A stretch of 64,000 nt of DNA from an uncultured Candidatus Saccharibacteria bacterium (lineage in GTDB: Bacteria; Patescibacteriota; Minisyncoccia; Phycocordibacterales; WO2-35-19). Below the pieces are notes generated by a model. It had not been told where the DNA came from. It did not search any database and saw only the letters and a program-made list of their open reading frames with translations. Positions within the stretch are counted from its first letter, which is position 1. Every line of letters starts with the position of its first letter. A program made the position numbers and the translations under genes. This document shows positions 1 through 64,000 of the stretch, piece after piece. Location of the stretch: the NCBI GenBank assembly GCA_964630525.1, contig CAZVUY010000001.1:44883-108882 (forward strand), given 5' to 3'.

Positions 1-537
1 CAGTTTTGGTCACAATATCTTTGTATTGATTGATAATGTTGTTGTGTATAGCCACCAAAAGAATATCTAGTGTTTTTAGTTTATTGCCATTCTTGGTTGG
101 GATTATACTTTCTTCGTTCTCCCTGCGCGGTATTACCGACCAGTCAATCGTCACTTCCGATATTGGTACTGGGATATATTTCCTAGCTTCAATACTGATC
201 ATTGCTCCGAGCTCTTTTTCTGAAACGGCTGGCATCTGAATAACCGAAAGCAAACTGGCCTTGAAAGGAATGGCTAGGCCGCAAGTTTTGGTAGTGATCG
301 CCACCTCTTTTTCGTTCAACAAATCAGTGACAGCTTGAGCCAGCCTTTCACTGTCGAGATTGGTCGATTGGCCGATCGAGACTCCACCATAGGGACCAAG
401 GGATAGTTCGCCGTATGTTTCGAGAATGGCCTTGTCCCCTTTTTTCTTGAGTTGAACTACTTTGATCGAAGAGGATCCAATATCGATCCCGAGCGCACTC
501 GTCTGTTTACTTTTAAAAATGTCGGTTAAAAAACTCA
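1..537 (-). CDS. pilM: type IV pilus assembly protein PilM, N-terminal part (gene runs off the window start)
   Basis: minus-strand translation MSFLTDIFKSKQTSALGIDIGSSSIKVVQLKKKGDKAILETYGELSLGPYGG... matches the actin-like PilM N-terminus; ATG at 535-537. Confidence 0.7.
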
Positions 538-1239
538 TTGAATAAAAGACTTAGGAAAGATAAATTATATCATATGCAAATGTCCGGCTTGGTCAAAACC
601 TGGGTAAAAAAACTGTTGGGCACAATCCAAGATTTTTTGGTTCCAGAAGGAACCAAAGTAGCCGCCCTGCTACAGCTCCCTGAGCGATCGATGCGCCAAC
701 TCTTACCCCATTCGCCTGTTAAAATGCGGGATGTCTGGGTGCTTTTTGATTATAACAATCGAGCGGTCAGACTGATTGTTAAAAATATAAAATATAAAAA
801 CAATCAAGGTCTACGACACCGAATTGCTTCTTACTGCTATGAGGAGATTATGGAAATGATCTCTGATCTAACATTTTTTGGCGGCAGTGAACCTGTTTTG
901 GTGCCCATGCCGATGAGCAAGAAAGAAAAAAGAGAGCGCGGCTTCAACCAAACCGAAGAAATTTGCCGAGCAATCGAAAATTTTTCGGCCAAAGAAATCG
1001 AGGTCGCCTACAACCTGCTCCACAAAATACGAGAAACGAGCCGACAGACCACTCTCAGCCGGTCTGAACGTCTGCGAAATGTCGGCTTCAGTATGGCAGC
1101 AGACCCTAGATTGGCTCACAACAAAACAATCATCGTCCTTGACGATGTCTACACCACTGGCGCCTCCTTCTCCGAGGCTACCCGGGCACTCAAGTCCGCC
1201 GGCGCCAAAAGGGTGATCGGGCTCTTCATCGCCCACTAA
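538..1239 (+). CDS. comFC: ComF-family (ComFC) phosphoribosyltransferase-domain competence protein
   Basis: C-terminal PRTase motif IIVLDDVYTTGASFSEATRALKSAGAKRVIGLFIA; true start may be an internal Met. Confidence 0.75.
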   Translation: MNKRLRKDKLYHMQMSGLVKTWVKKLLGTIQDFLVPEGTKVAALLQLPERSMRQLLPHSPVKMRDVWVLFDYNNRAVRLIVKNIKYKNNQGLRHRIASYCYEEIMEMISDLTFFGGSEPVLVPMPMSKKEKRERGFNQTEEICRAIENFSAKEIEVAYNLLHKIRETSRQTTLSRSERLRNVGFSMAADPRLAHNKTIIVLDDVYTTGASFSEATRALKSAGAKRVIGLFIAH

Positions 1240-1247
1240 CACTAAAC

Positions 1248-2417
1248 TTACCTGTTACCTTTTGCTCGATTATGAGTCCTACACAACATTTCACAATTCT
1301 TCGCTGAAGTAACACCACCCTTGCTCCATGATGACACATGATCTGCTTCCATTTCGTTAAACTGCCAAATCTTTTCCTTATTCGCATCATGCCCAATGGC
1401 ACAGTGTGGGCAATTTGATTTCTTTTTGGTTTCTGCCTCTTTGGTTTGCTTAGCATAAATAGATCTTTTGGTTGCTTCGTCAAACACTCGAACATCTAGC
1501 AACTTTGTATCTTTAGAGCCACCGAGAATATATTCAAAAATGCCCCTACGATTTTTTATGTATGGATCACCATAAAGCTTATGTACTTCGGTCGATATTT
1601 TAGATGGATTAAACGATTTTTTGTGATATTCCTCATAAAGTCGCCCCCATTCGAGTCCACGCATTTCATTTTCAACGTCGATAAACACACTGGATACCCA
1701 ATCAATGACAGTGTTAAAATATTTCTTCAACTCGTCAATGTTTTTATCCTTACGATGCTTGCTCATGTAATCACCAATGTTTCCTTTGCTTACCCAATCA
1801 AGGGCACACTCCAAAAATTCCTGTCGGTTCGCACTACCAGAAACATACGCACTCCATTTTTGGATATTGGCGTTTTGGCTGTTACTAAATTCTTCTTTGG
1901 CCTTAGTTACAAATGGGCCAGAATACACAGCGTTGAGTAACTCCTGATTATTGAGCGGAACACCTGCAATATTTATTGTCCTAAACCACTCTTTTATTTG
2001 GCTTTCTGTTCCTTCACACTCGTAAATAAGTAGTTTTGTTTCTAAGATTTTGGTCTTTTTATCTCTGGCCATAGCACTAAAATATTGTGGATTCCCATTT
2101 TCATCCAATATGGCAAATTTGTCGGTAATAAATCTGCCCAAGCTTGTAACACGCTGCTGTCCATCAAGTACTTCAAATTCATCAGAACCAACTTTATTAA
2201 AATAGATCAATCCTATCGGATACCCTTTGAGAACTGATTCAATAACAGCCATTTCTCTTTTGCCACCATCAGATGCATAAATATAATTGCGCTGATACTC
2301 AGGTTGAATAGTGAGTTTACCAGATAGACCAAACAACCCCTTTCCTTCTAGTTCGTTGTATTCAAACCCTTCGCAAATATCTTTGACGGTTATGTTGGTT
2401 TTTAGGATTGTTTTCAT
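1248..2417 (-). CDS. DUF262 (ParB-like nuclease, DGQQR motif) fused to C-terminal HNH endonuclease; GmrSD/type IV restriction-like
   Basis: [10 protein letters not shown] motif in N-terminal half; C-terminal CPHC...[11 protein letters not shown]...[18 protein letters not shown] signature. Confidence 0.75.
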
Positions 2418-2418
2418 A

Positions 2419-3258
2419 TTATTTATTTTTTAATTTTAGTTGTTTGGCATTTTTACCTGTAATAACCTTTTTGCCAGTTTTACTTTCAATATCACGCCTG
2501 GCGTTACCTGCCACACCTCCACCTTCTCGTGCCACTTGTTTGCTTTCATTCAAATCTTTCGGCTCCCGCTTCTGCGAAATTTCAGTTGTAGCAGTTTCTG
2601 CCAACATATTCAGCACCAATTCTAGATTGGTCATATTATCGCGTAAATTTTCTTTTTTTAAATCTTTCAGTTTTTTATATTCCCGAGTTGTCAAACCTGT
2701 CCACGCTTTGGTAATTTCATCTGTAAGAATGGCGAACTCCAAACCTTCTTTTACTCCCCGAGTTTCCCATTCATCAGTCAAAGCTTTCCTGATCTCAATA
2801 CTTTTTAAGCGTTGATTTATCCATTCTTTGCTGTAACCTTTTTGTAAATAAGTTTTCAAAGCTCGATCTATGGCCAATTCCGGATCAGCAGTTTCTTCCA
2901 ACCTCTCATAACCTACTCTTGCCAGCCAAAGTTTGAACGGCTCGGCTTTTGGCGAAGGAACAGACTGGATAATACGTAACGCGGTCTCAGTATCAGCCAT
3001 ATCTGTTTCTCTATTTTTGCCGTCTTCTGCAACAATTTTCAACTGTACGATTTTTTCGTACACTTCGCTTCCTTCATTTTTTAGTTTACTTTTTAAATCT
3101 GACCAATAACGGCGTGGGATTGAGCTTCCTGTTAGGGCTTGGATAATATCAACTACTGAGAAATGCCAAAGCTCTTTTTTTTCATCCCAAACCCGTCGTA
3201 TTCTCTTCCCTTCAAAAACAGTTGGGTGTATATCGTTTTTTGTCTGTCGCTTTTTCAT
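2419..3258 (-). CDS. DinD-like DNA-damage-inducible protein (Bro-N domain)
   Basis: N-terminus [32 protein letters not shown]...[10 protein letters not shown] resembles DinD/Bro-N family; 1-nt gap to downstream DUF262-HNH gene. Confidence 0.6.
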
Positions 3259-3310
3259 ATTTTTTATATTTAGACGTTACGTTATTTAGAACTAAAAGTA
3301 TAATTAATGA

Positions 3311-4990
3311 TTATTCATTTTTAATAATATTCCTTATCACATTTAGAATGTCGTGTATTTCACTCAACCATTGTTTTTGTTCTTTTTTATTTAGTGCCAA
3401 AACATAATCTTTAATACCTTTTTTATTAGGAGATGATATGGTCTTATCTCCTTCCTTCTTTGTTATTTGATATTTAGAAATATCAAACGTATCAGGAACA
3501 GTTAGCAAGTGCTCAATGCCTGTATGGTATTTAGCATCATTAATTTTATTTGGGCAATATATAATGAGATTTTCAATAGTTTTTACCTTTTCACCGCAAT
3601 CGATGTCATAAAAAAGAATTACTTTATACCTTGGATTGTTTATCTTAAGAAATTGTTCCGCTTTTTTTAGCTGACCTTTGCCATTAAACTCAGATTGACC
3701 ATTTATATTTTGACCAATCGACTTAATTTCTGCTGGATAGTCTGTCACATCAAAAACTTCTAGTGTTTTCTTAAGATAAAACTCATCAAACCCACCTTCC
3801 ACAAAAATAACGGGTTTTTTTAATAGCGTTATTTCTTTGTATAATTTTTCTATTTGCTGTTCCTTTATTCTCCATTCTTCAATTAATTCTTTCTGAATTT
3901 CAAGAGCCCCAATTTCATCCGCAAGTCCAATTTTGCATTCATTTTTAAATAAACTCTGGAAGTTCTCAAATTTTGTTTCTCCAAGTATACTTTTATAACA
4001 ACGCAAGATTGAAATGTTGGTATTTTTATTAAAAATAAAAGCAAGAGAATGAGATGTTAGAAACAATTGAGAATTTTTTGCATATGTAGAAAAATACAGA
4101 TCTGCAACCTCTTGTGCTTTTTTAAATTCTAGAGAATTCTCCGGCTCATCAATCCCCCAAACATAAAACTTTTTGGGGTCGTGTTTTTGAATCCATTGTA
4201 ATAATGGTGGTATAAATTTGCTTTTTATTCCATCTCCTCTTAATAAAAGCGGTATTTGAAAAAACTCTTTTTTTAATACATCTCTCCTCCCCTTCTTTGA
4301 CGGATTTATTTGAGTATCTAGCTCAGAAAACTGATCATAAGCTGTATTAATATTAAGCTTTTCCCAAAAATCCCTAACTAAAACCGGCAATTCAAATCTT
4401 GTTTCATTTTTAATAGCTGACTCAGATAATATTTCAACCAAATCTTTTACATTATTATTTACTTGATCATTCAGATTTACAATATCCTGATCACTAATTA
4501 ACTGACTTCTACCTACTTCTCCCAGTATAAATCTCAACACCTCTAGCCCCTTAAGTGCTGGGATATAGTAATATTGAAAATTATTTATCAATCTTGTAAT
4601 TGACGCTTTCTTCTTGGCATCATCATGAGAATAATTTTCAGTAACTCTTCCATATCTATCAAAAACTCGCTCAACCCAGACTTCCTCACTATTTAAAGAT
4701 TTAAATGAGATAGGGGCAGTAAAATAAACCTTAATTTTTACTTGTTGTTTCTTCTTGTTTGACCTTTGAGCCGCCGCTAGAGATATTTTAGAGTAATCAT
4801 TTTCAAAATTATAATCAGTCTCAAAATCAGTTTGCCCCTTAAAAAATAAATTTAATGCCTTCAAAACGTTTGATTTGCCAACATCATTCAATCCTGAAAA
4901 AATATTTATATTCCCAGTATTAATTTGCTCATGTCGAATTGAGCGGAAACTATCAATCTCAATTTTAGTAATCAAATTATTCATACTCAT
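3311..4990 (-). CDS. OLD-family ATP-dependent endonuclease-like protein (ABC-type ATPase N-terminus + TOPRIM-like C-terminus)
   Basis: Walker A FSGLNDVGKSNVLKAL; LTSHSLAFIF Walker-B/D-loop-like; C-terminal VIFVEGGFDEFYL...ILFYDIDCGEK TOPRIM-like acidic motifs. Confidence 0.6.
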   Translation of the reverse strand: MSMNNLITKIEIDSFRSIRHEQINTGNINIFSGLNDVGKSNVLKALNLFFKGQTDFETDYNFENDYSKISLAAAQRSNKKKQQVKIKVYFTAPISFKSLNSEEVWVERVFDRYGRVTENYSHDDAKKKASITRLINNFQYYYIPALKGLEVLRFILGEVGRSQLISDQDIVNLNDQVNNNVKDLVEILSESAIKNETRFELPVLVRDFWEKLNINTAYDQFSELDTQINPSKKGRRDVLKKEFFQIPLLLRGDGIKSKFIPPLLQWIQKHDPKKFYVWGIDEPENSLEFKKAQEVADLYFSTYAKNSQLFLTSHSLAFIFNKNTNISILRCYKSILGETKFENFQSLFKNECKIGLADEIGALEIQKELIEEWRIKEQQIEKLYKEITLLKKPVIFVEGGFDEFYLKKTLEVFDVTDYPAEIKSIGQNINGQSEFNGKGQLKKAEQFLKINNPRYKVILFYDIDCGEKVKTIENLIIYCPNKINDAKYHTGIEHLLTVPDTFDISKYQITKKEGDKTISSPNKKGIKDYVLALNKKEQKQWLSEIHDILNVIRNIIKNE

Positions 4991-5015
4991 TTCCGAAAAT
5001 TAATTTCTCTAATTT

Positions 5016-6233
5016 TTATTCTTTCTTGTGCCTTATAAAAATTCTTTGGTAAGCAGACTGGATTATTCTTCCGTTTTTATTTATAAAATAATTCTTTTTT
5101 CCATCATTTCGAACTAAATTAGCATTTTCATTTGTCTTTCCACCAGATGATCCCGTCTTACTACCATCCTGTCTTACTTCCCAGTAATCATCATATTTTT
5201 TTGTATCTGGAACACCATCGTGACAACCTCTTTGGGTAGCTCCTAAAATTTCGAATTGATCAGGATTATATTTATCTAAGAAACTGATGGGGACACCCAT
5301 AACACCTTTATAATCACCAGGAATTGAGTCGGTAAAAGGGACTTCAATTGCGTCGTAATTATCATATTTTTCGTATGCTTTCTTACCTTTGATTTCTTTG
5401 TGTTTGCTGTATTTCAAATTTTCCTCCATCGTCATTTGTTTGAGCGGCTGATGACGACGACCATGGTCAAGATTGGTAAACCAACAAACGTTCCTAAATT
5501 TCACTAAGCCTGTTTTTTCATCATAAACCCCCGAGGCAAATTCGCGCGTATTTGGAGTGAAAAAATAGGCGTTGCCGGCATGAAAACCGTTCCCAAGCCA
5601 CATTTTATTTTCTTTTATTAGTGGAAAAATTTCTTTGTAGGTAATAGCATTCATATTGCCGATAATTACAAATTTTTTATTGTAATCAAAAAGCTGTTTA
5701 ACATATTCACGAAACAAAGAAAATGGCGGATTGGTTACTACGATATCGGATTGCTTTAGTAAAGCTATACATTCCTCACTCCGAAAATCCCCGTCGCCCT
5801 CAAGTGGTGCCCATTCGTTGTTTTTGTTTGTCTTCAACTGTTTAGCGATGTCTTGTAGGTTGAATTCCCCATTTTCATCTGTATCCCGAACCTCGTTGAT
5901 AATAAATTTGTTAGCGGTTACCTTTGGACGGCCTTTTGCTTTTTCAAGTGTTTTATCATCACCAAATAGCCCAAGTTGTGTATTAGCAACAGGCGAAGGT
6001 TTATAGCTTGTCGTGATGAGCTGTTTTAATCCAAGCTTGTTGAAATTGAGTACAAAATAGCGAAAAAAATTACTCTCAAACGGGTCGTCGCAATTACAAT
6101 AAATGATCTTGCCTCGAAATACATTTTTATCATAATCTAAGTATGCTCCGATCTCTTTCTGGATATCGCCATATTGAGTATAAAACTCGTCATTTTTGGC
6201 CCTCTTGGCGTTAGTAAGATTATTATTTGGCAT
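5016..6233 (-). CDS. adenine-specific DNA methyltransferase (EcoRI-methylase-like family)
   Basis: N-terminal KNDEFYTQYGDI and catalytic VVTNPPFS (NPPF) motif; 25 nt upstream of OLD-like gene on the same strand. Confidence 0.7.
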   Translation of the reverse strand: MPNNNLTNAKRAKNDEFYTQYGDIQKEIGAYLDYDKNVFRGKIIYCNCDDPFESNFFRYFVLNFNKLGLKQLITTSYKPSPVANTQLGLFGDDKTLEKAKGRPKVTANKFIINEVRDTDENGEFNLQDIAKQLKTNKNNEWAPLEGDGDFRSEECIALLKQSDIVVTNPPFSLFREYVKQLFDYNKKFVIIGNMNAITYKEIFPLIKENKMWLGNGFHAGNAYFFTPNTREFASGVYDEKTGLVKFRNVCWFTNLDHGRRHQPLKQMTMEENLKYSKHKEIKGKKAYEKYDNYDAIEVPFTDSIPGDYKGVMGVPISFLDKYNPDQFEILGATQRGCHDGVPDTKKYDDYWEVRQDGSKTGSSGGKTNENANLVRNDGKKNYFINKNGRIIQSAYQRIFIRHKKE

Positions 6234-6237
6234 AAAC

Positions 6238-6268
6238 TATACCAAAAACCCTACCACATTTAGGGCTA
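6238..6268 (-). terminator. rho-independent terminator after rplE
   Basis: minus strand CCCTAAATGTGGTAGGG hairpin followed by TTTTTGGT. Confidence 0.5.
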
Positions 6269-6333
6269 AAAATGAAGATAGATTTTGTCTTCCCTCTCAT
6301 TAAAAAAGAAAGGGATTGATGAGGTCTGAAAAA

Positions 6334-6870
6334 TTAGGATTTTTTGAACGGCAAATCGAGATGTTTGAGGAACTCGAGAGTGGCTTGCGGAGTCCTCTGG
6401 TTGGTGACGATGGTCACCGCGAAACCAAAAACATCTTTCAGATCTTCATCAGCAGTTTCTGGAAAAACTGTGTGTTCCTTGATGCCGAGAGTGTAGTTGC
6501 CCATCTCATCAACAGCCGAAAGCGAAATGCCTCGAAAGTCTTTGGTACGTGGCAGAGCAATATTGAAAAGTCGCTCGAGGAAAGACCACATCTTTTCGCC
6601 GCGCAATGTTATCTGGACACCCACCACATCCCCTTCTCTTGATTTAAAAGTAGCGATCGATTTCTTGGCGGCTCGTTTGATAGGACGCTGACCAGTGATC
6701 TTGGCCAGACGATCAACGACAATATCGATTTTCTTTTTATCATTAAAAGAACCAACTCCGGAGCTGACTACTACCTTCAAAATCTTTGGAGCCTGCATCA
6801 CGTTTTTCAAACTCAATTTGTCTTTGAGCTGCTTGAAAGATTCTTTTGTTTTTTCTTTGATCGATTTCAT
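6334..6870 (-). CDS. rplE: 50S ribosomal protein L5
   Basis: MKSIKEKTKESFKQLKDKLSLKNVMQAPKILKVVVSSGVG... typical uL5; ORF extends to 6888 but the second Met is the likely start. Confidence 0.9.
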   Translation of the reverse strand: MKSIKEKTKESFKQLKDKLSLKNVMQAPKILKVVVSSGVGSFNDKKKIDIVVDRLAKITGQRPIKRAAKKSIATFKSREGDVVGVQITLRGEKMWSFLERLFNIALPRTKDFRGISLSAVDEMGNYTLGIKEHTVFPETADEDLKDVFGFAVTIVTNQRTPQATLEFLKHLDLPFKKS

Positions 6871-6880
6871 ATTTTTATGC

Positions 6881-6971
6881 GACACCAATTTTACGAATTC
6901 ATGCGAATGATACGAATATTTTTCTGGTCTTAATTTGTGTCATTCGTGCACATTAGTGGATTAGTGTCACG
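6881..6971. repeat. family-1 TTCGTGT repeat, inverted pair (two ~40-bp copies tail to tail)
   Basis: left copy reverse, right copy forward, 15-bp spacer; between rplX and rplE. Confidence 0.65.
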
Positions 6972-7185
6972 TTACTTTTTTAACATTTGAAACATGGATC
7001 GGGGCGGCTTGCTCGACCACTTTTCCTTTCTCGTTCTGCTTCCTCGCTCGTCGGTGAACCTTCTTCATATTCACGCCGTCGATCAAAACTTTCTCAAGTT
7101 TTGGGAAAGCCTTCACCACCTGGCCTGATTTGCCTTTGTCCTTGCCGGTTAAAACTGTTACTTTGTCTCCTTTTTTGATTTTCAT
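6967..7185 (-). CDS. rplX: 50S ribosomal protein L24
   Basis: MKIKKGDKVTVLTGKDKGKSGQV KOW motif. Confidence 0.9.
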   Translation of the reverse strand: MKIKKGDKVTVLTGKDKGKSGQVVKAFPKLEKVLIDGVNMKKVHRRARKQNEKGKVVEQAAPIHVSNVKKVT

Positions 7186-7216
7186 TTTGGTATTTTAATC
7201 GTGTATTTGTGTCGCA

Positions 7217-7594
7217 CTAAATGACTTCTGGAGCCAAAGACACTATCGCCTGGTGCCCCAATTCAGCTATCTCTCTTGGGATCGGACCAAAAATACGTCC
7301 AGCCTTTGGGACTATCTCCCCTTTCTTCTGCTCGACCACCACCACGGCGTTTTCATCGAAACGGATATAAGAACCATCTTTGCGACGAAGTGGCGCCTTC
7401 TGGCGAACTACCAAACCAAGAAGTACCGCCTTCTTCTTGACGTCTTTTCTTGGTTCGGCCTTCTGAACAGAGAGAACTACCAATTCACCGATCCGAGCGT
7501 AACGCTTTTTTGAACTACCAAGCACCTTAAAAATACGGCCGATCTTGGCGCCTGAGTTGTCTGCTATTTTGACTATGCTTCGTGGCTGAATCAT
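7217..7594 (-). CDS. rplN: 50S ribosomal protein L14
   Basis: MIQPRSIVKIADNSGAKI... uL14 signature. Confidence 0.92.
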   Translation of the reverse strand: MIQPRSIVKIADNSGAKIGRIFKVLGSSKKRYARIGELVVLSVQKAEPRKDVKKKAVLLGLVVRQKAPLRRKDGSYIRFDENAVVVVEQKKGEIVPKAGRIFGPIPREIAELGHQAIVSLAPEVI

Positions 7595-7665
7595 GGTGGT
7601 TGATTGAAAGATTTAATGATTTAAAGATTGAAAGATTTTTTCATAATTTTTCAATTTTCAATTTT

Positions 7666-7929
7666 TTAATTTTGAATTAATATGAAATGCTTATCTTTTG
7701 AAATTGGTCGGCATTCTCTGATAATGACTTGCTCACCGATTTTTTTGGTATTGCCTAGATCGTGAGCCTTGTATTTCTTGCTCACCTTGTGATACTTCTT
7801 GTATTTGGTGTGCTTCACAAAACGGTTTACCAAAACCACAATTGTATCTTTCATCTTGTCGGAGAGAACTACTCCTTTGAGAGTCTTTCCTTTGATTTCG
7901 TTATTCGGTTTTGCTGTTTTTTTATTCAT
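7666..7929 (-). CDS. rpsQ: 30S ribosomal protein S17
   Basis: KTLKGVVLSDKMKDTIVVLV...uS17 fold; position between L29 and L14. Confidence 0.85.
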   Translation of the reverse strand: MNKKTAKPNNEIKGKTLKGVVLSDKMKDTIVVLVNRFVKHTKYKKYHKVSKKYKAHDLGNTKKIGEQVIIRECRPISKDKHFILIQN

Positions 7930-8113
7930 TGTTTAATTTCTGGTTTAAAACGGTCTTGAGCCTAGCGATCTCTCGCTTAAGATTGGCAGCTTGTTTGACG
8001 TTTTTGTTGGCACTGCCGGCTGACCCAAAGCGCAGATCACGAAGAGCGACTCGCTTTTCGGCAATCTCTTTTTCCAAGTCAGCTGGATTCTTTTTTAATA
8101 ATTCTTTGTTCAT
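7922..8113 (-). CDS. rpmC: 50S ribosomal protein L29
   Basis: 63 aa, LEKEIAEKRVALRDLRF pattern; operon position. Confidence 0.8.
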   Translation of the reverse strand: MNKELLKKNPADLEKEIAEKRVALRDLRFGSAGSANKNVKQAANLKREIARLKTVLNQKLNNE

Positions 8114-8124
8114 CGTTGGTTGTA

Positions 8125-8544
8125 TTAAATGCGAGCGACCACCTTAGCCTTCACTGGCATCTTGGTGCCTCCTTTGCGCAACGACTCTGCTGCTACCGCC
8201 GGTGTTACGCCGTCGACTTCAAACATGACCTGACCCGGCAATACTCGGGCGCAATAACCCTCGATATCACCCTTGCCTTTACCCATTTTTACCTCCGCCG
8301 GTTTTTTGGTGAAAGGCATGTCTGGGAAAATACGGATCCACATTCGACCCGTCTTGCCAAGAGCTTTGGTAATAGCTTTTCTGGCTGATTCGATCTGGTT
8401 GGAAGTGACTCTGCCCGGAGTAATAGCTTTCAAGCCAAAAGAACCGAAGGCTACCGAAACACCCCGAGTCGCCGGACTCACCCGTGCCGGGTTGCGACGC
8501 AGGGTTTGCCATTTTCGATATTTTACTTTTTTAGGAAATAGCAT
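8125..8544 (-). CDS. rplP: 50S ribosomal protein L16
   Basis: MLFPKKVKYRKWQ...GKGKGDIEGYCARV uL16 signature. Confidence 0.92.
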   Translation of the reverse strand: MLFPKKVKYRKWQTLRRNPARVSPATRGVSVAFGSFGLKAITPGRVTSNQIESARKAITKALGKTGRMWIRIFPDMPFTKKPAEVKMGKGKGDIEGYCARVLPGQVMFEVDGVTPAVAAESLRKGGTKMPVKAKVVARI

Positions 8545-8560
8545 GGTAGTAAGTTAAATA

Positions 8561-9223
8561 TTATTTGGCCTTGTTAAAAATATCACCCTTGTAGATCCAA
8601 ACCTTTATACCAATCTTACCAAGTGGCAAAATAGCCTCATAAAAAGCATAATCGATGTCAGCTCTCAAGGTCTGGAGTGGGATTCGGCCCAATTTCTTGG
8701 TCTCTACTCGCGCCATGTTTGAACCACCCATGATACCAGAGAGGGTGATTTTCACTCCTTTCACATCGCGGTTAGCGTAAGCCTTCTCGATCATTTGTTT
8801 GACCACCCTTCTGAAGGCTAGCCTTTTCTCCAAACCTTCAGCGATCATCTGAGCAATGATCATGGCACTAGATTCTGGTGACTTGACCTCTTTGATGTCG
8901 ATCTTGAGATCTTCTTTGACACTCAAACTATTTTTCTTCATAAACCGGACAATATCATCACGAAGCTTGGTCATACCTTCACCACTGCGGCCAATGATCA
9001 TGCCTGGTCGTGAGCTCTCAATCAAAATCCTGAAAGTTTTGGCGTTGCGCTCCATTTCAATCGAGTTAACGAAAGAACCCTTCAGTCTTTTCTTCAAATA
9101 TTCGTGAATCAAAACGTCTCCCTTCAAATTTTCTTTGTATTTATACTTCACACCAAACCAGCGCGATTTCCAATCGCGGATGATCCCTAGTCTATGTGCA
9201 TATGGATGAACGGTGTGAGTCAT
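8561..9223 (-). CDS. rpsC: 30S ribosomal protein S3
   Basis: MTHTVHPYAHRLGIIRDWKSRWF... KH domain GRSGEGM. Confidence 0.92.
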   Translation of the reverse strand: MTHTVHPYAHRLGIIRDWKSRWFGVKYKYKENLKGDVLIHEYLKKRLKGSFVNSIEMERNAKTFRILIESSRPGMIIGRSGEGMTKLRDDIVRFMKKNSLSVKEDLKIDIKEVKSPESSAMIIAQMIAEGLEKRLAFRRVVKQMIEKAYANRDVKGVKITLSGIMGGSNMARVETKKLGRIPLQTLRADIDYAFYEAILPLGKIGIKVWIYKGDIFNKAK

Positions 9224-9236
9224 GGTAATTTAAAAA

Positions 9237-9614
9237 TTATTGTTTGCTTTTGTTTTTAGTTTTTCGCTTTTCATTTTTCGCTTCTTGTTCCAGCAGGACA
9301 ATCTTGACGTGAGAAGTGCGCTTGCGGATTGGGTGAGCGGCTCCATGAGCGACCGGCATCCTTCGATACAAAATCTTGCCCGCATCGACAGTCAAAGATT
9401 TGACCAAAAGGTTATCGGTATCCAAACCAATATTTTTGGCATTAGCGATAGCTGAATTTAAAAGTTTGTGCAAAGGAGTCACCGCTCTCTTGGTAATAAA
9501 CTCAAGCCTATTTTTGGCCTCAGCGACTGATTTGCCCTTGATAGCCGTAGCCACCAAGCGCACCTTGCGCGGCGACTGACGATAATCATTGAGTTGTGCG
9601 GTTACTGTGTTCAT
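9237..9614 (-). CDS. rplV: 50S ribosomal protein L22
   Basis: SPRKVRLVATAIKGKSVAEA...uL22. Confidence 0.9.
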   Translation of the reverse strand: MNTVTAQLNDYRQSPRKVRLVATAIKGKSVAEAKNRLEFITKRAVTPLHKLLNSAIANAKNIGLDTDNLLVKSLTVDAGKILYRRMPVAHGAAHPIRKRTSHVKIVLLEQEAKNEKRKTKNKSKQ

Positions 9615-9617
9615 ATT

Positions 9618-9658
9618 TTATATTCGTGCCATTCGTACTAATTCGTGTATTGGTGTCG
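9618..9658. repeat. family-1 TTCGTGT repeat copy
   Basis: TATTCGTGCCATTCGTACTAATTCGTGTATTGGTGTCGGG; ends 4 nt before the rplV start codon. Confidence 0.65.
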
Positions 9659-9660
9659 GG

Positions 9661-10005
9661 TTATTTTTTGGCACCCTCTGCCGCTGATTTGGCACTCTTA
9701 GCGGCTGCGATTTCGGCCTCCTTCTTCTTAGCCTCAAGATCTTTCTGCATCTTACCACCGTGCTTGATAAATTTGCGAGTCAATGAAAATTCGCCGAGAC
9801 GATGACCGACCATATCCTCAGAAACCAGGACTTCTATGTGGTCTTTGCCGTTGTGGACACCAAAAGTGAAACCGACCATTTCTGGAGCGATCACACAAGC
9901 TCTCGACCACGTCTTAATAACCCCAGTCTCATGAGGTTTTTTGCCTTCTACTTTTTTGAGGACCCTTTCGTCAACGTAAGGGCCTTTTTTGAGTGACCTA
10001 GACAT
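9661..10005 (-). CDS. rpsS: 30S ribosomal protein S19
   Basis: [20 protein letters not shown]...HNGKDHIEV uS19. Confidence 0.92.
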
Positions 10006-10149
10006 GAATTATTGAAAATTTCTCCCCCACTAAGGACCATAAGGTTTAATGGAGCAAATTAAAAGCCCAAGAATCGAGCTTGGACTACATACTATCAGAT
10101 AACCTTCCATTGTCAAACCCCTATCCCAATGAGGGCGCTTCAAGCTTGA

Positions 10150-11049
10150 CTAGACGAGCAAATCCTTAAATTTGGCGACCAATTTGTCGATTTTGGGGGC
10201 GATCACCAGCTGGCAGTAGGCCGCTTCAGGGTGATTTTTGAAATAGTCTTTATGGTAGTCTTCCGCTTGGTAAAACTTGGGCAAGAGCTTGATTTCGGTC
10301 ACGATCGGTTTGTCGAAATAGTGCTCCGCTTCAAGCTTTTTTATAAAATTTTCAGCTACCTCCTTTTGGGTCTCATTCGTATAGAAGATAACGGAACGGT
10401 ACTGAGTGCCCACATCCGCCCCTTGGCGATTGAGAGTGGTCGGGTCATGCACCGCAAAGAAAACATGGAGTAAAATTTCAAAAGAAATTTGACTCGAATC
10501 ATATTCAATCTCAATCACTTCGGCGTGGCCGGTTTGGCTAGTCGACACTTCTTCATAAGTTGGGTTTTCTTTCTCGCCCCCAGCGTAGCCCGGCAACACT
10601 CGCAAAACTCCTCTTAAATTCTGAAAAGTGGCTTCCGTACACCAGAAACAGCCGCCACCAAAATACACTTTTTCTACAAAATTCCTGCTATCTTTGGCGA
10701 CAAACTCCATTGAAATAGAATTGACACAATGTCTCACGTTTTTCTGAGTCAATTGTTCACCCTCAAAGACATGGCCCAGATGGGCGCCACATCTTTCACA
10801 AGTGATTTCCGTCCTCACTCCATCTTTATCCAACACCCTTTTCACTGCCCCCGGCACCTCGGCATCAAAACTTGGCCAGCCACAATGCGCGTCAAACTTG
10901 TCCTCCGATCGATAGAGTGGCGCACTACATCTTCGACATAAATAAACTCCTTCTTCATTGAACTCATCATACTTGCCCGAAAACGGCGCCTCCGTCCCTT
11001 TCTCCTCGATCACCTTTTTCTCTTCCTCAGTTAATTGATTGATTTGCAT
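10150..11049 (-). CDS. msrAB: bifunctional methionine sulfoxide reductase MsrB-MsrA fusion
   Basis: N-terminal SelR/MsrB CGWPSF...RCGAHLGHVF; C-terminal MsrA GGGCFWC...TQYRSVIF. Confidence 0.85.
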   Translation of the reverse strand: MQINQLTEEEKKVIEEKGTEAPFSGKYDEFNEEGVYLCRRCSAPLYRSEDKFDAHCGWPSFDAEVPGAVKRVLDKDGVRTEITCERCGAHLGHVFEGEQLTQKNVRHCVNSISMEFVAKDSRNFVEKVYFGGGCFWCTEATFQNLRGVLRVLPGYAGGEKENPTYEEVSTSQTGHAEVIEIEYDSSQISFEILLHVFFAVHDPTTLNRQGADVGTQYRSVIFYTNETQKEVAENFIKKLEAEHYFDKPIVTEIKLLPKFYQAEDYHKDYFKNHPEAAYCQLVIAPKIDKLVAKFKDLLV

Positions 11050-11058
11050 GTGTATTAT

Positions 11059-11646
11059 TTATCTCGACTCCCCTTCGAAATCTTTGACCCATTCGCCGAG
11101 CTCCATATTTTTGGTGTCGAGATGAATCCAAACACTTTTGCCCACCGAAGGAGGGGTAGCGAAGCTTTCTCCCGGCTGGCGCTCTGCAAAGTTGGCCACT
11201 GCTCGGCCGTCTGTAATACTTATATTTTGAGGTGCTATCCGATCGCCCAGAAACATGGCACCAGTCCCTTTGTAACCCCGACCATCCCTAACCGCCGCCA
11301 CTACGTAAAAGAAGGTACCGCTCCCCGAAGATTGTTGGGTCAGAAACATCACTGCATCTTGGTCTCCATCTTTATCCAAATCAGCGTAGACCGGCTCACT
11401 AAAAACCATTACCACTTCTTTTGAAGCAGAACCGGGCGCTATTTCTTTTTCTATCTTGCCATTTACCAATTGGTAATCCTGCCCAGCGATTTTGTAAGTT
11501 AGGTTCAAGGGATCATTGACCTCCACCAGTTCCCCTTTTGACTCAAGTATAAAATTCACTAGCCGATCAACCCAAAACTTTTGAGTGAAAATGAGTCCGA
11601 GACCGATGACAATAAGAACCAGAAGAATAATTTGGATTTTTTTCAT
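11059..11646 (-). CDS. membrane-anchored hypothetical protein
   Basis: MKKIQIILLVLIVIGLGLIF signal-anchor; no recognised domain; ORF upstream extension overlaps a terminator, so the start is set at the internal Met. Confidence 0.55.
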   Translation of the reverse strand: MKKIQIILLVLIVIGLGLIFTQKFWVDRLVNFILESKGELVEVNDPLNLTYKIAGQDYQLVNGKIEKEIAPGSASKEVVMVFSEPVYADLDKDGDQDAVMFLTQQSSGSGTFFYVVAAVRDGRGYKGTGAMFLGDRIAPQNISITDGRAVANFAERQPGESFATPPSVGKSVWIHLDTKNMELGEWVKDFEGESR

Positions 11647-11659
11647 AGATTCATTATAT

Positions 11660-11698
11660 AACAAAAACTTGCCGTGGTTTCGCAAGCGAAACCACGGC
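11660..11698 (-). terminator. rho-independent terminator (minus strand)
   Basis: GCCGTGGTTTCGCTTGCGAAACCACGGC hairpin followed by AAGTTTTTGTT on minus strand. Confidence 0.6.
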
Positions 11699-11706
11699 AG
11701 TTGACA

Positions 11707-12018
11707 TCATTTCCTTGGGCGCCCTCGTCGAAGAAGCGAGGCACAGAGCCGGGACTCAATTCCCAGTATTTTTTCTCGAACGGTCACAAGGGGCGTATTC
11801 CTCTCTCGTTTGAGAACCTTTACCACCGAAAAAGGCCCAGCAGACCAAGCACTTAGACCAAATTCCGAGCCAATCATCCATCCACCGATCCCCTTCCGAG
11901 TCCAAACGGTTTCCCCGGGCCTCAGATTCCGGGGATAAGGAATCCGCTCGATCCTGGCTTCCCAAGCTTTTTTGCTGATTTTAGGCAAAACTTTCTCCTT
12001 CCGCCTGAGAATATACAA
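11707..12018 (-). other. GC-rich ~350-nt island with overlapping ORFs in several frames; either a TTG-initiated 103-aa basic ORF or an unidentified structured RNA
   Basis: GC content clearly above neighbours; ORFs in 3 frames overlap; ends at a terminator on the minus strand. Confidence 0.25.
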
Positions 12019-12062
12019 TCATGTAGAGCTTTAGTCAATAGGACTAAATCATAAGACATTTC

Positions 12063-12476
12063 CTACCACGCCCCGAGAATAAAACCGAAAATAATGAAAA
12101 GTACGAGGTTGTAACCAGCTTGAATCAAAAAGCGGGCCCAAGAAACTTTGGCCGAATCATTGTTCCACATACTTCCAGCAGCAATGGTCGGCATTATAAA
12201 TGCAGCCCATATCCAAAGAGCATTTTCAATACCACTCGCCCCTTGCCAACCTTTGATGTAATACGCGAGCACCCACGCCTGAAAAAGAGCGAGGACGAAT
12301 TGGGTCAAATAAAGTTTCCCCACCCCCTTCTGCATTTCTCTCCTCCTTTCCAAATCAAGCTCGGTTGCACCGATCACCTCCAGCCACTTTTTACCAAAAA
12401 GCGGTCCGTACCACACGTAGCCGAGCACCATAGCCAGCACCCCACACACCACCACCGCCAAATAATTTATCTCCAT
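12063..12476 (-). CDS. DUF1761-family membrane protein
   Basis: MEINYLAVVVCGVLAMVLGYVWYGPLFGKKW... typical DUF1761. Confidence 0.6.
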   Translation of the reverse strand: MEINYLAVVVCGVLAMVLGYVWYGPLFGKKWLEVIGATELDLERRREMQKGVGKLYLTQFVLALFQAWVLAYYIKGWQGASGIENALWIWAAFIMPTIAAGSMWNNDSAKVSWARFLIQAGYNLVLFIIFGFILGAW

Positions 12477-12623
12477 GTTTGATTTATTTAAAAATTATTA
12501 AAAACCCTAGTCTTAATCTTAACAAACAAATCATAGCAAGGTAATTAAGGATTAAATTTTTCGATCATCTTTTAACACCTTTTCCTTGACTATACTTAAA
12601 CAAATAGAATACCCTAAAGATAG

Positions 12624-13139
12624 GTGCTATTTATGACCAAACTAGTAATTTCCGTGGCACGACCGGCAACAGTGGTGTTCGTAGCCAAAATTCTGGAGGG
12701 GATTCTTGAGTCGAAACAGCATGCTGTAACTCGAGACATCTTCGGTCTACGGCGAGACATCCCCTACGTAGCAGGGGTACTTGCCGATTCAATGTTGCCA
12801 ATAACCAGGCATGATTTCTGGGAATTGCGCTCGCTTTTAGAGGCCAGACAATTTTTCGTTGACAAACTGAATGGCCCAAGAAGTGCATTTGAGGCCAAGC
12901 ACGAGGCAGATCAGTTGCTTCTACTTCTAAGTAGCCGACCAACAAGGATCAGATGGGGGGGAATCCCTGAATATGAAGTCAGGGAATTGCAACAAATCGG
13001 TAGTACCTTGTATGGTGTAGCCGCTGAACTTTCAGTGGAACCGGAAAAGGAGGATTTAACTGCAATGTCTCTCGATTTTGATCCTTGGATTGAAGTGCTC
13101 TCCGACCTCAACAGGTCTCGACCAATCATAACGATCTAA
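12624..13139 (+). CDS. hypothetical protein
   Basis: 171-aa ORF followed by a terminator; no recognisable motif. Confidence 0.45.
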   Translation: MLFMTKLVISVARPATVVFVAKILEGILESKQHAVTRDIFGLRRDIPYVAGVLADSMLPITRHDFWELRSLLEARQFFVDKLNGPRSAFEAKHEADQLLLLLSSRPTRIRWGGIPEYEVRELQQIGSTLYGVAAELSVEPEKEDLTAMSLDFDPWIEVLSDLNRSRPIITI

Positions 13140-13146
13140 GCCGAGG

Positions 13147-13182
13147 GCTCCGCACAACAGTGCGGAGCCAGTTTTTGTAACT
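13147..13182 (+). terminator. rho-independent terminator
   Basis: GGCTCCGCAC-AACAG-TGCGGAGCC then AGTTTTTGT. Confidence 0.6.
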
Positions 13183-13185
13183 TCA

Positions 13186-13704
13186 CTAAACCATTCTTCC
13201 ATCATACGCCCAGTGGAGGAGGGCTTGGCGTTGGGTGGGGCGACAGGAGAGGTCGCCTGCGCGGCAATTTTTGGCCACTTGAGCCAAATGTCGCCTGGTC
13301 GCCAGCCACCTCTTTATCTGCCTCTCATCATCCTCGCTTCGACGACCCAAGTAGTAGCGGCAGTACCACTCGAACCAGCCATGCGGGTCTTGTTTGTTTA
13401 TCCAACCCTTCTTCTGCCAAACAGAGAGCGGTTGGCTAGCTCCTACTTTGAAAAAATTGAGTTCGTCGTGCTTCTTCCCATCTTTAGAAAGCTTAGCTCC
13501 TTTAAACCAATCCTTTGGCAAATCTTTGGGGATCAACCCTTTGACCCCGATGAAGTAAGCTCCACCAAAGACCCCAATCTTGAGCATCTGTTTGGGCGAG
13601 AGGTCCGGCTTGAACCTTTTGTCAAAATTTTTGCCGATCGGTTCAGTCAAAAAGTATTTGTAATTTTTCTGGAAATTATCGCTATATGTAATCTGCTTTT
13701 TCAT
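13186..13704 (-). CDS. hypothetical protein
   Basis: 172-aa ORF, Trp/basic-rich; no confident family. Confidence 0.45.
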   Translation of the reverse strand: MKKQITYSDNFQKNYKYFLTEPIGKNFDKRFKPDLSPKQMLKIGVFGGAYFIGVKGLIPKDLPKDWFKGAKLSKDGKKHDELNFFKVGASQPLSVWQKKGWINKQDPHGWFEWYCRYYLGRRSEDDERQIKRWLATRRHLAQVAKNCRAGDLSCRPTQRQALLHWAYDGRMV

Positions 13705-13705
13705 T

Positions 13706-14149
13706 TTATTTTGCGATCAAATACCAAGCCAAGATTAAAAGTGCTGACCACCAACCCAAGAAGGAGACAATGAAGCTCAGGGTGATCTTGCGTTGCAAAG
13801 AGGTCAGCAATAGCTCAGTCGCCCTACCCTCCCGCTCCTGTTTCAGCAGAAATGGGCTGACCACAAAACTCAAAAAACAACCGTTGAGAATTAAAACCAC
13901 GGCGATAACTAGGTGCCAGAGCGGCGCGCCCGCCAGAACTTCATTACGATAAAAAATAACTCCACCGATCAAAGCGAGGGTGGTGCCGATCCAAATGAGC
14001 GGCTTCGTAACCTTATGGGTGCGTGTCGTTGCTTCGGTCCAATACGCAGATTTGCGCCCCAAAAATCCATGGATATCGATCACCGTCACTGCCCCAAGCC
14101 CAATCACAAACCCGGCGAGCATAATAAAGAGCCCGAAGAAATCTAACAT
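13706..14149 (-). CDS. hypothetical 4-TM membrane protein
   Basis: four hydrophobic segments. Confidence 0.5.
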   Translation of the reverse strand: MLDFFGLFIMLAGFVIGLGAVTVIDIHGFLGRKSAYWTEATTRTHKVTKPLIWIGTTLALIGGVIFYRNEVLAGAPLWHLVIAVVLILNGCFLSFVVSPFLLKQEREGRATELLLTSLQRKITLSFIVSFLGWWSALLILAWYLIAK

Positions 14150-14184
14150 GACCTTATTTTACACCCTTACAGAAACACAACAAC

Positions 14185-14228
14185 TTTTATTCGTGTCATT
14201 CGAGACTATTCGTGTATTGGTGTCGAGT
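14185..14228. repeat. family-1 TTCGTGT repeat copy
   Basis: TTTTATTCGTGTCATTCGAGACTATTCGTGTATTGGTGTCGAG. Confidence 0.7.
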
Positions 14229-14229
14229 A

Positions 14230-15975
14230 TTACATCCTTTCTGGTACCTTTATACCCAAAAGATGGAGGCCATTTTTGAGAATGTGATAGACCGACTCAG
14301 TGAGTGCCACCTTGTAAGAAGAAGTTGGGTCTTCTTCACTTATTATTTTGTTATTACCATAAAAACTATTGAAAGCTGAGGCGAGTTCGGTGAGATAAGT
14401 GACCAAATGGTGCGGTGCGTACTCCTGCCCAGCCCGCTCGACAATTTCCGGAAAACGATAGAGCATTCTTTCGACTTCAGTCGGTTCCCACTCCGCTAAA
14501 GCTTCGCGGGATAAATCCCAATTTTGAAGTACCTCTTCGCCCCCCTCTCCTAACCTAGGAGAGGGGCTGGGGGTGAGGTTGGCTTTTTCAAGCACAGATT
14601 TTGCCCTTACTGCCGTATATTGTAAGTATGGTCCACTGTCCCCTTCAAAAGAAATCGACTTTTCAAAATCAAAAACAATATCGCCCCCGATCGCTTGTCG
14701 CAGTATCGAATACTTGATCGCACCTATACCAACTTGCTCTGCTATTTTTACTGCCTCTTCTCCATCTATAACTTCTGGTATTCTGCCATTCTGATGCATT
14801 TTTTCTAAAACCCTGTCTTGGATCTGCTGAATCAAACTTCCTGCAGTGATCACGTCCCCTGTTCTTGAAGACATCTTGCCGGTCGGTAGCCGCAACATGC
14901 CGTGAGACAAATGCTTCAACTTACCCTTTAATTCTGCGAAAATCTCTCCAATAGCTACTTCAACAACTTTGAAAAAAGAGTCTTGCTCGTTTGCTGTTAC
15001 TGTTATTGATTGAACGTAGTTGCCAAAACTGCTTATCTTTAATTTAGCCAAACCGAGCTCCTTGGCTTCATAAGTTGGCAAACCATCTTTATTTAAGAAA
15101 ACTCTGGTGTGAGTCTTTGGCTCAAAATTTTCTCCCCGAAAAACAACCGCTCCTTCTGATTCTTCAAAAATTTTTCCTGTATTTTCCTTTACCAACTCCT
15201 GCCCTATCTCCCCCGATTCGCTTTCAAAAAAATGTTTGTCAAAATGACTATCTAATTTTTTATAGGTTGATTCGAAATATTCTAAAGAGGTCTCTCTGCC
15301 GAGGTCATATAGTTGATTTATGTCTTGATCTTCTTTCGTATAGATTTTTTTATTTATATCGGTAGCCACACGACGCATTTCATCACTACTTTCGTACATG
15401 TTAGATCCAGCAGCATAGGCTTTACCCCAAAAAGTAACTTTATCTGAAATCGGAGCTTCGCTAGGAGGTACAAATTTATCTTGGAATGAAGTGACTCCGA
15501 GAATGGCTTTTGCCACATGTAAACCAACATCTCCATGATAGCTACAAGTTTTAACATCAGCATTGTTTGCCTTCAAAATTCTAGCGACTGATTCACCGAC
15601 CGCATTGTTCATCAGGTGGCCAATATGAAATTCCTTGAAAGGGTTTGGTTGGGTATGCTCGATAACAATCTTTTGACCAGCTAGCAATTTTGTCTCTCCA
15701 AATTGTTCACCCTGATCATTGATCTCCTTTATCGATTCAGCAAAAAATTGTTTGGAAAGTAAAAGATTGATGAATCTTGGAGGAGCAAATTCTATAGCTT
15801 CAATTTCTGCAATCTTGGTGGCCTTCAATTTTTCAAAATTAGCCTCGGCGTCTGAACCATTTATGATCAAAGTATAGTCTCCATTTTCAAGCTCTTTTGG
15901 GTGCACCAAAACCAGACCCTCTAATTCCAGCGTCTCCTTCACCCACTTTTCAATTTTTCCTTTTATTCGTGTCAT
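14230..15975 (-). CDS. argS: arginine--tRNA ligase
   Basis: HTQPNPFKEFHIGHLMN HIGH region; C-terminal DALR-type end ...KVPERM; carries an in-frame GC-rich repeat insertion (TPSPSPRLGEGG). Confidence 0.88.
   Translation of the reverse strand: MTRIKGKIEKWVKETLELEGLVLVHPKELENGDYTLIINGSDAEANFEKLKATKIAEIEAIEFAPPRFINLLLSKQFFAESIKEINDQGEQFGETKLLAGQKIVIEHTQPNPFKEFHIGHLMNNAVGESVARILKANNADVKTCSYHGDVGLHVAKAILGVTSFQDKFVPPSEAPISDKVTFWGKAYAAGSNMYESSDEMRRVATDINKKIYTKEDQDINQLYDLGRETSLEYFESTYKKLDSHFDKHFFESESGEIGQELVKENTGKIFEESEGAVVFRGENFEPKTHTRVFLNKDGLPTYEAKELGLAKLKISSFGNYVQSITVTANEQDSFFKVVEVAIGEIFAELKGKLKHLSHGMLRLPTGKMSSRTGDVITAGSLIQQIQDRVLEKMHQNGRIPEVIDGEEAVKIAEQVGIGAIKYSILRQAIGGDIVFDFEKSISFEGDSGPYLQYTAVRAKSVLEKANLTPSPSPRLGEGGEEVLQNWDLSREALAEWEPTEVERMLYRFPEIVERAGQEYAPHHLVTYLTELASAFNSFYGNNKIISEEDPTSSYKVALTESVYHILKNGLHLLGIKVPERM
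14540..14583. repeat. family-2 GC-rich palindromic repeat inside the argS CDS (in frame)
   Basis: CCCCCTCTCCTAACCTAGGAGAGGGGCTGGGGGTGAGGTTGG. Confidence 0.65.
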
Positions 15976-16004
15976 TCGTTTCCAATTCGTGTATTAGTGT
16001 CGTG
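15962..16004. repeat. family-1 TTCGTGT repeat copy; supplies the argS start codon and first codons
   Basis: TTTTATTCGTGTCATTCGTTTCCAATTCGTGTATTAGTGTCGTG. Confidence 0.7.
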
Positions 16005-16054
16005 TACTATTTATACCACTTCCGGTATCAAAAAAGAAAGTTATATCTGAACCT

Positions 16055-16092
16055 CATCAAAAGTGGCCGCTCGGAAATACACGAGCGGCCAC
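16055..16092 (-). terminator. rho-independent terminator after the HEAT-repeat gene
   Basis: GTGGCCGCTCG-GAAATACAC-GAGCGGCCAC stem followed by a T-run on the minus strand. Confidence 0.45.
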
Positions 16093-16096
16093 AAGT

Positions 16097-16708
16097 CTAT
16101 TTTCCATAGAAACCCGCTAGCCCGTCTCTAGCCACTTTCCGGTTTGATTCAAGAGCATCACTTACAACGTCACCAAGCTCTTTGTTGCCCATGATTCCTT
16201 GCAGAAAATACAAGGCTTCTCTTCTGCCAGAAATACCGAGAGCTTGTACGGCCGCTCGAGCAACATAAAGCTGATGATTGCCCCCGACCATTGTTGGAGA
16301 GTTCCAAGAAAGAAAACCCGGCCGATCTCTTGATTCCACCAGTTTTTTGAGAAAATCCATCGGCTTATCACCGCCCTTGTTGGCCAAAAAGCCGAGAGCC
16401 TGCACGGCCGCGAATTTTGCGTCCCACTGGTGTTCAGTTATACGACCGTTACCTTGGGTAATAATACCAACGATCAAACCCGCCTGCTTTTCGTCACCGA
16501 TGATTCCAATCATTGACACCGCATTAGCCCAACACTTCTGCTTAGAAGCATCGTTCACAATAGCGATCAATTTTGCCATTGGATCTGGATTTTTAGGCAG
16601 AGCCGCAACCAAAGTATACGGCACGCCATGAATAAACGTTGCGCAAGCAATTTCTTCCACCGTACTGCCACCCAGTAAGGTTGGCAAAAGAGCTAGAGCT
16701 AGCTTCAT
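16097..16708 (-). CDS. secreted HEAT/PBS-lyase-like repeat protein
   Basis: signal peptide MKLALALLPTLLGG; repeated ...AAVQALG... helical repeats. Confidence 0.5.
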   Translation of the reverse strand: MKLALALLPTLLGGSTVEEIACATFIHGVPYTLVAALPKNPDPMAKLIAIVNDASKQKCWANAVSMIGIIGDEKQAGLIVGIITQGNGRITEHQWDAKFAAVQALGFLANKGGDKPMDFLKKLVESRDRPGFLSWNSPTMVGGNHQLYVARAAVQALGISGRREALYFLQGIMGNKELGDVVSDALESNRKVARDGLAGFYGK

Positions 16709-16741
16709 ACTAAGCCTCCTACTTTTTATAATACCATAAAC

Positions 16742-17299
16742 CTAAATTTTGCTTAACTTCCTGAAGAGTCTATACGCGGTCATGGCGCCATTCAGTGCAT
16801 TGTGTGGTTCGGGTTCGGGTGGGACGTCAAAGAGCCGACAAGCGGTTTTTAAACTAAAACTACTTTCATTTTTCAAACCTTTAGCCCAAGCGATCGAGAG
16901 TAGGTCCAGACGGTCGTGATTTTCAAAAGTATTCATCGGATTTGGAATTCCGGTTTTTAAGAAAGCATGATTAATAAAACCCCAATCGAAGGTGGCGTTG
17001 TAAGCACAAAACACTCCACCTCCGGCTCGTTCCTTATACTCCCGTACTGCTTCCTCCAAACTCACAGCCTCTTCCCAATCTTTTTCGTTATAACCGTTAT
17101 AATCTAGCGCGGCCTGTTTAGCATTTTCAATATTAGTGGGTTTTACTTTTCGATTGTAACTATCGATGATTTCAAAAGTTTCTGGGTCGAATAAAACAAG
17201 ACCAATTTCAAGTATTTCATGGACACCAAAAATATCACCGCTTGTCTCCAAATCCGTCATTGCAATTTTTCTTTTACCTTTGTTCATTTTATTTTCCAT
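16742..17299 (-). CDS. DEDDh 3'-5' exonuclease (DnaQ-like)
   Basis: Exo I MTDLETSG, Exo II YNATFDWGF, Exo III HNALNGAMTAYRLF. Confidence 0.75.
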   Translation of the reverse strand: MENKMNKGKRKIAMTDLETSGDIFGVHEILEIGLVLFDPETFEIIDSYNRKVKPTNIENAKQAALDYNGYNEKDWEEAVSLEEAVREYKERAGGGVFCAYNATFDWGFINHAFLKTGIPNPMNTFENHDRLDLLSIAWAKGLKNESSFSLKTACRLFDVPPEPEPHNALNGAMTAYRLFRKLSKI

Positions 17300-17546
17300 A
17301 AAGTTGGTGATGAGTACCTATATGTATAAATATTGCAATTTCTCCTTCCATATAATATATGGTTCTGTAATCTCCCGTAATATTTATACTCCTACACCCA
17401 TCATACTTACCACCCAATGTGTGGTTGTTTAAAATAGGATCAAATGGATTTTCAAGAAAAATATTCCTCTTGATTTTGAAAAGTTTTTTTACCTTCTGCG
17501 GTAATTTATTGTAGTCTTTATTAAAACTACTGTGCAGAATAATCAT
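17289..17546 (-). CDS. type II toxin, RelE/YafQ family
   Basis: HTLGGKYDGCRSINITGDYRTIYYMEGEIAIFIHIGTHHQLY. Confidence 0.75.
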   Translation of the reverse strand: MIILHSSFNKDYNKLPQKVKKLFKIKRNIFLENPFDPILNNHTLGGKYDGCRSINITGDYRTIYYMEGEIAIFIHIGTHHQLYGK

Positions 17547-17824
17547 AGACTATCGAGATATCGATCCATTTCTGTCGCAGTTTTAAAAAGCGGGGAGAGA
17601 TTTTTTCCTTGCTTAATATCTTTTAGGGCTTTATCTAAAATTTTTGCAGTTTTAGCGTTAGGTAGAAGAGGAGCATTTACGGTAATGGATCTTTCTGAAA
17701 CAAATTTCCTTAATGCACTATTTACCACCAAACTCAAAGGAATACCAGCTTCTTTGGCTGTTTTTTGAGCTTCTTTTTTGAGCTTTGCATCTGTTTTTAT
17801 ATTCAATACCGTTTTCATACCCAA
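17543..17824 (-). CDS. type II antitoxin, RelB/DinJ family
   Basis: MKTVLNIKTDAKLKKEAQKTAKEAGIPLSLVVNSALRKFV RHH motif; 4-nt overlap with toxin gene. Confidence 0.75.
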   Translation of the reverse strand: MGMKTVLNIKTDAKLKKEAQKTAKEAGIPLSLVVNSALRKFVSERSITVNAPLLPNAKTAKILDKALKDIKQGKNLSPLFKTATEMDRYLDSL

Positions 17825-17857
17825 AGTATATACAACGGTTAAGTAGTAGTCAATCGG

Positions 17858-18280
17858 TCATTTCCCCGTACTCCCAAACCCACCTTCCCCTCTCTCTGTT
17901 TCTGAAAGCTTGTCTGTTTCAACAATTTCCATATGTTCCACTTTTTGCACTAACATCTGCATCACTTTGTGGCCTTTTTCAAAAGTGTAAGTATCTTTGC
18001 CGAGGTTTATAACAGCCATCACCAGCTCTCCACGAAAACTTGAGTCGATCACTCCCGCCAAAACTTTGATACCATGCTTCATCGAGAGCCCGCTCTTGTC
18101 CCAACAGAGCCCAACATAACCTTCCGGTATTTCCATCGCCACTCCGCTTCTGATCCTCACCACTTCACCTGGCTTCACCTCAACCTCTTCGAGTGCAAAC
18201 AAGTCCATCCCCGCATCTCCCTCTGTCGCATATTTTGGAAGCTTGGCCTCCGGGTGTAATTTTTTAACCTTTAGCTGCAT
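17858..18280 (-). CDS. dut: dUTP diphosphatase
   Basis: RIRSGVAME...GVIDSSFRGEL motifs. Confidence 0.85.
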   Translation of the reverse strand: MQLKVKKLHPEAKLPKYATEGDAGMDLFALEEVEVKPGEVVRIRSGVAMEIPEGYVGLCWDKSGLSMKHGIKVLAGVIDSSFRGELVMAVINLGKDTYTFEKGHKVMQMLVQKVEHMEIVETDKLSETERGEGGFGSTGK

Positions 18281-18282
18281 CT

Positions 18283-19482
18283 TTATTTTTTACCGCGCAA
18301 CACTTTATCAATCTTCCTGGCAATCGCTACAAAATCTTTTTCTTTTTTGCCCCGAGTCGTCTCGGCTGCACTACCAAGTCTTATACCTGATGGATCCATC
18401 GGACTACGAGTTTCGTTTGGAATTGTATTTTTGTTGACTATAATCCCCGCCTTTTCGAGCTTATCGCTCGCCTCTTTCCCTGAAATCCCCTCCCCACCCA
18501 TCCATGTATCTACCAAAATCAAGTGAGTGTCGGTACCTCCTGAAATAACTCTCCACCCCAATTTTGAAAGTTCATCAGAAAGAGCTTTGGCGTTTTTGAT
18601 CACCTGCTTTGCATATTTTTGAAATGCAGGAGAAGCAGCTTCCTTGAGAGCCACCGCCACCGCCGCGATCTGGTTGAGGTGTGGGCCACCTTGGAGCCCA
18701 GGGAAAACGGCTTTGTCTATGAGCTCTGAAATATTTTTATCTTCTCCTTTGGCATTTTTAATCGTCACATCATTCCTCGAAAAAATCATGGCCGAACGTG
18801 GGCCCCTGAGCGTCTTGTGTACGGTAGTCGTCACCACATGAGCGCAAGCAAAAGGAGATGGGTAGGCCTTGCCCGCCACCAGCCCGGCAAAATGCGACAT
18901 GTCGACCATAAGTATCGCCCCCACTTTATCGGCAATTTCTCTAAACTTTTTAAAATCTACAATTCGCGGATAAGCAGTAAAGCCAGCGACAATAATGCTC
19001 GGTTTTTCTCTTCTGGCAATCTCTCTCACTTCTTCGTAGTCGATTTGCTCTGTCTCTTTATTTACTCCATATGCTACCTGCTCCCAAAATTTACCAGTAG
19101 CGGAAACTTTGTGTCCATGAGTGAGGTGACCACCATGATCGAGCGACATCCCCATGATCTTGCCGCCTTTTGGCACAAGGGCTAAGTACACAGCAAGATT
19201 TGCTGGACTCCCCGAAAGCGGCTGCACGTTGACAGACCATTTTGAAGTAAGCCCGAAAAGTTTGAGAGCTCTCTCTTTGGCCAAGTTTTCAATTTTGTCT
19301 ACAAACTCATTACCGCCGTAATACCGCAGTTTAGAATACCCTTCTGCGTATTTGTTGGTCAGCTCGCTCCCCAAGGCCGCGAGCACATCTTTAGAAACAT
19401 AGTTCTCAGAAGCAATCAGGTTTATAACGCTCTTCTGCCTCTTCTTCTCACTCTCAATTAATTTTTTTATTTGTATATCCAT
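18283..19482 (-). CDS. glyA: serine hydroxymethyltransferase
   Basis: LIASENYVS...; PLP-site pattern HVVTTTVHKTLRGPR. Confidence 0.92.
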   Translation of the reverse strand: MDIQIKKLIESEKKRQKSVINLIASENYVSKDVLAALGSELTNKYAEGYSKLRYYGGNEFVDKIENLAKERALKLFGLTSKWSVNVQPLSGSPANLAVYLALVPKGGKIMGMSLDHGGHLTHGHKVSATGKFWEQVAYGVNKETEQIDYEEVREIARREKPSIIVAGFTAYPRIVDFKKFREIADKVGAILMVDMSHFAGLVAGKAYPSPFACAHVVTTTVHKTLRGPRSAMIFSRNDVTIKNAKGEDKNISELIDKAVFPGLQGGPHLNQIAAVAVALKEAASPAFQKYAKQVIKNAKALSDELSKLGWRVISGGTDTHLILVDTWMGGEGISGKEASDKLEKAGIIVNKNTIPNETRSPMDPSGIRLGSAAETTRGKKEKDFVAIARKIDKVLRGKK

Positions 19483-19536
19483 AAGAAAATAGTTATTTGG
19501 TAATATTCGGTTCTGCTAAACTTATATCATCTGATT

Positions 19537-20175
19537 TTATTTACTTACTAATTTTTTGACGTGCATATAAACATCTGTGTAAACACTTTCTTTATCTTTA
19601 GAGGCGTCAACTTTGTAGCATTTTACTTTCTTAAAAAAAGACTCGTACCCATCAAAAACTCTTTGGTGATATTTTCGGGTTTGATTATCAAAATGATTAT
19701 TTCCGTCTCTATTCTTACTACGACTTCGAGCAATTTCTGGAGTTATTCGTAAATAAATATAATTGACACTTAATTCAGCTAGTATATTTTTTCTTAAAAA
19801 CCAAAAAATCTTTTCAAGATTTAAGTTTTGTTGTCCAAACAGTTGAAAAGAAAAAGTTGATGTATCAAACCTATCAGAAACAACATTTACTCCTTTTTTT
19901 AAACTCGGAATTATGAGCTCCTGCACATGAGACGCTCTTGAAGATACAAATCCAAGTAACATTGGTAGTGGTGGCACATTTTTTGACTTGGAATCAAGCA
20001 ACACATTTCTTACCATTTCACCAAACACTGTTCCTCCGGGTTCCCTAGTATATAAAAAACTGGAAAAATCTTTTTTTAAACGGTTTATAACTTCTGTTTT
20101 TCCAGATCCATCTAAACCCTCTATCACTATAAACCTGGCCTTTCCTTTACTCATATCCACTATGCTATCATACAA
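19537..20175 (-). CDS. tmk: thymidylate kinase
   Basis: IVIEGLDGSGKT P-loop and TREPGGT. Confidence 0.8.
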   Translation of the reverse strand: MYDSIVDMSKGKARFIVIEGLDGSGKTEVINRLKKDFSSFLYTREPGGTVFGEMVRNVLLDSKSKNVPPLPMLLGFVSSRASHVQELIIPSLKKGVNVVSDRFDTSTFSFQLFGQQNLNLEKIFWFLRKNILAELSVNYIYLRITPEIARSRSKNRDGNNHFDNQTRKYHQRVFDGYESFFKKVKCYKVDASKDKESVYTDVYMHVKKLVSK

Positions 20176-20201
20176 CTAAATTTATTTTTAACCCAAGACC
20201 A

Positions 20202-21557
20202 ATGGACTTAACTTCACTAAAACACACAAAAAAGGGCCTTTCAAATGGTGGGATGATTCTAGCCCTGGATACTGGTGCAATCATAAATCCGGAAGCAGAA
20301 GCAATGCTTCAAGCTCTACATTCCCGTTCTATAGGTGGCATAAACAGTCACCTTGAGGTGCTAGCCAAAAAAGGAGCCGAAAACTTCATGGCCAACTTCT
20401 ATGTCGGCTACGGCCACAAGTCTATAGGAGATTGTGGAACCATCACTCTTTTCATCGAGGGAGTATCGATGCTTGCAGCCAAAGCGATCCAAGATTGGCC
20501 ACTCTATTCAGGACAAGAAGCCTCGACCAGATATATAGATTTTGCCAACCAACCGTTTGTAGATCCAAAAGGCACAAAACAGTCAAAAGGAGTCCTCGAA
20601 AATTGGCGCTCATTTTACATGAAGGGTTTGAGTAAACTTGGAGAAGAACTACCAAAAAGATTTCCTCGGGGCGAAAATGAGGATGAAAAAATCTATACCA
20701 AAGCAATCAAAGCTAGAGCTTTCGATATTATGAGAAGTTTCTTGCCTTCAGGAGCGACTACCAACCTAGCTTGGCACACCAATCTTCGACAAGCGGCCGA
20801 CCACGTGATGAGACTTCGCCATCATCCACTCAAAGAGGTTCGGGATATTGCGGAAAAGCTTGAAGAACTACTTTTAGAAACTTTCCCGAGTTCTTTTGGG
20901 CACAAGAGGTACGACAATACAGAGAATTTCAATAAAGAATGGATGCAAAAAGAATATTATTACACCAATAAAAAATCTCCAGAATTTGCTCTTTCCAGAA
21001 ATTCGATAAACAAAAAAACTCTCTCTAAATACAAGAGGATACTTTCAAAAAGACCGGTTAAAACAGAGGTTCCAAAAGAGATAGCAGAGGCCGGACAAGT
21101 CCAATTTGAATTTTTGCTCGACTTTGGCTCATTCCGAGATATTCAAAGACATAGAGCTGTATTGCAGAGAATGCCACTGGTCACCATGGACCATGGCTTC
21201 GGCGAATGGTACTTGGGTGAACTACCAAAAGATTTAGCAAAAGAAGCTTTGGCCCTCCTTAAAAAACAGAAGCAAGAAATAAAAAAGTTAAAACTCGACA
21301 AAACAGAAGAACAATATTACATACCAATGGGTTATAAACTACCCAATAAACTCACAGGGTCAATACCTCATATTGTTTATCTTTCAGAGCTACGTTGTAC
21401 TCGCTTTGTACATCCAACTTTAAGATCAATCGCTATAAAAATGGCAGAGGCTTTGAGAAAAAAATTTAAAAATGAAGGTCTCACCGTCCATACCGATAAA
21501 GATCCTGATAGATTTGATGTAAACAGAGGCAAACACGACATAGTTGCAAAAAATTAA
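20202..21557 (+). CDS. divergent, possibly tandem-duplicated ThyX-like flavin-dependent thymidylate synthase (tentative)
   Basis: two halves with ThyX-like motifs (LHSRS...SHLE; TNLAWHTNLRQAADHVMRLRHHP similar to NARSLMNFLNLRADSHAQ; RHR near C-terminus); embedded in a dut-glyA-tmk-dcd cluster. Confidence 0.35.
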   Translation: MDLTSLKHTKKGLSNGGMILALDTGAIINPEAEAMLQALHSRSIGGINSHLEVLAKKGAENFMANFYVGYGHKSIGDCGTITLFIEGVSMLAAKAIQDWPLYSGQEASTRYIDFANQPFVDPKGTKQSKGVLENWRSFYMKGLSKLGEELPKRFPRGENEDEKIYTKAIKARAFDIMRSFLPSGATTNLAWHTNLRQAADHVMRLRHHPLKEVRDIAEKLEELLLETFPSSFGHKRYDNTENFNKEWMQKEYYYTNKKSPEFALSRNSINKKTLSKYKRILSKRPVKTEVPKEIAEAGQVQFEFLLDFGSFRDIQRHRAVLQRMPLVTMDHGFGEWYLGELPKDLAKEALALLKKQKQEIKKLKLDKTEEQYYIPMGYKLPNKLTGSIPHIVYLSELRCTRFVHPTLRSIAIKMAEALRKKFKNEGLTVHTDKDPDRFDVNRGKHDIVAKN

Positions 21558-21580
21558 CATTCTTTTATACTGCAAATTCT

Positions 21581-22252
21581 ATGGCACTGAGCAATAAAAA
21601 AATTCTGGAAGAAATAAAAAAGGGCGACATAATCATCACCCCTTTCAAAAAAGAAAATTTGGCCACCTCCAGTTATGACGTTACCCTTGGTGAATATTTT
21701 TTCGCTGAAAAACCATCAAAACACTTCCAAAACATTTTCAATATTTACGAAAAAAACCACGTCGATAGTGTTTGGGGCACTACCCCACTTAGAGCAAAGA
21801 CTGCGAGTGAAGTATTCAAAGATTATAAATTTGAATTTGGCAACATATCACCTAAAGATAAAGTGATTCTGCTTGCTCCCGGAGAAACCATTTTGGCTCA
21901 TACCAACGAGTTTATCGGCGGTCGCAAACATATCACCACCATGATGAAAGCTAGGTCTTCTTTGGGTAGAAGCTTCATCGAGGTTTGCAAATGCGCCGGT
22001 TGGGGAGATGTGGGATATATAAATCGTTGGACAATGGAGATCACAAACAATTCGAATCATTACTATATTCCACTGGTGGTCGGGAGAAGAATTGCTCAAA
22101 TTGTATTTTTTGAGACAGGTGAAATAACTGACCACGATTATACTAAAAGCGGCAAATACAACAACACGACTGATATAAAACAAACTATTAAAAACTGGAG
22201 TCCGATGAGCATGCTCCCGAGACTGTATCAGGATAAAGAAATTAAAAAATGA
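21581..22252 (+). CDS. dcd: dCTP deaminase
   Basis: ILEEIKKGDIIITPF...NLATSSYDVTLGEYF typical Dcd N-terminus. Confidence 0.85.
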   Translation: MALSNKKILEEIKKGDIIITPFKKENLATSSYDVTLGEYFFAEKPSKHFQNIFNIYEKNHVDSVWGTTPLRAKTASEVFKDYKFEFGNISPKDKVILLAPGETILAHTNEFIGGRKHITTMMKARSSLGRSFIEVCKCAGWGDVGYINRWTMEITNNSNHYYIPLVVGRRIAQIVFFETGEITDHDYTKSGKYNNTTDIKQTIKNWSPMSMLPRLYQDKEIKK

Positions 22253-22290
22253 AAGAGGTTCCGAGCAAAAGCTGAAACCTCTAAATATTC

Positions 22291-22512
22291 CTACACCAAC
22301 CGAATTACCGCGCTTCTCCTCCAAACGTCAATAATCTTCTCATCACCAAATTGATCTCTAATTAATTGACATTCTTCTTCACTACCCAATTTAGCTACTA
22401 TAGCCAACTTCTCTCCTCTGGCTGGAACGTGCTCAGATGAAAGAATCTTGACCGTAACTCGTTTATTTTTAGGCATTTTTGAAACACAAATAACCCAGAA
22501 TACTTTTTCCAT
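22291..22512 (-). CDS. small hypothetical protein (73 aa)
   Basis: AAGGAG 7 nt upstream of ATG; MEKVFWVICVSKMPKNKRVTVKILSSEHVPARGEKL... Confidence 0.4.
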   Translation of the reverse strand: MEKVFWVICVSKMPKNKRVTVKILSSEHVPARGEKLAIVAKLGSEEECQLIRDQFGDEKIIDVWRRSAVIRLV

Positions 22513-22534
22513 AATAATCTCCTTGTGCTTAGGA

Positions 22535-22569
22535 TTTAAAAAAACAAAAAAACTGCCCCAGCGGGGCAA
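22535..22569 (-). terminator. rho-independent terminator after rplK
   Basis: TGCCCC-GCT-GGGGCA then GTTTTTTTGTTTTTTT on minus strand. Confidence 0.65.
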
Positions 22570-22672
22570 GTTTCAAAAGGTTTTGAATTCAAAACCTGCC
22601 CCCTAAGTCAGTTTAGAAAAAGGAGTAGTAAATCCAGACCAAGTTTTTGTAAATTTATTATGTAACATTAGA

Positions 22673-23095
22673 TTATCCCTTCACCTCGACGCCCATAGAC
22701 CTGCACTGCCCAGCGATAATCTTGATCGCTGCTTCTAGGTCGTTGGCGTTTAGGTCTACCATCTTCTTTTCGGCGATTTCTTCGAGTTGTTTTCGGGTAA
22801 TAGTACCCACTTTTTGAACTGGTGGCTTGCCGGCACCCTTCTCGATACCTAGAGCCTTCATGATCAAACTTGAGGCTGGTGGGGTCTTTAGGACAAAGTC
22901 GAAAGTCCTGTCTTCATAGATAGAAATCTCGGCTGGCACCAAGCCGTCCATTTCTCGAGTAGCGTCGTTGAACTGTTTGACGAATTCACCAATATTAATA
23001 CCAGCGGGACCGAGTGCAGTACCTACCGGAGGCGCCGGGGTTGCCTTACCCGCCGCAATCACTAGTTTTATTTTTTTGCTTACTTTTTTTGCCAT
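22673..23095 (-). CDS. rplK: 50S ribosomal protein L11
   Basis: [30 protein letters not shown]... uL11. Confidence 0.93.
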
Positions 23096-23097
23096 TA

Positions 23098-23138
23098 CAT
23101 GACACTAATTACGAATTGGCACGAATAACACGAATGGG
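23098..23138. repeat. family-1 repeat, reverse orientation (left flank of GxxExxY gene)
   Basis: reverse complement CATTCGTGTTATTCGTGCCAATTCGTAATTAGTGTCATG. Confidence 0.65.
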
Positions 23139-23507
23139 TTTCAAGTATTTATTTCTAAAATTTACTATCAGACCCAGATCCAGACCGCTCGCGTTCAAAT
23201 ACCTATTCATTTGATAATAATCTTCCTTAGTGACCAAGTCTTTGGCCTTTAGGTCGATTAGAAGCATATTGTTTATAACAAAATCTACCCTATTTGTAAA
23301 CTGGTTCTCAATTTTATCTATAGACAGCTCCTTTTCCCTTTCAAATTTTATGTTATTTTCCTTTAAAATAGTTTCGAAGTAATCAGCGTACTGTTTTTCT
23401 CGACAATAGCGACCCAGTTGATTGTGCACCTTAAAAAGTAGGCCGTTTATTAGATATGATAGCTCCTTGTGAATGATCCCTCTTTTATTCGTGTCATTCG
23501 AGTTCAT
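23109..23507 (-). CDS. GxxExxY-family protein (PD-(D/E)XK-like), inserted between nusG and rplK
   Basis: ~130 aa, LINGLLFKVHNQLG...E..Y pattern typical of the GxxExxY family; flanked by inverted copies of the TTCGTGT repeat. Confidence 0.6.
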   Translation of the reverse strand: MNSNDTNKRGIIHKELSYLINGLLFKVHNQLGRYCREKQYADYFETILKENNIKFEREKELSIDKIENQFTNRVDFVINNMLLIDLKAKDLVTKEDYYQMNRYLNASGLDLGLIVNFRNKYLKPIRVIRANS

Positions 23508-23526
23508 TCGTGTATTGGTGTCGAGT
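23483..23526. repeat. family-1 repeat, forward orientation (right flank of GxxExxY gene; encodes its first codons)
   Basis: TTTTATTCGTGTCATTCGAGTTCATTCGTGTATTGGTGTCGAG. Confidence 0.7.
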
Positions 23527-24071
23527 TAGATTTTCTTTACTTGCAAGAAGTCCAGCTCTACCGGGGTCTCTCGACCAAACATTGGCACCATCACCTTCAC
23601 CTTACCCCTATTTTCATCGACTTCACCCACCTTCCCTTCCAAATCTTTGAACGGACCGTCAACAATCTTGACCGCATCATCTACCGACAAATCAATATTG
23701 TGTTTGACTTGTTCCGAGCTCATTCGCTTAAAGAGCTCGTCGACTTCGTTTTTGTCGAGTGGTACCGGGAAAACGCCGGAGCCTACAAACCCAGTCACTC
23801 TTGGGGTGTTACGGACGACATACCAAGAATCATCGGTCACGATCATATCTACCAAAATATAGCCGGGGTAAATTTTCTCTTCCTCTTCTACCCTCTTGTT
23901 ACCTTTGATCTTGATTTTCTTTTCGGTCGGCACGATCACATTGAAAATCTTGTCTTCCATGCCCAAAGACTCGATACGCTGCTTCAAGTTGCGCATCACT
24001 GTATTTTCATAGCCGGAATAGGTATGGATAGCATACCAGTTTCGACCTTCTTTGATCTGTTGTTTAGACAT
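23526..24071 (-). CDS. nusG: transcription termination/antitermination factor NusG
   Basis: NWYAIHTYSGYENTV NGN domain; C-terminal KOW. Confidence 0.9.
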   Translation of the reverse strand: MSKQQIKEGRNWYAIHTYSGYENTVMRNLKQRIESLGMEDKIFNVIVPTEKKIKIKGNKRVEEEEKIYPGYILVDMIVTDDSWYVVRNTPRVTGFVGSGVFPVPLDKNEVDELFKRMSSEQVKHNIDLSVDDAVKIVDGPFKDLEGKVGEVDENRGKVKVMVPMFGRETPVELDFLQVKKI

Positions 24072-24084
24072 AATTTAGAAAGAT

Positions 24085-24336
24085 TTAGCTGATAAATAAA
24101 TTCAAGGCTCGGGAAAAGATAAGATCAAAGACTCCCAAGAAGGCCGCTACGACAACAGAAATCAAGATCACCACGACAGAGAAGATAACCGACTGTCGCT
24201 TGCTTGGCCAATTGACATGAGCCAATTCACCTTGAGTCTCGCGAAAATAACTTAAGATTGACATGAATTTTATATTATTGGTAACCCCTATTAAAAAACC
24301 CCTCGCGGGGTTTCTTAATTTAATTGTTGCCTCCAT
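24085..24336 (-). CDS. secE: preprotein translocase subunit SecE
   Basis: 83 aa, single C-terminal TM, position upstream of nusG. Confidence 0.75.
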   Translation of the reverse strand: MEATIKLRNPARGFLIGVTNNIKFMSILSYFRETQGELAHVNWPSKRQSVIFSVVVILISVVVAAFLGVFDLIFSRALNLFIS

Positions 24337-24371
24337 TATACTCTCCCTCCAAATAAAGTCAAGTTCACAAC

Positions 24372-24413
24372 TTTATTCGTGTCATTCGAGTTCATTTGTG
24401 GATTGGTGTCGAG
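24372..24413. repeat. family-1 TTCGTGT repeat copy
   Basis: TTTATTCGTGTCATTCGAGTTCATTTGTGGATTGGTGTCGAG. Confidence 0.7.
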
Positions 24414-25220
24414 TTACCTTATCTCGTAGACGATATTGACGCGAGAAGTGATCTTGGTCTCGCCGGTTGGAAGCTCGGCTCTAGCGGGAGCAGCTGATGA
24501 TTTGACCATATCAGCCCCGCCCATCCCTTCCGCGTAATACATCGGATAAGAACCCTCTTCGTTGAAAGAGATCATTTTTACTAAACGAACACCAAGCTGT
24601 TTGGCGAGGAGTTTGGCTTCGGCCTTGGCTTTGACGATCGCCTCTTCTCTGGCCTGTGCTTCATATTTCTCTCGATCATCAACAGTAAATTCGAGACCGC
24701 TGATATTGGAAACATTGACGGCACCCACCTTGGTGACAAGATCAGCCGCTTTCTCAGTCTCTCGTACCTTCACCGTCACGGTCTGGCTCACTTCATAACC
24801 CTTCAAAACATTTTTGCCGGCAGGACAAGGAGTGGTGATGCAGTAGATTTGTTCCCATTCGTATTTTGGATAGACATTGTAACCAGTAGTCTTGATGTCT
24901 TTATCCTCAACCCCAGACTCTCTCACAGCCGCGAGAGCTTTGTTTATTTTCTCATCCAACTTGCCCTGAGCCTCTTTCACTGTATCGGCTAGCTCGGTCA
25001 CTGAAAAATTGAAAGTGGCAATATCAGGGATAGCATATGCCTCCCCTTCACCGCTCACCATGATGGTCGACTGAGGATAGATCTCATTGCCAACCTTTGG
25101 CAACTTTTTCACGTCAGCAATGATTTTGACTAAGAGAAAAACCGAGAAAAGCATGAGAGAAACCCCAATCCACTTGGTCACCCTCCTTGATCCTTCCTCA
25201 CCCAAAAATTGATTGAACAT
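24414..25220 (-). CDS. SIMPL-domain (DUF541/BP26-like) protein
   Basis: signal anchor then the characteristic two-lobed SIMPL sequence pattern. Confidence 0.6.
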   Translation of the reverse strand: MFNQFLGEEGSRRVTKWIGVSLMLFSVFLLVKIIADVKKLPKVGNEIYPQSTIMVSGEGEAYAIPDIATFNFSVTELADTVKEAQGKLDEKINKALAAVRESGVEDKDIKTTGYNVYPKYEWEQIYCITTPCPAGKNVLKGYEVSQTVTVKVRETEKAADLVTKVGAVNVSNISGLEFTVDDREKYEAQAREEAIVKAKAEAKLLAKQLGVRLVKMISFNEEGSYPMYYAEGMGGADMVKSSAAPARAELPTGETKITSRVNIVYEIR

Positions 25221-25305
25221 TTTTTATTAAATTAAAGATAACAATGTGCAGCGCGCCGCTTCACCGGCGTATTATAGCATATTGAAGCCTTTGATCCTAA
25301 ACTGA

Positions 25306-26223
25306 TTATTTAGCAACTAAGTCCAATAGGTTTTCGAAAAGGCAGGCGACCGTGAGGGGGCCGACGCCGCCGGGGACGGGGGTGATGGCGGCCACTAGGG
25401 GCTCGACTTCAGCAAAGGCAACGTCACCAACGATTTTAGGTAATGAAGAGTTTGTATGTCTTTCCCTCTCCTTCACAAGGAGAGGGTCTACACGAAGTGA
25501 GGGGTGAGGTTGGTTGATCCCCACATCCACCACCACCTGCTTTTCATTCACGAAATCTTTGGTCACTAGCCCAGCCTCTCCGGCGGCCGAAACCAGAATA
25601 TCTGACTTCTTGCAGATATCCATTATCTCCGATTTTTCCATCCCTCGATGGCAGACTGTCACCTCACCACCTCTTTCCCTCAAAACTTGAGCGATCGGCC
25701 CTCCAGCGAGCTTAGAGCGGCCGATCACCGCCACCCTTTTGCCACTTACCATTACCTCATAATGATCGAGTAGAGCGAGTACCGCTCGGGCAGTCGCCGG
25801 AGTCACAACAAGGCTATCCTCAGTGTCCAGGACAGTTCTTGATACCAGACCATCCGCATCTTTGCTTTTGGGAATTGAATTTACTATTTCCTCCACATCA
25901 ACATTCTGAGGCAAAGGGAGCTGGACAATAATCCCATCTACTTCTTTATCTTCACTAAATCTTTCTATCGATCTTATTATTTTTTCTTTCGTTTCTAAAT
26001 CTTTTAATCCTCCCGTTTCCAATTTTTCTAAAATTACTTTCACCCCTATTTCTTGGCCAAAATTTGCTTTATTCCTTATATAAATATTAGAGTCCGGCCG
26101 ATCGCCAACCTGAACAATAGCCAAAGTGGGTTGGCGCCCAGCCATTTTCACTCTTGCTATTAAGTTTTGTTTCAACTGCTCCCTGACAGGAGCACCGTAA
26201 AGAATTTTTGCCATTTTGACCAA
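25306..26223 (-). CDS. folD: bifunctional methylenetetrahydrofolate dehydrogenase/cyclohydrolase
   Basis: AIVQVGDRPDSNIYIRNK...ITPVPGGVGPLTVA; contains an in-frame GC-rich repeat insertion. Confidence 0.88.
   Translation of the reverse strand: MVKMAKILYGAPVREQLKQNLIARVKMAGRQPTLAIVQVGDRPDSNIYIRNKANFGQEIGVKVILEKLETGGLKDLETKEKIIRSIERFSEDKEVDGIIVQLPLPQNVDVEEIVNSIPKSKDADGLVSRTVLDTEDSLVVTPATARAVLALLDHYEVMVSGKRVAVIGRSKLAGGPIAQVLRERGGEVTVCHRGMEKSEIMDICKKSDILVSAAGEAGLVTKDFVNEKQVVVDVGINQPHPSLRVDPLLVKERERHTNSSLPKIVGDVAFAEVEPLVAAITPVPGGVGPLTVACLFENLLDLVAK
25463..25513. repeat. family-2 GC-rich palindromic repeat inside the folD CDS (in frame)
   Basis: TTCCCTCTCCTTCACAAGGAGAGGGTCTACACGAAGTGAGGGGTGAGGTTGG. 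Confidence 0.65.
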
Positions 26224-26260
26224 CTATAACATAAAAAACAGCTAATTTTATGCTAAAATC

Positions 26261-26839
26261 ATGGTCATGGGTCGATGGCAGCGATTTCGCAAAATAGCCT
26301 TTATAGTATTTCTGGTTTTAATAATCGGATCATTTTTTGTTTATGAAATAGCTAGGGACAATACTGATTTTGAAGAAGTGAGACAATATCTCTCAGAGAT
26401 GGGTATTTGGGCACCAGTTATTTTTATCGCTTTTTATACTATTGGCACGATCTTCCTCCCCTCCACTCCGTTTATGGCGTTGGCTGGCATATTTTTCGGT
26501 TTTAAATACGGTCTTCTCTATACAATCATTGGGGGATTAGTCAGCTCTCTTTTGGTCTTCGCCATTTCTCGAACACTTGGTAAAAACTGGGCCGAGAGCA
26601 TTCTGGAACATCGCTACATGAGTAAGCTCGATAACTACAATCGCAAACTTGAATCAGCCGCCATCTTCGATCTGATCATTTTCCGTCTCATCCCAATCAT
26701 GCCTTTCAACGTTCTAAATATCCTGATGGGTGTCTCACGCATCAAACCCAGGGATTACCTCATCGGCACCCTGATAGGTCTTATCCCGAGTAATCTTGTA
26801 GCTGTCTATTTCGGCGATATTTTGGGCAAAATATTTTAG
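26261..26839 (+). CDS. DedA/TVP38-family membrane protein
   Basis: multi-TM SNARE-associated domain pattern. Confidence 0.65.
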   Translation: MVMGRWQRFRKIAFIVFLVLIIGSFFVYEIARDNTDFEEVRQYLSEMGIWAPVIFIAFYTIGTIFLPSTPFMALAGIFFGFKYGLLYTIIGGLVSSLLVFAISRTLGKNWAESILEHRYMSKLDNYNRKLESAAIFDLIIFRLIPIMPFNVLNILMGVSRIKPRDYLIGTLIGLIPSNLVAVYFGDILGKIF

Positions 26840-27210
26840 TGATTTTCGCCAAGCACTCTTTCGATATCTTGGACAATAGATTCCAAACTTTCTTCAGATT
26901 TGATCACATAGCCGATCGCCCCCATCGCCATCACATCACTGATCTTTTTAACACTAGAGAGATTGGAAGAGACCAAAACCGGCACTTTAGGTAAATCTTT
27001 CGATTCTTGCATTTTTTTCAAAAACGAAGCCCCATCTAACTTGGGCATCATCAGGTCTAAAACAATAAGATCTGGTTTTTCATTTTGGAGTTTACTCAAA
27101 CCAGCCTCACCATCCTCTGCTTGCACCAACTGGTACTTTTCTTTTGGCAAAGCCGCCTCTAGAGTCTTGGCAAAAAACTGATCGTCATCTATCACTAAAA
27201 TTTTTTTCAT
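26836..27210 (-). CDS. stand-alone response regulator receiver domain
   Basis: MKKILVIDDD...LIVLDLMMPKLDG... CheY-like. Confidence 0.8.
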   Translation of the reverse strand: MKKILVIDDDQFFAKTLEAALPKEKYQLVQAEDGEAGLSKLQNEKPDLIVLDLMMPKLDGASFLKKMQESKDLPKVPVLVSSNLSSVKKISDVMAMGAIGYVIKSEESLESIVQDIERVLGENH

Positions 27211-27248
27211 ATGCTTGAAAGATTAATATATCTCAAATCATATCACGC

Positions 27249-28658
27249 CTAGAGCGGAAGAGTAAAGAAGAAGGTTGATCCCATACCCTCTTTCGAAACC
27301 ACTCCGACTGTACCTTCATGAGCCTCGGCAATACCCTTGGCAATAACCAACCCCAGGCCAGTACCCTTCTCATCTTTGGCGACCGGTGATATTTTGGCCT
27401 GTTTGTAGGTCTGGAAGAGTTTGTCCAGGTCGCTCGCCGGAATACCAATACCGGTATCAGAGACGGTAATACAGATTGAATCTTGTTTAGTTTTGAGGTC
27501 AGTAATAGTTGGAAATATCTTGTATTTACCGAAATCAATCGAAAGGGCTGGTAGTGAACCCTCGCGCACCACAAAAGCAGAAACCAAAATCGAGCCCCCT
27601 TTGGGGGTAAATTTGATGGCATTTGAAAGAAAATTATTCAAAATCTGCTTCAAAGCTTGCGGGTCAAACAAGGCTGCTGCCGGCAAATCCGGACTTAAAT
27701 AATTCTCCAGGGCAACCTCTCTCGTGCTGGCCGACACTTTGTAAAACATGATCCTGTTCTCTACCAAATCTTTGATACTAGACTCTTCTTTATTAACTTC
27801 AAATTTGCCAGCTTGCAGCTTGGAAAGATCGAGGATATCACTCACCAGTTCCAACATCGAAGCTGAGCTTTGGTGGATCATACCAAGGTACTGCTTGAAT
27901 TCGGGAGAATCGGGTGCGATATGCCCAGAAACGACAAGCTCCACTATTTTCTTAATACCATCAAGCGGAGATCGGAGTTCGTGGACAATCATCGAGGTGA
28001 ATTCTTCTCGAACCTTCATAAGCTTCTGCTCTTCGGTGGTGACCACTTCCTGCAAACGCGTCACTGCCGTTGAAGCCTGGCTGACTATTTTGTACAAAAT
28101 AGTCATATCGGCTTCTTTGTATAAACCTTTTTGGGTATTGGCGATACTCAAAACCCCTACTACCGAGCCGCTAATCACCAAAGGAATGTTGAAGATGGAG
28201 CCAACAGCCTGGTTGAGCTCTTCTATCAGGATGGCTCCTGATATTTTTTCCTCTACAGCATACGAACCCGGTGTTTTGTCAGTCAAAGCCTCTAGAGAAG
28301 CGAGCATCCGCCTTTTCATATCATCCAAAAACGCTCTGTTGACTGAGACTTCAATGTGAGTATTGAGGTTTACTTTTTGTTCTGTAATAACCGCGTAGCT
28401 GACGACGCTATAATTGATGAATTGATGGAGGGATCCGGTAATCAGACTCATTATCTCTTCCACATTCAAGGAATAGCCGATGCGTTCACCTAGTTCTTTG
28501 AGAATGGCGAGTTCATAGATTCGTCGGCTCGCCTCTTCCCTCTCCTTTTTTATTTCTCTCTCCCTTTTTTGGATAGCTGCCAAAAAGTAAAACAGCAGCA
28601 ATACAAAGGCTGTTACAAAAAATATGAGGATGGCGCCCAGGATCAGCGCTTGGTTCAT
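27249..28658 (-). CDS. sensor histidine kinase (TM + GAF-like + HisKA + HATPase)
   Basis: H-box FTSMIVHELRSPL; G-box VSDTGIGIP...GTGLGL. Confidence 0.85.
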   Translation of the reverse strand: MNQALILGAILIFFVTAFVLLLFYFLAAIQKREREIKKEREEASRRIYELAILKELGERIGYSLNVEEIMSLITGSLHQFINYSVVSYAVITEQKVNLNTHIEVSVNRAFLDDMKRRMLASLEALTDKTPGSYAVEEKISGAILIEELNQAVGSIFNIPLVISGSVVGVLSIANTQKGLYKEADMTILYKIVSQASTAVTRLQEVVTTEEQKLMKVREEFTSMIVHELRSPLDGIKKIVELVVSGHIAPDSPEFKQYLGMIHQSSASMLELVSDILDLSKLQAGKFEVNKEESSIKDLVENRIMFYKVSASTREVALENYLSPDLPAAALFDPQALKQILNNFLSNAIKFTPKGGSILVSAFVVREGSLPALSIDFGKYKIFPTITDLKTKQDSICITVSDTGIGIPASDLDKLFQTYKQAKISPVAKDEKGTGLGLVIAKGIAEAHEGTVGVVSKEGMGSTFFFTLPL

Positions 28659-28659
28659 C

Positions 28660-29055
28660 TTAATTATTCATTATGCCCTTAAGAAGCTTGTTGGCACCGA
28701 TAACCATGAAAATATACCCGGTAGCAAAACAGACAGTATTGATAACATTAAACCAAACCACACTCAGCCAAGCATCAACGAAGCTCGCCATTGTACCAAG
28801 CACCACTAGAAACATACCTGCCGCGATATAGTTGAGTACCGAACCGAAAAGCCCACCACCCATCTTCTTGGCGGCACGCAACACAAACATCATTGCGATC
28901 ACACCGATCACAATAGACAAAAGTAACGAGAAATTGCCAGCAAAAATGGAGGCATAGGCAACTTCGTCATTTGCCAATAAAACATCTCGACTTTGTGCAA
29001 AAATACTGGTTGGCCACAAAAGGAACAGGCTCAAAAAATATTTCACCTTGCTCAT
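28660..29055 (-). CDS. small membrane protein
   Basis: signal peptide plus 3 TM; overlaps the HK start codon. Confidence 0.5.
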   Translation of the reverse strand: MSKVKYFLSLFLLWPTSIFAQSRDVLLANDEVAYASIFAGNFSLLLSIVIGVIAMMFVLRAAKKMGGGLFGSVLNYIAAGMFLVVLGTMASFVDAWLSVVWFNVINTVCFATGYIFMVIGANKLLKGIMNN

Positions 29056-29330
29056 GGTTGGATATTAGTTTTAATAGAAGGGTATTTCTTGAAAATAGAG
29101 TCGACAGCGTTCCTGACTATTTCGCCAGACAGAGAGACGTATTCGTCGATTAGTTTCTGCAAAACCACCTGCTCTGGACCGGTAACTTCGGTCACTACAC
29201 CCTCATCGGAGACACTCATACCAGCCACGTTGCGAGCTTTCAGCACTGCGATCTGGGGACCGAGAATAACCACTTGCTTTTGAATAATTTCGGTCAACAT
29301 CGATTTGTAGTCCTCTTTTGTTGGTTCCAT
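29052..29330 (-). CDS. hypothetical protein (92 aa)
   Basis: ORF co-oriented and overlapping the downstream membrane gene. Confidence 0.45.
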   Translation of the reverse strand: MEPTKEDYKSMLTEIIQKQVVILGPQIAVLKARNVAGMSVSDEGVVTEVTGPEQVVLQKLIDEYVSLSGEIVRNAVDSIFKKYPSIKTNIQP

Positions 29331-29412
29331 AATGAATGATCGTTAATACTGATAGTTGACTAAATTCTATAATACAACTAAAAACCGCGCACCCCTATCT
29401 TGGGGATATAAT

Positions 29413-29814
29413 TTAACTTTGAAAATCGATTTCGAAAGGATACATACCCATACTACAACCACCCTTCATCACCCCAGCTATCGGCGTACCAATATCAATA
29501 TCGGTCGACCCAGAAAAGTCGAGGCTCTGTCTGATTTTCTTCTCTGGGATACTGACTGAGGCTGAACAATCAAAAGTACCTTTGGAATCAAATCTTAGAG
29601 TAGTGGGAATACCGGCTTTGGCCACACTCCGTCTTGGCTGATAACCGGCTTTCGCCCGAATTTCGATGATTTGTCGGCCGTCCACCACCTTGACATTAGC
29701 GCCCGGTGCTATCGTTTCTCCCAAATTTTGCTCGACTTCACGATCTCTGGTTAGCCAGAAAGCGCCTCCAATGAGTAAAAGAGCGATCAGAATTGAAGTA
29801 GCGGTCTCTTTCAT
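29413..29814 (-). CDS. exported hypothetical protein
   Basis: N-terminal signal-anchor; two Cys; last gene of the csoR-copA operon. Confidence 0.5.
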   Translation of the reverse strand: MKETATSILIALLLIGGAFWLTRDREVEQNLGETIAPGANVKVVDGRQIIEIRAKAGYQPRRSVAKAGIPTTLRFDSKGTFDCSASVSIPEKKIRQSLDFSGSTDIDIGTPIAGVMKGGCSMGMYPFEIDFQS

Positions 29815-29827
29815 GGCTATATTTTAC

Positions 29828-30898
29828 TTAAAAACCAAATAAAGGCGAAATCACCCCTGCTGCCGCCAAACTATTGACCAAGTTGAATAGCGCAAAAAGA
29901 ATGACGATCAGACCAGCCGTTTTAAAGAAAATCCCTTTCTTTGAGCTATGGCGCACACTAAATGAACTAAAGCTGACCAAGGCTAGTATAGGCAACGTAC
30001 CAAGGGCAAAAACCAACATAGTGAGACCGCCAACCAAAAAACTACCAGTAGAAAGAGTGTAGATCTGCATTGATTGAGTAAAACCACAGGGCAAGAAAAA
30101 AGTGAGTGCTCCCACTAAAACTGGCGTCAAAACATGGTTGATCTTGGACAGACCAATAGTATGCCTAGATAAAAATTTTGGCATACTTGGTTGTAGTTTT
30201 TTAGTGAAGTGAAAAAGATCAAGCAGGTTGATACCCAACAAAAGCATCACCCCCACTATCAGTATGTTGAGAATAAGATTCGTGGTTTGACTGAGAGCAA
30301 ACACCGAGCCCAAAACCCCAATCAATCCACCAAGGACGAAAAAGAAAACGAGGCGACTCAAATGAAACAGGGTGATCGACTGGCTAGCGCTTCGCCATTT
30401 TTGCGAATTGGCCGCAAAAGAAGCCGACATTGACAAGACCAGACCACCAACTACAGCCATGCAAGTCGAGAGAGAAGCGATAACACCAATCAAAAAAATG
30501 GTCGGGTAATTAAGTTTGGTAACGTTGACCAAATTGACTAATCCGATTTTTTGTAAAAAGACGAAAAGGGCCACAAAAGCCAGAGCAAGTAGCGCCGCCA
30601 CCCTTAATTCTGACCAATTATATTTTGGTCTTTTCAATCCCGAATCTGCCAGTGGGAAAAGAGTGTAGCCATATTGTTCAATAAATTCGGTCAGCGCTTT
30701 AGCCGCCTCGCTCTCTGACATTTCACCAAAATAACCCGAGACTTCTAGCGTCTGATTTTTGAGACTTGCCTTGACCGCCGTTACATAAGGAACCGCTCTA
30801 ATTTCACTTTCAGTCAAAAGCTCGCAAGAATGGCAATGCATACCCTTTGCTTGAAAAGAAAATGTCTTCAAAAGATTCGTGTCTTGTTGTTTATCCAT
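29828..30898 (-). CDS. heavy-metal-associated (HMA) domain fused to DsbD/CcdA-like membrane domain
   Basis: GMHCHSCE metal-binding motif then a multi-TM domain. Confidence 0.65.
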   Translation of the reverse strand: MDKQQDTNLLKTFSFQAKGMHCHSCELLTESEIRAVPYVTAVKASLKNQTLEVSGYFGEMSESEAAKALTEFIEQYGYTLFPLADSGLKRPKYNWSELRVAALLALAFVALFVFLQKIGLVNLVNVTKLNYPTIFLIGVIASLSTCMAVVGGLVLSMSASFAANSQKWRSASQSITLFHLSRLVFFFVLGGLIGVLGSVFALSQTTNLILNILIVGVMLLLGINLLDLFHFTKKLQPSMPKFLSRHTIGLSKINHVLTPVLVGALTFFLPCGFTQSMQIYTLSTGSFLVGGLTMLVFALGTLPILALVSFSSFSVRHSSKKGIFFKTAGLIVILFALFNLVNSLAAAGVISPLFGF

Positions 30899-30902
30899 AA
30901 AT

Positions 30903-33230
30903 TTATAGTCGTTTTGCCTTTAATCGTAATGAGTTGCCGACCACCGAAACACTCGACATCGCCATAGCAAACCCGGCAAATATTGGCGAGAGTAGCCAAC
31001 CAAAAATAGGATAAAACAAGCCACCTGCGAGCGGAATACCGACAATGTTGTATACAAAAGCCCAGAAAAGATTTTGCTTGATACCTGTCATGGTAATTTT
31101 AGAAAGCCTAACTGCCTGAACAAGTTTCGAAATATCACCATGAAGCAATGTTATCCCTGAAGATTCGATAGCCACATCTGTACCAGTCGCCATAGCAATA
31201 CCAACATCAGCTTCAGCAAGTGCCGGTGCATCGTTTACACCATCACCAACCATAGCCACTATTTTACCGTTTGATTTTAGATCTTTTATTTTTACAAGTT
31301 TTCCTTCTGGTAAGACTTCCGCCACCACTTCATCAATACCCACTTCACGGGCAATATATTCTGCTGCGTTTTTGTCATCACCCGTAAGCATCACTGTCTT
31401 TATCTTCATTTTGTGAAGATTTTTGATCGCCTCTACTGCTTCAGGTTTTATTTTGTCACCAACAGCAACAAAACCTAAAACTTTTTCTTTGGTTGCTACA
31501 AAAACAGGTGTTCTTCCATTTCTGGTTTCTTTCTCCATCTTTGACAGTTCAAAATCAAGACCTAACTCTGTCATTAATTTAGCGTTACCGGCGTAGTATT
31601 CAACCCCGCCAATTTCCCCCTTTACACCTTTGCCTTTTATAGCTTCAAAGTTTTCAACTTCTTTTTTAATTTCGATACCATTGTTTTTGATATAAGACAC
31701 AATGGCGTGTGCAATTGGGTGTTCTGATTTTTGTTCAAGAGCAGCTAAAACTTGGAGAACTTGTTCTTCTCCCATACCAGAATAATCTTGGATTGAAGTT
31801 ATTTCAGGTCTACCAACAGTGATGGTGCCCGTTTTGTCCATCACTAAAGTATCGACTTTATGAAGTTTTTCTAGAGTAGCAGCATCTTTGACCAAGATAC
31901 CCTCTCTTGCCCCCTTGCCGACACCCACAATAATCGCCGTCGGAGTCGCCAGACCCAGAGCACAAGGGCAAGCAATAACAAGAATACTAACAAAAGAAAC
32001 TAGCCCCAATGAAAAGGCTTCTCTAAACCCCAAATAGCTACTACCAACAGCAAGCCACAGCCCGAGAGAGACGACGGCGAGCACCAACACCACCGGCACA
32101 AAGACTGCAGAAATTTTATCGGCCAAAGCTTGTATTGGGGCTTTGCTACCCTGCGCCTCTTCAACCATTTTTATTATTCTAGAAAGCATTGTTTCCGACC
32201 CAACTTTGGTCGCTCGAAAAACAAAAGAACCAGTTGTATTGATGGTGCCACCAGTTACGATATCACCACTTTTTTTCTCGACTGGCATCGGCTCCCCACT
32301 AATCATAGACTCATCAACATATGACAAACCTTCTACCACCACCCCATCTACTGGTATAGAGCTTCCGGGACGAACAATGATCAGATCGTTATGAGCAACT
32401 TCATGTATCGATATCTCTTCTTCTTTTCCGTTGCGTTTTACAAGAGCTGTTTTGGCTTGGAGATTGAGAAGTTTCTCAATGGCATCGCCAGTTTTAAGTT
32501 TAGATTTTGCCTCAAGATATTTACCAAGAGTAATGAAGGCGATGACTACGATGGTCACTTCATAATAATTTTGCTTGGTGTTAATAAGAGACGAAAGACT
32601 CAGCTCAAAAGCTGAGACAGTAAAACTATATAAAAACGCCACCAAAGTACCGATACCGATCAATGTATCCATGTTGGCCTTGCCATAACGCAAGAAACGA
32701 TAGACACCCATCAGATAAGGTTGGCCAGCCACAAAAAGAGCGTAGGTAGCAAAAACCGGCATCAAATGATGAAAGAAATCCATCCAAATTTCCGGTATTT
32801 CTACAAAAAAACCAAGTTTAACACCAAATTCCCAAATCATTACCAAGATACTAATGAACGCGATCGGGATAAGCGCTGTCACCTTACTTTTGAGATCGGA
32901 GATTTCAGAAAGTTTCTCTTTTTTTGATTGGTTGAGACCAAGATGGGCTGCATGTTCTTCTTCGGACATACCCATTTCCTTGGCACCATGCATAAATTCA
33001 GCGCTAGAAATATCTTGGCTTTGGATAAACGTATAACCTAAGGGTTCAATTTTTGAAGAAAGCTTATTTATATTGGTTTTTGAAGTATCAAAATCAAGTT
33101 TGGCAGCTTCAGTACCATAATTCACTTCTGCAAAGTTTACCCCCTCTTCTTTTTTCAAAGTCTTCTCAATGATGGCGGCACAAGAAGCGCAATGCATCCC
33201 TTTTATTCTATAAGTCTTCGTGTTTTTCAT
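30903..33230 (-). CDS. copA: copper-translocating P-type ATPase
   Basis: GMHCASC HMA; [10 protein letters not shown]; DKTGTIT; GDGVNDAP. Confidence 0.92.
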
Positions 33231-33234
33231 ATTG

Positions 33235-33540
33235 TTAGCTTATCTTTTTAAGACGGTAAACTTCTAAAATTTCTTTGGTCGCCTTGCCACCTTCGCCTTT
33301 TTTGATTTGAGGCACCAAGCAAGAGCTCAGATGGTTTTCCATAATAACGTCTTCAATACTAGAAAGAGCTCTTTTGACAGCGGAAGTCTGGGTAATAATA
33401 TCAATACAATAAACACCCTTCTCCACCATTTCTTGTAGCCCTCGAAGCTGCCCCTCAACAATCTTGAGTCGGCGCACAATCCTTGATTTTGGTGTGATCA
33501 TGCCTGTATGGTATACCCCCTGGGGGTATTTGTCAAACAA
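33235..33540 (-). CDS. csoR: CsoR/RcnR-family metal-sensing repressor
   Basis: YCIDIITQ...H..C pattern. Confidence 0.8.
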
Positions 33541-33579
33541 AAAAATAAAGAAGTGGGGATAGTAAAACTATTTATAAAT

Positions 33580-33689
33580 TACCCAAAATAGCTTCTTTCG
33601 CTTTGCACGGATATTTTTCTGCTGAAAAATTCCTGCGTAGCAGGCTTCAGTCAAGCCTCGCAAGGCACGCTCAAGAACTATTTTGGGTA
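33580..33689. mobile_element. ~110-bp MITE-like element with 12-bp terminal inverted repeats (TACCCAAAATAG)
   Basis: TIRs at 33580-33591 and 33678-33689; interior shares ~75% identity with the element at 57704-57804. Confidence 0.55.
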
Positions 33690-34136
33690 AGTCGTATTAT
33701 TTTTAAACGGAGTGAGGTGAGCGGCGACGCCGATCGCGGCAGCGACAATGAGCACATTTTTGATGATGTACTGACCCTCGAGAGTTGGGACCATGACCCC
33801 TGTCCAAGTCTCGCCCGGCAAAAGCACCAAGGGGCCCAACGTGGTGATCAGGTGAACCAAAAGAAGTGGGATCACTACCCTCTCCGCTCCCCTGATCAGG
33901 AACAAAATACCAATCAAACATTCATACAAACCAAAAAGGACGATGAAGGTCGAAAATTCCATGATCGGCATCGTCTCGTTGAAAAGGTTTTGGACCACTT
34001 GGCTCGCTGGACTCAAACCAATCACTTTGAGCGCCCCAAACCAAAAGAAGACAACAAAAAGCGCCAATCTAGATACCGGTATCGATATCTTCCGACAAAA
34101 ATTTATGATCTTGAGGTCAATCTCCGAAATTTCCAT
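33678..34136 (-). CDS. DoxX/DUF417-like membrane protein
   Basis: 4 TM segments; start taken at MEISEID. Confidence 0.5.
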   Translation of the reverse strand: MEISEIDLKIINFCRKISIPVSRLALFVVFFWFGALKVIGLSPASQVVQNLFNETMPIMEFSTFIVLFGLYECLIGILFLIRGAERVVIPLLLVHLITTLGPLVLLPGETWTGVMVPTLEGQYIIKNVLIVAAAIGVAAHLTPFKNNTTYPK

Positions 34137-34232
34137 GGTTTTATTATAACCTAAAAATAAAGCGTGAACATCGTGGGTGCACCCATGCGGGCACACTCCA
34201 AAAATATAGTCGACTTCGTCTCGTTATTATTG

Positions 34233-34305
34233 GGTGGCTACCCGGTGTCGATCCGGGACTTAGAGTTCCACAAACTCCCGTGCAGGCCGCTACACTATAG
34301 CCACC
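34233..34305 (-). tRNA. tRNA-His (GTG)
   Basis: G-1 extra 5' base, acceptor GTGGCTA/TAGCCAC, C73 discriminator, anticodon loop TTGTGGA, T-arm CCCGGATCGACACCGGG. Confidence 0.8.
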
Positions 34306-34396
34306 ATCATTCAAAAGCTTAGAGCCAGTAATTTAAAAGTTTATAGCTTTAAGCAAAACACATTCTTACACAAAAATTAGACTTTTTCCAGTTTAA

Positions 34397-34466
34397 CCAG
34401 CAAATAGTTACTCAGCCTCGTTAGGTCATAAGGGTTTAGGCTCTCGGCTCGAGTACTATTTGCTGG
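34397..34466. repeat. 16-17-bp inverted repeat (CCAGCAAATAGTTACTC / GAGTACTATTTGCTGG) enclosing a 37-nt loop
   Basis: seen directly in sequence. Confidence 0.6.
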
Positions 34467-34469
34467 TTT

Positions 34470-34515
34470 TCCCTCCCCTGCTAATGGAAGGGCCTCACGA
34501 AGTGGAGGGTGGGGT
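34470..34515. repeat. GC-rich palindromic miniature repeat (family 2)
   Basis: CCCTCCCC...GGAGGGTGGGGTT; related to copies at 14540, 25463, 35548. Confidence 0.6.
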
Positions 34516-35162
34516 TATCTATAATCCGGCGCTTCTTCAGAAATACCGGAGGCATGAGTAACATAGCGAGCCAAAGCGTAGAGTATGCTAGAAAGGCGAT
34601 TCATGTAAGCGCGGGTATGGCTGCCGATAAGGTGACGACTGTTACCACTTTCCTCTTTTTGAGACGGGAAATCCCTTTCAAACAAAGTCTGGTTCATCTG
34701 CTCCTCGGCTACCTGGACCACTCTCCTCTCCGCCCGCCTCGCGATCGTCCGAGCAACGTCAAAGATAGAAGCGAGCCCGGCGCCAGCCAATTGATCTTGA
34801 TCAAGATAAGGTGAGCCACCCGAAATGAAGAAGGTTTTGATCGGGGGTAGCGACCTCTCGATCGTACCGATGATCTCTTCCACTTCTTTCACTTTCCTCT
34901 CCTCAATAGTTTTCTCCGCACCAGCCAGTTCGGCTTGGATGATAAAAAGATTTTTTTGAATATCATGCACTATTTCTGCTATCTTCTCTTGGCCAAGCTT
35001 CAAGCCCAAATAGGCCGACTGCACTTTGCAAAGTCCTAAAAATGAGTTTATTTCGTCCAAACTACCCAGAGCTTCAGCGATCGCCGAACTTTTTGAAATC
35101 CTCTGGTCGCAGCCAAATGTCTTGGTTGTGCCATTGTCCCCTTTGCCGGTAAATAGTGCCAT
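34515..35162 (-). CDS. ATP:cob(I)alamin adenosyltransferase (PduO/MMAB type)
   Basis: N-terminal FTGKGDNGTT motif; ~190-aa helical bundle. Confidence 0.75.
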   Translation of the reverse strand: MALFTGKGDNGTTKTFGCDQRISKSSAIAEALGSLDEINSFLGLCKVQSAYLGLKLGQEKIAEIVHDIQKNLFIIQAELAGAEKTIEERKVKEVEEIIGTIERSLPPIKTFFISGGSPYLDQDQLAGAGLASIFDVARTIARRAERRVVQVAEEQMNQTLFERDFPSQKEESGNSRHLIGSHTRAYMNRLSSILYALARYVTHASGISEEAPDYR

Positions 35163-35233
35163 AGTTTTTAAAGCTAGCCCCTAATGCCGCCAATATAGCA
35201 CGTCTGGCTTTTTATTCCATAACTAATGTTGTG

Positions 35234-35401
35234 TGCCCAGAAGAGGAGTCTCGGTCATTACATGACCAGTACACCTTTCGTATCTCCTTATCCTTCGCGC
35301 TGCTCAGGAGTGGAGATTTACTCAAGGTTTTCTCGTCCTCTCACGCAAGCAAAGCAGTTTGCTTGCTCTGGGCACCAAAAAACTGCCATTCCGCAGTTTT
35401 T
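35234..35401 (-). other. tRNA-Leu-adjacent element A: conserved 9-bp hairpin GCAAGCAAA-CTGC-TTTGCTTGC, spacer, then ~18-nt duplicate of the tRNA-Leu 3' end
   Basis: direct comparison with elements at 52560-52680 and 53738-53891. Confidence 0.65.
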
Positions 35402-35486
35402 TGGTGCCCAGGAGAGGACTCGAACCTCCACGCCTTGCGGCTTACCCACCTCAAGGGTAAATGTCTACCAATTTCAACACCTGGGC
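35402..35486 (-). tRNA. tRNA-Leu (GAG)
   Basis: GCCCAGG acceptor, long variable arm, anticodon loop TTGAGGT, GGTTCGAGTCC T-arm, CCA encoded. Confidence 0.85.
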
Positions 35487-35547
35487 ATTACAGGATAAGT
35501 ATATTCAAATTCGAACTTTTTACAATCAAAAACTTTTTGGTTTTAGT

Positions 35548-35582
35548 TCCCCTCCCCCTTGGGGAGGGGTTAGGGGTGGGGC
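35548..35582. repeat. GC-rich palindromic miniature repeat (family 2)
   Basis: CCCCTCCCCCTTGGGGAGGGGTTAGGGGTGGGGC. Confidence 0.6.
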
Positions 35583-35585
35583 TTT

Positions 35586-36071
35586 TTAGACTTCTGTTTT
35601 TTCAGCTTCTTTTTCTGGATTTTCAACAATAGTTTCTTCCACCTCCTTTGGCTCGACGGAGTCTTCTATGTAGTCGGCTGGTACTTCCCTTACATTTCTC
35701 ATTTGGCGACGGATTTCTTTGGCGGCCTTTTTGCGGATATGGTAGAGCTTGGCTCGACGGACTTTGGAGCGCTTAGTCACCTCGATTTTTTCAATCATTG
35801 GAGAATAGATAGGGAAAATTCTTTCTACTCCGACTCCACTCGCCACTTTGCGGATAGTGAAAGTGCCCCCAGCCTGCTTGCCATGCTTAACAGAAAGGCA
35901 AAGACCTTCAAAAGCTTGAAGACGGGTTTTAGGCTTGCCAGTTTTTTTGTCCTTCTCTACGATTTTCTGAGTAACTTTAATAGTATCCCCGGATCGTATA
36001 TCGAGAGCTTGTCTTTCTTTTATGTTTACTGGTGAAATTTTTATGGTATTCATGTGATTTTGCGAAATCAT
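35586..36071 (-). CDS. rplS: 50S ribosomal protein L19
   Basis: RSGDTIKV...KTRLQAFEGLCLSV...FTIRKVASGVGVERIFPIYSPMIEKIEV bL19. Confidence 0.88.
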   Translation of the reverse strand: MISQNHMNTIKISPVNIKERQALDIRSGDTIKVTQKIVEKDKKTGKPKTRLQAFEGLCLSVKHGKQAGGTFTIRKVASGVGVERIFPIYSPMIEKIEVTKRSKVRRAKLYHIRKKAAKEIRRQMRNVREVPADYIEDSVEPKEVEETIVENPEKEAEKTEV

Positions 36072-36110
36072 TTCGACCCAACGTCCATTAGAGGCCGAAA
36101 ATTTACTTTA

Positions 36111-36959
36111 TTATCTTTGTTTTCCTACCTTTCTTCTAGAAACAATAAATTTATTAGAATATTTCTTAGAGCGGCGTGATTTTTGGCCTTTGCCGGTTGG
36201 TTTGCCCCAAAGAGAAATAGCTCGGCGGCGACCTCTGCCTTGCCTACCCTCACCTCCTCCGTGTGGGTGATCAACTGGGTTCATAGCAGTACCTCGCACG
36301 GTCGGTCTAATACCTTTCCATCTAGAACGGCCCGCTTTACCAAAGTTTTCCAACCTCTTCTCTTCATTCGACACTTCACCGATGCTAGCAAAACAGGTCT
36401 CTCTCACCTTCCTAACTTCAGAAGAAGGCATCTTGAGGTCAACATAACCGGCATCCTTGGCGATCACCTGGACAAAATTGCCCGCCGATCGGCCGATCTT
36501 GCTACCACCGTTTGGTTTTAGTTCTACATTGTAAACAAAAGTGCCGACTGGTATCTCCTTGAGAGGCAGACGGTTACCTTGTTTTATTTCAGCTTTGAGG
36601 TCAGTGACGAATTTATCGCCAACCTTGATATTTCTTGGCATCAAGACGTATCTCTTTTCACCATCACGATAGACAGCGAGCCCGATGAGTCCAGTGCGGT
36701 TTGGATCATATTCCACTGAAACTATTTTATAAGGCACCCCAATTTTGTCGTATCTAAAGTCAACATCTCGGAAAAGTCTCTTGTGGCCACCCCCTTTGTG
36801 TCTCACTGTGATCCGGCCAGCGTTGTTGCGACCAACCGATCGCTTCTTGCCAAAAGTAAGTGCTTTGAGTGGACCATCTTTGCTTAAGATGTCTTTGTAA
36901 TTTACCACCGTCATGTGTCGGCGGGATTTAGTGGTTGGTTTGTAAGTCTTGATGCTCAT
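36111..36959 (-). CDS. rplB: 50S ribosomal protein L2
   Basis: 282 aa; GRNNAGRITVRHKGGGHKR... uL2. Confidence 0.93.
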   Translation of the reverse strand: MSIKTYKPTTKSRRHMTVVNYKDILSKDGPLKALTFGKKRSVGRNNAGRITVRHKGGGHKRLFRDVDFRYDKIGVPYKIVSVEYDPNRTGLIGLAVYRDGEKRYVLMPRNIKVGDKFVTDLKAEIKQGNRLPLKEIPVGTFVYNVELKPNGGSKIGRSAGNFVQVIAKDAGYVDLKMPSSEVRKVRETCFASIGEVSNEEKRLENFGKAGRSRWKGIRPTVRGTAMNPVDHPHGGGEGRQGRGRRRAISLWGKPTGKGQKSRRSKKYSNKFIVSRRKVGKQR

Positions 36960-36999
36960 ATCTTTGATTTAAGATGAAAGATTTAAATTTAAAATCCAC

Positions 37000-37287
37000 T
37001 TATTCGATCTTGTCACCTTTTTTTAAATAAACATAGGCTTTCTTCACTCCAGATTTCGTACCCTTTTTACCTCTCACAAACACGGCCTTGGCTGGATTGC
37101 GGACGATATTGATCTTGATCGGAGTCACCTTATAAAAAGCCTTGACTGCTTCATTGACTTCTTTTTTGTTGGCCTTATCAGAAATCTCAAAAGCGTAGAC
37201 CCCTTTCTCGACAGCGGTGTTGGCTTTCTCGGTGATTCTCGGTCGGAGGAGAACGTTTGCGTATTTTGCTTTTAGATCAGTAGCCAT
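37000..37287 (-). CDS. rplW: 50S ribosomal protein L23
   Basis: 95 aa; LLRPRITEKA...FEISDKANKKEV uL23. Confidence 0.88.
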   Translation of the reverse strand: MATDLKAKYANVLLRPRITEKANTAVEKGVYAFEISDKANKKEVNEAVKAFYKVTPIKINIVRNPAKAVFVRGKKGTKSGVKKAYVYLKKGDKIE

Positions 37288-37326
37288 TTTAGTGAATTTA
37301 AGATTGAAAAAGTAAAGATTAAAAGA

Positions 37327-37995
37327 TTATTTTAAACGGGCAGCAAGAGTGGCAATCGCCTTTTCCGGCTCGGTGACAACGCAATATCGATACCTAAGCA
37401 AATCAACCGCATTTAAATCCTTTACTTCACCAATTTCCAGGTTGCCAAAATTCCTGAAACTTTTGGAAAGGTTATCATTTTTACCAACGGTAGTAATAAA
37501 GGCAGCATTCTTTTTCCTGTTTATGTTGGCTTTGTTGTCAATCTTGGCAATTGAACTCAGAATTTCTTTTGCTTCTTTTGTTTTTGGGGCTTTCAAGGAA
37601 ATCTCATTGAGAAAGAGCACCTCTCCATCTTTAAACTTTTTCGAAAGTACCACAAAAAGAGCCTTGGTTTTCATTTTTTTATTGATTTTCACCGAGTAGT
37701 CACGCTCGTTGCGTGGACCATGAGCAATACCGCCACCAACCCAGATCGGACTACGACGAGAACCGTGCCTAGCTCGACCAGTACCTTTTTGTTTCCAAGG
37801 CTTGATACCAGTACCAGAGACTTCCCCTCGGGTCTTGGTGTGAGCGATTGGTGTTCGCTCATTGTTCAACATAGACTTCACCACCTGATCAACCAACTTT
37901 TCAGCCTTAGTATCCCAAGACAAGCCAAAAACATTCTCTGGTAGAGAGATCTTCCCTGTTTCCTTGCCTGTTTGGTTGTAAATTTTTGCTTCCAT
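37327..37995 (-). CDS. rplD: 50S ribosomal protein L4
   Basis: 222 aa; [25 protein letters not shown] uL4. Confidence 0.9.
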
Positions 37996-38033
37996 TTTGG
38001 ATTGAAAGGTTGAAAATTTTAAATTGAAATATC

Positions 38034-38648
38034 CTAATTGCCTTTAATTTCTACCAAAGTGCCTCGCCTACCCGGTATTGCTCCAGCGACAAGCATTGTA
38101 TTAGTTGAAGAGTCGATCTGCAACACTTCCAGATTTTTGACTGTCACCCTCTCTCCGCCGGTTCGGCCAGCCATCCTTTTACCCTTGGCCACTCGGCCCC
38201 CATCACGACCGCCACCGCCGATCGAACCTGGCTCCCTTTCAGAATGTTTCTGACCATGCGAGCGTGGACCACCATGAAAACCGTGCCTTTTGACCACCCC
38301 TTGGAAACCTTTGGCCTTGGAAATAGCGGAAACTGTCACCTTATCGCCAACACCGAAGATTTCGGCTGATATTTTGTCACCCAAATTTACATTGACCTGG
38401 TCTGGTCTATATTCTCGCAAAACAGCGAAATGACCTCGATCTTTTAGGTGACCCTTCAGAGATTTGGATAGTCGCTGTTCTTTAGTAGCAAAAGAGGCTA
38501 CCTGGACAGCTTCATAACCATCCTTTTCCTTGGTTTTTAGTTGGGTTACCACTGCTGGCTCTACATTCAAAATAGTAGCTGGCTTGACTACACCATCTTC
38601 CCCAAAAACCTGGGTCATATTCACTTTTTTGGCCAAAATAAACTTCAT
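38034..38648 (-). CDS. rplC: 50S ribosomal protein L3
   Basis: 204 aa; KGFQGVVKRHGFHGG uL3. Confidence 0.92.
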   Translation of the reverse strand: MKFILAKKVNMTQVFGEDGVVKPATILNVEPAVVTQLKTKEKDGYEAVQVASFATKEQRLSKSLKGHLKDRGHFAVLREYRPDQVNVNLGDKISAEIFGVGDKVTVSAISKAKGFQGVVKRHGFHGGPRSHGQKHSEREPGSIGGGGRDGGRVAKGKRMAGRTGGERVTVKNLEVLQIDSSTNTMLVAGAIPGRRGTLVEIKGN

Positions 38649-38737
38649 ATAAAAATGCCCGAGATACGATACAGGGCTTTAATAAGCTAACAAATATAGA
38701 ATTAAAATGCAAGCTCACCTCAATGTAACACAAAAAC

Positions 38738-38805
38738 TAAAAACAAAAATTCCGATCTGCGTGGGAACCCTTTAGGGAGGAGCAGTCGGAATTTTTGTTT
38801 TTAGT
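38738..38805 (-). terminator. perfect 19-bp hairpin (CTAAAAACAAAAATTCCGA / TCGGAATTTTTGTTTTTAG, 30-nt loop) immediately after rpsJ, followed by a T-run
   Basis: seen in sequence; located between the S10 stop and the L3 start. Confidence 0.5.
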
Positions 38806-38820
38806 TTTTGTATTTGAGCC

Positions 38821-39189
38821 CTATACGATCTTAACCTCAATATTCACCCCAGAAGGCAAAGAAAGGTTGGTCAGAGCATCCATGATCTTTGGAGAAGGGT
38901 TTACGATATCGATCATTCGGCGATGAACCCGCATCTCAAACTGCTCTCGAGCATTCTTGTAGACAAAGGGTGCGCGGTTCACTGTGTATTTCTTGATCTC
39001 AGTCGGCAGAGGCACTGGCCCGACGACTTTGGCATCATAACGCAGCGCGGTATCAATGATCTGCTTGATCGAAAGATCAAGGATCTTGTACTCATAAGCC
39101 ATCACTCGGATACGCAATTTCGAAACATGCTCATCCTTTTTTTGATGTTTTTTGCCGCTGTTTTTTTCTTTTGTTAACGTACTCGACAT
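38821..39189 (-). CDS. rpsJ: 30S ribosomal protein S10
   Basis: RIRVMAYEYKILDLSIKQIIDTALRYDAKVVGPVPLPT uS10; ORF extends upstream into the tuf 3' end, start uncertain. Confidence 0.88.
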   Translation of the reverse strand: MSSTLTKEKNSGKKHQKKDEHVSKLRIRVMAYEYKILDLSIKQIIDTALRYDAKVVGPVPLPTEIKKYTVNRAPFVYKNAREQFEMRVHRRMIDIVNPSPKIMDALTNLSLPSGVNIEVKIV

Positions 39190-39220
39190 AATTTTAACCC
39201 TCTTTGGCGTGATCGGTAGT

Positions 39221-40423
39221 TTAAGCAATAATCTTGGTTACCACTCCGGCACCCACAGTCTTGCCGCCCTCACGGATAGCAAACTTCTGCTTTTCCTCGA
39301 GAGCGATCGGAGCCACCAATTTTACTTTAAATTGAGCAGTATCTCCCGGCATAACCATCTCTACCCCCTCTTTCAAAGAAACTTCACCTGTTACGTCAGT
39401 AGTTCTGATGTAAAACTGAGGTTTGTAACCAGTGAAAAATGGAGTATGTCGGCCGCCTTCTTCTTTCTTGAGAATGTACACTTCTGATTCGAATTCGGTA
39501 TGAGGAGTCACGCTCTTTGGTTTAGCGATAACCTGACCTCGGTGAACATCTTCTTTGCCGAGACCTCGGAGCAAGATACCGGCGTTGTCGCCAGCCTGAC
39601 CTTCATTGAGTTGCTTATTAAACATTTCAATACCAGTCACGGTGGTCTTCTGAGCTTCCTTAAGACCGATCACTTCTACTTCCTCACCAACCTTGATAGA
39701 ACCTCTTTCGATCTTACCTGTCACCACAGTACCTCTTCCTTCGATCGAGAAAATATCTTCGATCGGCATAAGGAATGGTTTCTCGAGGTCACGTACTGGA
39801 TTTGGAATGTAAGTATCAACTGTTTTGATAAGTTCAAGTACTTTTTGAGCCCATTCATCAGAAGCATCCTTGGCTTCAAGAGCTTTGAGACCGGAGCCTC
39901 GGATGATCGGAGTATTGGCACCATCATAATGATTCTTGGTCAACAATTCGCGGATTTCTTCTTCCACCAAGTCGATCAAATCTTTGTCAGGCACCATATC
40001 GCACTTGTTCAAGAAAACAACAATCTTTGGCACACCCACTTGGTAAGCAAGGAGAATATGCTCTCTAGTCTGAGGCATGACCCCATCAGTAGCAGCTACC
40101 ACCAAGATAGCACCATCCATTTGAGCGGCACCAGTAATCATGTTTTTGATGTAGTCAGCGTGACCCGGAGCGTCAATGTGCGCATAGTGTCTAGCTGGAG
40201 TCCAGTATTCAGAGTGGTGAAGGGCGATCGTAATACCTCGAGCTTTTTCTTCTGGGGCATTATCAATATTGCCTATTTCCTCAACACGAGCACCAAATCC
40301 ATCAGCCTTATTCATATCAAGTACCCTTAAGATAGAGGCGGTCAGGGTAGTTTTGCCGTGGTCAACGTGGCCGATGGTACCAACATTGACATGGGGCTTA
40401 GAACGATCAAAAGATTCTGCCAT
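39221..40423 (-). CDS. tuf: elongation factor Tu
   Basis: [21 protein letters not shown] motifs; 400 aa. Confidence 0.97.
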
Positions 40424-40521
40424 ATTTTTAAATATTATCGATTACTAATTTCTAATTAAAAAAGGTGTAAACAAAACAACACCCACACATGAGTCAACAC
40501 ATGATAACAAAAAGATTAATT

Positions 40522-40821
40522 TTATGCAAATATACCGCTTACCGCCCTTTTGAGCCGAGCCATTTCCTCGGTCACGATCTTTTCAAAACCAGAAACATTG
40601 CCCTTCAGAAAAGAAAGGACTTGTTCATAGTCACTGCCAGCATTGGAGATGGCTTGGTCAAAATTGTTGATCGTTTCTTCATCCATCAAATCTACCGAGC
40701 GCTCAACTACCGATTCGAAAAGAAGGTTGCCGATCTTTTCGATCATCCGCTCCTGCTCTTCATTTGCCATTCCGGAGAGACCGAAATCTTGAGCTATTTT
40801 TTTCTTAAAATTTTCATCCAT
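40522..40821 (-). CDS. hypothetical small acidic protein
   Basis: 99-aa ORF. Confidence 0.4.
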   Translation of the reverse strand: MDENFKKKIAQDFGLSGMANEEQERMIEKIGNLLFESVVERSVDLMDEETINNFDQAISNAGSDYEQVLSFLKGNVSGFEKIVTEEMARLKRAVSGIFA

Positions 40822-40825
40822 TGTT

Positions 40826-43800
40826 TTAAGCTAACTTTTTATCCAAAACTGGCGGCTGGCTCTGTTGCCTCATCAAGAAACCGCCTATTCTCTTGATATA
40901 GCTCTCCATGTTTTCTCCATTATCATACGGCTTGAAATCGGCATTCGAATGTTTATGGGCCTCCTCTACCAAATCAGCTACCCATTCCACCAACTTACGA
41001 TGTTTTTCGGAAGTTTGGAGTTCTTGCAAAATTGTTTGCGGCAAATCAGAAGTCTCTGGACTCTTAAAATATTCTAACACCCTTCGGGCCGGAAGTCCTG
41101 AGATAGTTTTCCACTCTTTGGTCGCCACTCCAGCTATTTTCTGCAAACCCAGAAGATGGCTCTCACCATAAATATTATCTATTTCGTTATTGAAAACCTG
41201 ATTGACCGCTTCATTTATCTCAGCCGTTTTGGCGACCACCGAAGTATCGCTCGACATGGTACGCAACCTTTCTCGACCGTCTTCTAATATTCCAAGCTCT
41301 CTCTTGGCTCTTATCACCTCCTCATTCGCCGCAAGTTTGGCCTGCGGATCAACGACCTCGTTTTGGGCCAGCCTCAACCTCACCCTCTCGGGCTCCGGTT
41401 GAGATTTCGGTGTCTCAATATCTTGAAAAGGTGCTTCTGGAGAAACTGGCTTTAACTTTTCAAGCTCTTCTGATACAGAAATAGGTGACGGCTCCATCTC
41501 CGGGGCATCTGGTAGTTCTGGAACAGCTGGTTCGGTCTTTGGCATTTCAAAAACTTTTGGTTTCTGGTTCACTATTTCATCGAGATCAAGTTGTTTGCCA
41601 GGATTTTCAGAAAGCCAAGTTTCAATCTTATGATTACTGTCAATAATCGAGGTTATTTGAGCTGGTTTCAGATTCTCCGCCTCATTTAAAAGAGCTTCTA
41701 ATTTCTTCGAATCAGCAAAAAGGTTTGAAAAATCTACTTTTTGACCTACCGATATTTCCCCATTCGAACCAATACCGTATTTTTCATTGTTTTTTAGCAC
41801 CTCATCAACCAAACTTTGCAAAACCCTAGTCTGCTTGGCCTCAATCTGATCAGCGATTTCTTGTAGAGATCCGGCTCCACTCAAATTTTTAAACTTATCG
41901 TTATTCTCCAGAGTTTCCTTGAGCATTTTCCAAACCGAATCTCCAGCTTTAACCTGGTGAATAAGAGTTTCTGGTTTTAGAGGGGGTATGGATTCGGGTG
42001 CTGATGTTTTTGGTGTTGATGCTATTTCTGTTTCTGGTACTGGTGATACTTCTGGTTTTTCTGAAGCTTTTGGTGTAACAGACTCTGACACTTCTGCCCC
42101 CTCTCCTACCGGAGTTTCGGCGACTTCAGGTTTTGTTGGTTCGGATTGGCCAACTTGAGACTCATTTAATTCTTGTATCTGAGCTTTGACTTTCGGCTCA
42201 ACGGCTGCCAAATCTTGGCTATTTGGAGATTTCAACGATTGATCCATTGTCGAAGCGGCATCAGATTTTGGACCAACTGGCTCTTGGCTGAATTTAGGAG
42301 CGTTTCTATACAACCTATTTTGATCAAGACGACCCCTTTGTTCGGTTTCCAAGGTAGGTGATCCACCAGTTCCCTCAATAGTGCTAGTGGCAAAATTTTC
42401 AGCAAAATTAGCCAGAAGCCCTGTACCGGCACCAGCAAGAGCAGTAACTCCGACCCTTTTCGCGGCCATTTTTATTCTTTCTTTCTTGTATTTTTGCTGT
42501 ATACTTAAAAATCTTTTTGATTTTTCCTCCAAAGAAAGGTTAGAATTTTTTAAATCTTCAATATCCCTTCTCTCGTCTTCATTAAGTTTTTCAATAGACC
42601 ACCGTTTACCAGTCCATTCTCCAGCAGCCACACCCGCAGCACCAGAGGCAACCCTTTTACCAACAAAACCGAGCGCTCCAAATGCCCCTGCTCCAGCACC
42701 AAAAGTAAGTCCCGCTACCGTACCCACTCCAAAGTTGAGAGCAAACCTCTGTTTTCGAGAAAGTCCCAAATACCATTTAACTGTTTTGGTGGCTAAAAGG
42801 TTTTTTACCATTTCAGCAGCCTTATCTGTAAGGTTTTCTTCTCTTGCTTGTCTTTTGGCGTTTATCCGCTCATCATGCTCTCTCCTTACCAACTCCTCAA
42901 ACAAGGCGTCGTTTATTTTCTTTTCTAGTTCTTCTTGTGTAAGATTGCCATTTTCTTCATTTATAACTTTTTCTCTAATTTGCTGTTTTACACGATCTCT
43001 TGCGATAAAATAATTTTCTTGTACTTGCTTTAAATATTCTAAAGTTACCTTTCCTTTATTGTAATCATCGGTTATACCAACAACCGCGACTCTCAACCTA
43101 TCAAGAAGTATTTTTGGGTCTTCGTTGTTTGGATCATAATCAATTCGTTCTGGCTCTTCATTCCTATATTGGTCAGGACGAGCACCAACATCTTCCTCCT
43201 CTATTCTTTGTAGATGGCCTAAATCAGAAAGTTTTTGTTCTGCAGTTTTTTCTTTAAAATCATGGAAGCCAACGTTTCTTTTTAGAGGCTCTTTATCAAG
43301 TTGTTCCATGGCAAAAGGTATAAATTCAACAAGCTCTTCTGGTTCTATAGATGGCGAAACAAAAAGGTCTCTAATTGATTCATTAACCAAGTTACGTCCC
43401 AAAAAAGTGTTTGAGGCCCCAATTATAATTCTATTTATGTGTATATGGTCTACAGAAGAAATATTTAAAATTTTTAGAGCTTCTAAAACCTTTTCTGCGG
43501 TAGCGAGATCAATGGGTTTTTCTTCATACTTTGATGTCTTTTCATTAAATACTGGTTGGGAAGATACTTTAAAGCCCATCTTTTCTAATTCACCTACTGC
43601 ATTGGTTTCTTGTGAACTCATACCCGGTTCTGGTCCTACTTGTTTTTTCTCCTCTTCTTCTTCGTCTTCCAGTTTTATAAAGTCACTTCTGTCTTCATTT
43701 GGGTCCAATTGGTCTACACCATCTTGCTCGGATAAAACAGCGTTTTTGATATATTCATTTACAAACTCAACATTTGCATCACGTCTAACCTTGAGAATCT

Positions 43801-44545
43801 TTTCTCCCTCGTCGTATATCGCAAGACTTGGAAGAGCTTCTACTTTTTCCACCCTAACACCCAAACTACTGAGTTTTTCTAGCAGCTCACCGTCAATAGA
43901 AGTAAGATCAAAATCTTCTTGGTCTTCTGGTTCCGTTATCTCCTCTTGTGATGGTAGGTCTGGTTCTGCGTCAGGGTTAGGTTGTGCGCCACCGTTTTGC
44001 TCCTCTTCTTCTATGCTTTTCTGTTTAACAAAATTGATAATTTCTTCTTTAGAAACTCCTGGACCTATCTTTAATTGGCCATTTTCAAAAAAGATTCCTG
44101 GATTTGCTGCCAGACGCAGCTTCCCTTTTAGTTGTTTCAGTGCTTCCTGGTCATTGACAGATTGCAAATCATCAATAGCAGAACTTACAGATTCGTAGAC
44201 ACCAGCCCTAACCTCCTTCGTTAAATTGTGGAAATCGTCAGTAATGGCCCCCTTTTCAGGGACCAAATAAAAAGAAACTTTATTTACGGGAGAATTAAAC
44301 TTTCCGGTCACCCCTGTTTTTCCAAAATCAGCTAGAGAATTTCCTCCTGTGTTTTTATGATTCGGATCCAATTGTTCTAATTTTTGAGAAAATGATAAAT
44401 TTTCAAAACCAGGATCAAGCGCTGGTATTTCTTGAGTATTTTGAGGTTGGCCGCTGTTGGCAATTTCTTCATTCAAATCCGCTAGCGCCTCGGCGGTTGA
44501 AACACTACCGCTATTTTGTGGAGAATTATTCAAATCAGGATCCAT
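40826..44545 (-). CDS. very large hypothetical protein (~1240 aa) with acidic low-complexity tracts, Gly/Ala-rich TM segments and one LysM-like motif
   Basis: continuous ORF; HQVKAGDSVWKMLK LysM-like; start set at MDPDL (ORF extends to 44629). Confidence 0.55.
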   Translation of the reverse strand: MDPDLNNSPQNSGSVSTAEALADLNEEIANSGQPQNTQEIPALDPGFENLSFSQKLEQLDPNHKNTGGNSLADFGKTGVTGKFNSPVNKVSFYLVPEKGAITDDFHNLTKEVRAGVYESVSSAIDDLQSVNDQEALKQLKGKLRLAANPGIFFENGQLKIGPGVSKEEIINFVKQKSIEEEEQNGGAQPNPDAEPDLPSQEEITEPEDQEDFDLTSIDGELLEKLSSLGVRVEKVEALPSLAIYDEGEKILKVRRDANVEFVNEYIKNAVLSEQDGVDQLDPNEDRSDFIKLEDEEEEEKKQVGPEPGMSSQETNAVGELEKMGFKVSSQPVFNEKTSKYEEKPIDLATAEKVLEALKILNISSVDHIHINRIIIGASNTFLGRNLVNESIRDLFVSPSIEPEELVEFIPFAMEQLDKEPLKRNVGFHDFKEKTAEQKLSDLGHLQRIEEEDVGARPDQYRNEEPERIDYDPNNEDPKILLDRLRVAVVGITDDYNKGKVTLEYLKQVQENYFIARDRVKQQIREKVINEENGNLTQEELEKKINDALFEELVRREHDERINAKRQAREENLTDKAAEMVKNLLATKTVKWYLGLSRKQRFALNFGVGTVAGLTFGAGAGAFGALGFVGKRVASGAAGVAAGEWTGKRWSIEKLNEDERRDIEDLKNSNLSLEEKSKRFLSIQQKYKKERIKMAAKRVGVTALAGAGTGLLANFAENFATSTIEGTGGSPTLETEQRGRLDQNRLYRNAPKFSQEPVGPKSDAASTMDQSLKSPNSQDLAAVEPKVKAQIQELNESQVGQSEPTKPEVAETPVGEGAEVSESVTPKASEKPEVSPVPETEIASTPKTSAPESIPPLKPETLIHQVKAGDSVWKMLKETLENNDKFKNLSGAGSLQEIADQIEAKQTRVLQSLVDEVLKNNEKYGIGSNGEISVGQKVDFSNLFADSKKLEALLNEAENLKPAQITSIIDSNHKIETWLSENPGKQLDLDEIVNQKPKVFEMPKTEPAVPELPDAPEMEPSPISVSEELEKLKPVSPEAPFQDIETPKSQPEPERVRLRLAQNEVVDPQAKLAANEEVIRAKRELGILEDGRERLRTMSSDTSVVAKTAEINEAVNQVFNNEIDNIYGESHLLGLQKIAGVATKEWKTISGLPARRVLEYFKSPETSDLPQTILQELQTSEKHRKLVEWVADLVEEAHKHSNADFKPYDNGENMESYIKRIGGFLMRQQSQPPVLDKKLA

Positions 44546-44596
44546 AACAAAATTATACTTGAGCCACACCAAAAACAGAAGTGGAAAGAGGGTTGG

Positions 44597-44678
44597 GGTT
44601 GACCCCGTAGTAGAAAACCCCATTGGCATTTGCCTGCTTTTTTCAAAGCTATGGGATTTTTCACTACGGGGTTGACTT
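44597..44678. repeat. ~24-nt imperfect inverted repeat (GTTGACCCCGTAGT...ACTACGGGGTTGAC) in the divergent region upstream of nusA
   Basis: seen in sequence. Confidence 0.55.
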
Positions 44679-44701
44679 TTTCTGACCTTTGGGTGTATAA
44701 T
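44672..44701 (+). promoter_or_regulatory. sigma70-like promoter TTGACT-18-TATAAT for nusA
   Basis: consensus hexamers with 18-nt spacer, ~105 nt upstream of nusA. Confidence 0.5.
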
Positions 44702-44725
44702 GCGGGCAATACTGAAATCAGCGTC

Positions 44726-44754
44726 ATCCGCCTCCCAGCGGATTTTGTTTTTTC
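44726..44754 (+). terminator. leader hairpin ATCCGC-CTCCCA-GCGGAT plus T-run (candidate attenuator in nusA leader)
   Basis: hairpin followed by TTTTGTTTTTT within the 5' leader. Confidence 0.45.
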
Positions 44755-44807
44755 TGGTTCGGTGTGATTTACAAATTTTTAACTTTACAGTTTAAAAAAT
44801 TAAAAAC

Positions 44808-46016
44808 ATGTTTGATCTAAAAATCATCAATTCAGTCCTTGATCAGCTCAAGGAGGAGCGTGGTATACCAAAAGAAAGGGTAATCGAGGCCATCGAAATG
44901 GCTCTTGCCACTGCTTATAAAAAAGAGTATGGCAAACGAGGCCAGATCGTCCGCGCCAAGTTTGACCTAAAAAGCGGTAGTGTCGAGATGAGTCAAGTCA
45001 AGATCGTTGTCGACGACTCCAAAGTGTTCATGGACAGAGAGTCACTAGAGGAAGCTTTGGCTACCGCCGAAGAAAAAGATGATGACAGAGTACTCTTCAA
45101 CCCAGAACACCACATCCTGCTCGCTGACGCCCAAAAAATCAAAAAAGGGGTCGAGGTAGGCGATGAAATCGTCTTTCCACTAGAAACCAAGGGTGACTAT
45201 GGCCGGATCGCCAGTCAAACTGCTAAACAGGTGATCATGCAGAAAATCAGAGAGGCTGAACGAGATTCGGTCCTCAAAGAATTTGGGGCTCGAGAAGGAG
45301 AGATCATCACCGGCAATGTCCAGCGTATCGAGCGCGGCAACATCTTCGTCGATGTTGGTCGAGCGGTTGGTATTTTACCTTACGAAGAACAGATTCCGGG
45401 CGAAAGATTCAGCCAAGGCGAGAGAGTGCGTGCTTACCTTTACCGAGTAGAAGACGGTATGAAAGGGGTCGCCTTGCGCCTCTCCCGTTCTCACCCACGA
45501 TTTTTGATCAAACTTTTTGAAAACGAGGTGCCAGAACTCGCAAACAACACCATCGAAATCAAGAGTGTCGCCCGAGAAGCCGGCTCTCGCTCCAAAGTAG
45601 CGGTAGCGACCAACGACAATTACATCGACCCAGTCGGCTCTTTGGTCGGCCAAAGAGGAGTCCGCGTAGCTACCGTCACCAGCGAACTTGGTGGTGAAAA
45701 AATCGATGTCATAGAGTGGTCCGAAAACCCAGCCGAATTTATCGAAGACGCTCTCTCCCCTGCTAAAATAGTATCCGTCGAAATCGACGAAGAAAATCAT
45801 CAAGCCAACGTAGTCGTTTCCGAAGATCAGCAGTCTCTGGCTATCGGTAAAGGTGGTCAAAACGTCCGCCTAGCGGCCAAACTCACTGGCTGGCGCATTG
45901 ATATCAAGTCAGTCAGAGGTGATGAACTTGGTGGAGCTGAAAGCGAAGCGGAAGAGACCGAATCAGCACCTCACCCCACCCCATCCCCTGATAAAATGGA
46001 AGAAGAATCCGAATAA
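44808..46016 (+). CDS. nusA: transcription termination/antitermination factor NusA
   Basis: N-terminal domain MFDLKIINSVLDQLKEERGIP; S1 and KH domains. Confidence 0.92.
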   Translation: MFDLKIINSVLDQLKEERGIPKERVIEAIEMALATAYKKEYGKRGQIVRAKFDLKSGSVEMSQVKIVVDDSKVFMDRESLEEALATAEEKDDDRVLFNPEHHILLADAQKIKKGVEVGDEIVFPLETKGDYGRIASQTAKQVIMQKIREAERDSVLKEFGAREGEIITGNVQRIERGNIFVDVGRAVGILPYEEQIPGERFSQGERVRAYLYRVEDGMKGVALRLSRSHPRFLIKLFENEVPELANNTIEIKSVAREAGSRSKVAVATNDNYIDPVGSLVGQRGVRVATVTSELGGEKIDVIEWSENPAEFIEDALSPAKIVSVEIDEENHQANVVVSEDQQSLAIGKGGQNVRLAAKLTGWRIDIKSVRGDELGGAESEAEETESAPHPTPSPDKMEEESE

Positions 46017-46033
46017 GAAAAACTAAATCAGCA

Positions 46034-46062
46034 AAAAATCCCGCTTTAGCGGGATTTTTTGC
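46034..46062 (+). terminator. rho-independent terminator after nusA
   Basis: AAAAAATCCCGC-TTTA-GCGGGATTTTTT. Confidence 0.7.
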
Positions 46063-46177
46063 TGTCATCCCCGAATATAGCCTCCTCCTCCTCCTTGCAT
46101 TTTTTGGTAGATGTGATATAATCTAAGAAGGTAGTTAGTTTGATAGTTAGTAAGGTAGGTAGAAAGGAAAAGAAAGT

Positions 46178-47171
46178 GAGAACAATCGCTTTCCTGCTCT
46201 CCGTATTCGCGGCACTGGTAAACCCAGTGTCCGCGCAACCCATTATCAAAGGTGCCTTCGCGGAACCAATTGGGGCGGAGCTCGACAAGTTCCCCCTCAA
46301 GACCAAGAGGCTTTCAGCCAAGGAGGAGACTGAGCTCGGACTCTCACTGAGGTTGCTCTATAAACCGACAGTGGTGCAAAACCACTTTCGGAATATCCGG
46401 CCCGACGATCGCGGCCGGTTTGCACTTGAGGTCTTGCCGCCGGCCACTCCGGTTCTTGTAGACAGGAGTGGTAAGCTCCGCTATAAAGCGGACTGCGGCA
46501 ATCGCATTGTCGAGGTCGAATCTTATCCACCACTGAGTAAAGGAGGTCTGGAGGGTGTTCATTACCCACAAGAACCTCACAGTGGTACGGAGAGCAGGGA
46601 GGGTAAGCCTAAGAACACCCTCGGCGGCAAAGAAACCAGCAAAAAAGGTTTCTTTCAGTCGATAATCGACAACACCAAAGAGGCAGCTGCAGGAGTCTGG
46701 AACTTCCTCTGGGACTTTCTCAGATGGTTGTTCTGGGCACTGGTGTATTTTCTTGGTGTTGGTTTGATTGTAGCGATCCTGTGTGGTCTATACTGGTTGG
46801 TTCGAGACACCATCAACCAGTGGAATCGAGGCGGACAAAGCCCGCCACCGACCACAAACCCTCCGGCGACATCCCAGCAAGCAACTCCTGTACCTGATTC
46901 AGAAACTCAGAAAGCGTCTGTTGCCACTCCGGTGGCAACACCACGACCTGATTCATCTGAGTCAACTGGGACCTTGCGAGCTGTACCAGCCAGAGGAAGC
47001 TTTGGCCCAGCTCGAGAAGGATCAACGGAAAAACCCAAAGCCGCGAGCCGGCGCCTGCGAGTAGAAATTTCTGAAGACGGAGATGTCTACACCAAATCCA
47101 AGGGTTATACCTCCTTCCTGGTAGAACAGGACGAGGAGGGAAACACGGTCGTACGAACCAACTCCAACTAA
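46178..47171 (+). CDS. hypothetical secreted/membrane protein in a GC-rich segment
   Basis: GTG start after AAGGAAAAG; signal peptide, internal TM, Pro/Thr-rich linker; TTGCAT-17-TATAAT promoter at ~46094-46123. Confidence 0.45.
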
Positions 47172-47183
47172 CTTCTGTTCCAA

Positions 47184-47221
47184 TCCCCGCCGATGACGAG
47201 TCGGCGGGGATTTTGCTTTTT
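47184..47221 (+). terminator. rho-independent terminator
   Basis: TCCCCGCCGA-TGACGAG-TCGGCGGGGA then TTTTGCTTTTT. Confidence 0.65.
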
Positions 47222-47295
47222 ATCCAAAAATTTTCTATGCTTAATTTTGATTGTTTGTTAATCTTTCAATCTTTTAATTTTTAATCTTTAAATTT

Positions 47296-47820
47296 ATGAA
47301 CCTATGGCACGAGATAGATCCTGGTACCAAAGAGCAGATGAACGTAATCGTTGAAATCAACAAAGGTTCCAAAAACAAATACGAAATAGACAAAAAGACT
47401 GGCCTGATCGCACTTGACCGCGCCATGCACACAGCTCAGGACTTCCCTTTTGATTATGGTTTCGTTCCCCAGAGCCTTTGGCACGACAATGACCCACTAG
47501 ATGTGATTGTGCTTACTACTCACCCACTACTACCCGGAGTGTTGGTTAAAGCGCGACCGGTCGCTATCATGAACATGGTTGATGGGGGCGAGGGTGATGA
47601 CAAGCTGATCGCCGTACCGGTAGACGATCCCCGTTGGGACCACGTCACCGACCTTGGTGATATCAACAAGCATACCCTCAAGGAAATCGAGCATTTCTAC
47701 TCCACTTACAAGAAGCTCCAGAACAAGCACGTGGAGGTTACTGGTTTCAAAAACAAAGCTGACGCTGAAGCCGCTTTCGAGGAAGGCCGGAAAATATACA
47801 AAGAAAAATACCCTGGATAG
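47296..47820 (+). CDS. ppa: inorganic pyrophosphatase
   Basis: family I PPase length and motifs (DYGF, DNDPLD). Confidence 0.88.
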   Translation: MNLWHEIDPGTKEQMNVIVEINKGSKNKYEIDKKTGLIALDRAMHTAQDFPFDYGFVPQSLWHDNDPLDVIVLTTHPLLPGVLVKARPVAIMNMVDGGEGDDKLIAVPVDDPRWDHVTDLGDINKHTLKEIEHFYSTYKKLQNKHVEVTGFKNKADAEAAFEEGRKIYKEKYPG

Positions 47821-47900
47821 TTTTCCACTTCAAATCAATCCCCTTTCGTACTATGCTATAAGTGGATTATCAGAATTCACTTATTAGTTTAAATTTGATT

Positions 47901-48656
47901 ATGAAAAAAATATTATTGGGTGTTGCTTTGTCGGTTTTGTTGCTACCCGGCATCACAACCGCTGAAGTTGAAACTAGAATTTCCACCGAAGTTAAGGTTA
48001 GGGCCCGATCAGACGACAATAGTACTAGCACCGAAGCTAGACTGAGAGCCAAAACAGAACTCGAGCTACGTAAAAAAGAGATAGAAGAAAGAAGAGAGGA
48101 GCTTAAGGATGAAATGGAAGAAAGGCGAGAAGCCATAAAACAAGAGACCGAACAGAGACGGGAGGAATTAAAAAATGAGATTGAAGAAAGAAAAGAGAAC
48201 GCTCTCTCCAAAATCCAAGAAAGACTGGTAAAGTTTACTGAAAACGTGATGGAAAGGTTCGAAGCGGCTGTTGAAAGATTGGAAAAGCTGGCCCAAAGGA
48301 TCGACTCGAGGATCGCTAAGATGGAATCCCAAAACATTAACGTGAAGGAGGCTAAGGACTTGATGGTAGTCGCTAAGTTGAAGATTGAGACAGCCAAAAC
48401 CAGTATCACCGGTATTAGTCTTGAGTCAGAAGTGGTCGCCTCAAGCACCGCCACCTCAACTGCCGCCTTCAAAGAAGATTTTGCGTCCTTAAAATCCCAG
48501 GTCGAAAAAGCTAAAGCTGATGTCAAAGCTGCTCATGCCGCATTGGTCGACGTGATCAACAGCCTGAAACCGGGCTTGAACAAAAAAGCTACCACTACCC
48601 CGAGCAGCACCGCCACCACCACCGCAACTTCAACTGCTACTACCACCACCAACTAA
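47901..48656 (+). CDS. secreted coiled-coil protein with C-terminal Thr/Ala-rich tail
   Basis: signal peptide MKKILLGVALSVLLLPGITTA; repeated EERREELK heptads. Confidence 0.5.
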   Translation: MKKILLGVALSVLLLPGITTAEVETRISTEVKVRARSDDNSTSTEARLRAKTELELRKKEIEERREELKDEMEERREAIKQETEQRREELKNEIEERKENALSKIQERLVKFTENVMERFEAAVERLEKLAQRIDSRIAKMESQNINVKEAKDLMVVAKLKIETAKTSITGISLESEVVASSTATSTAAFKEDFASLKSQVEKAKADVKAAHAALVDVINSLKPGLNKKATTTPSSTATTTATSTATTTTN

Positions 48657-48686
48657 GTAAAAAATTATAAGATTAAAAATATAAAA

Positions 48687-48995
48687 ATGGACACTTTCAA
48701 CCCAAGCCAAATGCCAGGCATCCAAGCCACTCCAGAGAAGAAGCCTGTCGGACCACTTATCGCCGTCATAATCATCCTCGCTCTTATCATAATTGGTGGC
48801 CTATACTTCCTAAAAGAGCGCTCAAATAATGCATACATTCCACCAGCCGAAACTAGTGACAGTGTCACAGCCTCATTAAAGCAACAAGGTGCATCTGATG
48901 ATTTGAACGCCATAGAGGCCGACCTCAATGCCACTAACCTGGACAACCTTGACCAGGGTGCCGCCGCTATCCAAGCAGAGTTAAACGCCCAATAA
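48687..48995 (+). CDS. small single-TM protein
   Basis: TM IAVIIILALIIIGGLYF. Confidence 0.45.
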   Translation: MDTFNPSQMPGIQATPEKKPVGPLIAVIIILALIIIGGLYFLKERSNNAYIPPAETSDSVTASLKQQGASDDLNAIEADLNATNLDNLDQGAAAIQAELNAQ

Positions 48996-49010
48996 TCTTG
49001 GATTTATCAA

Positions 49011-49046
49011 AAAACCACCTCTTCGATTGAAAGAGGTGGTTTTTTG
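49011..49046 (+). terminator. rho-independent terminator
   Basis: AAAACCACCTCTTC-GATTGAA-AGAGGTGGTTTTTT. Confidence 0.7.
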
Positions 49047-49078
49047 CTAGCCCAAATAATAGCTGCTAAGATACTGTC

Positions 49079-49879
49079 ATGAAAATAGTAAGTTGGAACG
49101 TAAATGGACTGCGAGCGGTGCACAGGAAAGGCCTTTTTGTTCCTTTCATTGAGAAATATAAACCAGACATTTTGTGCTTACAAGAAACAAAAGCCGAAAA
49201 AGAGCAGGCGGTCATAGATCTTCCAGATTATGAAGAGTATTGGAACTCCGCCACTACTCGCAAAGGTTATAGCGGCACCGCCACCTTCACCAAAATAAAG
49301 CCTCTTTCAGTAACCTCCGGTTTACCAGAAAATATCGCGGATAAATACGATTTGCAAAACGACGGTTACGGAGATTTGAACAAAGAAGGTCGGGTTGTAA
49401 CGGCTGAATTTAAAGATTTTTTTGTTGTAAACGTATATACACCAAATTCAAAAGGTGATCTCTCTCGCCTACCCCTGCGCCACAAACAATGGGACCCGGC
49501 ATTCCTAGAATATGTGAATGCTCTCGAGACTAAAAAGAATGTCATTTTCTGCGGAGACCTCAACGTCGCCCATACCGAAAACGACTTAGCCAACCCAAAG
49601 CAAAACGAGGGAGAGCACGGCTTTACCAAAGAAGAACGCGAGGGTTTGGACAGAGTTATCAAAGCTGGTTTTGTAGACACTTTTAGATACTTTACACCCG
49701 AAGGCAATGGTCATTACACCTGGTGGACTCCGTGGCGCAACGCAAGAGCCAGAAATATCGGCTGGCGAATTGACTACTTTTTTGTTAACCAGAAACTCAT
49801 GCCCAAAATCAAAAACTCGACCATACTGGCCGAAGTTCTTGGTTCTGATCACTGCCCTATTTTACTGGAACTGGAGTAA
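49079..49879 (+). CDS. xth: exodeoxyribonuclease III (AP endonuclease)
   Basis: MKIVSWNVNGLRA...CLQETK...; C-terminal SDHCP. Confidence 0.9.
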   Translation: MKIVSWNVNGLRAVHRKGLFVPFIEKYKPDILCLQETKAEKEQAVIDLPDYEEYWNSATTRKGYSGTATFTKIKPLSVTSGLPENIADKYDLQNDGYGDLNKEGRVVTAEFKDFFVVNVYTPNSKGDLSRLPLRHKQWDPAFLEYVNALETKKNVIFCGDLNVAHTENDLANPKQNEGEHGFTKEEREGLDRVIKAGFVDTFRYFTPEGNGHYTWWTPWRNARARNIGWRIDYFFVNQKLMPKIKNSTILAEVLGSDHCPILLELE

Positions 49880-49898
49880 TTTGCTTTAACGAGACTAC

Positions 49899-50334
49899 CT
49901 ATAAAGTACAGCCGAGGTTATTAGAAACCTTGTTAGCTGCCCTATTGTAAGATTTCTCGGCAGACTCCACAGCTTTTGCCGCATTTTTGAGCACCCTAGC
50001 CTCATCTTTGGTGCGTTTCTGCAACGCTTTTTCTTTTTGTTTGGTTAGCTCTTGAATTATTTTTGGTCTGACCGACGAAGTATAAGAGGAGGCCCCAGAT
50101 ATTGCGGTATCGTATTTTTCTCTAACAGCACTAGTCAATGCTTGCTGCCTTGTTATTTCTAATTGTTGATTGGCTCTAGCAATAGTTAGGCTAGCAAAAT
50201 AATTGTCCCGATTTGCCAAGGACTTGGCGGTTGAATCTTTTACCCTCTGACTACACTCGGCAGCGTAGACAGAAGACGCCAAGAATAAAGTAAGGGCAAA
50301 CGTACCTGCTTTTATAAAATAATCTACTCTCATA
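49899..50334 (-). CDS. secreted hypothetical protein
   Basis: signal peptide; start set at MRVDYF to avoid overlap with the DUF378 gene. Confidence 0.4.
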
Positions 50335-50352
50335 AATTTATAGAACTCAATA

Positions 50353-50574
50353 TTACATTTGGCCAGTCGATTGACCGACTTTTGGCTCACAATGCTTGCA
50401 AGTATCACGATGGGTAAATACTTCAACCAAAGCCGCTAGGGCCACCAACAAATAAACCACTTTGGCTAGTCCCATCGGAAGAAACGAGCCAATCCCCCAC
50501 CCTAGTACTTCGAGTCCCCAATTGAGACCGCCGACGATAAGAAGAATAAAGGTGAGCGTATGCAAACTTTTCAT
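50353..50574 (-). CDS. DUF378-family small membrane protein
   Basis: 73 aa, two TM, GLNWGL motif. Confidence 0.6.
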   Translation of the reverse strand: MKSLHTLTFILLIVGGLNWGLEVLGWGIGSFLPMGLAKVVYLLVALAALVEVFTHRDTCKHCEPKVGQSTGQM

Positions 50575-50651
50575 ATTTGTTAAAAATTAAACAATCTTAC
50601 TAATACGAAGATTATATATTTGTTTTCAATTTTAATTAAGCAAAATTGTGT

Positions 50652-50677
50652 ACAAAAAAGCCACCAAGATGCGGTGG
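50652..50677 (-). terminator. rho-independent terminator (minus strand) ending a ~170-nt structured GC-rich region
   Basis: CCACCGCATCTTGGTGG followed by CTTTTTTGT on minus strand. Confidence 0.6.
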
Positions 50678-50850
50678 AGGGTTTTCGCACAACATGGTGG
50701 CTTTCGCAAAGAACATTCTCCAGCACCATTTTCGTCAAACAATTCGGCGAAATTACTTAACCAAAGTGGTGCTGGACAAAAGAAAGATCTCGTTGAACGC
50801 GATTTCGTAAGCCTTTGGTCTAATATCTCAAAAAAAATTATATGAGCGAA
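50678..50850 (-). ncRNA. candidate structured RNA / cis-regulatory leader upstream of the DUF378 gene (identity unknown)
   Basis: nested hairpins (12-bp stem CAGCACCAnTTT..AAAGTGGTGCTG; 10-bp stem AAAGCCACCA..TGGTGGCTTT), GC-rich island in a 455-nt AT-rich intergenic region, terminated by a canonical terminator. Confidence 0.35.
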
Positions 50851-51030
50851 GATATTTATATACCTTTACTTACTTATCAACCAAACCTTCTTTTTGCAAT
50901 CAATCATGATTGACAAAGAACTAATTGCTGAACTAATTGCTGATGATAACTTAAAAAATATCAGCGTCTGAAGATATTCTATGTCTTTTATAAAAGATGT
51001 AAAGGACAATCTGTGGAAAACTTCTGTCTT

Positions 51031-52530
51031 TTACTCTACATGATGCTTGTCTCTTATTTCCTTGACCTTCTTTTCTTCTTCCAATTCCCTCTTTTCCTTG
51101 CCTTTATCTCCCAACTTTTTGAGTTCTTCTTCTGGCAATTTGGAAAGTTCGACTACCCTACTTGTCAAATACTCCTCGATATTCAAGTCGGGCTTGTCCA
51201 ATACCTCTTCAAGCAAAGCATTCAATATTTGGCCGATTTTGGGCCCAGGAGGAATAGAAAGAAGATTCATGATCCCCTGCCCATCAATTTTGAGCATTCC
51301 TACGGAAATCGGGTCGGCCATGACCTCTTCAATCATTGATTGGTATTTTCTCAGCCTGTAGGGCTTTTCTTTGGGCCTACCAGTGCCTATCCGGTCACAC
51401 AACCTAACATTTACAAGATCCCATATTTTGTCCTTGCCAACATTTGCAATAAGCCTCCTAACAGCTGAATGAGTGATTGTTTCTGTGTCAGAGAAAAACA
51501 TATGCCATCTGACCAGACTAACAACATTGTCTATAGTTTCACGTGAAAACTTTAGATTTTCCAATATCTTCCTAGTTACACGTGAACCAACCACCTCATG
51601 GCCATAAAAAGTCCATTGCTTAGCCTCTTTATCCCACCGACGGGTAGCTGGTTTTGCAATATCATGCAACAAAGCCGCCAATCTGACGTGGAGGGGATAT
51701 TCTTTATCTGCTGAATGCTGGAGAGTTTTCAACAGGTGAGTCCAAACATCGTAAGAATGGGCTTTATTTTGCTCCACACCCACACTTTCTATCAATTCCG
51801 GCACTACATACTGCAGAATCCCCAATTTGTGCAATATCTGTAGACCAAGCATGGGGGCAGGGGACATAATTATCTTTATAAACTCATCCTTAATCCTTTC
51901 CTTTGAAATATGTTGCAAAATATGGCTATTTTCAAAAATGGCTTTTTCTGTTTCTGGATCGATAGCAAACCCCAGTTCCACATGAAACCGGACCGCTCTC
52001 AACATTCGGAGACCGTCTTCTGTAAATCGGTCCTTTGGAATACCTACTGTTTTTATTGTATTTTGAGCTAAATCCAGCACTCCACCGAATAGGTCGATTA
52101 TTTCACCAGTCTCCGGATCGTATGCAATAGCGTTTATAGTAAAATCGCGCCTTTTTAGATCGTCCTCTAGATTTTGACTGAAAACAACCTCATCTGGACG
52201 ACGATGGTCAGAATAAGCACCTTCCAGCCTATAAGGGGTGACTTCTATCACTTTTAAAGTTTCATCAGAAACAAATTCATCTACTATCGCCACAGTACCA
52301 AATTTATTTTCATAAAAAGTTTTTGGGAATAGGGGAATGATCTGTTCAGGGGTAGCATTGGTTGTCAGATCCCAGTCTTTAGGTTTTCTACCCATAAACA
52401 AGTCTCTCACACACCCTCCAACCAAATACGCCTCAAAACCGCCCCCTTTTAGGGTTCTGGTTACACGAGAAACACTCTCGGGAATATCGAATTTTGTTAT
52501 TTTAGCCTTATTTTGCATGGGTTTTACCAA
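51031..52530 (-). CDS. cca: CCA-adding tRNA nucleotidyltransferase with HD domain
   Basis: GGCVRD...DWD polymerase-beta motif; HD domain LLHDIAKP. Confidence 0.85.
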   Translation of the reverse strand: MVKPMQNKAKITKFDIPESVSRVTRTLKGGGFEAYLVGGCVRDLFMGRKPKDWDLTTNATPEQIIPLFPKTFYENKFGTVAIVDEFVSDETLKVIEVTPYRLEGAYSDHRRPDEVVFSQNLEDDLKRRDFTINAIAYDPETGEIIDLFGGVLDLAQNTIKTVGIPKDRFTEDGLRMLRAVRFHVELGFAIDPETEKAIFENSHILQHISKERIKDEFIKIIMSPAPMLGLQILHKLGILQYVVPELIESVGVEQNKAHSYDVWTHLLKTLQHSADKEYPLHVRLAALLHDIAKPATRRWDKEAKQWTFYGHEVVGSRVTRKILENLKFSRETIDNVVSLVRWHMFFSDTETITHSAVRRLIANVGKDKIWDLVNVRLCDRIGTGRPKEKPYRLRKYQSMIEEVMADPISVGMLKIDGQGIMNLLSIPPGPKIGQILNALLEEVLDKPDLNIEEYLTSRVVELSKLPEEELKKLGDKGKEKRELEEEKKVKEIRDKHHVE

Positions 52531-52559
52531 ATCTAAAGCAGTTTAGATTTTTTGCTTTG

Positions 52560-52680
52560 TGCTCCCGGAGGGACTCTTTCCTTACAGGAACGGTACACCT
52601 TTCGTATCTCACTTCGCTCGATATACTCAAAGTTTTCTCGTCCCTCTCGCAAGTAAAGCAGTTTACTTGCTTGGTCGCTG
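52560..52680 (-). other. tRNA-Arg-adjacent element B (conserved hairpin GCAAGTAAA-CTGC-TTTACTTGC with compensatory change; ends in a perfect 17-nt duplicate of the tRNA-Arg 3' end)
   Basis: GAGTCCCTCCGGGAGCA duplicated at 52560-52576 and in tRNA 52681-52697. Confidence 0.65.
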
Positions 52681-52752
52681 TGCTCCCGGAGGGACTCGAA
52701 CCCCCAACAACGGTTCCGAAGACCGTTGTGATATCCATTTCACCACGGGAGC
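52681..52752 (-). tRNA. tRNA-Arg (TCG)
   Basis: GCTCCCG acceptor, anticodon loop CTTCGGA, GGGGGTTCGAGTCCCTC T-arm. Confidence 0.8.
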
Positions 52753-52834
52753 AATAGGGGAATAATACCACGAAAAATACAAAAAAGAATTAGTGCTTAC
52801 ACCGCGTAGTGCCGAAAACAGGTGAAGTACGAAG

Positions 52835-52908
52835 TGGTGCGGCTAGGGAGAATCGAACTCCCGTCTCATCCTTGGCAAGGACGTGTCCTACCACTAAACT
52901 ATAGCCGC
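52835..52908 (-). tRNA. tRNA-Gly (GCC)
   Basis: GCGGCTA acceptor, anticodon loop TTGCCAA, GGGAGTTCGATTCTCCC T-arm, CCA encoded. Confidence 0.85.
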
Positions 52909-52964
52909 TTACTTATTAATCTATCATAGCAGTTATTTTTTTACAAAATTATTGAGAGATTGTT

Positions 52965-53072
52965 AGGCGCCAGATCATTCCTTCTCTCGCTACGGAAATT
53001 TTTTGCTAAAAATTTCCTTGTCCTCAGCTTTCCAGCAGCTTCCGGAAGCTCGTTCAGGAACAATCTGGCGCC
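52965..53072. repeat. ~108-bp imperfect hairpin element with 11-bp terminal inverted repeats (AGGCGCCAGAT) and internal palindromes
   Basis: seen in sequence; in the divergent region between the tRNA genes and yraN. Confidence 0.5.
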
Positions 53073-53212
53073 TTCCAAAACCGTAAAAATGTCCGAAAAG
53101 TGTTAAAATGACTTTGTGGTCTAGTTCCCCTTATTTTTCAATAAAATTACCGATCTGACAGACAAACTGGGGATAACTATGGGGACATTGTGTAAAAGTC
53201 AAAGCCAGAATT

Positions 53213-53614
53213 ATGGCAAAACATAACGAAATTGGTCAAATAGGGGAGAGTCTAGCCTCAAAATATGTTGAAAACAAAGGGTTTTTTGTTATAGACAGAA
53301 ATTATCGGAAAAAGTGGGGGGAATTGGACATAATTGCGGAAAAGGACGGGGTTATTCACTTTATTGAAGTAAAAACAGTGAGCCGGAGAAGTTATGGGGA
53401 GAAGGGTAGGTTTGAGCAGGAGATCAATAACTACCGTCCAGAGGACAATATGCACCCTTGGAAGCTGCAGCGACTCCGTCGAGCGATCCAAACCTACTTA
53501 TTGGAAAAATACCGGAGTAAAGAGCCGCCTTGGCAATTTGACCTCGCTTGTGTCTTTTTGGATCAAGAAAAGCGAGTGGCAAAAATAAGATTTATGGAAA
53601 ATCTGATTTTATGA
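53213..53614 (+). CDS. YraN-family (UPF0102) predicted endonuclease
   Basis: GESLASKYVENKGFFVIDRNYRKKWGELDIIA pattern. Confidence 0.7.
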   Translation: MAKHNEIGQIGESLASKYVENKGFFVIDRNYRKKWGELDIIAEKDGVIHFIEVKTVSRRSYGEKGRFEQEINNYRPEDNMHPWKLQRLRRAIQTYLLEKYRSKEPPWQFDLACVFLDQEKRVAKIRFMENLIL

Positions 53615-53666
53615 TAGGCTTATCTGGTAAAGTCCGCCTACGGTAAAGCCAAGGGCGCGACAAAGA

Positions 53667-53737
53667 CGGGGTGTAGTACAGTGGTAGTATACACGCTTTG
53701 GGAGCGTGAGATCCGAGTTCGATTCTCGGCACCCCGA
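53667..53737 (+). tRNA. tRNA-Pro (TGG)
   Basis: C1-G72 acceptor CGGGGTG, anticodon loop TTTGGGA, CCGAGTTCGATTCTCGG T-arm, A73. Confidence 0.8.
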
Positions 53738-53891
53738 ACGCAGTGAGGAGAGCAAGCAAACTGTTTTGCTTGCGTCCGGAATCGAAAGCCGGAGTATGTT
53801 TTTTGTAGCAACAAAAAACTACGAGGCGGGGTCGCAGAAATTTGCGAGTGACGACGAGCAAATTATCTGTGACCGATTCTCGGTACCCCGA
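53738..53891 (+). other. tRNA-Pro-adjacent element C (conserved hairpin GCAAGCAAA-CTGT-TTTGCTTGC; ends in a 19/20 duplicate of the tRNA-Pro 3' end)
   Basis: CGATTCTCGGTACCCCGA at 53874-53891 vs tRNA 3' end CGATTCTCGGCACCCCGA. Confidence 0.65.
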
Positions 53892-53919
53892 CCAAAAAAT
53901 ATGCTAATTTAAGGAGTAG

Positions 53920-53990
53920 CAGGCTATCGGATAGTGGTAGTCCACGCCCATGGGGTGGGTGAAGCGGCAGTTCGATTCTGCCTAGCCTGA
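53920..53990 (+). tRNA. tRNA-Pro (GGG)
   Basis: C1-G72 acceptor CAGGCTA/TAGCCTG, anticodon loop ATGGGGT, GGCAGTTCGATTCTGCC T-arm. Confidence 0.65.
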
Positions 53991-54001
53991 CAAAGATATA
54001 T

Positions 54002-55753
54002 TTGCAATATGCTATCATCTCTCTTATGCCAAAAAAGTATGCTCTTAGAGAGAAGTTAGACAAGAAGGCGGCAAAAGAGCTGTCAGAATACGATGGTTTG
54101 ACAGCCCAACTCTTGTTTAATAGGGGAGTCCGGACAAAAAAAGAGGCAGATCACTTTTTGAACCCAAATTTCACCGAGCATCTCCATGACCCTTTTTTGC
54201 TTAAAGATTTGAACAAAGCAGCAGATCGCGTTCTAGAGGCAATAAAAAACAATGAGAAGATCGCCATTTGGAGCGACTATGATGCTGATGGTATCCCAGG
54301 CGGCGCCCTGCTCCATGACTTTTTTAAGTTAATCGGCTACCAAAATTTCACCAACCATATCCCAAACCGCCAAACTGAAGGTTATGGTTTAAACACTGAA
54401 GGAATTGAAAGATTGAAAGAAGAAAAGATTGAAATATTAATCACCGTAGATTGCGGGATCCGGGATCATAAGCAGATTGAGCTCGCTAACAAATTGGGAA
54501 TGGAGGTGATCGTGACCGATCATCACGAACCAGCAGAAGAGTTGCCGACGGCATACGCAATCGTCAACCCAAAAAGAAATGATTCAGGCTACCCAGAACA
54601 AGTCTTGTGCGGTACGGGAGTGATCTGGAAATTGATTGAAGGGATTTTAAAAACTAAAAGGACTTTTATTAAAGATGGTCAGCCCTTCGACCTTGCTCAG
54701 GGTAAAGAGAAGTGGTTGCTGGATTTGGTTGGCATCGCCACACTTTCCGACATGGTACCGCTCACTGGGGAGAACCGTGCACTTGCTCACTTTGGTCTTT
54801 CAGTTTTGAGAAAAAGTCGCCGACCGGGACTGAAAAAACTTTTTGAAATGTTAAAAATAAATAAAGATCAGGTGACCGAAGATGATATCGGCTTCCTGAT
54901 CACTCCACGTATCAATGCCGCTTCACGGATGGGTCAGCCGATCGATGCTTTCAGATTACTCACCGCAAGCAACGAATCGGAAGCAGAACTTTACGCCAAA
55001 CATCTCGACGGCATAAACAACGAAAGAAAAGGGATGGTTGCAAGTATCGTCAAAGAAGCTAAAAAAATAATCAGAGAAAAATTCGAGAACAGTGGCGAAC
55101 AAAAAATAATCGTTCTGGGCAATCCAAACTGGCGACCAGCTCTACTTGGGTTAGTCGCCAACTCAATCGCCGAGGAATACAACCGACCAGTTTTTCTTTG
55201 GGGTAGGGAGGGCGGCGAACTTATCAAAGGTTCTTGTCGGTCGGACGGCTCGACCAATCTGGTCACTATCATGGAAAACACTCGAGAAATTTTTATCGAA
55301 TTTGGTGGTCACAAACTCTCTGGTGGTTTTTCGATCGATTACGAAAAAATTCACGTTCTTGAAGAATCCCTGATCGCCGCTTCTTCGCACACGGTCAATG
55401 AAGAAAGTGAGGTGCTAGTTGATACAGAAATAAATTTGAGAGATGTTTCGGAAGAGACAGTCAAAAAAATTTCACGGCTCGCCCCTTTTGGAGTCGGCAA
55501 TGAAAAACCAGTTTTCGTTTTTAGAGATGTGATAGCAGAGAAAATAAATCGCTTTGGCAAAAACAGAGAGCACCTCTCCATCAACTTGGTTGATGGCTTG
55601 ACCAAAGCTAAAGCAATCTCTTTTTTTACTTCACCTGATCAGTTTGGAGAAAAATTAAAGGAGGGTATGAAAACCAATCTGGTAGCCAATGTCGAAAAAT
55701 CCTACTACAACGGTTCATCCGAAATCCGGCTGCGCATTGTAGATTTTTTCTAA
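54002..55753 (+). CDS. recJ: single-stranded-DNA-specific exonuclease RecJ
   Basis: DHH motifs ITVDCGI, VTDHHEP; DHHA1 region. Confidence 0.88.
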   Translation: MQYAIISLMPKKYALREKLDKKAAKELSEYDGLTAQLLFNRGVRTKKEADHFLNPNFTEHLHDPFLLKDLNKAADRVLEAIKNNEKIAIWSDYDADGIPGGALLHDFFKLIGYQNFTNHIPNRQTEGYGLNTEGIERLKEEKIEILITVDCGIRDHKQIELANKLGMEVIVTDHHEPAEELPTAYAIVNPKRNDSGYPEQVLCGTGVIWKLIEGILKTKRTFIKDGQPFDLAQGKEKWLLDLVGIATLSDMVPLTGENRALAHFGLSVLRKSRRPGLKKLFEMLKINKDQVTEDDIGFLITPRINAASRMGQPIDAFRLLTASNESEAELYAKHLDGINNERKGMVASIVKEAKKIIREKFENSGEQKIIVLGNPNWRPALLGLVANSIAEEYNRPVFLWGREGGELIKGSCRSDGSTNLVTIMENTREIFIEFGGHKLSGGFSIDYEKIHVLEESLIAASSHTVNEESEVLVDTEINLRDVSEETVKKISRLAPFGVGNEKPVFVFRDVIAEKINRFGKNREHLSINLVDGLTKAKAISFFTSPDQFGEKLKEGMKTNLVANVEKSYYNGSSEIRLRIVDFF

Positions 55754-55764
55754 ATAGTTAAAAT

Positions 55765-56250
55765 TTGAATATGGACAAAAAAATCATTTACACCGACGGA
55801 TCTTCCAAAGGCAACCCAGGGTCCGGCGGCTATGCAGTAATAATTGTTGATGAAAAAAATGTTGTTGAGATTGGCGGCCATGAACCACTGACCACCAACA
55901 ACCGAATGGAAATGACAGCGGCGATCGAAGCACTCAAGAAAACTCCGGAGGGTACCGAGATCGAAATCCATACCGACTCAGAATACTTAATGAAAGGAGC
56001 AACTATCTGGATTAAAAATTGGCAAAAAAATAATTGGCGCACTAAAGACAGGAAAGATGTTTTGAATAGAGATTTGTGGGAAATAATTTTTGAAGAGACC
56101 GAAAAAAGAAATGTGACTTGGCAAAAGGTACTTGGTCACTCTGGTCATGTTTTCAACGAACGCTGCGACGAGATCGCTCAGGATTTGGCTGATGGCAAAA
56201 ATGTTTCGCTATATAATGGCTTAAAACAAGGCTATAAATTGTTTCATTGA
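55765..56250 (+). CDS. rnhA: ribonuclease HI
   Basis: YTDGSSKGNPGSGGYAVI...NNRMEMTAAIEAL...IHTDSEY. Confidence 0.88.
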   Translation: MNMDKKIIYTDGSSKGNPGSGGYAVIIVDEKNVVEIGGHEPLTTNNRMEMTAAIEALKKTPEGTEIEIHTDSEYLMKGATIWIKNWQKNNWRTKDRKDVLNRDLWEIIFEETEKRNVTWQKVLGHSGHVFNERCDEIAQDLADGKNVSLYNGLKQGYKLFH

Positions 56251-57740
56251 TGATTTACCTTTCCGTAGTTTCATTCTCACTCGGCTTAATCTTAGAAAAA
56301 TATCTGCTGTTCGGCCCAAGTTTCGCTTTACTTGTCCTGACCGTCTCAGCAATTTCCGGTTTGATCCTTTTCAAAAATCGCGAGCAAGCATTTTTAGTTT
56401 TGCTGATCGGCCTCTCATTTGGTTTTGGAATTTTGAGAATGAGTTTTGCTCACCCAAATCCTGATCCGATCTTACTCCAATCAGTCGGCCAAAAAATTTC
56501 TTTCGAGGCCACTATCGCCGACGAGCCAGACAAGCGCGACACCTCGACCCGTTACACAGTCAGCTCTCAAAAATCTAATTCTAAAATATTATTGGTTGCT
56601 GATCGATTTCCTGAGTTTCAATATGGCGACCAAGTTTTGATTGCTGGAAAACTGGAAGAGCCGAAAAATTTCACACCAGAAACAACCAATATCGAGTTTG
56701 ATTATGTTTCTTATCTCGCTAAAGATAAAATTCATTTTTTGGTTTACCAGCCAGAAATAACAAAACTGAAAGAGGGGCAAGGGAACAGAATGATCGCCAC
56801 ACTTTATTTGCTCAAAAATAAATTCATCGAAAACATAAACGCAGCCATCCCCGAACCAAACAGCTCACTTTTAAACGGCGTCATTTTGGGCGCCAAACAA
56901 TCTTTGGGTGAAAAACTTTTGACCGATTTCAAAAATGTTGGGCTCATCCACATCGTTGTTCTCTCTGGTTACAATCTCACTTTGATCATTGTCGGAGTGC
57001 TGTCTGTCGCTGCTTATTTTGGTAAAAGAAAATTGGGTTTTGTAGTTTCTATTTTTCTCCTAATTATTTTTTCCTTGATGGTGGGTCTGGGGGCGACTGT
57101 GATCCGCGCTGCGATCATGGCGCTGATCGCTATCTTGGCCAAACATCTTGGTCGACCAAACGATGCTCTCCGAGCTCTTTTTGTCGCTGGAATTTTGATG
57201 CTGCTTTGGAACCCACTTCTTTTGACTCACGATCCTTCTTTTCAACTTTCTTTCATGGCCACCTTGGGTCTGATTTTGTTTTCGCCTTTTTTGGAAACCT
57301 GGATCAGTCGACAAAAATGGTCTAGGTTCATCCCAATCAAAGGTGGGGTGCGAGAAATATTGGCTTCCACTTTTGCTGTCCAACTTTTCTTGCTGCCGTT
57401 TCTCATCAAAATGTCTGGCACTTTTTCTTTGATTTCTTTTTTGGTAAACCTGATCGTATTGCCGCTAGTGCCAACCTTAATGTTTTTGGGTTTTGCGACC
57501 GGTCTTTCAGGATTCCTGCCCTTTATCGGTAAATTTGTGGCTTGGCTGTTTAGTATACCTTCTTATGTTTTGTCTCAAACAATAATTTTGGTTACCGAAT
57601 TTTCTGTTCAATTGCCTTTCTCTTTTATTCAAATCAGCAGCTTACCAACTTGGTTAGTTTTATTTTGGTACAGTGGTTATGCTCTCCTTTTCTGGAAATT
57701 AAAGCAAAATAATTCTGCGAGCGTGCCTTGCGCAGGCTGA
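56247..57740 (+). CDS. comEC: ComEC/Rec2 competence protein, membrane channel part (DUF4131 + competence domain)
   Basis: multi-TM; GLIHIVVLSGYNLTLI motif; last 12 codons are supplied by a MITE-like element. Confidence 0.8.
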   Translation: MMIYLSVVSFSLGLILEKYLLFGPSFALLVLTVSAISGLILFKNREQAFLVLLIGLSFGFGILRMSFAHPNPDPILLQSVGQKISFEATIADEPDKRDTSTRYTVSSQKSNSKILLVADRFPEFQYGDQVLIAGKLEEPKNFTPETTNIEFDYVSYLAKDKIHFLVYQPEITKLKEGQGNRMIATLYLLKNKFIENINAAIPEPNSSLLNGVILGAKQSLGEKLLTDFKNVGLIHIVVLSGYNLTLIIVGVLSVAAYFGKRKLGFVVSIFLLIIFSLMVGLGATVIRAAIMALIAILAKHLGRPNDALRALFVAGILMLLWNPLLLTHDPSFQLSFMATLGLILFSPFLETWISRQKWSRFIPIKGGVREILASTFAVQLFLLPFLIKMSGTFSLISFLVNLIVLPLVPTLMFLGFATGLSGFLPFIGKFVAWLFSIPSYVLSQTIILVTEFSVQLPFSFIQISSLPTWLVLFWYSGYALLFWKLKQNNSASVPCAG

Positions 57741-57804
57741 CGAGCCGAGCAGAGCAAATTTTCAGCAGAAAATTATGCGTGCTAAGCGAGTAGAATTATT
57801 TTGC
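57704..57804. mobile_element. ~101-bp MITE-like element with 13-bp terminal inverted repeats (GCAAAATAATTCT), homologous to 33580-33689
   Basis: TIRs at 57704-57716 and 57792-57804; shared internal TTTTCTGCTGAAAA and GCAAGGCACGCTC blocks. Confidence 0.55.
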
Positions 57805-57825
57805 TTAAACTCTAATAAATGAAAA

Positions 57826-58419
57826 TTATTTCGCGACCACAAAATTTCTTTCAATATTTTGCCAGTTGAGATTGGCAAAAAAATCTTCGACATACTGTTT
57901 CTTGCCCGAAGGCTGGTAGTCGGCTACATAAGAATGTTCCCACATATCAAGCGCCAAAATCAGGGTGCAGTCTTGTAGTTGGCCCAAGTGTTGTTCATCG
58001 ATCCAAGCATTTAGCAAACGTTTATCTTTGCGATCATAATAGAGCATCGCCCAACCAATGCCGCGCGTTAGAGCTGTTGCTTTAAATTGTTCGAGCCAAC
58101 CTTCGAAAGACCCGAAATCAATTTCAATTTGAGATTTCAATTCGCTTTCACCAGGAAGATCAGTGGCACCTTCGGAAAGGGAGTCGAAATAAACTTCATG
58201 ATTGCGCATACCGTTGTATTCGAAACCAAACCTTCTTTGGACTTCGCCTAGCGCATAAGCATTGGCCTCAGCATCCACTTTGAGTGATTCGATCTTTTCC
58301 AAAATCAAATTGCTGTGCTTCACATAACCTTCGTAAAGTTTTAGATGTTCTTCAATATTTTTTTGGGAAATACCTTTTAAGCCCGGGATATTAAATTTTT
58401 TAGATTCAAATTTTTTCAT
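57826..58419 (-). CDS. sodA: Fe/Mn superoxide dismutase
   Basis: DMWEHSYV motif. Confidence 0.88.
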   Translation of the reverse strand: MKKFESKKFNIPGLKGISQKNIEEHLKLYEGYVKHSNLILEKIESLKVDAEANAYALGEVQRRFGFEYNGMRNHEVYFDSLSEGATDLPGESELKSQIEIDFGSFEGWLEQFKATALTRGIGWAMLYYDRKDKRLLNAWIDEQHLGQLQDCTLILALDMWEHSYVADYQPSGKKQYVEDFFANLNWQNIERNFVVAK

Positions 58420-58440
58420 ACTATAATAATAGCATATTCG

Positions 58441-59304
58441 ATGAATACGAGGCTCAAAATAAAACTCGGGATCTTGCTCCTCCTGGTCATCACTCTTGTT
58501 TTTGCAATCTACCTTTCTTTTAAGGAAAATGGGGGCAAACTTACGGTTGCTTTCCTAAATATTGGTCAAGGAGATGCGATTTTTATCGAAGCCCCATCTG
58601 GCAACCAGCTCCTGATAGATGGCGGGCCTGGCAAACCGGTTCTCAGAGAACTCTCTCAGGTGATGCCGTTTTATGATCATTCGATCGACATTGTCATGGC
58701 CACCCACCCGGACGCCGATCATATCGGCGGCCTACCCGACGTTCTCGAGCGATACAAAACAGATCTTTTTTTGGAGCCAGGAGTGGAAGGGGGCACAAAT
58801 GTTTATAAAGAGTTGGAGTCAAAAGTAAAAAGTCTAAAAATTAAAAGGTTGGAAGTAAGGAGGGGAATGGTGGTCGATCTGGGAGAGGGGGCTCTTTTGC
58901 AAATCCTCTTTCCAGTCACTGATCCGGAGGGAATGGAGACCAACACTGCTTCCATTGTCGCCCGACTGGTCTACGGTGAACATGAATTTTTGCTCACCGG
59001 CGACTCTCCAAAAAATATTGAGGAATACCTGACCAAAGAATCATGCAAAGGGTGCCCCTTTGCACTTGAAGCTGATGTTTTGAAAGCCGGGCACCATGGA
59101 TCCAAAACTTCCACTTCTGATTTGTTTGTAAAAGCAGTAGCCCCCAAATACGCGGTCATCTCCGCTGGTCGCGACAACCGCTACGGCCATCCGCACCAAG
59201 AAGTACTCGACACTCTCACCCAACATAAGATTCAAATCCTCCGCACTGACCAGGAGGGGAGGATCATTTTCGAGAGCGATGGGGTGAACTTAAGGATTAG
59301 ATAA
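58441..59304 (+). CDS. ComEC C-terminal metallo-beta-lactamase domain protein (split from the channel domain)
   Basis: signal-anchor; HPDADHIGG and AGHHGS motifs. Confidence 0.8.
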   Translation: MNTRLKIKLGILLLLVITLVFAIYLSFKENGGKLTVAFLNIGQGDAIFIEAPSGNQLLIDGGPGKPVLRELSQVMPFYDHSIDIVMATHPDADHIGGLPDVLERYKTDLFLEPGVEGGTNVYKELESKVKSLKIKRLEVRRGMVVDLGEGALLQILFPVTDPEGMETNTASIVARLVYGEHEFLLTGDSPKNIEEYLTKESCKGCPFALEADVLKAGHHGSKTSTSDLFVKAVAPKYAVISAGRDNRYGHPHQEVLDTLTQHKIQILRTDQEGRIIFESDGVNLRIR

Positions 59305-59536
59305 CCCCGGCGTCTTTGAGGGCAGAGTAGGCACCTTTCTTTTGGATAGTCTTGATACCCTTGGCAGAGAGGGTGAGATTGAAGCTCTTGTTCAATTCAG
59401 GCACAAAAATCTTCTTTTTCTGCAAATTAGCAAATCTCCGTGTGTTTCCACATGGATTGAATTGAGTGGCGCGGGTGCGGTTTGAATATTTGCCGCCCAC
59501 TTGAGATGATTTTCCTGTAATAACACAAACCTTCAT
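59297..59536 (-). CDS. rpmB: 50S ribosomal protein L28
   Basis: MKVCVITGKSSQVGGKYSNR bL28 pattern. Confidence 0.8.
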   Translation of the reverse strand: MKVCVITGKSSQVGGKYSNRTRATQFNPCGNTRRFANLQKKKIFVPELNKSFNLTLSAKGIKTIQKKGAYSALKDAGVI

Positions 59537-59567
59537 AGTGCAAAGTATGCTAACATAGGGATACTCA

Positions 59568-60203
59568 TTGAGTCAAATAGGTTCAGTAATAGAAAATATC
59601 ATGGAATTTCTTTTCGTTATCATCATCCTTATAATGTCGGTCGTTATCCACGAGGTTTCTCATGGCTATGCGGCTCTCGCTCTCGGCGACCCGACAGCCA
59701 AATATGAAGGTCGGCTGACCTTAAACCCGATCTCGCACCTTGATCCAGTGGGTTCGGTCTTGGTACCCCTCATGGGATATTTCTTGGGCGGTTTCATTAT
59801 CGGTTGGGCCAAACCAGTACCATTTAATCCTTATAATCTGAAAAATACGCGGTGGGGAGAAGCTTTGGTAGCAGTGGCTGGACCAATATCTAATATATTG
59901 ATTGCTTTGATTTTTGGATTGATTATCAGATCAGAGATCATCATCAGTATACCGTTTCTAAATCTGGCCAGTTTTGTGGTACTCATCAATATTACTCTCG
60001 CTGTTTTCAACCTGATGCCCATACCTCCGCTCGACGGATCTAAGATTTTGTTTGCTCTTTTACCTTATAAATGGCACCAGCTAAGGGTTTCTATGGAGCA
60101 GTACGGCCTCATCTTGGTTTTGGTTTTCGTCTTTTTTATCTGGCAAATCTTGAGTCCTATTATCGGTATCCTGTTTTCGACAATCACCGGTCTAGCCCTG
60201 TAG
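59568..60203 (+). CDS. site-2 protease (M50) family membrane metalloprotease
   Basis: HEVSHG HExxH in a TM helix. Confidence 0.8.
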   Translation: MSQIGSVIENIMEFLFVIIILIMSVVIHEVSHGYAALALGDPTAKYEGRLTLNPISHLDPVGSVLVPLMGYFLGGFIIGWAKPVPFNPYNLKNTRWGEALVAVAGPISNILIALIFGLIIRSEIIISIPFLNLASFVVLINITLAVFNLMPIPPLDGSKILFALLPYKWHQLRVSMEQYGLILVLVFVFFIWQILSPIIGILFSTITGLAL

Positions 60204-60299
60204 CTTGCATATTTTGAAGCTTTGTATTAAATTATCCCCATTGCTTTTTGTTTGTCCTCAAGCGTTTCAGCTTAGGCTACAAGCTCTAAGCTTTTTGAG

Positions 60300-60716
60300 A
60301 TGTCGACCATCAATCAATTGGTAAAAAAGAAAAGGAAGTCCACCCGCTCCAAATCAAAAGCGGTGGCTTTGATGCGCGGCTTCAATACCCTGAAAAACAG
60401 ACCTGTTTACTACCCATCTCCTTTCAAAAGAGGAGTCTGTACTAAGGTCACCACCAAAACCCCAAGGAAGCCTAACTCGGCTATCAGGAAGATCGCCAGG
60501 GTACGATTGACCAACGGTATGGAAGTGACCGCCTATATCCCAGGTATCGGCCATAATTTGCAAGAGCACTCAGTAGTCACCCTCCGAGGTGGTAGGGTAA
60601 AGGATATTGGAGTTAGGTACACCATTGTACGAGGCAGACTCGATGCTGCCGGAGTCGACAAGCGACGCACCTCAAGGTCAAGCTACGGTGTCAAGAAGCC
60701 TAAAGATGCTAAATAA
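60300..60716 (+). CDS. rpsL: 30S ribosomal protein S12
   Basis: [13 protein letters not shown]...PNSAIRK uS12. Confidence 0.93.
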
Positions 60717-60725
60717 AAACAGATT

Positions 60726-61196
60726 ATGCGAGGAAAAGTAAAAAACCGAAATATTGTCTCTCCAGACGTCGTTTACAACTCAGAAAAAGTGGAGAAATTT
60801 ATAAATTACACTATGGAGCGCGGCAAGAAGAACGCAGCTCGTAAGATTGTTTACACTGCTTTCGATTTGATTAAAGAAAAAGCCAAAGTCGCTGATCCGA
60901 TGGAAGTTTTTGATACCGCTTTAAAAAATACTGGTCCAACCATGGAAGTCAGGTCTCGCCGAGTCGGTGGCGCCAACTACCAGGTCCCGAGAGAGGTCCG
61001 TCCAGAGAGGAGATCATACCTTTCGATGAAATGGATCATCGAGGCCGCTCGAAACAAAAAAGGCAAACCAATGGCTGAAAAGCTCTCCGAAGAAATAATT
61101 TTGGCTAGCAAAAACGAAGGAGAAGCTATCAAGAAGCGTGAGAACGTCCACAAGATGGCCGAAGCCAACAAAGCCTTCGCCCACTTCGCGTGGTAG
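60726..61196 (+). CDS. rpsG: 30S ribosomal protein S7
   Basis: 156 aa uS7. Confidence 0.92.
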
Positions 61197-61221
61197 GAGT
61201 TTGAATATTAGGCAAAACATG

Positions 61222-61245
61222 ACCGCGATAAGCGGTTTTTGTTTG
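61222..61245 (+). terminator. rho-independent terminator after rpsG
   Basis: ACCGC-GATAA-GCGGT then TTTTTGTTT. Confidence 0.6.
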
Positions 61246-61254
61246 CTTAGCGAT

Positions 61255-61293
61255 ATACACAATATTCAGACGACCGTCTAAAAATAGTGTAGT
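61255..61293. promoter_or_regulatory. ~36-bp imperfect palindrome (TACACAATATTCAGACGACCGTCTAAAAATAGTGTA), candidate operator; repeated at 61883-61921
   Basis: direct comparison of the two copies flanking the regulator gene. Confidence 0.45.
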
Positions 61294-61308
61294 AAAATCA
61301 AAGAAACT

Positions 61309-61875
61309 ATGAGCAAGAAAGTGGATGTAGAAAAAAGAGCTAAAAAAGCCAAAATACAACAAATAATATTGGAGTCAGTAAAGCTGGCTGGTTACATTGG
61401 TCTAACTGCATTTGCTCCAAAAGTATTGGCACAAATGAAAAGACTGGGGTTGGTTACACACCCAAGACAAATTGAATCGGTTAAAAGATCCAAAGATAAA
61501 CTTATCAAAAAGGGTTTATTGGAGTTAAAAAATGATCAATTAATCATCACCCAACATGGAAGAAGGTACCTTTTGAAGTGTTTGTCCTTGGGAGAAAAGG
61601 AAAGATTGGATAATAAAAAATGGGACAAAAAGTGGAGAGTGATTATTTTCGATGTTCCAGAAACAAAGAGATTTGATCGAAATAATATTAGACAAGCTTT
61701 GGTTTCAATAGGTTTTTTGCGGCTACAAAACAGTGTTTGGGTTTATCCATACAATTGCGAAGATTTAATAAATTTACTAAAAACAGATACCGAAACAGAG
61801 AAGGATGTGATTTACATGATTGTTGATCAAATCGAAAATGACGAAGAAATAAAAAAATATTTCGGTCTGAAGTAA
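61309..61875 (+). CDS. winged-helix transcriptional regulator, PaaX-like (wHTH + PaaX-middle/Cas2-like-fold domain), inserted between rpsG and fusA
   Basis: N-terminal wHTH; WDKKWRVIIFDVPETKRFDRNNIRQALVSIGFLRLQNSVWVY similar to the PaaX WDGKWLLL...LIWQGFGAL segment. Confidence 0.45.
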   Translation: MSKKVDVEKRAKKAKIQQIILESVKLAGYIGLTAFAPKVLAQMKRLGLVTHPRQIESVKRSKDKLIKKGLLELKNDQLIITQHGRRYLLKCLSLGEKERLDNKKWDKKWRVIIFDVPETKRFDRNNIRQALVSIGFLRLQNSVWVYPYNCEDLINLLKTDTETEKDVIYMIVDQIENDEEIKKYFGLK

Positions 61876-61882
61876 AACTGCA

Positions 61883-61921
61883 TACACTAAAATAAGACGA
61901 TCGTTCTAAAATAGTGTATTT
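61883..61921. promoter_or_regulatory. second copy of the palindromic operator-like repeat
   Basis: TACACTAAAATAAGACGATCGTTCTAAAATAGTGTA. Confidence 0.45.
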
Positions 61922-61951
61922 ATTTAGATCATAAAATCCTATAAAAAGGAG

Positions 61952-61975
61952 ATCGCCGGATAAGAATCCGGCGAT
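61952..61975. terminator. bidirectional rho-independent terminator
   Basis: ATCGCCGGA-TAAGAA-TCCGGCGAT with T-runs on both strands. Confidence 0.55.
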
Positions 61976-61980
61976 TAGTT

Positions 61981-62250
61981 TTATACCTTCCGCGTCCTAG
62001 CCATTTTGATGTCCCTGATACAGATCTCTCGAATTTTAGTCTGAGCTTCTCGCAAGATAGCTCCTCTCAGTGGATAGAGGTTGCATGCTCTTTTTAAGAA
62101 AACTTCTTTATATTGAGCCACAGAAAGTCCAGATGCTGGCTTCCTAACCCCTCGAAAAAGGATAGGTTCTAGTAGTTTCAAGTCATTACGGCCTAAGTCT
62201 CGAATGCTTTCGCAGACAAAACCAAGCACCTGTATTAATAACTGTTGCAT
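61981..62250 (-). CDS. hypothetical protein (89 aa)
   Basis: ORF only. Confidence 0.3.
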   Translation of the reverse strand: MQQLLIQVLGFVCESIRDLGRNDLKLLEPILFRGVRKPASGLSVAQYKEVFLKRACNLYPLRGAILREAQTKIREICIRDIKMARTRKV

Positions 62251-62304
62251 TCAGATTCCTCCCAAATCAATCTAACACGGGTTTAAGTTTTTGCAATTTA
62301 AAAC

Positions 62305-62328
62305 AAAGCCCCGGATAAGCGGGGCTTT
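62305..62328 (-). terminator. hairpin terminator after the 104-aa gene
   Basis: AAAGCCCCG-GATAA-GCGGGGCTTT. Confidence 0.45.
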
Positions 62329-62338
62329 GGTGTCAGTG

Positions 62339-62653
62339 TTACTTCGAGATTTTTTTATTTCGGTACCATACTCGCCATATTTGCCAGCGAGGTCCTGAGA
62401 GATCGGTAAGATTGGGTCCCGTAGTTTCTGAAATAGAAACCACTTCATAGAATTGTTCCACCTCCCCTTCAAGAGTTTGGACTATTTCTGTCACTACTTC
62501 GAGGGCAGATTCATCGGACCTGAGAGAATACCCAGTAGGGTTATCAGCTTCGAAGCCATTTACGAATATCCTACTCTCCTCATCAAATCCTTCCACACGA
62601 ATTCTATTCCTACCAGAGTCGTAGGAAATATCTAGTACATGTAGCGTGGGCAT
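62339..62653 (-). CDS. hypothetical protein (104 aa)
   Basis: ORF followed by a terminator hairpin. Confidence 0.35.
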   Translation of the reverse strand: MPTLHVLDISYDSGRNRIRVEGFDEESRIFVNGFEADNPTGYSLRSDESALEVVTEIVQTLEGEVEQFYEVVSISETTGPNLTDLSGPRWQIWRVWYRNKKISK

Positions 62654-62775
62654 AAAACCTCCAGAGGAAATCTACCACGAACCCTAAATTTTGCAATTTG
62701 AGGAGGAGTAGTGTATATTTTCAGCGTTTCCTTCGGGACTTTTTTGTATCTAATTTTTAATCATTAATTAAAATT

Positions 62776-64000
62776 ATGAATCGTGATTATCCGCTAGAGA
62801 AAGTTAGAAATTTTGGGATCATTGCCCATATTGATGCTGGGAAAACCACCACTTCCGAGCGTATTTTGTACTACACCGGTAGCCAACATAAGATTGGTGA
62901 GGTGCATGAGGGCGAGACCACTACCGACTGGATGGAGCAGGAGCGAGAGCGAGGTATCACGATCACCGCGGCCGCCATCACTTGTTTTTGGGCGCCTACC
63001 TATCTCTCACAGGAAGATCGAAACAAAAAAGAAAATAAGTGCCGTTTCAATATTATCGACACCCCCGGTCACATCGACTTCACGGTAGAGGTGAAGCGCT
63101 CCATGCGCGTACTTGACGGTGCGGTTTGTGTTTTCGATGGGGTAGCAGGGGTTGAACCACAGTCCGAAACCAACTGGCGCTACGCCGAGGAAGCTTCGGT
63201 GCCTCGACTTTGCTTTATAAACAAGCTCGACCGTACTGGTGCCAACTTTGAAAAGTCTTACAAATCGATCCTTGATCGACTTTCTAAAAAAGCGGTTCGA
63301 ATGCAGATCCCAATCGGCGAAGAAGACAAGCACGAAGGAGTGATCGATCTTTTAACAATGAAAGCTTTCGATTTCGAAGGCAAGCTTGGTGACAACGTAG
63401 TTGAGGTACCAATGCCAGAAAACCTAAAAGCTGAAGCTCTGCAATACCGTTCAGAACTAATAGAAAGAATTGTTGAAAATGATGATGAGATGATGAACAA
63501 ATACCTCGCTGGGGAAGAAATAGCAGTCTCTGACCTGAAAAAAATTCTCAGAAAAGCAGTCGTCCAAAACAAAATATTCCCAGTTTTTTGCGGCTCCGCC
63601 CTCAAAAACAAGGGGGTTCAATTGGTACTAGATGCCGTAGTCGACTACCTGCCTTCACCGCTCGACATTCCCCCAGTCAAAGGTACCGACCCAAGAACAG
63701 GCAATGAAATCGAGCGCCATTCTTCTGATAGCGAGCCTTTTGCAGCATTGGCCTTCAAACTGCAAGCTGATCCGTTTGTCGGACAACTGACTTTCTTTCG
63801 AGTTTATTCTGGTACCATCGAATCAGGATCTTATATCTACAACGCCTCAACCGGTGAAAAGGAGAGGTTGGGCCGTATTGTCCGACTACAAGCTGACCAA
63901 AGAGAGGAAGTAAAGAAAGTTTATGCTGGAGAGATCGCTGCTGCCGTGGGTCTGAAGAACGCCAAAACTTCTCACACTTTTGCCGATGAAAACAACCCGA
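62776..64000 (+). CDS. fusA: elongation factor G (N-terminal part; continues beyond the window end)
   Basis: [35 protein letters not shown]...DTPGHIDF; not in the ORF track because there is no stop before the window end. Confidence 0.9.

Follow-up and report, generated by a model that had tools for sequence, protein, structure and literature searches.

The four co-directional genes that follow rplE in the window (the whole stretch of 64,000 nucleotides analysed here, from an uncultured Candidatus Saccharibacteria bacterium) most probably constitute a composite, horizontally acquired defence island that is built on a two-gene restriction-modification (RM) unit and has two autonomous cargo genes nested within it. 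RM loci that harbour embedded defence genes are already known, and the island represents a new arrangement of this kind and not one four-part machine. The defence character and the composite nature of the block, both anticipated in the original prediction, are borne out by the domain calls, by the pairing of the methylase (M) with the nuclease (R) and by the separability of the cargo; the accompanying picture of four co-equal parts gives way to that of an M-R unit, as marked by the MTase_II/REase_II pairing and the adjacency of the two genes. A preprint (bioRxiv 10.1101/2024.01.29.577857) has described the principle of embedding in Hma, BREX and DISARM loci as well as in type I RM, and the features of the present locus are as follows.

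Positions 2..538, minus strand: 5' part of pilM, identified by translation and truncated by the window edge; it opens a type IV pilus cluster.
Positions 538..1239, plus strand: comFC-like phosphoribosyltransferase gene (Pfam Pribosyltran), the right flank, convergent with the island and with its start called at 580 by the gene caller.
Positions 1248..2417, minus strand: R, putative nuclease of 389 aa, DUF262 with a Cys4 HNH.
Positions 2415..2421, minus strand: Bro-N/R junction, TAA-t-ATG, that is, the Bro-N stop, one base and the R start.
Positions 2419..3258, minus strand: Bro-N protein (cargo 2), 279 aa, Pfam Bro-N and PADLOC PDC-S13.
Positions 3311..4990, minus strand: ATPase (cargo 1), 559 aa, predicted OLD-family ABC ATPase with TOPRIM.
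Positions 5016..6233, minus strand: M, 405 aa, predicted EcoRI-family N6-adenine DNA methyltransferase.
Positions 6234..6333, minus strand: rplE-M spacer, 100 nt from the rplE stop to the M start.
Positions 6334..6888, minus strand: rplE (L5), the left flank (Pfam Ribosomal_L5/L5_C), end gene of a stand-alone rpsS...rplE block.

The four open reading frames downstream of rplE are confirmed, all of them on the minus strand, and the comFC/pilM boundary proposed for the other side is found as expected; the island genes are real, intact and correctly called. The intergenic gaps are 100 nt between rplE and M, 25 nt between M and the ATPase, 52 nt between the ATPase and Bro-N, 1 nt between Bro-N and R and 8 nt between R and comFC. 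The gene order is identical in an independent Logan assembly (L001), so that an artefact of assembly can be dismissed; the gene table of the same assembly contains PilM_2/FtsA, in line with the assignment of pilM. The base composition of the island is foreign, with GC3 of 0.24-0.35 against 0.37-0.52 in the flanking genes and the lowest value, 0.236, in the ATPase gene. The terminator that had been postulated after rplE survives in part: a hairpin with a 7 bp stem is present at 6247-6267 in the rplE-M spacer, but it is a weak, terminator-like consensus match, of a kind that the scan detected 8 times where 5.7+/-2.8 were expected. In the same spacer, the promoter scan gave nothing above background and did not identify the island promoter, and there is no gene for an HTH controller (C-protein), unlike in about 12 other loci where such a gene lies upstream of the M-R pair. 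The ORF and Pfam domain calls include no integrase or recombinase genes within the island, the search for direct or inverted repeats flanking it yielded no convincing case, and Rfam detected only tRNAs in the whole window.

M and R show two hallmarks of a type II RM system, namely, a SAM-dependent methyltransferase with a (D/N)PP(Y/F) motif and a separate, linked endonuclease gene. M combines a Pfam EcoRI_methylase match (7.5e-127) with a full-length match to the PADLOC MTase_II model (5.4e-100) and carries the catalytic motif NPPF within 'VVTNPPFS', in agreement with the adenine methyltransferase that was originally proposed. R, for its part, was correctly described as a DUF262-HNH protein: it shows Pfam GmrSD_N (DUF262; 2e-20), with DGQQR at residues 85-89, and HNH (PF01844; 9.8e-6), matches PADLOC REase_II over its full length (5e-84) and has M upstream. 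DUF262 frequently occurs in fusion with HNH and in linkage with RM (PMC3632139); the literature search found no characterised system that joins an EcoRI-family methyltransferase to a DUF262-HNH protein, only such general statements on DUF262. No useful match to any of the four island proteins came from NCBIfam, and in the PDB both the sequence and the profile of R retrieved only chance matches to triosephosphate isomerase. The AlphaFold model of R reached a pLDDT of 41, from an alignment (18 sequences with 85-92% identity) that is too shallow, so that the fold of this protein is assigned from HMMs.

M and R make up a conserved two-gene pair in which R is the cognate partner of M and, in nearly all loci inspected, M is its immediate upstream neighbour. 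The pair was confirmed in about 100 loci examined, on chromosomes of many phyla, on lactic acid bacterial and enterococcal plasmids (among them the 9-kb Pediococcus pentosaceus plasmid CP146864 and plasmids of E. faecium) and in viral contigs (20 of 22). Where both genes are present (64 loci), R always has M upstream of it; the two abut, free of cargo, in 45 of these complete loci (70%), and in 18 they are separated by 0.59-3.1 kb of co-directional cargo. This constant association bears directly on the reading of R as a type IV, GmrSD-like, modification-dependent nuclease that acts independently of M, a reading suggested by the N-terminal GmrSD_N/DUF262 domain with DGQQR and by weak PADLOC matches to the GmrSD-like families HEC-05/06. 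The likeness of R to GmrSD, BrxU and SspE consists in the succession of an N-terminal DUF262 domain with DGQQR and a C-terminal His-Me-type nuclease (PMC12707154, PMC4619093). However, R contains a canonical Cys4 HNH (PF01844) rather than DUF1524, has no long linker and does not stand alone: its partner is in every case a methylase of the same family, the two genes overlapping or lying 1 nt apart, modification dependence is not indicated, and its best full-length match is REase_II. At 389 aa, R is also shorter than GmrSD, the typical size of which is about 600 aa. The GmrSD-like nuclease of the original prediction thus becomes a methylase-paired one. Pfam detects GmrSD_N and HNH as its only domains, and the assignment to GmrSD itself was set aside; we consider modification-dependent cutting that is independent of M to be very improbable.

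Compared with type II RM systems that employ HNH nucleases, the pair shares the separate, co-directional, overlapping M and R genes, the optional HTH controller and the full-length model matches, but differs in that R carries a ParB/Srx-type NTPase domain (DUF262) and is far more conserved than M, that M contains a shuffling cassette and that cargo is accommodated in the M-R gap. Relatives of R with 78-92% identity occur in at least 528 species genomes of many phyla; across phyla, pairwise identity is 81.6%, with a minimum of 73%, synonymous sites are saturated and dN/dS is below 0.05. Conservation of this degree greatly exceeds what is usual for restriction enzymes and was unexpected, as was the behaviour of the M cassette. 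The cassette of M (residues ~330-396) is a hypervariable, recombining C-terminal segment that comes in at least 24 discrete types of 11-71 aa. Sharing a cassette brings loci no closer to each other, whether in R (81.7 vs 81.6% identity) or in the core of M (73.5 vs 72.9%); the cassette is shuffled independently of R. Neither the hyper-conservation of R nor its failure to co-vary with the cassette fits well with an independent enzyme of the classical type II kind; the DUF262 domain, together with this lack of co-variation, raises doubt on NTP-free, methylation-blocked cutting as expected of such an enzyme. In GmrSD, BrxU and SspE, DUF262 domains function as NTPases (PMC12707154), and R would be NTP-dependent as well.

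A tentative possibility that could accommodate these features is that M-R is a non-classical system of M-directed restriction with a type III-like logic, in which the cassette sets the specificity and R, with little intrinsic sequence specificity, is targeted or licensed by M; the interpretation of the cargo would be unchanged. However, the cassette could be a surface loop that diversifies against phage inhibitors rather than a target-recognition domain, and the full-length PADLOC model for R is labelled as a type II REase. Taken further, and with a comparable degree of doubt, the pair could be an undescribed kind of restriction, with an M-licensed R and a swappable cassette, that also provides a docking platform for guardian cargo; if so, the cargo (OLD, Bro-N, RhuM, Fic, PIN) would be RM guardians, and the translation of R would be coupled to that of the cargo. 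The constant R and the shuffling M cassette offer a tractable view of specificity in an NTPase-linked HNH restriction enzyme.

The same pair could also be viewed as a selfish addiction cassette, maintained through post-segregational killing by R/M, with hitch-hikers and a minor role in phage defence. Its location on small plasmids and viral contigs, its patchy distribution across phyla and its insertion at a neutral convergent junction are compatible with such a scenario, which is itself compatible with, rather than exclusive of, defence. Yet the cargo consistently comes from defence families, and the saturated synonymous sites along with the strong purifying selection on R argue for a long-term function, so that addiction seems a distinctly unlikely explanation.

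So what is to be made of the two genes between M and R? The M-R gap recurrently accommodates cargo of known or candidate defence families across many bacteria, which elsewhere includes RhuM/PDC-S05, SoFic, Old, PD-Lambda-5_A with a D12 methyltransferase and PD-T7-5-like genes, and further the PIN_8, AbiU2-like, DUF2130 and Bro-N families. The ATPase and the Bro-N protein of the window are separable cargo in this gap, each being found also alone elsewhere; solitary homologues of both, and a slot that holds unrelated families, speak against the proposal that they are integral parts of a single module. Co-directional, nested accessory defence genes are likewise represented by PrrC in type Ic RM and by the HEC and PDC genes in Hma, BREX, DISARM and type I RM. 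Among the embedded candidates of Payne et al. 2024, PDC-S13 (Bro-N) and PDC-S05 (RhuM) belong to the same families as the cargo described here, and HEC-01 and HEC-04 are comparable ATPase-TOPRIM cargo, but the host in our case is a two-gene type II-like pair, a class outside the screen of that preprint (bioRxiv 10.1101/2024.01.29.577857), and the cargo is translationally abutted to R.

Judging from its motifs and modelled structure, cargo 1 appears to be a class-1-like OLD-family nuclease. Its N-terminal ABC ATPase portion (Pfam AAA_15/AAA_21/SMC_N) contains a Walker A motif, GLNDVGKS, in which G33-K39-S40 are invariant, an equally invariant Walker B pair (D281-E282) and the H-loop residue H314, also invariant, whereas the C-terminal TOPRIM portion displays the catalytic Glu and DxD (E398, D462xD464), with no variation at E398 or D462 and with D464 present in at least 90% of 53 homologues. 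The sequence alone produced no matches in the PDB, but the AF2 model (pLDDT 83) aligned in Foldseek over ~515-545 columns with GajA (1e-15), Thermus OLD (6p74; 2e-13) and the retron Eco8 effector, and the C-terminus of a homologue matches RT-Toprim_I-C at 2e-19. Thus, the ABC ATPase, the TOPRIM E...DxD signature and a full-length structural match are shared with the OLD family (P2 Old, Thermus OLD, GajA, Eco8 effector), but sequence identity is only 13-16%, the PADLOC Old and GajA models match the P-loop region only, and the protein is encoded inside an RM pair. Its neighbours are M and Bro-N, not the UvrD-like helicase (GajB) of class 2 (Gabija) or the RT/ncRNA of class 3 (retron), and the contexts of its homologues are also devoid of helicase or RT. 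The earlier description of a 559-aa OLD-like ATPase with a TOPRIM-like C-terminus 25 nt past M is therefore confirmed by E398, D462 and D464 and by the structural alignment; the protein is not a housekeeping RecF/RecN, and that identity was set aside. An assignment to PARIS, in which the ATPase AriA goes with a DUF4435/TOPRIM effector, AriB, as a separate or a fused protein, was likewise considered. AriA is the best PADLOC match of the ATPase (4.5e-17), and a guardian-of-RM logic would suit the location, but the match is confined to residues 7-108 and 280-318, the C-terminus matches the AriB profile weakly (E=0.13), the whole ATPase has no Pfam DUF4435 match at E<=0.01, and ATPase and TOPRIM are fused in one polypeptide. 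OLD, GajA and Eco8 come out on top in the structure search, and PARIS was set aside as the less favoured reading.

Cargo 2 is predicted to be a candidate phage-defence protein of the PDC-S13 family, which it matches at 1.6e-129 along the full length (residues 11-277 against 6-272 of the 286 in the profile); additional matches are Pfam Bro-N (9.9e-9) and phrog_15286 (2e-121), and the C-terminal ~150 aa have no recognised fold. Of the DinD/Bro-N designation given to it earlier, the Bro-N part stands, whereas the 'DinD' label has no NCBIfam support. The PDCs are themselves predictions from embedding within defence loci (bioRxiv 10.1101/2024.01.29.577857). A Bro-N gene directly upstream of R is found also in L035, L057, L071 and L076, and Bro-N homologues were solitary in three of three look-ups, including non-defence contexts.

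Could the four genes nevertheless make up one obligate immunity system, Menshen- or PARIS-like with modification added, in which M is the self-marker and the others are sensor, motor and effector? The genes are co-directional and tightly spaced, the nested order M-X-(Bro-N/RhuM)-R recurs, and a locus that combines a DUF262 protein with an ABC ATPase, here with weak matches to NsnA (1.5e-25) and NsnB (5.9e-12), is a Menshen theme. Furthermore, close homologues of the ATPase are located beside or inside the M-R pair in three of five contexts, among which are M-ATPase-RhuM-R (L165) and M-R-ATPase (L168), and this recurrence leaves room for a functional link between the ATPase and RM that would go beyond hitch-hiking. 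However, the prevalence of cargo-free M-R loci argues against an obligate system, as do the many unrelated families in the slot, the lack of a homologue of the window's ATPase in the 80 genome loci carrying R, and the existence of the ATPase downstream of R or alone (L167, L170) and of Bro-N alone. Menshen consists of NsnA (DUF262+ParBDB), NsnB (ABC ATPase+DUF3696) and NsnC (inPIN+effector) (PMC12065111), whereas here there is no NsnC-like gene, the ATPase ends in TOPRIM rather than DUF3696, R has HNH rather than ParBDB, and a methylase is present; Menshen was set aside. All in all, we find a single obligate system unlikely.

Under the composite-island scenario that we favour, M would mark host DNA by N6-adenine methylation, R, a putative nuclease, would cut unmarked incoming DNA, and the OLD-type ATPase and Bro-N would act as second-line or abortive-infection defences. 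We infer this restriction activity as well as the guardian role of the cargo, which would resemble that of PrrC and other embedded genes in type I RM, BREX and Hma loci; RM 'guardian' genes have been reviewed (PMC12707154). The start of R always lies either 1 nt past the stop codon of the preceding gene or in a 4-nt overlap with it, and the A-rich 'AAATAAtATGAAAAC' junction before R recurs in other genomes, after M or after cargo (about 80 loci tabulated). This conserved spacing after any preceding gene suggests that the translation of R is probably coupled to upstream translation, in which case R would be expressed in accordance with M and the cargo. CRISPR is absent from most CPR/Patescibacteria, which are believed to depend on RM. 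Considering this dependence and the wide spread of R, the M-R pair is likely to be a major part of immunity in these bacteria. The precise cargo slot in a simple two-gene RM pair extends embedding-based discovery of defence genes to a new, very common host, and the M-R gaps are a source of unannotated candidate cargo genes, such as the ORFs of 386 and 426 aa in L020 and L022, a DUF2130 protein gene in L071 and further ORFs in L079 and L056.

Finally, the site of insertion has to be addressed, especially as the island had been thought to replace the distal half of the spc ribosomal operon. In the clade with L5 at least 73% identical to that of the window, rplE is followed by convergent comFC-pilM whether the island is present or absent (L091, L086, L089, L092, L154, L088 and L051, with L5 identity of 73-81%). 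None of these close relatives shows rpsN/rpsH/rplF straight after rplE; the rplE-rpsN-rpsH-rplF-...-secY order is seen only in more distant relatives (L5 identity of 55-61%). Since the rplE-comFC-pilM order holds regardless of the island, the break in the operon is older than, and independent of, the island, and rpsN-rplF were not displaced by it. The site is empty, with 5-80 nt between rplE and comFC, in L091, L086 and L089; it is occupied by a different, 5-kb type ISP/IIG-like island in L088 and by M and R with cargo unlike that of the window in L051. The island genes are accessory rather than core. The rplE|comFC junction is a pre-existing convergent site and a local insertion hotspot in this CPR clade, at which the island would have entered. 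Vertical inheritance from an ancestor shared with L051 was rejected: the R proteins of the window and L051 are 81% identical, compared with the average of 81.6% for R, and common descent is further contradicted by the different M cassettes and by the empty sites in intervening relatives.

Downstream of rplE, the window carries four intact, co-directional ORFs on the minus strand (1248-6233), which encode an EcoRI-family N6-adenine methylase (M), an ATPase, a Bro-N protein and a DUF262-HNH nuclease (R), arranged as follows.

6334-6888: rplE, upstream flank of the block
5016-6233 (-): M, 405 aa; Pfam EcoRI_methylase, 7.5e-127; NPPF motif in the translation
3311-4990 (-): ATPase, 559 aa; Pfam AAA_15/AAA_21/SMC_N
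2419-3258 (-): Bro-N protein, 279 aa; Pfam Bro-N, 9.9e-9
1248-2417 (-): R, 389 aa; Pfam GmrSD_N/DUF262, 2e-20, and HNH, 9.8e-6; DGQQR and Cys4 HNH in the translation
538 (-): start of pilM, which continues beyond the window edge

The spacings are 100 nt between rplE and M, 25 nt between M and the ATPase gene, 52 nt between the latter and the Bro-N gene, and 1 nt between the Bro-N gene and R, which ends 8 nt from the stop of the convergent comFC. The GC3 values of the island genes are 0.24-0.35 (lowest in the ATPase gene, 0.236) compared to 0.37-0.52 in the neighbouring genes. Given the intact ORFs, the Pfam matches and the identical gene order in an independent Logan assembly, the predicted block is real, and the Pfam matches and motifs bear out its domain assignments. 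The terminator that was claimed to follow rplE is a weak hairpin with a 7-bp stem (6247-6267), in a scan without excess over shuffled sequences.

At its core, the island is a restriction-modification (RM) unit; accessory defence genes are embedded in it, and the site of insertion is a hotspot specific to the clade. PADLOC identifies M as MTase_II (5.4e-100), and R gives a full-length match to its model of a type II restriction endonuclease (5e-84). Relatives of R at 78-92% identity are present in >528 species-representative genomes, from phyla that include Patescibacteria, Omnitrophota, Elusimicrobia, Proteobacteria, Bacteroidota, Firmicutes, Planctomycetes and Verrucomicrobia, and wherever upstream sequence is present among 80 R loci, an EcoRI-family methylase is encoded upstream on the same strand. 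The pair is also carried by small Pediococcus plasmids, E. faecium plasmids and 20 of 22 IMG/VR viral contigs. At about a dozen loci, an HTH gene resembling a controller protein lies upstream of M-R; none precedes M in the window. In another Patescibacteria genome (loci L002-L004), such a gene precedes M-R, and a 787-aa AAA_13 ABC ATPase, a further RM-linked accessory gene, is encoded 27 nt after R (e.g. L002, 11197-13560); AAA_13 is the family of the RloC/PrrC-type anticodon nucleases.

Among the 64 loci in which M and R are both complete, the two genes abut in 45, usually 1 nt apart or overlapping by 4 nt; the gap is 77 nt in one and 0.59-3.1 kb in the other 18. The inserts are co-directional with M and R and, several unannotated ORFs aside, fall in known or candidate defence families. 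The cargo includes RhuM, that is, PADLOC phage-defence candidate (PDC) family PDC-S05 (L020, L049, L051, L056, L059, L069, L165), Bro-N (L035, L057, L071, L076), SoFic (L030), an Old-type ATPase-TOPRIM (L029), PD-Lambda-5_A with a D12 methylase (L022), a PD-T7-5-like protein (L023), PIN_8 (L024), an AbiU2-like HEPN protein (L051) and DUF2130 (L071), with a recurrent nested order of M, a variable gene, Bro-N or RhuM, and R. Directly before the R start, AAATAAtATGAAAAC is conserved whether M or a cargo gene lies upstream, and R always starts 1 nt past the upstream stop codon or overlaps it; translation of R is thus probably coupled to that of whichever gene precedes it.

Could the four genes form an obligate four-part immunity system? 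In a 53-member alignment of the ATPase, the Walker A, Walker B and H-loop motifs and the TOPRIM residues E398 and D462 are invariant, and D464 is kept in at least 90%; the AlphaFold model (pLDDT 83) matches, over both domains, Gabija GajA (1e-15), the retron Eco8 effector and Thermus OLD (2e-13), and the C-terminus of one homologue matches the TOPRIM of RT-Toprim_I-C (2e-19). The ATPase is therefore an OLD-family nuclease, class-1-like by context as a helicase or RT neighbour is absent. Its close homologues are found as M-ATPase-RhuM-R (L165), M-R-ATPase (L168, L169), next to a methylase (L166) or alone (L167, L170). The Bro-N protein is a full-length member of PDC-S13 (1.6e-129) and of phrog_15286; its homologues at 78-91% identity are very common, and solitary in 3/3 contexts examined, one of which adjoins lexA. 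In that case (L201, 6001-7776), the homologue (82% identical) immediately precedes a lexA-like gene (LexA_DNA_bind and Peptidase_S24), an arrangement that recalls DinD, which is under SOS control, and hints that the role of this highly conserved family may be damage-linked or lie outside defence. The data argue against an obligate system because homologues of both inner genes also occur alone and none of the 80 genome loci with R has a homologue of the window ATPase, although the ATPase is found preferentially with this RM pair, so that some functional cross-talk between them is conceivable. We thus favour a composite block in which the inner genes are autonomous modules; of the composite or novel immunity module originally envisaged, the composite nature stands, and the four co-equal parts give way to an M-R pair with its inserts. 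Methylation by M would protect DNA from restriction by R, an NTPase-HNH enzyme, and the OLD-type ATPase and the Bro-N protein would serve as second-line modules.

Relatives retrieved via L5 show how the site is occupied elsewhere. At 76-79% L5 identity (L091, L086, L089), it is empty, with the convergent comFC 5-80 nt from rplE, and pilM after comFC where the contig reaches that far (L091). In L092 and L154 (76-81%), rplE is followed by 1-1.3 kb of unrelated genes, and in L088 (81%), by a different 5-kb island (2002-6893), where small ORFs and a SocA/Panacea antitoxin-type pair accompany an RM enzyme of 1028 aa that is type ISP/IIG-like (Type_ISP_C, N6_Mtase, Eco57I); the rplE-comFC junction is therefore a local hotspot for defence inserts in this clade. 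Only at 55-61% (L104, L109, L113, L098) does rpsN directly follow rplE, in the classical order rplE-rpsN-rpsH-rplF-rplR-rpsE-rplO-secY-adk-map, with rplB adjoining rpsS. Thus, the ribosomal cluster was broken by a rearrangement at the level of the clade, and the proposal that the island replaced the distal spc operon fails on the empty sites. Zambryskibacteria L051 (L5 73%) has M and R at exactly this site with different cargo (AbiU2-like and RhuM). The window R shares 81% identity with that of L051, no more than with the average R (81.6%), and the C-terminal cassettes of M differ, so independent insertion is more likely than inheritance.

R itself is unusually conserved for a restriction enzyme: mean pairwise identity across phyla is 81.6% (minimum 73%), and R is 81% identical between the window and L051 compared to 73% for L5. 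Synonymous differences are saturated (pS 0.67-0.88) with dN of 0.06-0.13, which indicates long-term purifying selection rather than recent spread; dN/dS is <0.05 where estimable. An exhaustive representative search (454 clusters at E<1e-30) places this clade within a larger family of full-length DUF262-HNH proteins whose divergence is ordinary, at 35-50% identity. The M core has a mean pairwise identity of about 73%, and window residues about 330-396 (5016-5250) form a hypervariable cassette, of which at least 24 discrete types, 11-71 aa long, occur (L005-L084). Sharing a cassette does not make loci any closer, be it in R (81.7 vs 81.6%) or the M core (73.5 vs 72.9%), so the cassette is shuffled by recombination. 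Neither the extreme constraint on R nor the variable cassette of M is what a textbook type II system would show. Should the cassette determine target specificity, a constant R, unable to match it independently, may be directed by M; alternatively, the cassette could be a surface loop on which phage inhibitors exert selection.

The general idea of DUF262 fused to HNH and tied to RM loci is found in Makarova et al. (2013; PMC3632139). GmrSD, BrxU and SspE have DUF262 in common with R but use DUF1524 without a methylase partner (PMC12707154), whereas R has HNH and M; Menshen requires NsnC and a DUF3696 ATPase (PMC12065111), unlike the OLD-family ATPase with TOPRIM seen here. Embedded defence genes are documented in Hma, BREX, DISARM and type I RM, in the screen from which the PDC families found here originate and which left out two-gene type II-like pairs (bioRxiv 10.1101/2024.01.29.577857). 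Our literature search did not find a paper characterising this M/R pair.

Elsewhere in the window, ARAGORN predicts tRNA-Leu(gag) at 35402-35486 and tRNA-Pro(ggg) at 53920-53991, neither of which is reported by the Rfam tRNA model at gathering score. A 1267-aa acidic, low-complexity, repeat-rich ORF (40826-44629, minus strand) of no obvious family on reading the sequence, with predicted membrane-like segments, adjoins the tuf-S10 block. The ribosomal-protein supercluster lies in at least four pieces (6334-10005, 22673-24071, 35586-40423, 60300-61196): tuf-rpsJ-rplC-rplD-rplW-rplB is followed by rplS (L19) and, about 26 kb later, by msrBA and then rpsS...rplE, and rpsL-rpsG is followed by a 188-aa PaaX/Cas2-like gene in place of fusA. 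Because argS precedes the rpsS...rplE block in L051 as it does in the window, the fragmentation is a trait of the lineage. The normally contiguous nusG and rplK are split by a gene for a 132-aa PD-(D/E)XK nuclease (23109-23507, minus strand; Pfam PDDEXK_3, 1.6e-22).

Follow-up and report, generated by a model that had tools for sequence, protein, structure and literature searches.

A repeat of about 42 nt recurs between the ribosomal protein genes of the DNA analysed here (64,000 nt in full length, from a Zambryskibacteria-like CPR/Patescibacteria genome; hereafter the window), and inverted copies of it enclose a small GxxExxY gene. The question raised by this locus is what kind of element the repeat belongs to and how it is related to the gene. 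The repeat probably forms the ends, or terminal arms, of small palindromic elements, a family of selfish DNA confined to CPR/Patescibacteria; on the best reading, these are selfish elements of the MITE, IVS and RPE kind, and their full-length form is the GxxExxY cassette.

Arm copies in the window

Eight arm copies of about 42 nt and a truncated ninth one (nine arms in 18 kb) were found, all between 6.8 and 24.4 kb, and no arm was detected between 25 and 64 kb of the window. Exact or near 42-mer matches with 0-3 mismatches were obtained at 14186-14227, 23484-23525 and 24372-24413, and the looser ungapped scoring and the profile HMM added 6879-6920(-), 6930-6971(+), 9619-9660(+), 15962-16004(+) and 23098-23140(-). 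With a chance expectation of 0 for 42-mer matches in 100 shuffles, the repeat reported in the preliminary description is real. The strand of an arm denotes its orientation relative to the consensus of that description (TTTATTCGTGT...), and '+' arms read in sense as CTCGACACCAATACACGAATGAACTCGAATGACACGAATAAA because the genes here lie on the minus strand. The following features were assigned:

6879..6920, strand -: arm of an ORF-less inverted pair, downstream-gene side; ends 8 nt before the rplE (L5) ATG at 6870
6930..6971, strand +: arm of the ORF-less pair, upstream-gene side; holds the rplX (L24) stop TGA, 6967-6969
6879..6971, no strand: whole ORF-less palindromic element in the rplX-rplE spacer; one long imperfect RNA hairpin
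7186..7216, strand +: rplN-rplX spacer with truncated arm (about 7199-7216), in sense TGCGACACAAATACACGA; 26/42
9619..9660, strand +: solo arm filling the rpsS-rplV spacer; directly abuts the S19 stop (0 nt) and leaves 4 nt to the L22 ATG
14186..14227, strand +: solo arm; 2 nt past the argS stop, with 36 nt left to the next ORF; 39/42 as in arm A
15962..16004, strand +: solo arm in the argS leader, with a 1-nt indel; supplies the called argS ATG at 15975
23098..23140, strand -: cassette arm B; includes the codons for the C-terminal ...PIRVIRANS and the stop; reaches to within 2 nt of the rplK ATG at 23095
23109..23507, strand -: ORF of 132 aa for the GxxExxY / PDDEXK_3 nuclease; same direction as nusG and rplK
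23484..23525, strand +: cassette arm A; 0 nt after the nusG stop; encodes the GxxExxY N-terminal MNSNDTNK
24372..24413, strand +: solo arm; 0 nt after the SIMPL-family stop, just upstream of the secE promoter-like site; 40/42 as in arm A

An arm is made up of GACACYAAT and, behind it, three CGAAT units at intervals of 8-10 nt. Each arm holds 3-4 sub-repeat units of 8-10 nt, and AAT ends fall on consensus positions 12, 20, 30 and 39. The direct sub-repeats are phased, as described earlier, but with a spacing of 8-10 nt instead of about 10 bp. Cassette arm A shares 93-95% identity with three window copies, and the '+' arms behind nusG, the SIMPL gene, rpsS and argS start 0-2 nt past the stop codons. 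The leftmost copies form an inverted pair, as had been noticed, but the pair starts at 6879 and not at 6881, with 9 nt and not 15 nt between the arms in the 42-nt register; the arm at 6879..6920, read on the + strand from the outer to the inner end, is GCGACACCAATTTTACGAATTCATGCGAATGATACGAATATT. Arms also supply start codons, and the two cases named before (argS, ATG at 15975; GxxExxY, ATG at 23507) were both found inside arms. A distance of 0-40 nt between arms and start codons applies to L22 (4 nt), rplE (8 nt) and rplK (2 nt), but the start of secE is probably about 107 nt away and not 35 nt, because the gene caller gives a SecE of 59 aa. A terminator-like hairpin is located at 16063-16092, upstream of the argS-leader arm.

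As RNA, the element at 6879-6971 has a folding energy of -23.5 kcal/mol (z = -3.0). The arms of the cassette pair over 400 nt in MFE and centroid structures alike. At the Rfam gathering score the arms matched no family, and the only matches in the window were tRNAs.

The GxxExxY cassette and its nuclease

The cassette between nusG and rplK has a length of about 430 bp and contains one gene, which is bracketed by inverted arms, just as the preliminary description had it. The two arms are inverted terminal repeats; however, they represent distinct end types and are not copies of each other. The last ~10 codons of the ORF lie within the reverse arm, and its ATG lies within arm A. The ORF scored 77.6 bits against TIGR04256 (NCBIfam, cut-off 35) and 80.5 bits against PF13366 / PDDEXK_3 (Pfam, cut-off 22), and is a member of these families. 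GxxExxY/PDDEXK_3 proteins are listed as being of unknown function (PMC3424549). Among 47 homologues the predicted catalytic residues E37, D75, K87 and K89 are invariant. An AlphaFold2 model was obtained with a pLDDT of 84, and its best PDB matches were all PD-(D/E)XK proteins (Cas4, lambda exonuclease, Hjc, tRNA endonuclease), every one with E > 1e-3. By this model the product is predicted to be a PD-(D/E)XK protein with conserved putative catalytic residues, the fold matches being generic only. No PADLOC anti-phage defence family was matched by the ORF at E <= 0.01. A recognisable transposase was not found in the cassette, so that the longer element with the same ends as the ORF-less pairs encodes a small nuclease of 132 aa and not a known transposase. 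The arm-encoded C-terminus is nearly invariant among the 47 homologues and uses ATT CGT repeatedly, which suggests that the nucleotide sequence itself is constrained.

The window protein was matched by 1546 cluster representatives, and the link between GxxExxY genes and arms was strict in all copies examined. Inverted periodic arms of the CGAAT/CAAAT type were present on 16 of 16 genes from two subfamilies (12/12 fetched loci and 4/4 of the second subfamily); the check named earlier, whether other GxxExxY genes are flanked in the same way, thus favoured the element reading. Decayed genes are still armed, one with an in-frame stop (L133) and one with a frameshift (L083). The cassettes occupy unrelated sites: nusG-rplK, parA-parB, after a pilC-like gene, tsaD-tsaE, pilB-pilC and upstream of rpoB. 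Furthermore, GxxExxY domains with arm-encoded linkers on either side are located inside RecG, FolD, GatB, an M50 protease and GT4 enzymes.

Distribution and orthologous sites in other genomes

The repeat extends beyond the window, as had been anticipated: a 21-base degenerate pattern matched at least 114 stretches of genome contigs from at least 45 CPR assemblies. Its spread is patchy, and among 99 loci (442 kb) picked through rplK, S3 or GxxExxY proteins only 5 carried arms. In 848 kb of related loci, 50 short arm pairs were convergent, with spacers of -5 to 71 nt, and none was divergent or tandem; all 50 fold into hairpins (median -31 kcal/mol, z -5.2). Five further pairs with arms 346-372 nt apart each enclose a GxxExxY (PF13366) gene in the same orientation (5/5). 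Outside the window the inverted pair without ORF occurs most often, with a median length of 93 nt over the 50 pairs (3-4 nt of flank at either end counted in), and ORF-less pairs and solo arms together far outnumber the cassettes.

For the comparison of empty and filled sites, relatives with 83-92% identical flanking proteins were used, and such sites were found for all three forms, cassette, ORF-less pair and solo copy, as the preliminary description had called for. The nusG-rplK spacer measures 18 nt in L120 vs 433 nt in the window, the rplX-rplE spacer 10 nt in L201 vs 96 nt, and the rpsS-rplV spacer 5 nt in L201 and 16 nt in L204-207 vs 46 nt. Some orthologous spacers of close relatives are not empty but hold different palindromic mini-cassettes. 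At nusG-rplK, GIY-YIG mini-cassettes were found in L129, and cassettes for four-helix-bundle IVS proteins with periodic ATAAGTT arms in L144/L150; the latter carry a non-nuclease, so the cargo need not be the mobility enzyme. Because empty and filled sites are about 10% diverged, the exact insertion junctions are unreadable, and at any single orthologous site ancestral presence followed by loss may account for the sequences.

The earlier view of the cargo-free pair as MITE-like stands with a qualification. The 6879-6971 pair and the 50 pairs elsewhere are short and non-coding with terminal inverted repeats, the family is multicopy within a genome, and its insertions differ between relatives; a target-site duplication, however, was not found. 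Duplications of 2-5 bp at boundary offsets of 0-5 were no more frequent in 47 pairs than with shuffled partners, and classical DDE-type transposition is thus unsupported.

Copies were also observed inside genes. The window copies sit in mRNA spacers and not in rRNA; in the related copy of L071 an arm pair replaces a 33-nt hairpin tip of the 23S rRNA (about 1880-1913 of the Rfam LSU model) with 163 nt. TsaE, TatD, UvrB, TopA and further proteins contain in-frame solo arms, read without exception in one hydrophilic frame (DTNTRMxxNDTN), and an in-frame arm pair is present inside MnmA.

Origin of the elements and comparison with known systems

As an alternative, the arms could be a cis-regulatory module of the host, that is a phased array for transcription factors or RNA-binding proteins, an internal promoter, or a translation leader for highly expressed genes. 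Such a role would agree with the position of window copies directly upstream of start codons in sense orientation, with systematic differences between stop-codon-side and start-codon-side arms at positions 9 and 21, with the bias of solo arms to the stop-codon side (35 vs 13), and with the promoters carried by Correia-type MITEs (PMC10969869). However, the arms did not score as sigma-70 promoters, and the highest-ranking promoter-like site in the region (TTGACT-16-TATAAT, 11/12) lies outside, just downstream of the 24372 arm. Close relatives have the same spacers without arms, the arms show a preferred but not a constant direction with respect to transcription (L084 runs opposite to L089, and L025/L014 to the majority), and arm sequence forms the coding ends of nuclease genes. 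The transcription-factor array, which the preliminary description had offered as an alternative, is poorly supported because copies occur inside a 23S rRNA gene and in frame in many unrelated ORFs. A regulatory module is therefore considered quite unlikely.

An unlikely explanation, too, is that the elements act as RNA only, with an RNase III processing stem that frees the GxxExxY mRNA or separates cistrons, and are inherited vertically and decay with no DNA mobility. The stable hairpin in every pair, the long-range stem around the ORF and the copy on a 23S rRNA helix tip would be expected in this case, and the Coxiella IVS is alike in its 428 nt, inverted repeats, tandem heptamers before the ORF and RNase III excision (PMC4990558). 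Against it, the complementarity between an element's own two arms was 0.39 vs 0.46 with the arms of other elements; own arms are no more complementary than foreign ones, which indicates that the motif is conserved and not the pairing. Single arms, which are unable to form the stem, are common and conserved, and insertion events are required because of the many unrelated sites and the patchy spread over distant CPR lineages. It is very improbable that the gene is a free-standing homing endonuclease with incidental arms, occupying the same site only in related genomes by cleavage and recombinational repair. PD-(D/E)XK homing endonucleases exist (I-Ssp6803I), and a small nuclease gene between conserved genes, its presence or absence at nusG-rplK among relatives and the GIY-YIG mini-cassettes in the same spacer of L129 would suit this explanation; yet cassettes of one family occupy many unrelated sites and are far fewer than ORF-less pairs and solo arms, and conservation of the arms reaches much further than that of any flanking target sequence.

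In the preferred reading as selfish palindromic elements, the unit consists of two distinct, inverted arms with their GACAC ends outward; one arm holds the start codon and N-terminal codons of the GxxExxY protein, the second its conserved C-terminus and stop. The non-coding derivatives would be pairs lacking the ORF (~65-150 bp) and arms on their own, each of 42 nt or 14 codons. The elements would land in transcribed DNA, namely in cistron spacers of conserved operons, at an rRNA helix tip and in frame in protein surface loops, and would be expressed by read-through of the host operon. At the RNA level the arms would pair into a long imperfect stem and, by analogy with classical 23S intervening sequences, a plausible RNase III substrate. 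Copies presumably arise by active insertion and not by decay only; in-frame intragenic solo arms are hard to derive by transposition of pairs. Tentatively, and in analogy to RAYT and REPINs, the GxxExxY nuclease might recognise CGAAT-type arms and mobilise them in trans.

The likeness to the ORF-bearing 23S IVS of Coxiella and Leptospira comprises a length of ~430 nt, inverted terminal repeats whose stem encloses a single small ORF, short repeats in tandem immediately before that ORF (GACAGAT x3 in Coxiella), sporadic spread and decaying ORFs (PMC4990558), and in addition the 23S helix-tip copy of L071 and the nusG-rplK spacer shared with the four-helix-bundle cassettes of L144/L150. In contrast, the window copies lie in mRNA spacers with a GxxExxY nuclease as cargo instead of an S23p/four-helix-bundle protein, ORF-less pairs and single arms abound, and hairpin potential only is observed here. 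With the REPIN-RAYT system the family shares predominant inverted doublets (here 50 convergent short pairs and no divergent or tandem ones) that are non-autonomous with a short spacer, singlets, one protein gene flanked by inverted repeats, and many extragenic copies with no obvious target duplication (PMC3116915, PMC3337134). Unlike RAYTs, the gene matches only PDDEXK_3/GxxExxY and no HUH/Y1 transposase; the arms are arrays of direct sub-repeats and not short palindromes, copies also occur in genes and rRNA, and the family is patchy across lineages, whereas RAYT/REPIN is mostly vertical.

Rickettsia palindromic elements (RPEs) are likewise palindromic repeats, have no known transposase and populate the reduced genomes of bacteria that depend on a host; they lie in frame in unrelated housekeeping genes, where they are translated as hydrophilic inserts (PMC10969869); the arm family differs by its protein-coding full-length form, its phased CGAAT sub-structure and its CPR-wide hosts. 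Correia/NEMIS and ERIC MITEs resemble it in their ~100 bp, terminal inverted repeats, mRNA hairpins and location between co-transcribed genes by start codons, and RNase III cleaves Correia at its TIRs; the TA target duplication, IHF site and outward promoters of Correia were not found in the arm family (PMC10969869). TIGR-Tas arrays adjoin a Nop-domain Tas gene and consist of ~36-nt tandem units with dual spacers of 8-10 nt (PMC12045711). A TIGR-Tas guide array was considered and rejected, as the units here are 8-10 nt in inverted pairs, and the adjacent genes comprise nusG, rplK and further r-protein genes but no Nop-domain gene.

For genome annotation, the arms make false start codons, extend or replace stops, and fuse a nuclease domain into RecG, FolD, GatB and others. 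Insertions in CPR rRNA are well known, and short unclassified inserts are unexplained (PMC11270868). The family unites rRNA intervening sequences, MITE/REPIN-like extragenic palindromes and in-frame selfish DNA of the Rickettsia type in CPR, and each GxxExxY copy examined lies as cargo within a palindromic element whose arms share one motif, which offers these proteins a concrete, testable role. More doubtful is the wider idea that GxxExxY (PF13366) nucleases are the missing mobility or maintenance enzymes of the whole class of IVS-like palindromic mini-elements, each recognising the phased sub-repeats of its own arms and copying pairs, single arms and itself into transcribed DNA such as operon spacers, rRNA helices and protein loops. 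If true, this would mean a RAYT/REPIN-like partnership on a PD-(D/E)XK fold and a function for a large unknown family, and the origin of rRNA intervening sequences would be explained.

Arms and the GxxExxY cassette in the window

The 42-mer put forward in the preliminary description was present at three places in the window with at most three mismatches (14186, 23484 and 24372) versus none in 100 shuffles, and five further arms, an arm being one copy of the family-1 repeat, were recovered by ungapped scoring, a repeat finder and a profile HMM. What had been described as at least eight copies of one repeat was found as eight arms and a truncated remnant, and no arm was detected past 24.4 kb of the window in the profile search.

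Family-1 arms in the window
6879-6920, minus strand, arm of the ORF-less pair (further arm)
6930-6971, plus strand, arm of the ORF-less pair (further arm)
7186-7216, truncated arm remnant in the rplN|rplX spacer
9619-9660, plus strand, arm (further arm)
14186, arm (42-mer match)
15962-16004, plus strand, arm (further arm)
23098-23140, minus strand, arm B of the cassette (further arm)
23484-23525, plus strand, arm A of the cassette (42-mer match)
24372, arm (42-mer match)

Read from the outer end inward, the arm consensus is CGCGACACCAATACACGAATGCACACGAATGACACGAATAAAA, in which a GACACYAAT terminus is followed by three CGAAT units at a spacing of 8-10 nt; three window copies show 93-95% identity to arm A. 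The genes around the arms are on the minus strand. In sense, the first base of the plus arms lies 0-2 nt past the stop codon of nusG, SIMPL, rpsS and argS, while the stop codon of rplX (TGA) lies inside its arm. The proximity to start codons that had been described was measured as 0-36 nt between the 3′ end of an arm and the next start codon. Oppositely oriented copies bracketing a GxxExxY gene between nusG and rplK were confirmed as arms A and B, and the enclosed ORF (23109-23507) was identified as a GxxExxY/PDDEXK_3 protein by profile matches. As had been proposed, the repeat supplies the first codons of this gene: the ATG and first eight codons are written in arm A, and the last ten codons (...PIRVIRANS and stop) in the inverted arm B.

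Homologues of this protein with 64-85% identity occur across many Parcubacteria, with E37, D75, K87 and K89 invariant and the arm-encoded C-terminus YLKPIRVIRANS, written in repeated ATT CGT codons, almost invariant. An AF2 model (pLDDT 84) predicts a minimal PD-(D/E)XK fold, whose neighbours in the PDB, all weak (E > 1e-3), were the generic PD-(D/E)XK proteins Cas4, lambda exonuclease, Hjc resolvase and tRNA-splicing endonuclease; a sequence search among solved structures gave no relative at E <= 1. Membership in defence systems was rejected, as no defence-system profile matched the ORF. Four sequencing runs each yielded the window DNA in independent assemblies, and the source of this DNA, judged by sequence, is a Zambryskibacteria-like CPR organism (S3 protein 85% identical to named Zambryskibacteria proteins).

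Distribution among CPR genomes and at orthologous sites

A degenerate pattern of 19 fixed bases and two two-fold positions was searched in 596 Gb of contigs, where about 4 matches are expected by chance according to our own estimate. At least 114 stretches from at least 45 assemblies matched, so that the repeat extends well beyond the window. Nearly all matches listed were true arms, and the assembly labels among them were Zambryski-, Taylor-, Nealson-, Staskawicz-, Portnoy-, Yanofsky-, Nomura- and Doudnabacteria, Paceibacterota, Minisyncoccia and 'Saccharibacteria'. Phage vectors for the arms were rejected, viral contigs giving 0 pattern matches.

With the profile, 198 arms were found in 848 kb of loci. 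Fifty short pairs (spacer -5 to 71 nt) were convergent, and none was divergent or tandem. All five convergent pairs with a spacer of 346-372 nt contained a GxxExxY ORF with its start in one arm (translated DTNTRMNSNDTNK) and its end in the opposite one. When the ORFs of 1.22 Mb of fetched CPR DNA were all searched with jackhmmer, 12 GxxExxY matches were obtained, corresponding to 11 genes, two of them pseudogenes, all surrounded by inverted arms of family 1 or of diverged CGAAT/CAAAT variants. The same arrangement was seen in all four genes of a second subfamily (tsaD|tsaE, pilB|pilC, after a 2926-aa protein and upstream of rpoB), and the inverted flanks therefore hold for all GxxExxY genes examined, in two subfamilies. 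A second homology search, aimed at non-CPR GxxExxY genes, again returned mostly CPR proteins, and the arm link is thus known for CPR genes. Just upstream of rpoB in L212-L215 (L-numbers denote fetched CPR loci), a GxxExxY gene stands in tandem with a GIY-YIG mini-gene that has inverted arms of its own, the genes upstream differing between contigs.

Orthologous sites were compared in 80 rplK-anchored metagenome loci, whose nusG|rplK spacers are between 5 nt and more than 450 nt long. As a hotspot, this spacer holds differing mini-elements (L119-L150), among them an ACAACC-periodic ORF-less palindrome in L142.

Content of the nusG|rplK spacer in relatives with L11 83-92% identical
L120: 18 nt, empty
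L122 and L128: 36-37 nt
L123, L145 and L133: GxxExxY cassette (decayed in L133)
L129: GIY-YIG gene with its own inverted repeats
L144 and L150: gene for a four-helix-bundle '23S rRNA IVS protein' with ATAAGTT-periodic inverted arms
Several other loci: ORF-less hairpins of other families

In S3-anchored loci, rpsS|rplV measures 5 nt (L201) or 16 nt (L204-207) versus the 46-nt spacer with a solo arm in the window, and rplX|rplE 10 nt (L201) versus the 96-nt spacer with the pair, other palindromes being present at rplX|rplE of L202 and L204-207. Empty and filled states thus both occur among relatives at all three sites. Of the 99 loci (442 kb) with rplK, S3 or a GxxExxY protein as anchor, only L199/L200, which are the window's own strain, and those with the three nusG|rplK cassettes carried family-1 arms. 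Such a patchy distribution, together with the many unrelated sites and the near-identity of copies in one genome, is the pattern of a proliferating element.

Other repeats were observed in the same regions. Between two minus-strand ORFs of the window lies a near-perfect palindrome (38727-38814; 29-nt arms, 97% complementary, -44.8 kcal/mol), which is assigned to a second family with a conserved loop because its 30-nt loop, when reverse-complemented, closely resembles that of the hairpin in the nusG|rplK spacer of L127. The 71-nt rpsQ|rplN spacer (7595-7665) is an imperfect palindrome of 8-nt units (TTGAAAGA / TTGAAAAT), and units resembling these were seen at 47263-47299 and 54404-54438; in L201 the length of this spacer is 4 nt, in L204/L206 14 nt. 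In L202, the S19|L22, L14|L24 and L24|L5 spacers hold arrays of ACGAAT/ACGAAA units that lack the GACAC terminus, which suggests a sister arm family. Within a plus-strand ORF (47862-48656), a 33-nt purine-rich unit (AAAAAAGAGATAGAAGAAAGAAGAGAG-like) is present four times in tandem at 48072-48197. In the window (6334-10005) and L199-L207, the r-protein cluster comprises only rpsS to rplE, not the full S10-spc operon, with an MsrA/B gene and a phosphoribosyltransferase-like gene on the opposite strand as its neighbours.

Arms in RNA structure, rRNA and proteins

Every short pair folds into a strong hairpin (median -31 kcal/mol, z -5.2); the ORF-less pair of the window (6879-6971) reaches -23.5 kcal/mol (z -3.0), and the cassette arms pair across the ORF in MFE and centroid structures alike. 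Compensatory pairing was rejected, arm similarity being 0.39 within an element versus 0.46 between elements; because stop-side and start-side arms in addition differ at fixed positions, the ends are regarded as two distinct types with a common motif and not as a compensatory stem. In L071 (155-318), a family-1 inverted pair lies in a 23S rRNA gene, where 163 nt replace the 33-nt hairpin tip of the Rfam model; a separate 270-nt insertion follows some 40 model positions farther downstream. L013 and L087 likewise carry arms close to 23S fragments and a group I intron.

The reading frame is open for 150 nt on both sides in 21 of the 134 testable arm units of the fetched loci, the arm length of 42 nt corresponding to 14 codons. 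Solo arms stand in frame in TsaE, TatD, UvrB, TopA, an aminoacyl-tRNA synthetase and others (L108, L041, L073, L057, L082, L070 and L075), always in one hydrophilic frame, (R/H)DTNTR(M/I)xxNDTN, and a pair stands in frame in MnmA (L068, 6379-6458). An exhaustive phmmer search of the protein library gave 1546 cluster representatives at E <= 1e-3, and about one third of the top 150 matches carry the GxxExxY domain in frame within long proteins, with arm-encoded low-complexity linkers on either side.

GxxExxY domains in long library proteins (embedded cases: P0401, P0365, P0435, P0375, P0404, P0387 and P0378)
RecG (P0401): between the helicase lobes
FolD: between its two domains
GatB (P0435): embedded
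M50 protease: embedded
GT4 glycosyltransferases: embedded; P0404 additionally holds three translated ORF-less pairs
Pilins: N-terminal fusion

Nature of the elements

Several identities were considered for the arms. They hold TCGACA-N17-TCGAAT, yet score below the threshold of a sigma-70 scan, and a promoter reading was rejected; the best sigma-70-like site of the region, near-consensus TTGACT-16-TATAAT at 24335-24362 (minus), lies just downstream of the 24372 arm and upstream of secE. The 83-aa ORF 24085-24336 is probably over-extended because the gene caller gives SecE 59 aa. The arms matched no Rfam family, and TIGR-Tas arrays were dismissed on account of the wrong unit size and the absent Tas gene. 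Strict polarity relative to transcription was reduced to a bias, flipped examples being present. Intein-like splicing of the embedded domains was rejected on inspection, the junctions lacking Cys/Ser/Thr and His-Asn signatures. It is also unlikely that a tRNA-endonuclease-like enzyme splices the RNA, since the host frame runs on through the inserts and single arms are read in the hydrophilic frame. A TAA/TA duplication was suspected at a few junctions (TTA on both cassette sides), but no excess of target-site duplications was found across 47 pairs tested; the absent duplication and the single arms standing alone in genes argue against a DDE-type mechanism.

The inverted-arm element occurs in three forms (cassette, ORF-less pair and solo arm), resides in transcribed DNA, is co-oriented with the host operon in every cassette, and has been gained and lost between relatives. 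Its expression would be by read-through, and the arms may form an RNA stem that RNase III could cut, by analogy to the Coxiella IVS (428 nt, inverted repeats, tandem heptamers ahead of the ORF and excision by RNase III; PMC4990558) and to Correia elements (PMC10969869). More speculatively, the CGAAT array may be a recognition site of the nuclease, which would then mobilise the arms. Such a role is suggested by the sequence pairing, GxxExxY genes always being accompanied by CGAAT/CAAAT arms and the four-helix-bundle and GIY-YIG cassettes by unrelated arms; common descent could, however, also account for this constant pairing.

Full-text literature searches gave no description of these elements and only passing mentions of GxxExxY, and a survey of CPR rRNA insertions reported short unclassified inserts and IVS-protein ORFs but neither GxxExxY genes nor mRNA-spacer elements (PMC11270868). 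The elements are of a known kind, that of MITE/REPIN, IVS and RPE; new are the design of the arms, the partner nuclease and the wide range of targets.

What the first reader, a model, noticed from the sequence alone, without database searches (positions are those of the whole stretch)
14540..35582. Family-2 GC-rich palindromic mini-repeat inserted in frame inside argS and folD (RPE-like behaviour)
Four copies are present at 14540-14583, 25463-25513, 34470-34515 and 35548-35582. Each is a CCCCTCTCC-loop-GGAGAGGGG hairpin plus GGGGTGAGGTTGG. Two lie inside essential coding sequences without breaking the frame. They add roughly 12-20 residues where homologues have none: the TPSPSPRLGEGG segment in ArgRS, and QPHPSLRVDPLLVKERERHTNS replacing the short RLENGK-type loop in FolD. 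This mirrors Rickettsia palindromic elements that are tolerated as peptide insertions.
Basis: partly seen in the sequence, partly recalled or inferred. Interest (0 to 1): 0.75.

Follow-up and report, generated by a model that had tools for sequence, protein, structure and literature searches.

The report
BoxC triplex repeats translated inside essential genes
The four GC-rich mini-repeats are copies of the long-known but unexplained bacterial "BoxC / triplex-motif" repeat, and two of them are read through in frame as floppy extra loops in the essential enzymes ArgRS and FolD of a Patescibacteria (CPR) bacterium. This setting is not reported for the repeat in the papers I read, and it points to a possible link with a DUF559 nuclease gene.

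Summary
Four copies lie at the stated coordinates. Two are in frame inside argS and folD. Two sit 0-4 nt after the stop codons of a PduO-type adenosyltransferase gene and rplS.

Tolerated in-frame peptide insertion, as in Rickettsia palindromic elements (RPE), is supported by several results:
- The element is read in different frames.
- Relatives include both filled and empty alleles.
- The ArgRS insert is modelled as a disordered loop.

But this is not a lineage-specific family. It is the pan-bacterial BoxC/PIT/"TM" G/C-rich intrastrand-triplex motif (CCCTCTCC–GGAGAGGG–GGGGTGAGG). It was described in E. coli as strictly intergenic, with no known means of spread.

New points:
1. The same FolD and ArgRS loops carry TM copies in many Patescibacteria orthologues, in both orientations and several frames.
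2. Synonymous sites inside the folD copy are almost frozen (third-position identity 0.88-1.0, against 0.40-0.51 in the rest of the gene).
3. In-frame TMs also occur in AlaRS, Dus, HsdR and other genes of Bacteroidota and CPR bacteria.
4. In all nine DUF559 loci examined (six from about 120 TM-pattern loci, two retrieved by protein similarity, and E. coli ycjD), TM copies lie next to the DUF559 (Vsr-like nuclease) gene. In two cases the whole unit is in frame inside LeuRS or MetRS.

No DUF559 gene is present in the window.

The parts
14540..14583 (+). TM/BoxC copy 1 (G-rich class II orientation on the + strand). It lies inside argS and is translated from the - strand as N-L-T-P-S-P-S-P-R-L-G-E-G-G (ArgRS residues 466-479).
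   Evidence: Sequence. Three-block triplex scan. Codon map. nhmmer E 2e-9. An identical copy with identical flanks is in L002, and the same 5' junction is in L154.
14230..15975 (-). argS (arginyl-tRNA synthetase, 581 aa), host of copy 1. The insert sits in the linker after the first helix of the DALR anticodon-binding domain.
   Evidence: Pfam tRNA-synt_1d 7.5e-28 and DALR_1 1e-24. PDB alignments. AlphaFold model with mean pLDDT 87.4, whose only long low-confidence stretch is 469-490, directly after helix 448-467.
25463..25513 (+). TM/BoxC copy 2, a long-loop variant in which loop 2 is 14 nt and holds the mini-hairpin CACGAAGTG. It lies inside folD and is translated as Q-P-H-P-S-L-R-V-D-P-L-L-V-K-E-R-E (FolD residues 238-254).
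   Evidence: Sequence. Triplex scan. Codon map. Orthologous copies in L003 and L005 with 94-96% nucleotide identity, against 64-69% in the rest of the gene.
25306..26223 (-). folD (bifunctional methylene-THF dehydrogenase/cyclohydrolase), host of copy 2. The insert replaces the short loop between the DVGIN strand and the (K/R)xVGDV strand.
   Evidence: Pfam THF_DHG_CYH_C 7e-44 and THF_DHG_CYH 1e-26. PDB alignments show a gap opposite the insert. Orthologue alignment A2. Empty site in L004. The model has pLDDT below 50 over 236-285.
34470..34515 (+). TM/BoxC copy 3, degenerate. Its hairpin is weakened and it has the same CACGAAGTG loop-2 insert as copy 2. It directly abuts the stop codon of the adenosyltransferase gene.
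   Evidence: Sequence. nhmmer E 4e-5. It fails the strict triplex scan. RNA fold -15.8 kcal/mol, z -0.47.
35548..35582 (+). TM/BoxC copy 4, a perfect 9-9-9 triplex motif with 3-nt loops (CTT and TTA, as in E. coli type A). It starts 4 nt after the rplS stop codon.
   Evidence: Sequence. Triplex scan. Found independently by an HMM built only from the 23 published E. coli TMECO copies, E 0.003.
34515..35162 (-). PduO-type cob(I)alamin adenosyltransferase gene, whose 3' end carries copy 3.
   Evidence: Pfam Cob_adeno_trans 3.7e-35.
35586..36071 (-). rplS (ribosomal protein L19), whose 3' end carries copy 4.
   Evidence: Pfam Ribosomal_L19 1.1e-30.

Best explanation
The four repeats are solo copies of the pan-bacterial BoxC / PIT / 'TM' element. 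This is a 35-50 nt G/C-rich unit of three blocks:
- a pyrimidine block, CCCTCTCC;
- its Watson-Crick complement, GGAGAGGG;
- a mirror-repeat purine block, GGGGTGAGG.

As single-stranded DNA, E. coli copies of this element have been shown in vitro to fold as a hairpin, a purine-motif intrastrand triplex or a G-quadruplex.

Shown here: in this Patescibacteria genome two copies lie inside argS and folD with the C-rich strand as sense strand. They are in frame and free of stops, so the ribosome should read through them. The products are Pro/Ser/Leu-Gly/Glu/Arg-rich segments: a disordered loop at the junction of the ArgRS catalytic body and the anticodon-binding domain, and an extended version of a loop in the FolD NAD(P)-binding domain that varies in length among homologues.

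Inferred: the element is a selfish or neutral passenger, not a host adaptation.
- In a compact genome with little intergenic space, many insertions would land in genes. Only in-frame copies in permissive loops would survive.
- The element is pre-adapted to this. Its blocks contain no stop codon in any frame of the C-rich strand, and in only one frame of the G-rich strand (TGA in GGTGAGG).
- This would explain why the same two FolD loops and one ArgRS linker are occupied again and again in relatives.

Shown: the nucleotide sequence is held almost fixed at synonymous sites. Inferred: what is preserved is a DNA/RNA structure or a recognition site, or else the copy spread by conversion, rather than a peptide.

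More speculative: the partner that recognises or spreads the element is a DUF559 Vsr-like nuclease, since genes for it sit next to TM copies in many phyla. No such gene is in the window. The window copies would then be non-autonomous derivatives.

The two copies just after stop codons would be transcribed into the 3' ends of the adenosyltransferase and rplS mRNAs as GC hairpins. No intrinsic-terminator T-run follows them on the mRNA strand.
For: Identity with BoxC/TM:
- The blocks match the 23 published E. coli TMECO sequences (PMC4666352 Table 1).
- Copies 1, 2 and 4 satisfy an explicit class II triad test: G*G-C and A/T*A-T triads, 8-nt blocks, at most one mismatch per arm. Thirty shuffles gave one hit in total.
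- An HMM built only from E. coli copies finds copy 4 at E 0.003 and ranks copies 2 and 1 next.

In-frame read-through:
- Three different frames are used: PHP in window folD, LTP in window argS, TSP in L153 and L105.
- Both orientations occur (L126 and L155b are G-sense).

Filled versus empty sites:
- folD in L004 reads GIN-RVNG-RLVGD with no element.
- argS in L001 is 100% identical to the window in large blocks, but carries an (AAGCTCC)n tract in place of the TM segment.

Recurrence:
- 23 of 120 FolD cluster representatives carry TM-type peptides, at only two sites. 6 of 120 ArgRS representatives do so at one site. Shuffled controls gave 0-0.05.
- The DNA was confirmed in L003, L005, L126, L153 (two sites), L154 and L155 (an inverted pair).

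Loop location:
- In the ArgRS model (pLDDT 87.4) the only long low-confidence segment is 469-490.
- Solved FolD homologues have 2-11 residues where the window has 25.

Nucleotide-level constraint, in the three pairwise comparisons of window, L003 and L005:
- Third-position identity in the 17 TM codons of folD is 0.88-1.0, against 0.40-0.51 elsewhere.
- Identical codon given the same amino acid: 14/16, 14/14 and 13/15 inside the element, against 71/175, 74/173 and 99/176 outside.

Generality: in-frame TMs occur in AlaRS (L070), Dus (L105), CN-hydrolase (L015) and NuoM-like (L113), all Pfam-confirmed. By inspection they also occur in HsdR (L047) and an RM methylase (L056).

DUF559 link:
- Six of the roughly 120 TM-pattern loci hold a DUF559 ORF (PF04480, E about 1e-34). 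In five of these (L006, L023, L041, L053, L077) inverted TMs clearly flank the ORF. In L019 the downstream copy is degenerate and the upstream side shows only a GGAGAGGG block.
- DUF559 genes retrieved by protein similarity alone also have 2-3 TMs within about 150 nt (L157, L160).
- E. coli ycjD (DUF559) has TMECO #9 downstream and a partial TM at its stop codon.
Against: - No experiment shows that the coding copies are translated rather than bypassed. The inference rests on frame and stop-codon conservation.
- The FolD model is poor over 236-285, which runs beyond the insert. The surface-loop claim for FolD therefore rests on alignments to solved homologues, not on the model.
- Frozen synonymous sites can mean constraint. 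They can equally mean recent spread of a short patch by recombination or conversion. The argS gene is visibly mosaic among near-identical relatives.
- The recurrence at the same sites could reflect a target preference rather than a selective filter.
- The loci inspected were chosen because their proteins had inserts. The high share of coding copies in them is therefore biased.
- The DUF559 link is correlative. No DUF559 gene lies in the window or in the nine CPR loci scanned. Whether the source genome has one is unknown.
- The arrangement of TMs around DUF559 is not uniform. The GGGGTGAGG block lies outermost in the two Bacteroidota loci and innermost in four others (less clearly in L019). In the two Acinetobacter loci retrieved by protein similarity the TMs lie on one side only.
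- The E. coli HMM gives only weak scores for copies 1 and 2, because their hairpin loop and loop 2 are longer.
Confidence: 0.8

Rival explanations
1. This is a lineage-specific selfish palindromic element of this genome, analogous to and evolving like Rickettsia palindromic elements, which recently invaded argS and folD.
For: - Copies are dispersed, short and palindromic, and two are in frame in essential genes.
- The argS copy is polymorphic among near-identical relatives.
Against: - The same 25-base pattern is found in almost every bacterial phylum, and it matches E. coli BoxC/TMECO.
- The folD copy is shared by orthologues about 63% identical in protein, so it is old or conserved rather than a recent invasion of this genome.
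- There are only four copies in 64 kb, and at most three TM sites in any related contig. That is not RPE-like abundance.
Confidence: 0.07
2. The coding copies are host adaptations. A stable GC hairpin in the mRNA (or a DNA structure) placed at a domain boundary slows the ribosome or polymerase. This would aid co-translational folding or regulate expression, and that benefit would explain why the nucleotide sequence is conserved.
For: - Synonymous sites are frozen.
- The hairpins are 9-11 bp, -16 to -22 kcal/mol as RNA.
- By Pfam domain coordinates, the ArgRS site lies just inside the start of the DALR domain (451-581). FolD site 2 (about aa 115-128 in orthologues) lies at the junction of the catalytic (9-124) and NAD(P)-binding (139-303) domains.
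- The same sites are occupied in many orthologues.
Against: - Many close orthologues do well without any insert (P0004, P0008, P0078, L001).
- Both orientations and several subfamilies occupy the same sites, so no single structure is required.
- The identical element also sits in non-coding DNA and in unrelated genes of other phyla.
- E. coli studies cited in PMC4666352 found no promoter, terminator or polymerase-blocking activity in vivo.
- Fold z-scores are modest, -0.5 to -1.9.
Confidence: 0.15
3. The similarity is at protein level or compositional. These would be Pro/Gly-rich low-complexity linkers that arose independently, with GC-run similarity arising by chance.
For: The encoded peptides are low-complexity, and the aligned DNA is short and made of C-runs and G-runs.
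Against: - The element is read in three frames and both orientations, giving different peptides from the same DNA.
- Two copies are non-coding.
- Shuffles give essentially no matches.
- Copies 2 and 3 share the non-GC-run loop insert CACGAAGTG.
- Synonymous sites are conserved.
Confidence: 0.02
4. The coding copies are footprints or miniature derivatives left by a DUF559 nuclease element that homes into conserved genes. On this view the site recurrence reflects nuclease target specificity, not a permissive-loop filter.
For: - The whole TM-DUF559-TM unit is in frame in LeuRS (L041) and MetRS (L023).
- L155 folD carries an inverted TM pair 11 nt apart, like an internally deleted unit.
- DUF559 is grouped with Vsr and a group I intron homing endonuclease in one PD-(D/E)XK clade in PMC3424549.
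- The sampled hosts are rich in aminoacyl-tRNA synthetases.
Against: - No DUF559 gene or remnant is found in the window or the CPR loci.
- The sequences flanking the three occupied sites show no obvious common target.
- No filled/empty pair with clean boundaries or target-site duplication was found.
- Most TMs in other bacteria are intergenic.
Confidence: 0.2

Closest known systems
E. coli BoxC / PIT (potential intrastrand triplex) elements / TMECO G/C-rich triplex motif (Holder et al. 2015, PMC4666352; Kaplan et al. 2016, PMC5100583, 'G-quadruplex-hairpin-duplex switch')
   Same: - Same three blocks (CCCTCTCC(C) / GGGAGAGG(G) / GGGGTGAGG), the same order, and the same mirror-repeat logic of the third block.
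- Copy 4 even has the 3-nt TTA second loop of E. coli type A.
- Dispersed and short, with no coding capacity of its own.
- Sometimes found in close inverted pairs (L155 folD, like the E. coli type A + B pairs).
- Associated with local rearrangement between close relatives (argS allele mosaic).
   Different: - In E. coli all 23 copies are intergenic. Here two of four are translated inside essential genes.
- Hairpin loops are longer as written (7 nt), although the stems extend to leave 3-nt loops.
- Copies 2 and 3 carry a 14/11-nt second loop with a mini-hairpin, outside the 1-6 nt loop limit of the ITxF definition.
- The host is a roughly 42% GC Patescibacteria genome with few copies.
Rickettsia palindromic elements (RPE; Ogata et al. 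2000, as cited in PMC3184786)
   Same: A palindromic repeat inserted in frame into conserved protein genes and tolerated as an extra peptide segment in loops. Copies occur both in genes and between them.
   Different: - RPEs are about 105-146 bp and restricted to Rickettsia.
- There is no sequence relation to the element here, which is 35-50 nt, is found in almost all bacterial phyla, and has a triplex/G4-type three-block anatomy.
REP sequences and their RAYT transposase (REPINs); also BRE, RUP and Coxiella MITEs, which are found fused into ORFs (PMC3733652, PMC3184786, PMC5896051)
   Same: - Short GC-rich extragenic palindromes dispersed in many copies.
- One or few copies of a nuclease-type gene that is itself flanked by the repeats. 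This is the arrangement seen here for DUF559 and TM.
   Different: - The associated protein is a Vsr-like PD-(D/E)XK domain (DUF559), not a Y1 HUH transposase.
- There is no GTAG/CGTC tag.
- The functional link between DUF559 and TM is untested.
Homing endonuclease genes, inteins and Vsr-like homing endonucleases. The Vsr/DUF559 clade in PMC3424549 includes a group I intron homing endonuclease; I recall this as I-Bth0305I, from memory.
   Same: A small nuclease ORF nested inside highly conserved essential genes (LeuRS in L041, MetRS in L023).
   Different: - No intron or intein splicing apparatus is present. The DUF559 unit and its TM ends are simply in frame with the host protein.
- This concerns related loci, not the window itself.

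Membership tests
BoxC / PIT / TM (G/C-rich class II intrastrand triplex motif) | Three consecutive blocks on one strand: a pyrimidine block, its Watson-Crick purine complement, and a third purine block antiparallel to the second that gives G*G-C and A/T*A-T triads. The ITxF definition requires a stem of 6-15 nt, with one mismatch allowed if the stem is longer than 7. | tested here: met
   My own scan with 8-nt blocks and at most one mismatch per arm recovers copies 1, 2 and 4. Thirty shuffles gave one hit in total. Copy 3 fails (degenerate).
BoxC / PIT / TM (G/C-rich class II intrastrand triplex motif) | Sequence consensus CCCTCTCCC...GGGAGAGGG...GGGTGAGGG, as in the 23 E. coli TMECO copies. 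| tested here: met
   - The blocks of copies 1 and 2 match the published blocks apart from one base at a block end.
- Copy 4 is the CCCCTCCCC/GGGGAGGGG/GGGGTGGGG variant. An HMM built only from E. coli copies finds it at E 0.003, while copies 2 and 1 rank next but weakly, E 2.7 and 6.6.
- The exact 25-base pattern is shared with Enterobacteriaceae, Pseudomonas, Xanthomonas and others.
BoxC / PIT / TM (G/C-rich class II intrastrand triplex motif) | Short loops (1-6 nt in the ITxF definition; 3-4 nt in E. coli). | tested here: inconclusive
   - Copy 4: loops of 3 and 3 nt.
- Copy 1: the stem extends to 11 bp, leaving a 3-nt loop, and the second loop is 2 nt.
- Copies 2 and 3: the second loop is 14 and 11 nt, outside the definition. 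These are a long-loop variant.
BoxC / PIT / TM (G/C-rich class II intrastrand triplex motif) | Intergenic location. This is a described property in E. coli, not a definition. | tested here: not met
   Copies 1 and 2 lie in frame inside argS and folD. Copies 3 and 4 are intergenic but abut stop codons.
BoxC / PIT / TM (G/C-rich class II intrastrand triplex motif) | Physical formation of an intrastrand triplex or G-quadruplex by the G-rich strand. | not testable with these tools
   Only nearest-neighbour hairpin folding was possible. CD/NMR evidence exists for the E. coli sequence only (PMC4666352; PMC5100583).
Rickettsia palindromic elements (RPE) | A 100-150 bp palindromic unit with the RPE family consensus, restricted to Rickettsia. 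| tested here: not met
   The unit here is 35-50 nt and is found across bacterial phyla. No sequence comparison with RPE consensus sequences was run. The sizes come from PMC3184786.
Rickettsia palindromic elements (RPE) | In-frame insertion into conserved protein genes, tolerated as a surface peptide segment. | tested here: met
   This is a shared behaviour, not evidence of membership.
REP/RAYT-type repeat-plus-nuclease system | A nuclease or transposase gene flanked by copies of the dispersed repeat. | tested here: inconclusive
   - Met in related loci for DUF559: L006, L019, L023, L041, L053, L077, L157, L160 and E. coli ycjD.
- Not met in the window or the CPR loci, which have no DUF559.
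- The protein is not a RAYT, so this is an analogy only.

The most novel reading that the evidence does not exclude
BoxC/TM repeats have been unexplained since the early 1990s, and the 2015 study found no association with mobile elements. They may be the cognate repeats (termini, miniature pairs and solo derivatives) of a pan-bacterial family of small DUF559 Vsr-like nuclease elements. That would be a REP/RAYT-like or homing-endonuclease-like system.

Because the repeat is open in nearly all reading frames, both the solo repeats and the whole nuclease unit can live in frame inside essential genes (ArgRS, FolD, AlaRS, LeuRS, MetRS, Dus). They would be translated rather than spliced out.

On this reading the argS and folD copies in the window are such solo derivatives, kept nearly invariant at synonymous sites by the recognition or structural requirements of that system.
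Probability: 0.4. Interest if true: 0.85.

Novelty: new variant of a known kind. Interest (0 to 1): 0.62.

Why it matters
BoxC/PIT/TM elements are among the oldest unexplained repeats in bacterial genomes. They are extremely conserved across phyla and can form triplex or G4 structures. They are linked to local genome instability, yet have no known function or means of spread, and are described as strictly intergenic.

Three things follow from this work:
1. The elements can sit in frame inside aminoacyl-tRNA synthetases and FolD, with synonymous sites frozen. This gives a clean natural experiment that separates selection on nucleic-acid sequence from selection on protein.
2. The recurrent juxtaposition with DUF559 (YcjD-type) nuclease genes gives a concrete and cheap hypothesis that can be tested in E. 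coli.
3. For CPR biology, some of the odd insertions in essential proteins of these reduced genomes are repeat-derived passengers, not lineage-specific functional domains.

There is also a practical point. Annotation pipelines and protein-family alignments should mask these segments.

Tried and rejected
- **Rfam.** At gathering threshold, the window gave only four tRNAs. Eighteen TM-rich loci gave only C4 antisense RNA families unrelated to the repeat. No Rfam family covers the element.
- **E. coli-only HMM.** It is too narrow for the CPR copies with longer loops. Only copy 4 was significant.
- **Metagenome scan with the FolD protein.** It returned mostly distant (33-40% identical) FolDs. Only L126 was useful.
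- **Last large protein search, with a DUF559 profile.** It returned only standalone Acinetobacter proteins. It gave no census of fusion architectures.
- **Clean filled/empty pair for argS.** The closest relative (L001) has a different repeat tract at the site, and the gene is mosaic. No insertion boundaries or target duplication could be read.
- **Intrinsic terminator role for copies 3 and 4.** Rejected, because no T-run follows the hairpin on the mRNA strand.
- **GTAG-tagged REP.** Considered because copy 2 has GTAG before the hairpin. Rejected, because the other copies lack it.
- **CRISPR array.** Considered for the regularly spaced copies in L020 (78-nt period) and L012 (about 151-nt period). 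Not followed up. The intervening sequence is itself repeated, so these look like tandem duplications.
- **E. coli fabI-ycjD-sapF polymorphism.** About 2,000 of 5,426 genomes lose homology roughly 40 nt before TMECO #9. This was not resolved.
- **Additional copies in the window.** Sites at 41368-41386 and 45965-45987 picked up by a loose 13-mer search are not TM copies.

Full report
**1. The observation**

On the + strand each has three parts:
- a pyrimidine block (CCCTCTCC, or CCCCTCCCC in the variant);
- a short loop followed by the complementary purine block (GGAGAGGG);
- a second loop followed by a further purine block (GGGGTGAGG or GGGGTGGGG).

The hairpin pattern occurs three times in the window and never in 100 shuffles. 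A profile of the element finds exactly the four sites, plus one marginal decayed candidate at 6290-6324. The profile was built partly from these copies, so that test is circular.

Pfam confirms that 14230-15975(-) is ArgRS and 25306-26223(-) is FolD. Copies 3 and 4 lie directly 3' of a PduO-type adenosyltransferase gene and of rplS. Copy 3 abuts the stop codon. Copy 4 starts 4 nt after it.

The best protein matches are to Patescibacteria (Paceibacteria / Zambryskibacteria-like), which places the organism there.

**2. The coding copies are in frame and are a DNA element, not a protein motif**

- In argS the element is read AAC CTC ACC CCC AGC CCC TCT CCT AGG TTA GGA GAG GGG GGC, giving NLTPSPSPRLGEGG.
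- In folD it is read one base out of register, CCT CAC CCC TCA CTT ..., giving PHPSLRVDPLLVKERE.
- In relatives a third frame is used: TSPLTPLLAKERG in L153 folD and TSPPTPLLDKERG in a Nomurabacteria Dus gene.
- The opposite orientation also occurs: APLPLARGGVGGGV in L126 folD.
- By inspection, the three blocks contain no stop codon in any frame of the C-rich strand. They contain a stop in only one frame of the G-rich strand (TGA in GGTGAGG).

**3. What the element is**

A 25-base exact pattern taken from the window copies (CCTCACCCC-N1-16-CCCTCTCC-N3-9-GGAGAGGG) was scanned against one genome per bacterial species. Hits came from Pseudomonas, Xanthomonas, Enterobacter, Klebsiella, Acinetobacter, Rhodopseudomonas, Chloroflexota, Planctomycetota, Bacteroidota, Cyanobacteria, Acidobacteriota, Ca. 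Nomurabacteria and more.

A full-text search for the block sequences led to two papers:
- Holder et al. [quoted passage not shown]
- Kaplan et al. 2016, 'G-quadruplex-hairpin-duplex switch' (PMC5100583).

The element is the E. coli BoxC repeat, rediscovered as the PIT element and then as the 'TM' G/C-rich class II intrastrand triplex motif. The 23 E. coli K-12 copies read CCCTCTCCC-N3-4-GGGAGAGGG-TTA/CCG-GGGTGAGGG.

Two further tests support this identification:
- My own triad test (G*G-C and A/T*A-T, 8-nt blocks, at most one mismatch per arm) is passed by copies 1, 2 and 4, and by essentially no shuffled sequence.
- An HMM built from the E. coli copies alone finds copy 4 at E 0.003. It ranks copies 2 and 1 next, but weakly, because their loops are longer.

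Copies 2 and 3 are a long-loop variant with a CACGAAGTG mini-hairpin in the second loop. No Rfam family covers the element.

Both papers state that in E. coli every copy is intergenic. Holder et al. also found no association with mobile elements.

**4. Comparison with orthologues**

*FolD (alignment A2).*
- Orthologues 56-64% identical to the window protein carry inserts at the same loop, between DVGIN and (K/R)xVGDV. Others have none (P0004, P0008, P0049, P0078).
- In P0002, P0003 and P0006 the peptide is almost identical to the window's.
- At DNA level, L003 and L005 carry the same long-loop TM at the same position. L004 has an empty site, GGGATTAAT-AGGGTGAATGGA-AGATTAGTT.
- Inside the 17 TM codons, third-position identity is 0.88-1.0, against 0.40-0.51 in the rest of the gene.
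- Codons for identical residues are themselves identical in 14/16, 14/14 and 13/15 cases, against 71/175, 74/173 and 99/176.
- So what is held constant is the nucleotide sequence. Either it is under constraint, or the short patch has spread more recently than the genes diverged.

*ArgRS.*
- L001 is 100% identical to the window over long blocks but about 50% identical in others. This is a mosaic, recombining population.
- At the TM position L001 has an (AAGCTCC)n tract encoding LSSKLQAPSSV instead.
- L002 is more divergent overall, yet carries an identical TM with identical flanks.
- L154 (57% protein identity to the window) has the same 5' junction with a decayed hairpin.

*Census.*
- A peptide-signature scan finds TM-type segments in 23 of 120 FolD cluster representatives, at only two places (after KDADGL and after DVGIN).
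- It finds them in 6 of 120 ArgRS representatives, at one place. Shuffled controls gave 0-0.05.
- DNA confirms two separate sites in L153 folD, a G-sense copy in L126, and an inverted pair 11 nt apart in L155.
- Several independent insertions into the same permissive loops are therefore needed to explain the data.

*Other repeats at the ArgRS site.* The same ArgRS linker also holds several other recurrent, repeat-like peptide families in other Patescibacteria.

**5. Where the inserts sit in the proteins**

- The ArgRS model is good (mean pLDDT 87.4). Its only long low-confidence stretch is 469-490, directly after helix 448-467. This is the TM-encoded segment and the residues just after it, at the start of the DALR domain.
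- The best-matching solved ArgRS (2zue) has a 5-residue gap opposite part of the TM-encoded segment, in a poorly conserved linker.
- In FolD, solved homologues have 2-11 residues where the window has 25.
- The FolD model is poor from 236 to 285, so it adds little.

**6. Beyond Patescibacteria**

Thirty-one pattern hits fell in loci below 50% GC. Seven of those loci carry hits that lie in long ORFs which are real genes:
- AlaRS (L070), CN-hydrolase (L015), a NuoM-like antiporter subunit (L113), Dus (L105) and LeuRS (L041, two hits), all Pfam-confirmed;
- HsdR (L047) and a restriction-modification methylase (L056), by inspection.

In-frame residence therefore looks like a general capacity of this element in low-GC lineages. 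In-frame fusion of small repeats is itself a known phenomenon (RPE, BRE, RUP; PMC3184786). I found no report of it for BoxC/TM in the library searched.

**7. A lead on mechanism**

In L041 the LeuRS ORF contains two inverted TMs about 400 bp apart. The segment between them is a DUF559 domain. tblastn and an HMM then found DUF559 ORFs in six of the roughly 120 TM-pattern loci.
- All six are PF04480 at E about 1e-34.
- In five (L006, L023, L041, L053, L077) inverted TM copies clearly flank the ORF. In L019 the downstream copy is degenerate and the upstream side shows only a GGAGAGGG block.
- They come from Bacteroidota, Alpha-, Beta- and Gammaproteobacteria and Planctomycetota.

In L023 the whole unit is in frame in MetRS, between the anticodon-binding and tRNA_bind domains. 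In L077 it is fused to the C-terminus of a GATase_5 protein.

DUF559 genes retrieved by protein similarity alone also have two or three canonical TMs within about 150 nt (L157, L160).

In E. coli K-12 the DUF559 gene ycjD has TMECO #9 about 170 nt downstream. It also has a partial TM overlapping its stop codon, and a duplicated remnant of its own 3' end in between.

DUF559 is grouped with Vsr and with a group I intron homing endonuclease in the PD-(D/E)XK classification (PMC3424549).

Searches for DUF559 and ycjD turned up no title or abstract connecting them to BoxC/TM; only three of those papers were opened.

The arrangement recalls RAYT genes flanked by REPs. It is not uniform, however, and it is purely correlative. 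No DUF559 sequence is present in the window or in the nine CPR loci scanned.

**8. Most likely account**

*Shown:*
- The window holds four solo BoxC/TM copies.
- Two are in frame in loops of ArgRS and FolD.
- These positions are repeatedly occupied in relatives.
- The folD copy is nearly invariant at synonymous sites.

*Inferred:*
- The copies are translated as disordered loop segments.
- They are passengers filtered by selection for in-frame, loop-located insertions in a gene-dense genome, helped by the near absence of stop codons in the element.
- The nucleotide conservation reflects a structural or recognition requirement of the element itself, or recent patch transfer.

*Speculative:* a DUF559 nuclease is the partner that recognises or spreads the repeat.

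*Rivals.* The main rival is host adaptation: a hairpin that pauses the ribosome at a domain boundary. Against it stand the many insert-free orthologues, the mixed orientations and the element's ubiquity in unrelated contexts. A lineage-specific RPE-like family and a purely compositional explanation are both refuted.

**9. Verdict**

The finding is real, and its behavioural analogy to RPEs holds. The element itself is already known (BoxC/PIT/TM).

What appears new:
- the coding context, in frame in essential genes of CPR bacteria and Bacteroidota;
- the frozen synonymous sites;
- the association with DUF559.

I rate it a new variant of a known kind, of moderate to high interest. Most of that interest lies in the testable DUF559 hypothesis.

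Noticed in passing
window about 15260-15530 (argS, - strand) and the TM segment at 14480-14600; compared with L001 and L002: argS is a mosaic among close relatives. Window and L001 are 100% identical over long blocks but only about 50% identical over roughly 270 nt in the middle of the gene, where L001 equals L002 instead. This suggests recombination between diverged alleles, or chimeric short-read contigs.
   Followed up: partly
L001 about 11395-11440 (argS linker): Where the window has the TM copy, the near-identical relative has a tandem heptanucleotide tract, (AAGCTCC)x3-4, translated as LSSKLQAPSSV. Several other orthologues share this peptide (P0125, P0155, P0176, P0214).
   Followed up: partly
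ArgRS orthologue alignment, linker after VRAKSVLEKA (window residues about 465-495): This linker is a hot spot for several unrelated, recurrent repeat-like peptides in Patescibacteria: DPAKNVFSKKSSGLLASLGQTFFSK, NSQFSISKQFPNPNFQ, KSEILNSKSETNSKSKIQ, NYTTPKKPRVTLDT and DMSRLNLDMSK. Other repeat families probably insert here in frame as well.
   Followed up: no
L041 6629-7083 (Cytophagales LeuRS); L023 2111-2649 (betaproteobacterial MetRS); L077 3763-4288: A complete DUF559 nuclease domain, bracketed by inverted TM repeats, lies in frame inside LeuRS (just before the editing domain) and inside MetRS (before the C-terminal tRNA_bind domain). In L077 it is fused to the C-terminus of a GATase_5 protein. 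No intein or intron features were seen.
   Followed up: partly
L156 (E. coli K-12 1349500-1352500), 1706-1741, 1823-1870 and 1896-1925: ycjD (DUF559) has BoxC/TMECO #9 downstream, a partial TM overlapping its stop codon, and a duplicated remnant of its own 3' end in between. About 2,000 of 5,426 complete E. coli genomes lose homology roughly 40 nt before this TM.
   Followed up: partly
window 6290-6324: A possible decayed, AT-drifted TM copy (TTCCCTCTCATTAAAAAAGAAAGGGATTGATGAGGT) in an intergenic gap. nhmmer E 0.64 only.
   Followed up: no
window 35368-35411; also 38727-38814, 46029-46064 and 49005-49049: Long, perfect A/T-run-containing hairpins (19-29 nt arms) that look like bidirectional intrinsic terminators. 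The first lies in the roughly 385-nt gap between rplS and the adenosyltransferase gene. At that position the syntenic relative L153 has a LAGLIDADG-type ORF instead.
   Followed up: no
L005 1688-5053: The IleRS of a related Patescibacteria contig (1121 aa) has a His_Phos_1 (histidine phosphatase) domain hit nested between two tRNA-synt_1 hits. An RVT_1 reverse-transcriptase gene lies immediately upstream.
   Followed up: no
L020 61-251 and L012 421-755: TM copies repeated at regular spacing (78 nt in a Bacteroidales MAG, about 151 nt in Pseudomonas crudilactis), with the intervening sequence also repeated. These are tandemly amplified TM-containing units. In L012 they lie near C4 antisense RNA (P1/P7-phage-type) matches.
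   Followed up: no
window FolD residues about 68-80 (window about 25985-26020, - strand): A third variable site in FolD, after the KKF/EKL strand. The window has an extra ETGGLKDLE segment. Other orthologues carry unrelated inserts here (ECDPILLKLHGASTN, ELDTNTQMSTNDTN). These are not TM-derived.
   Followed up: no
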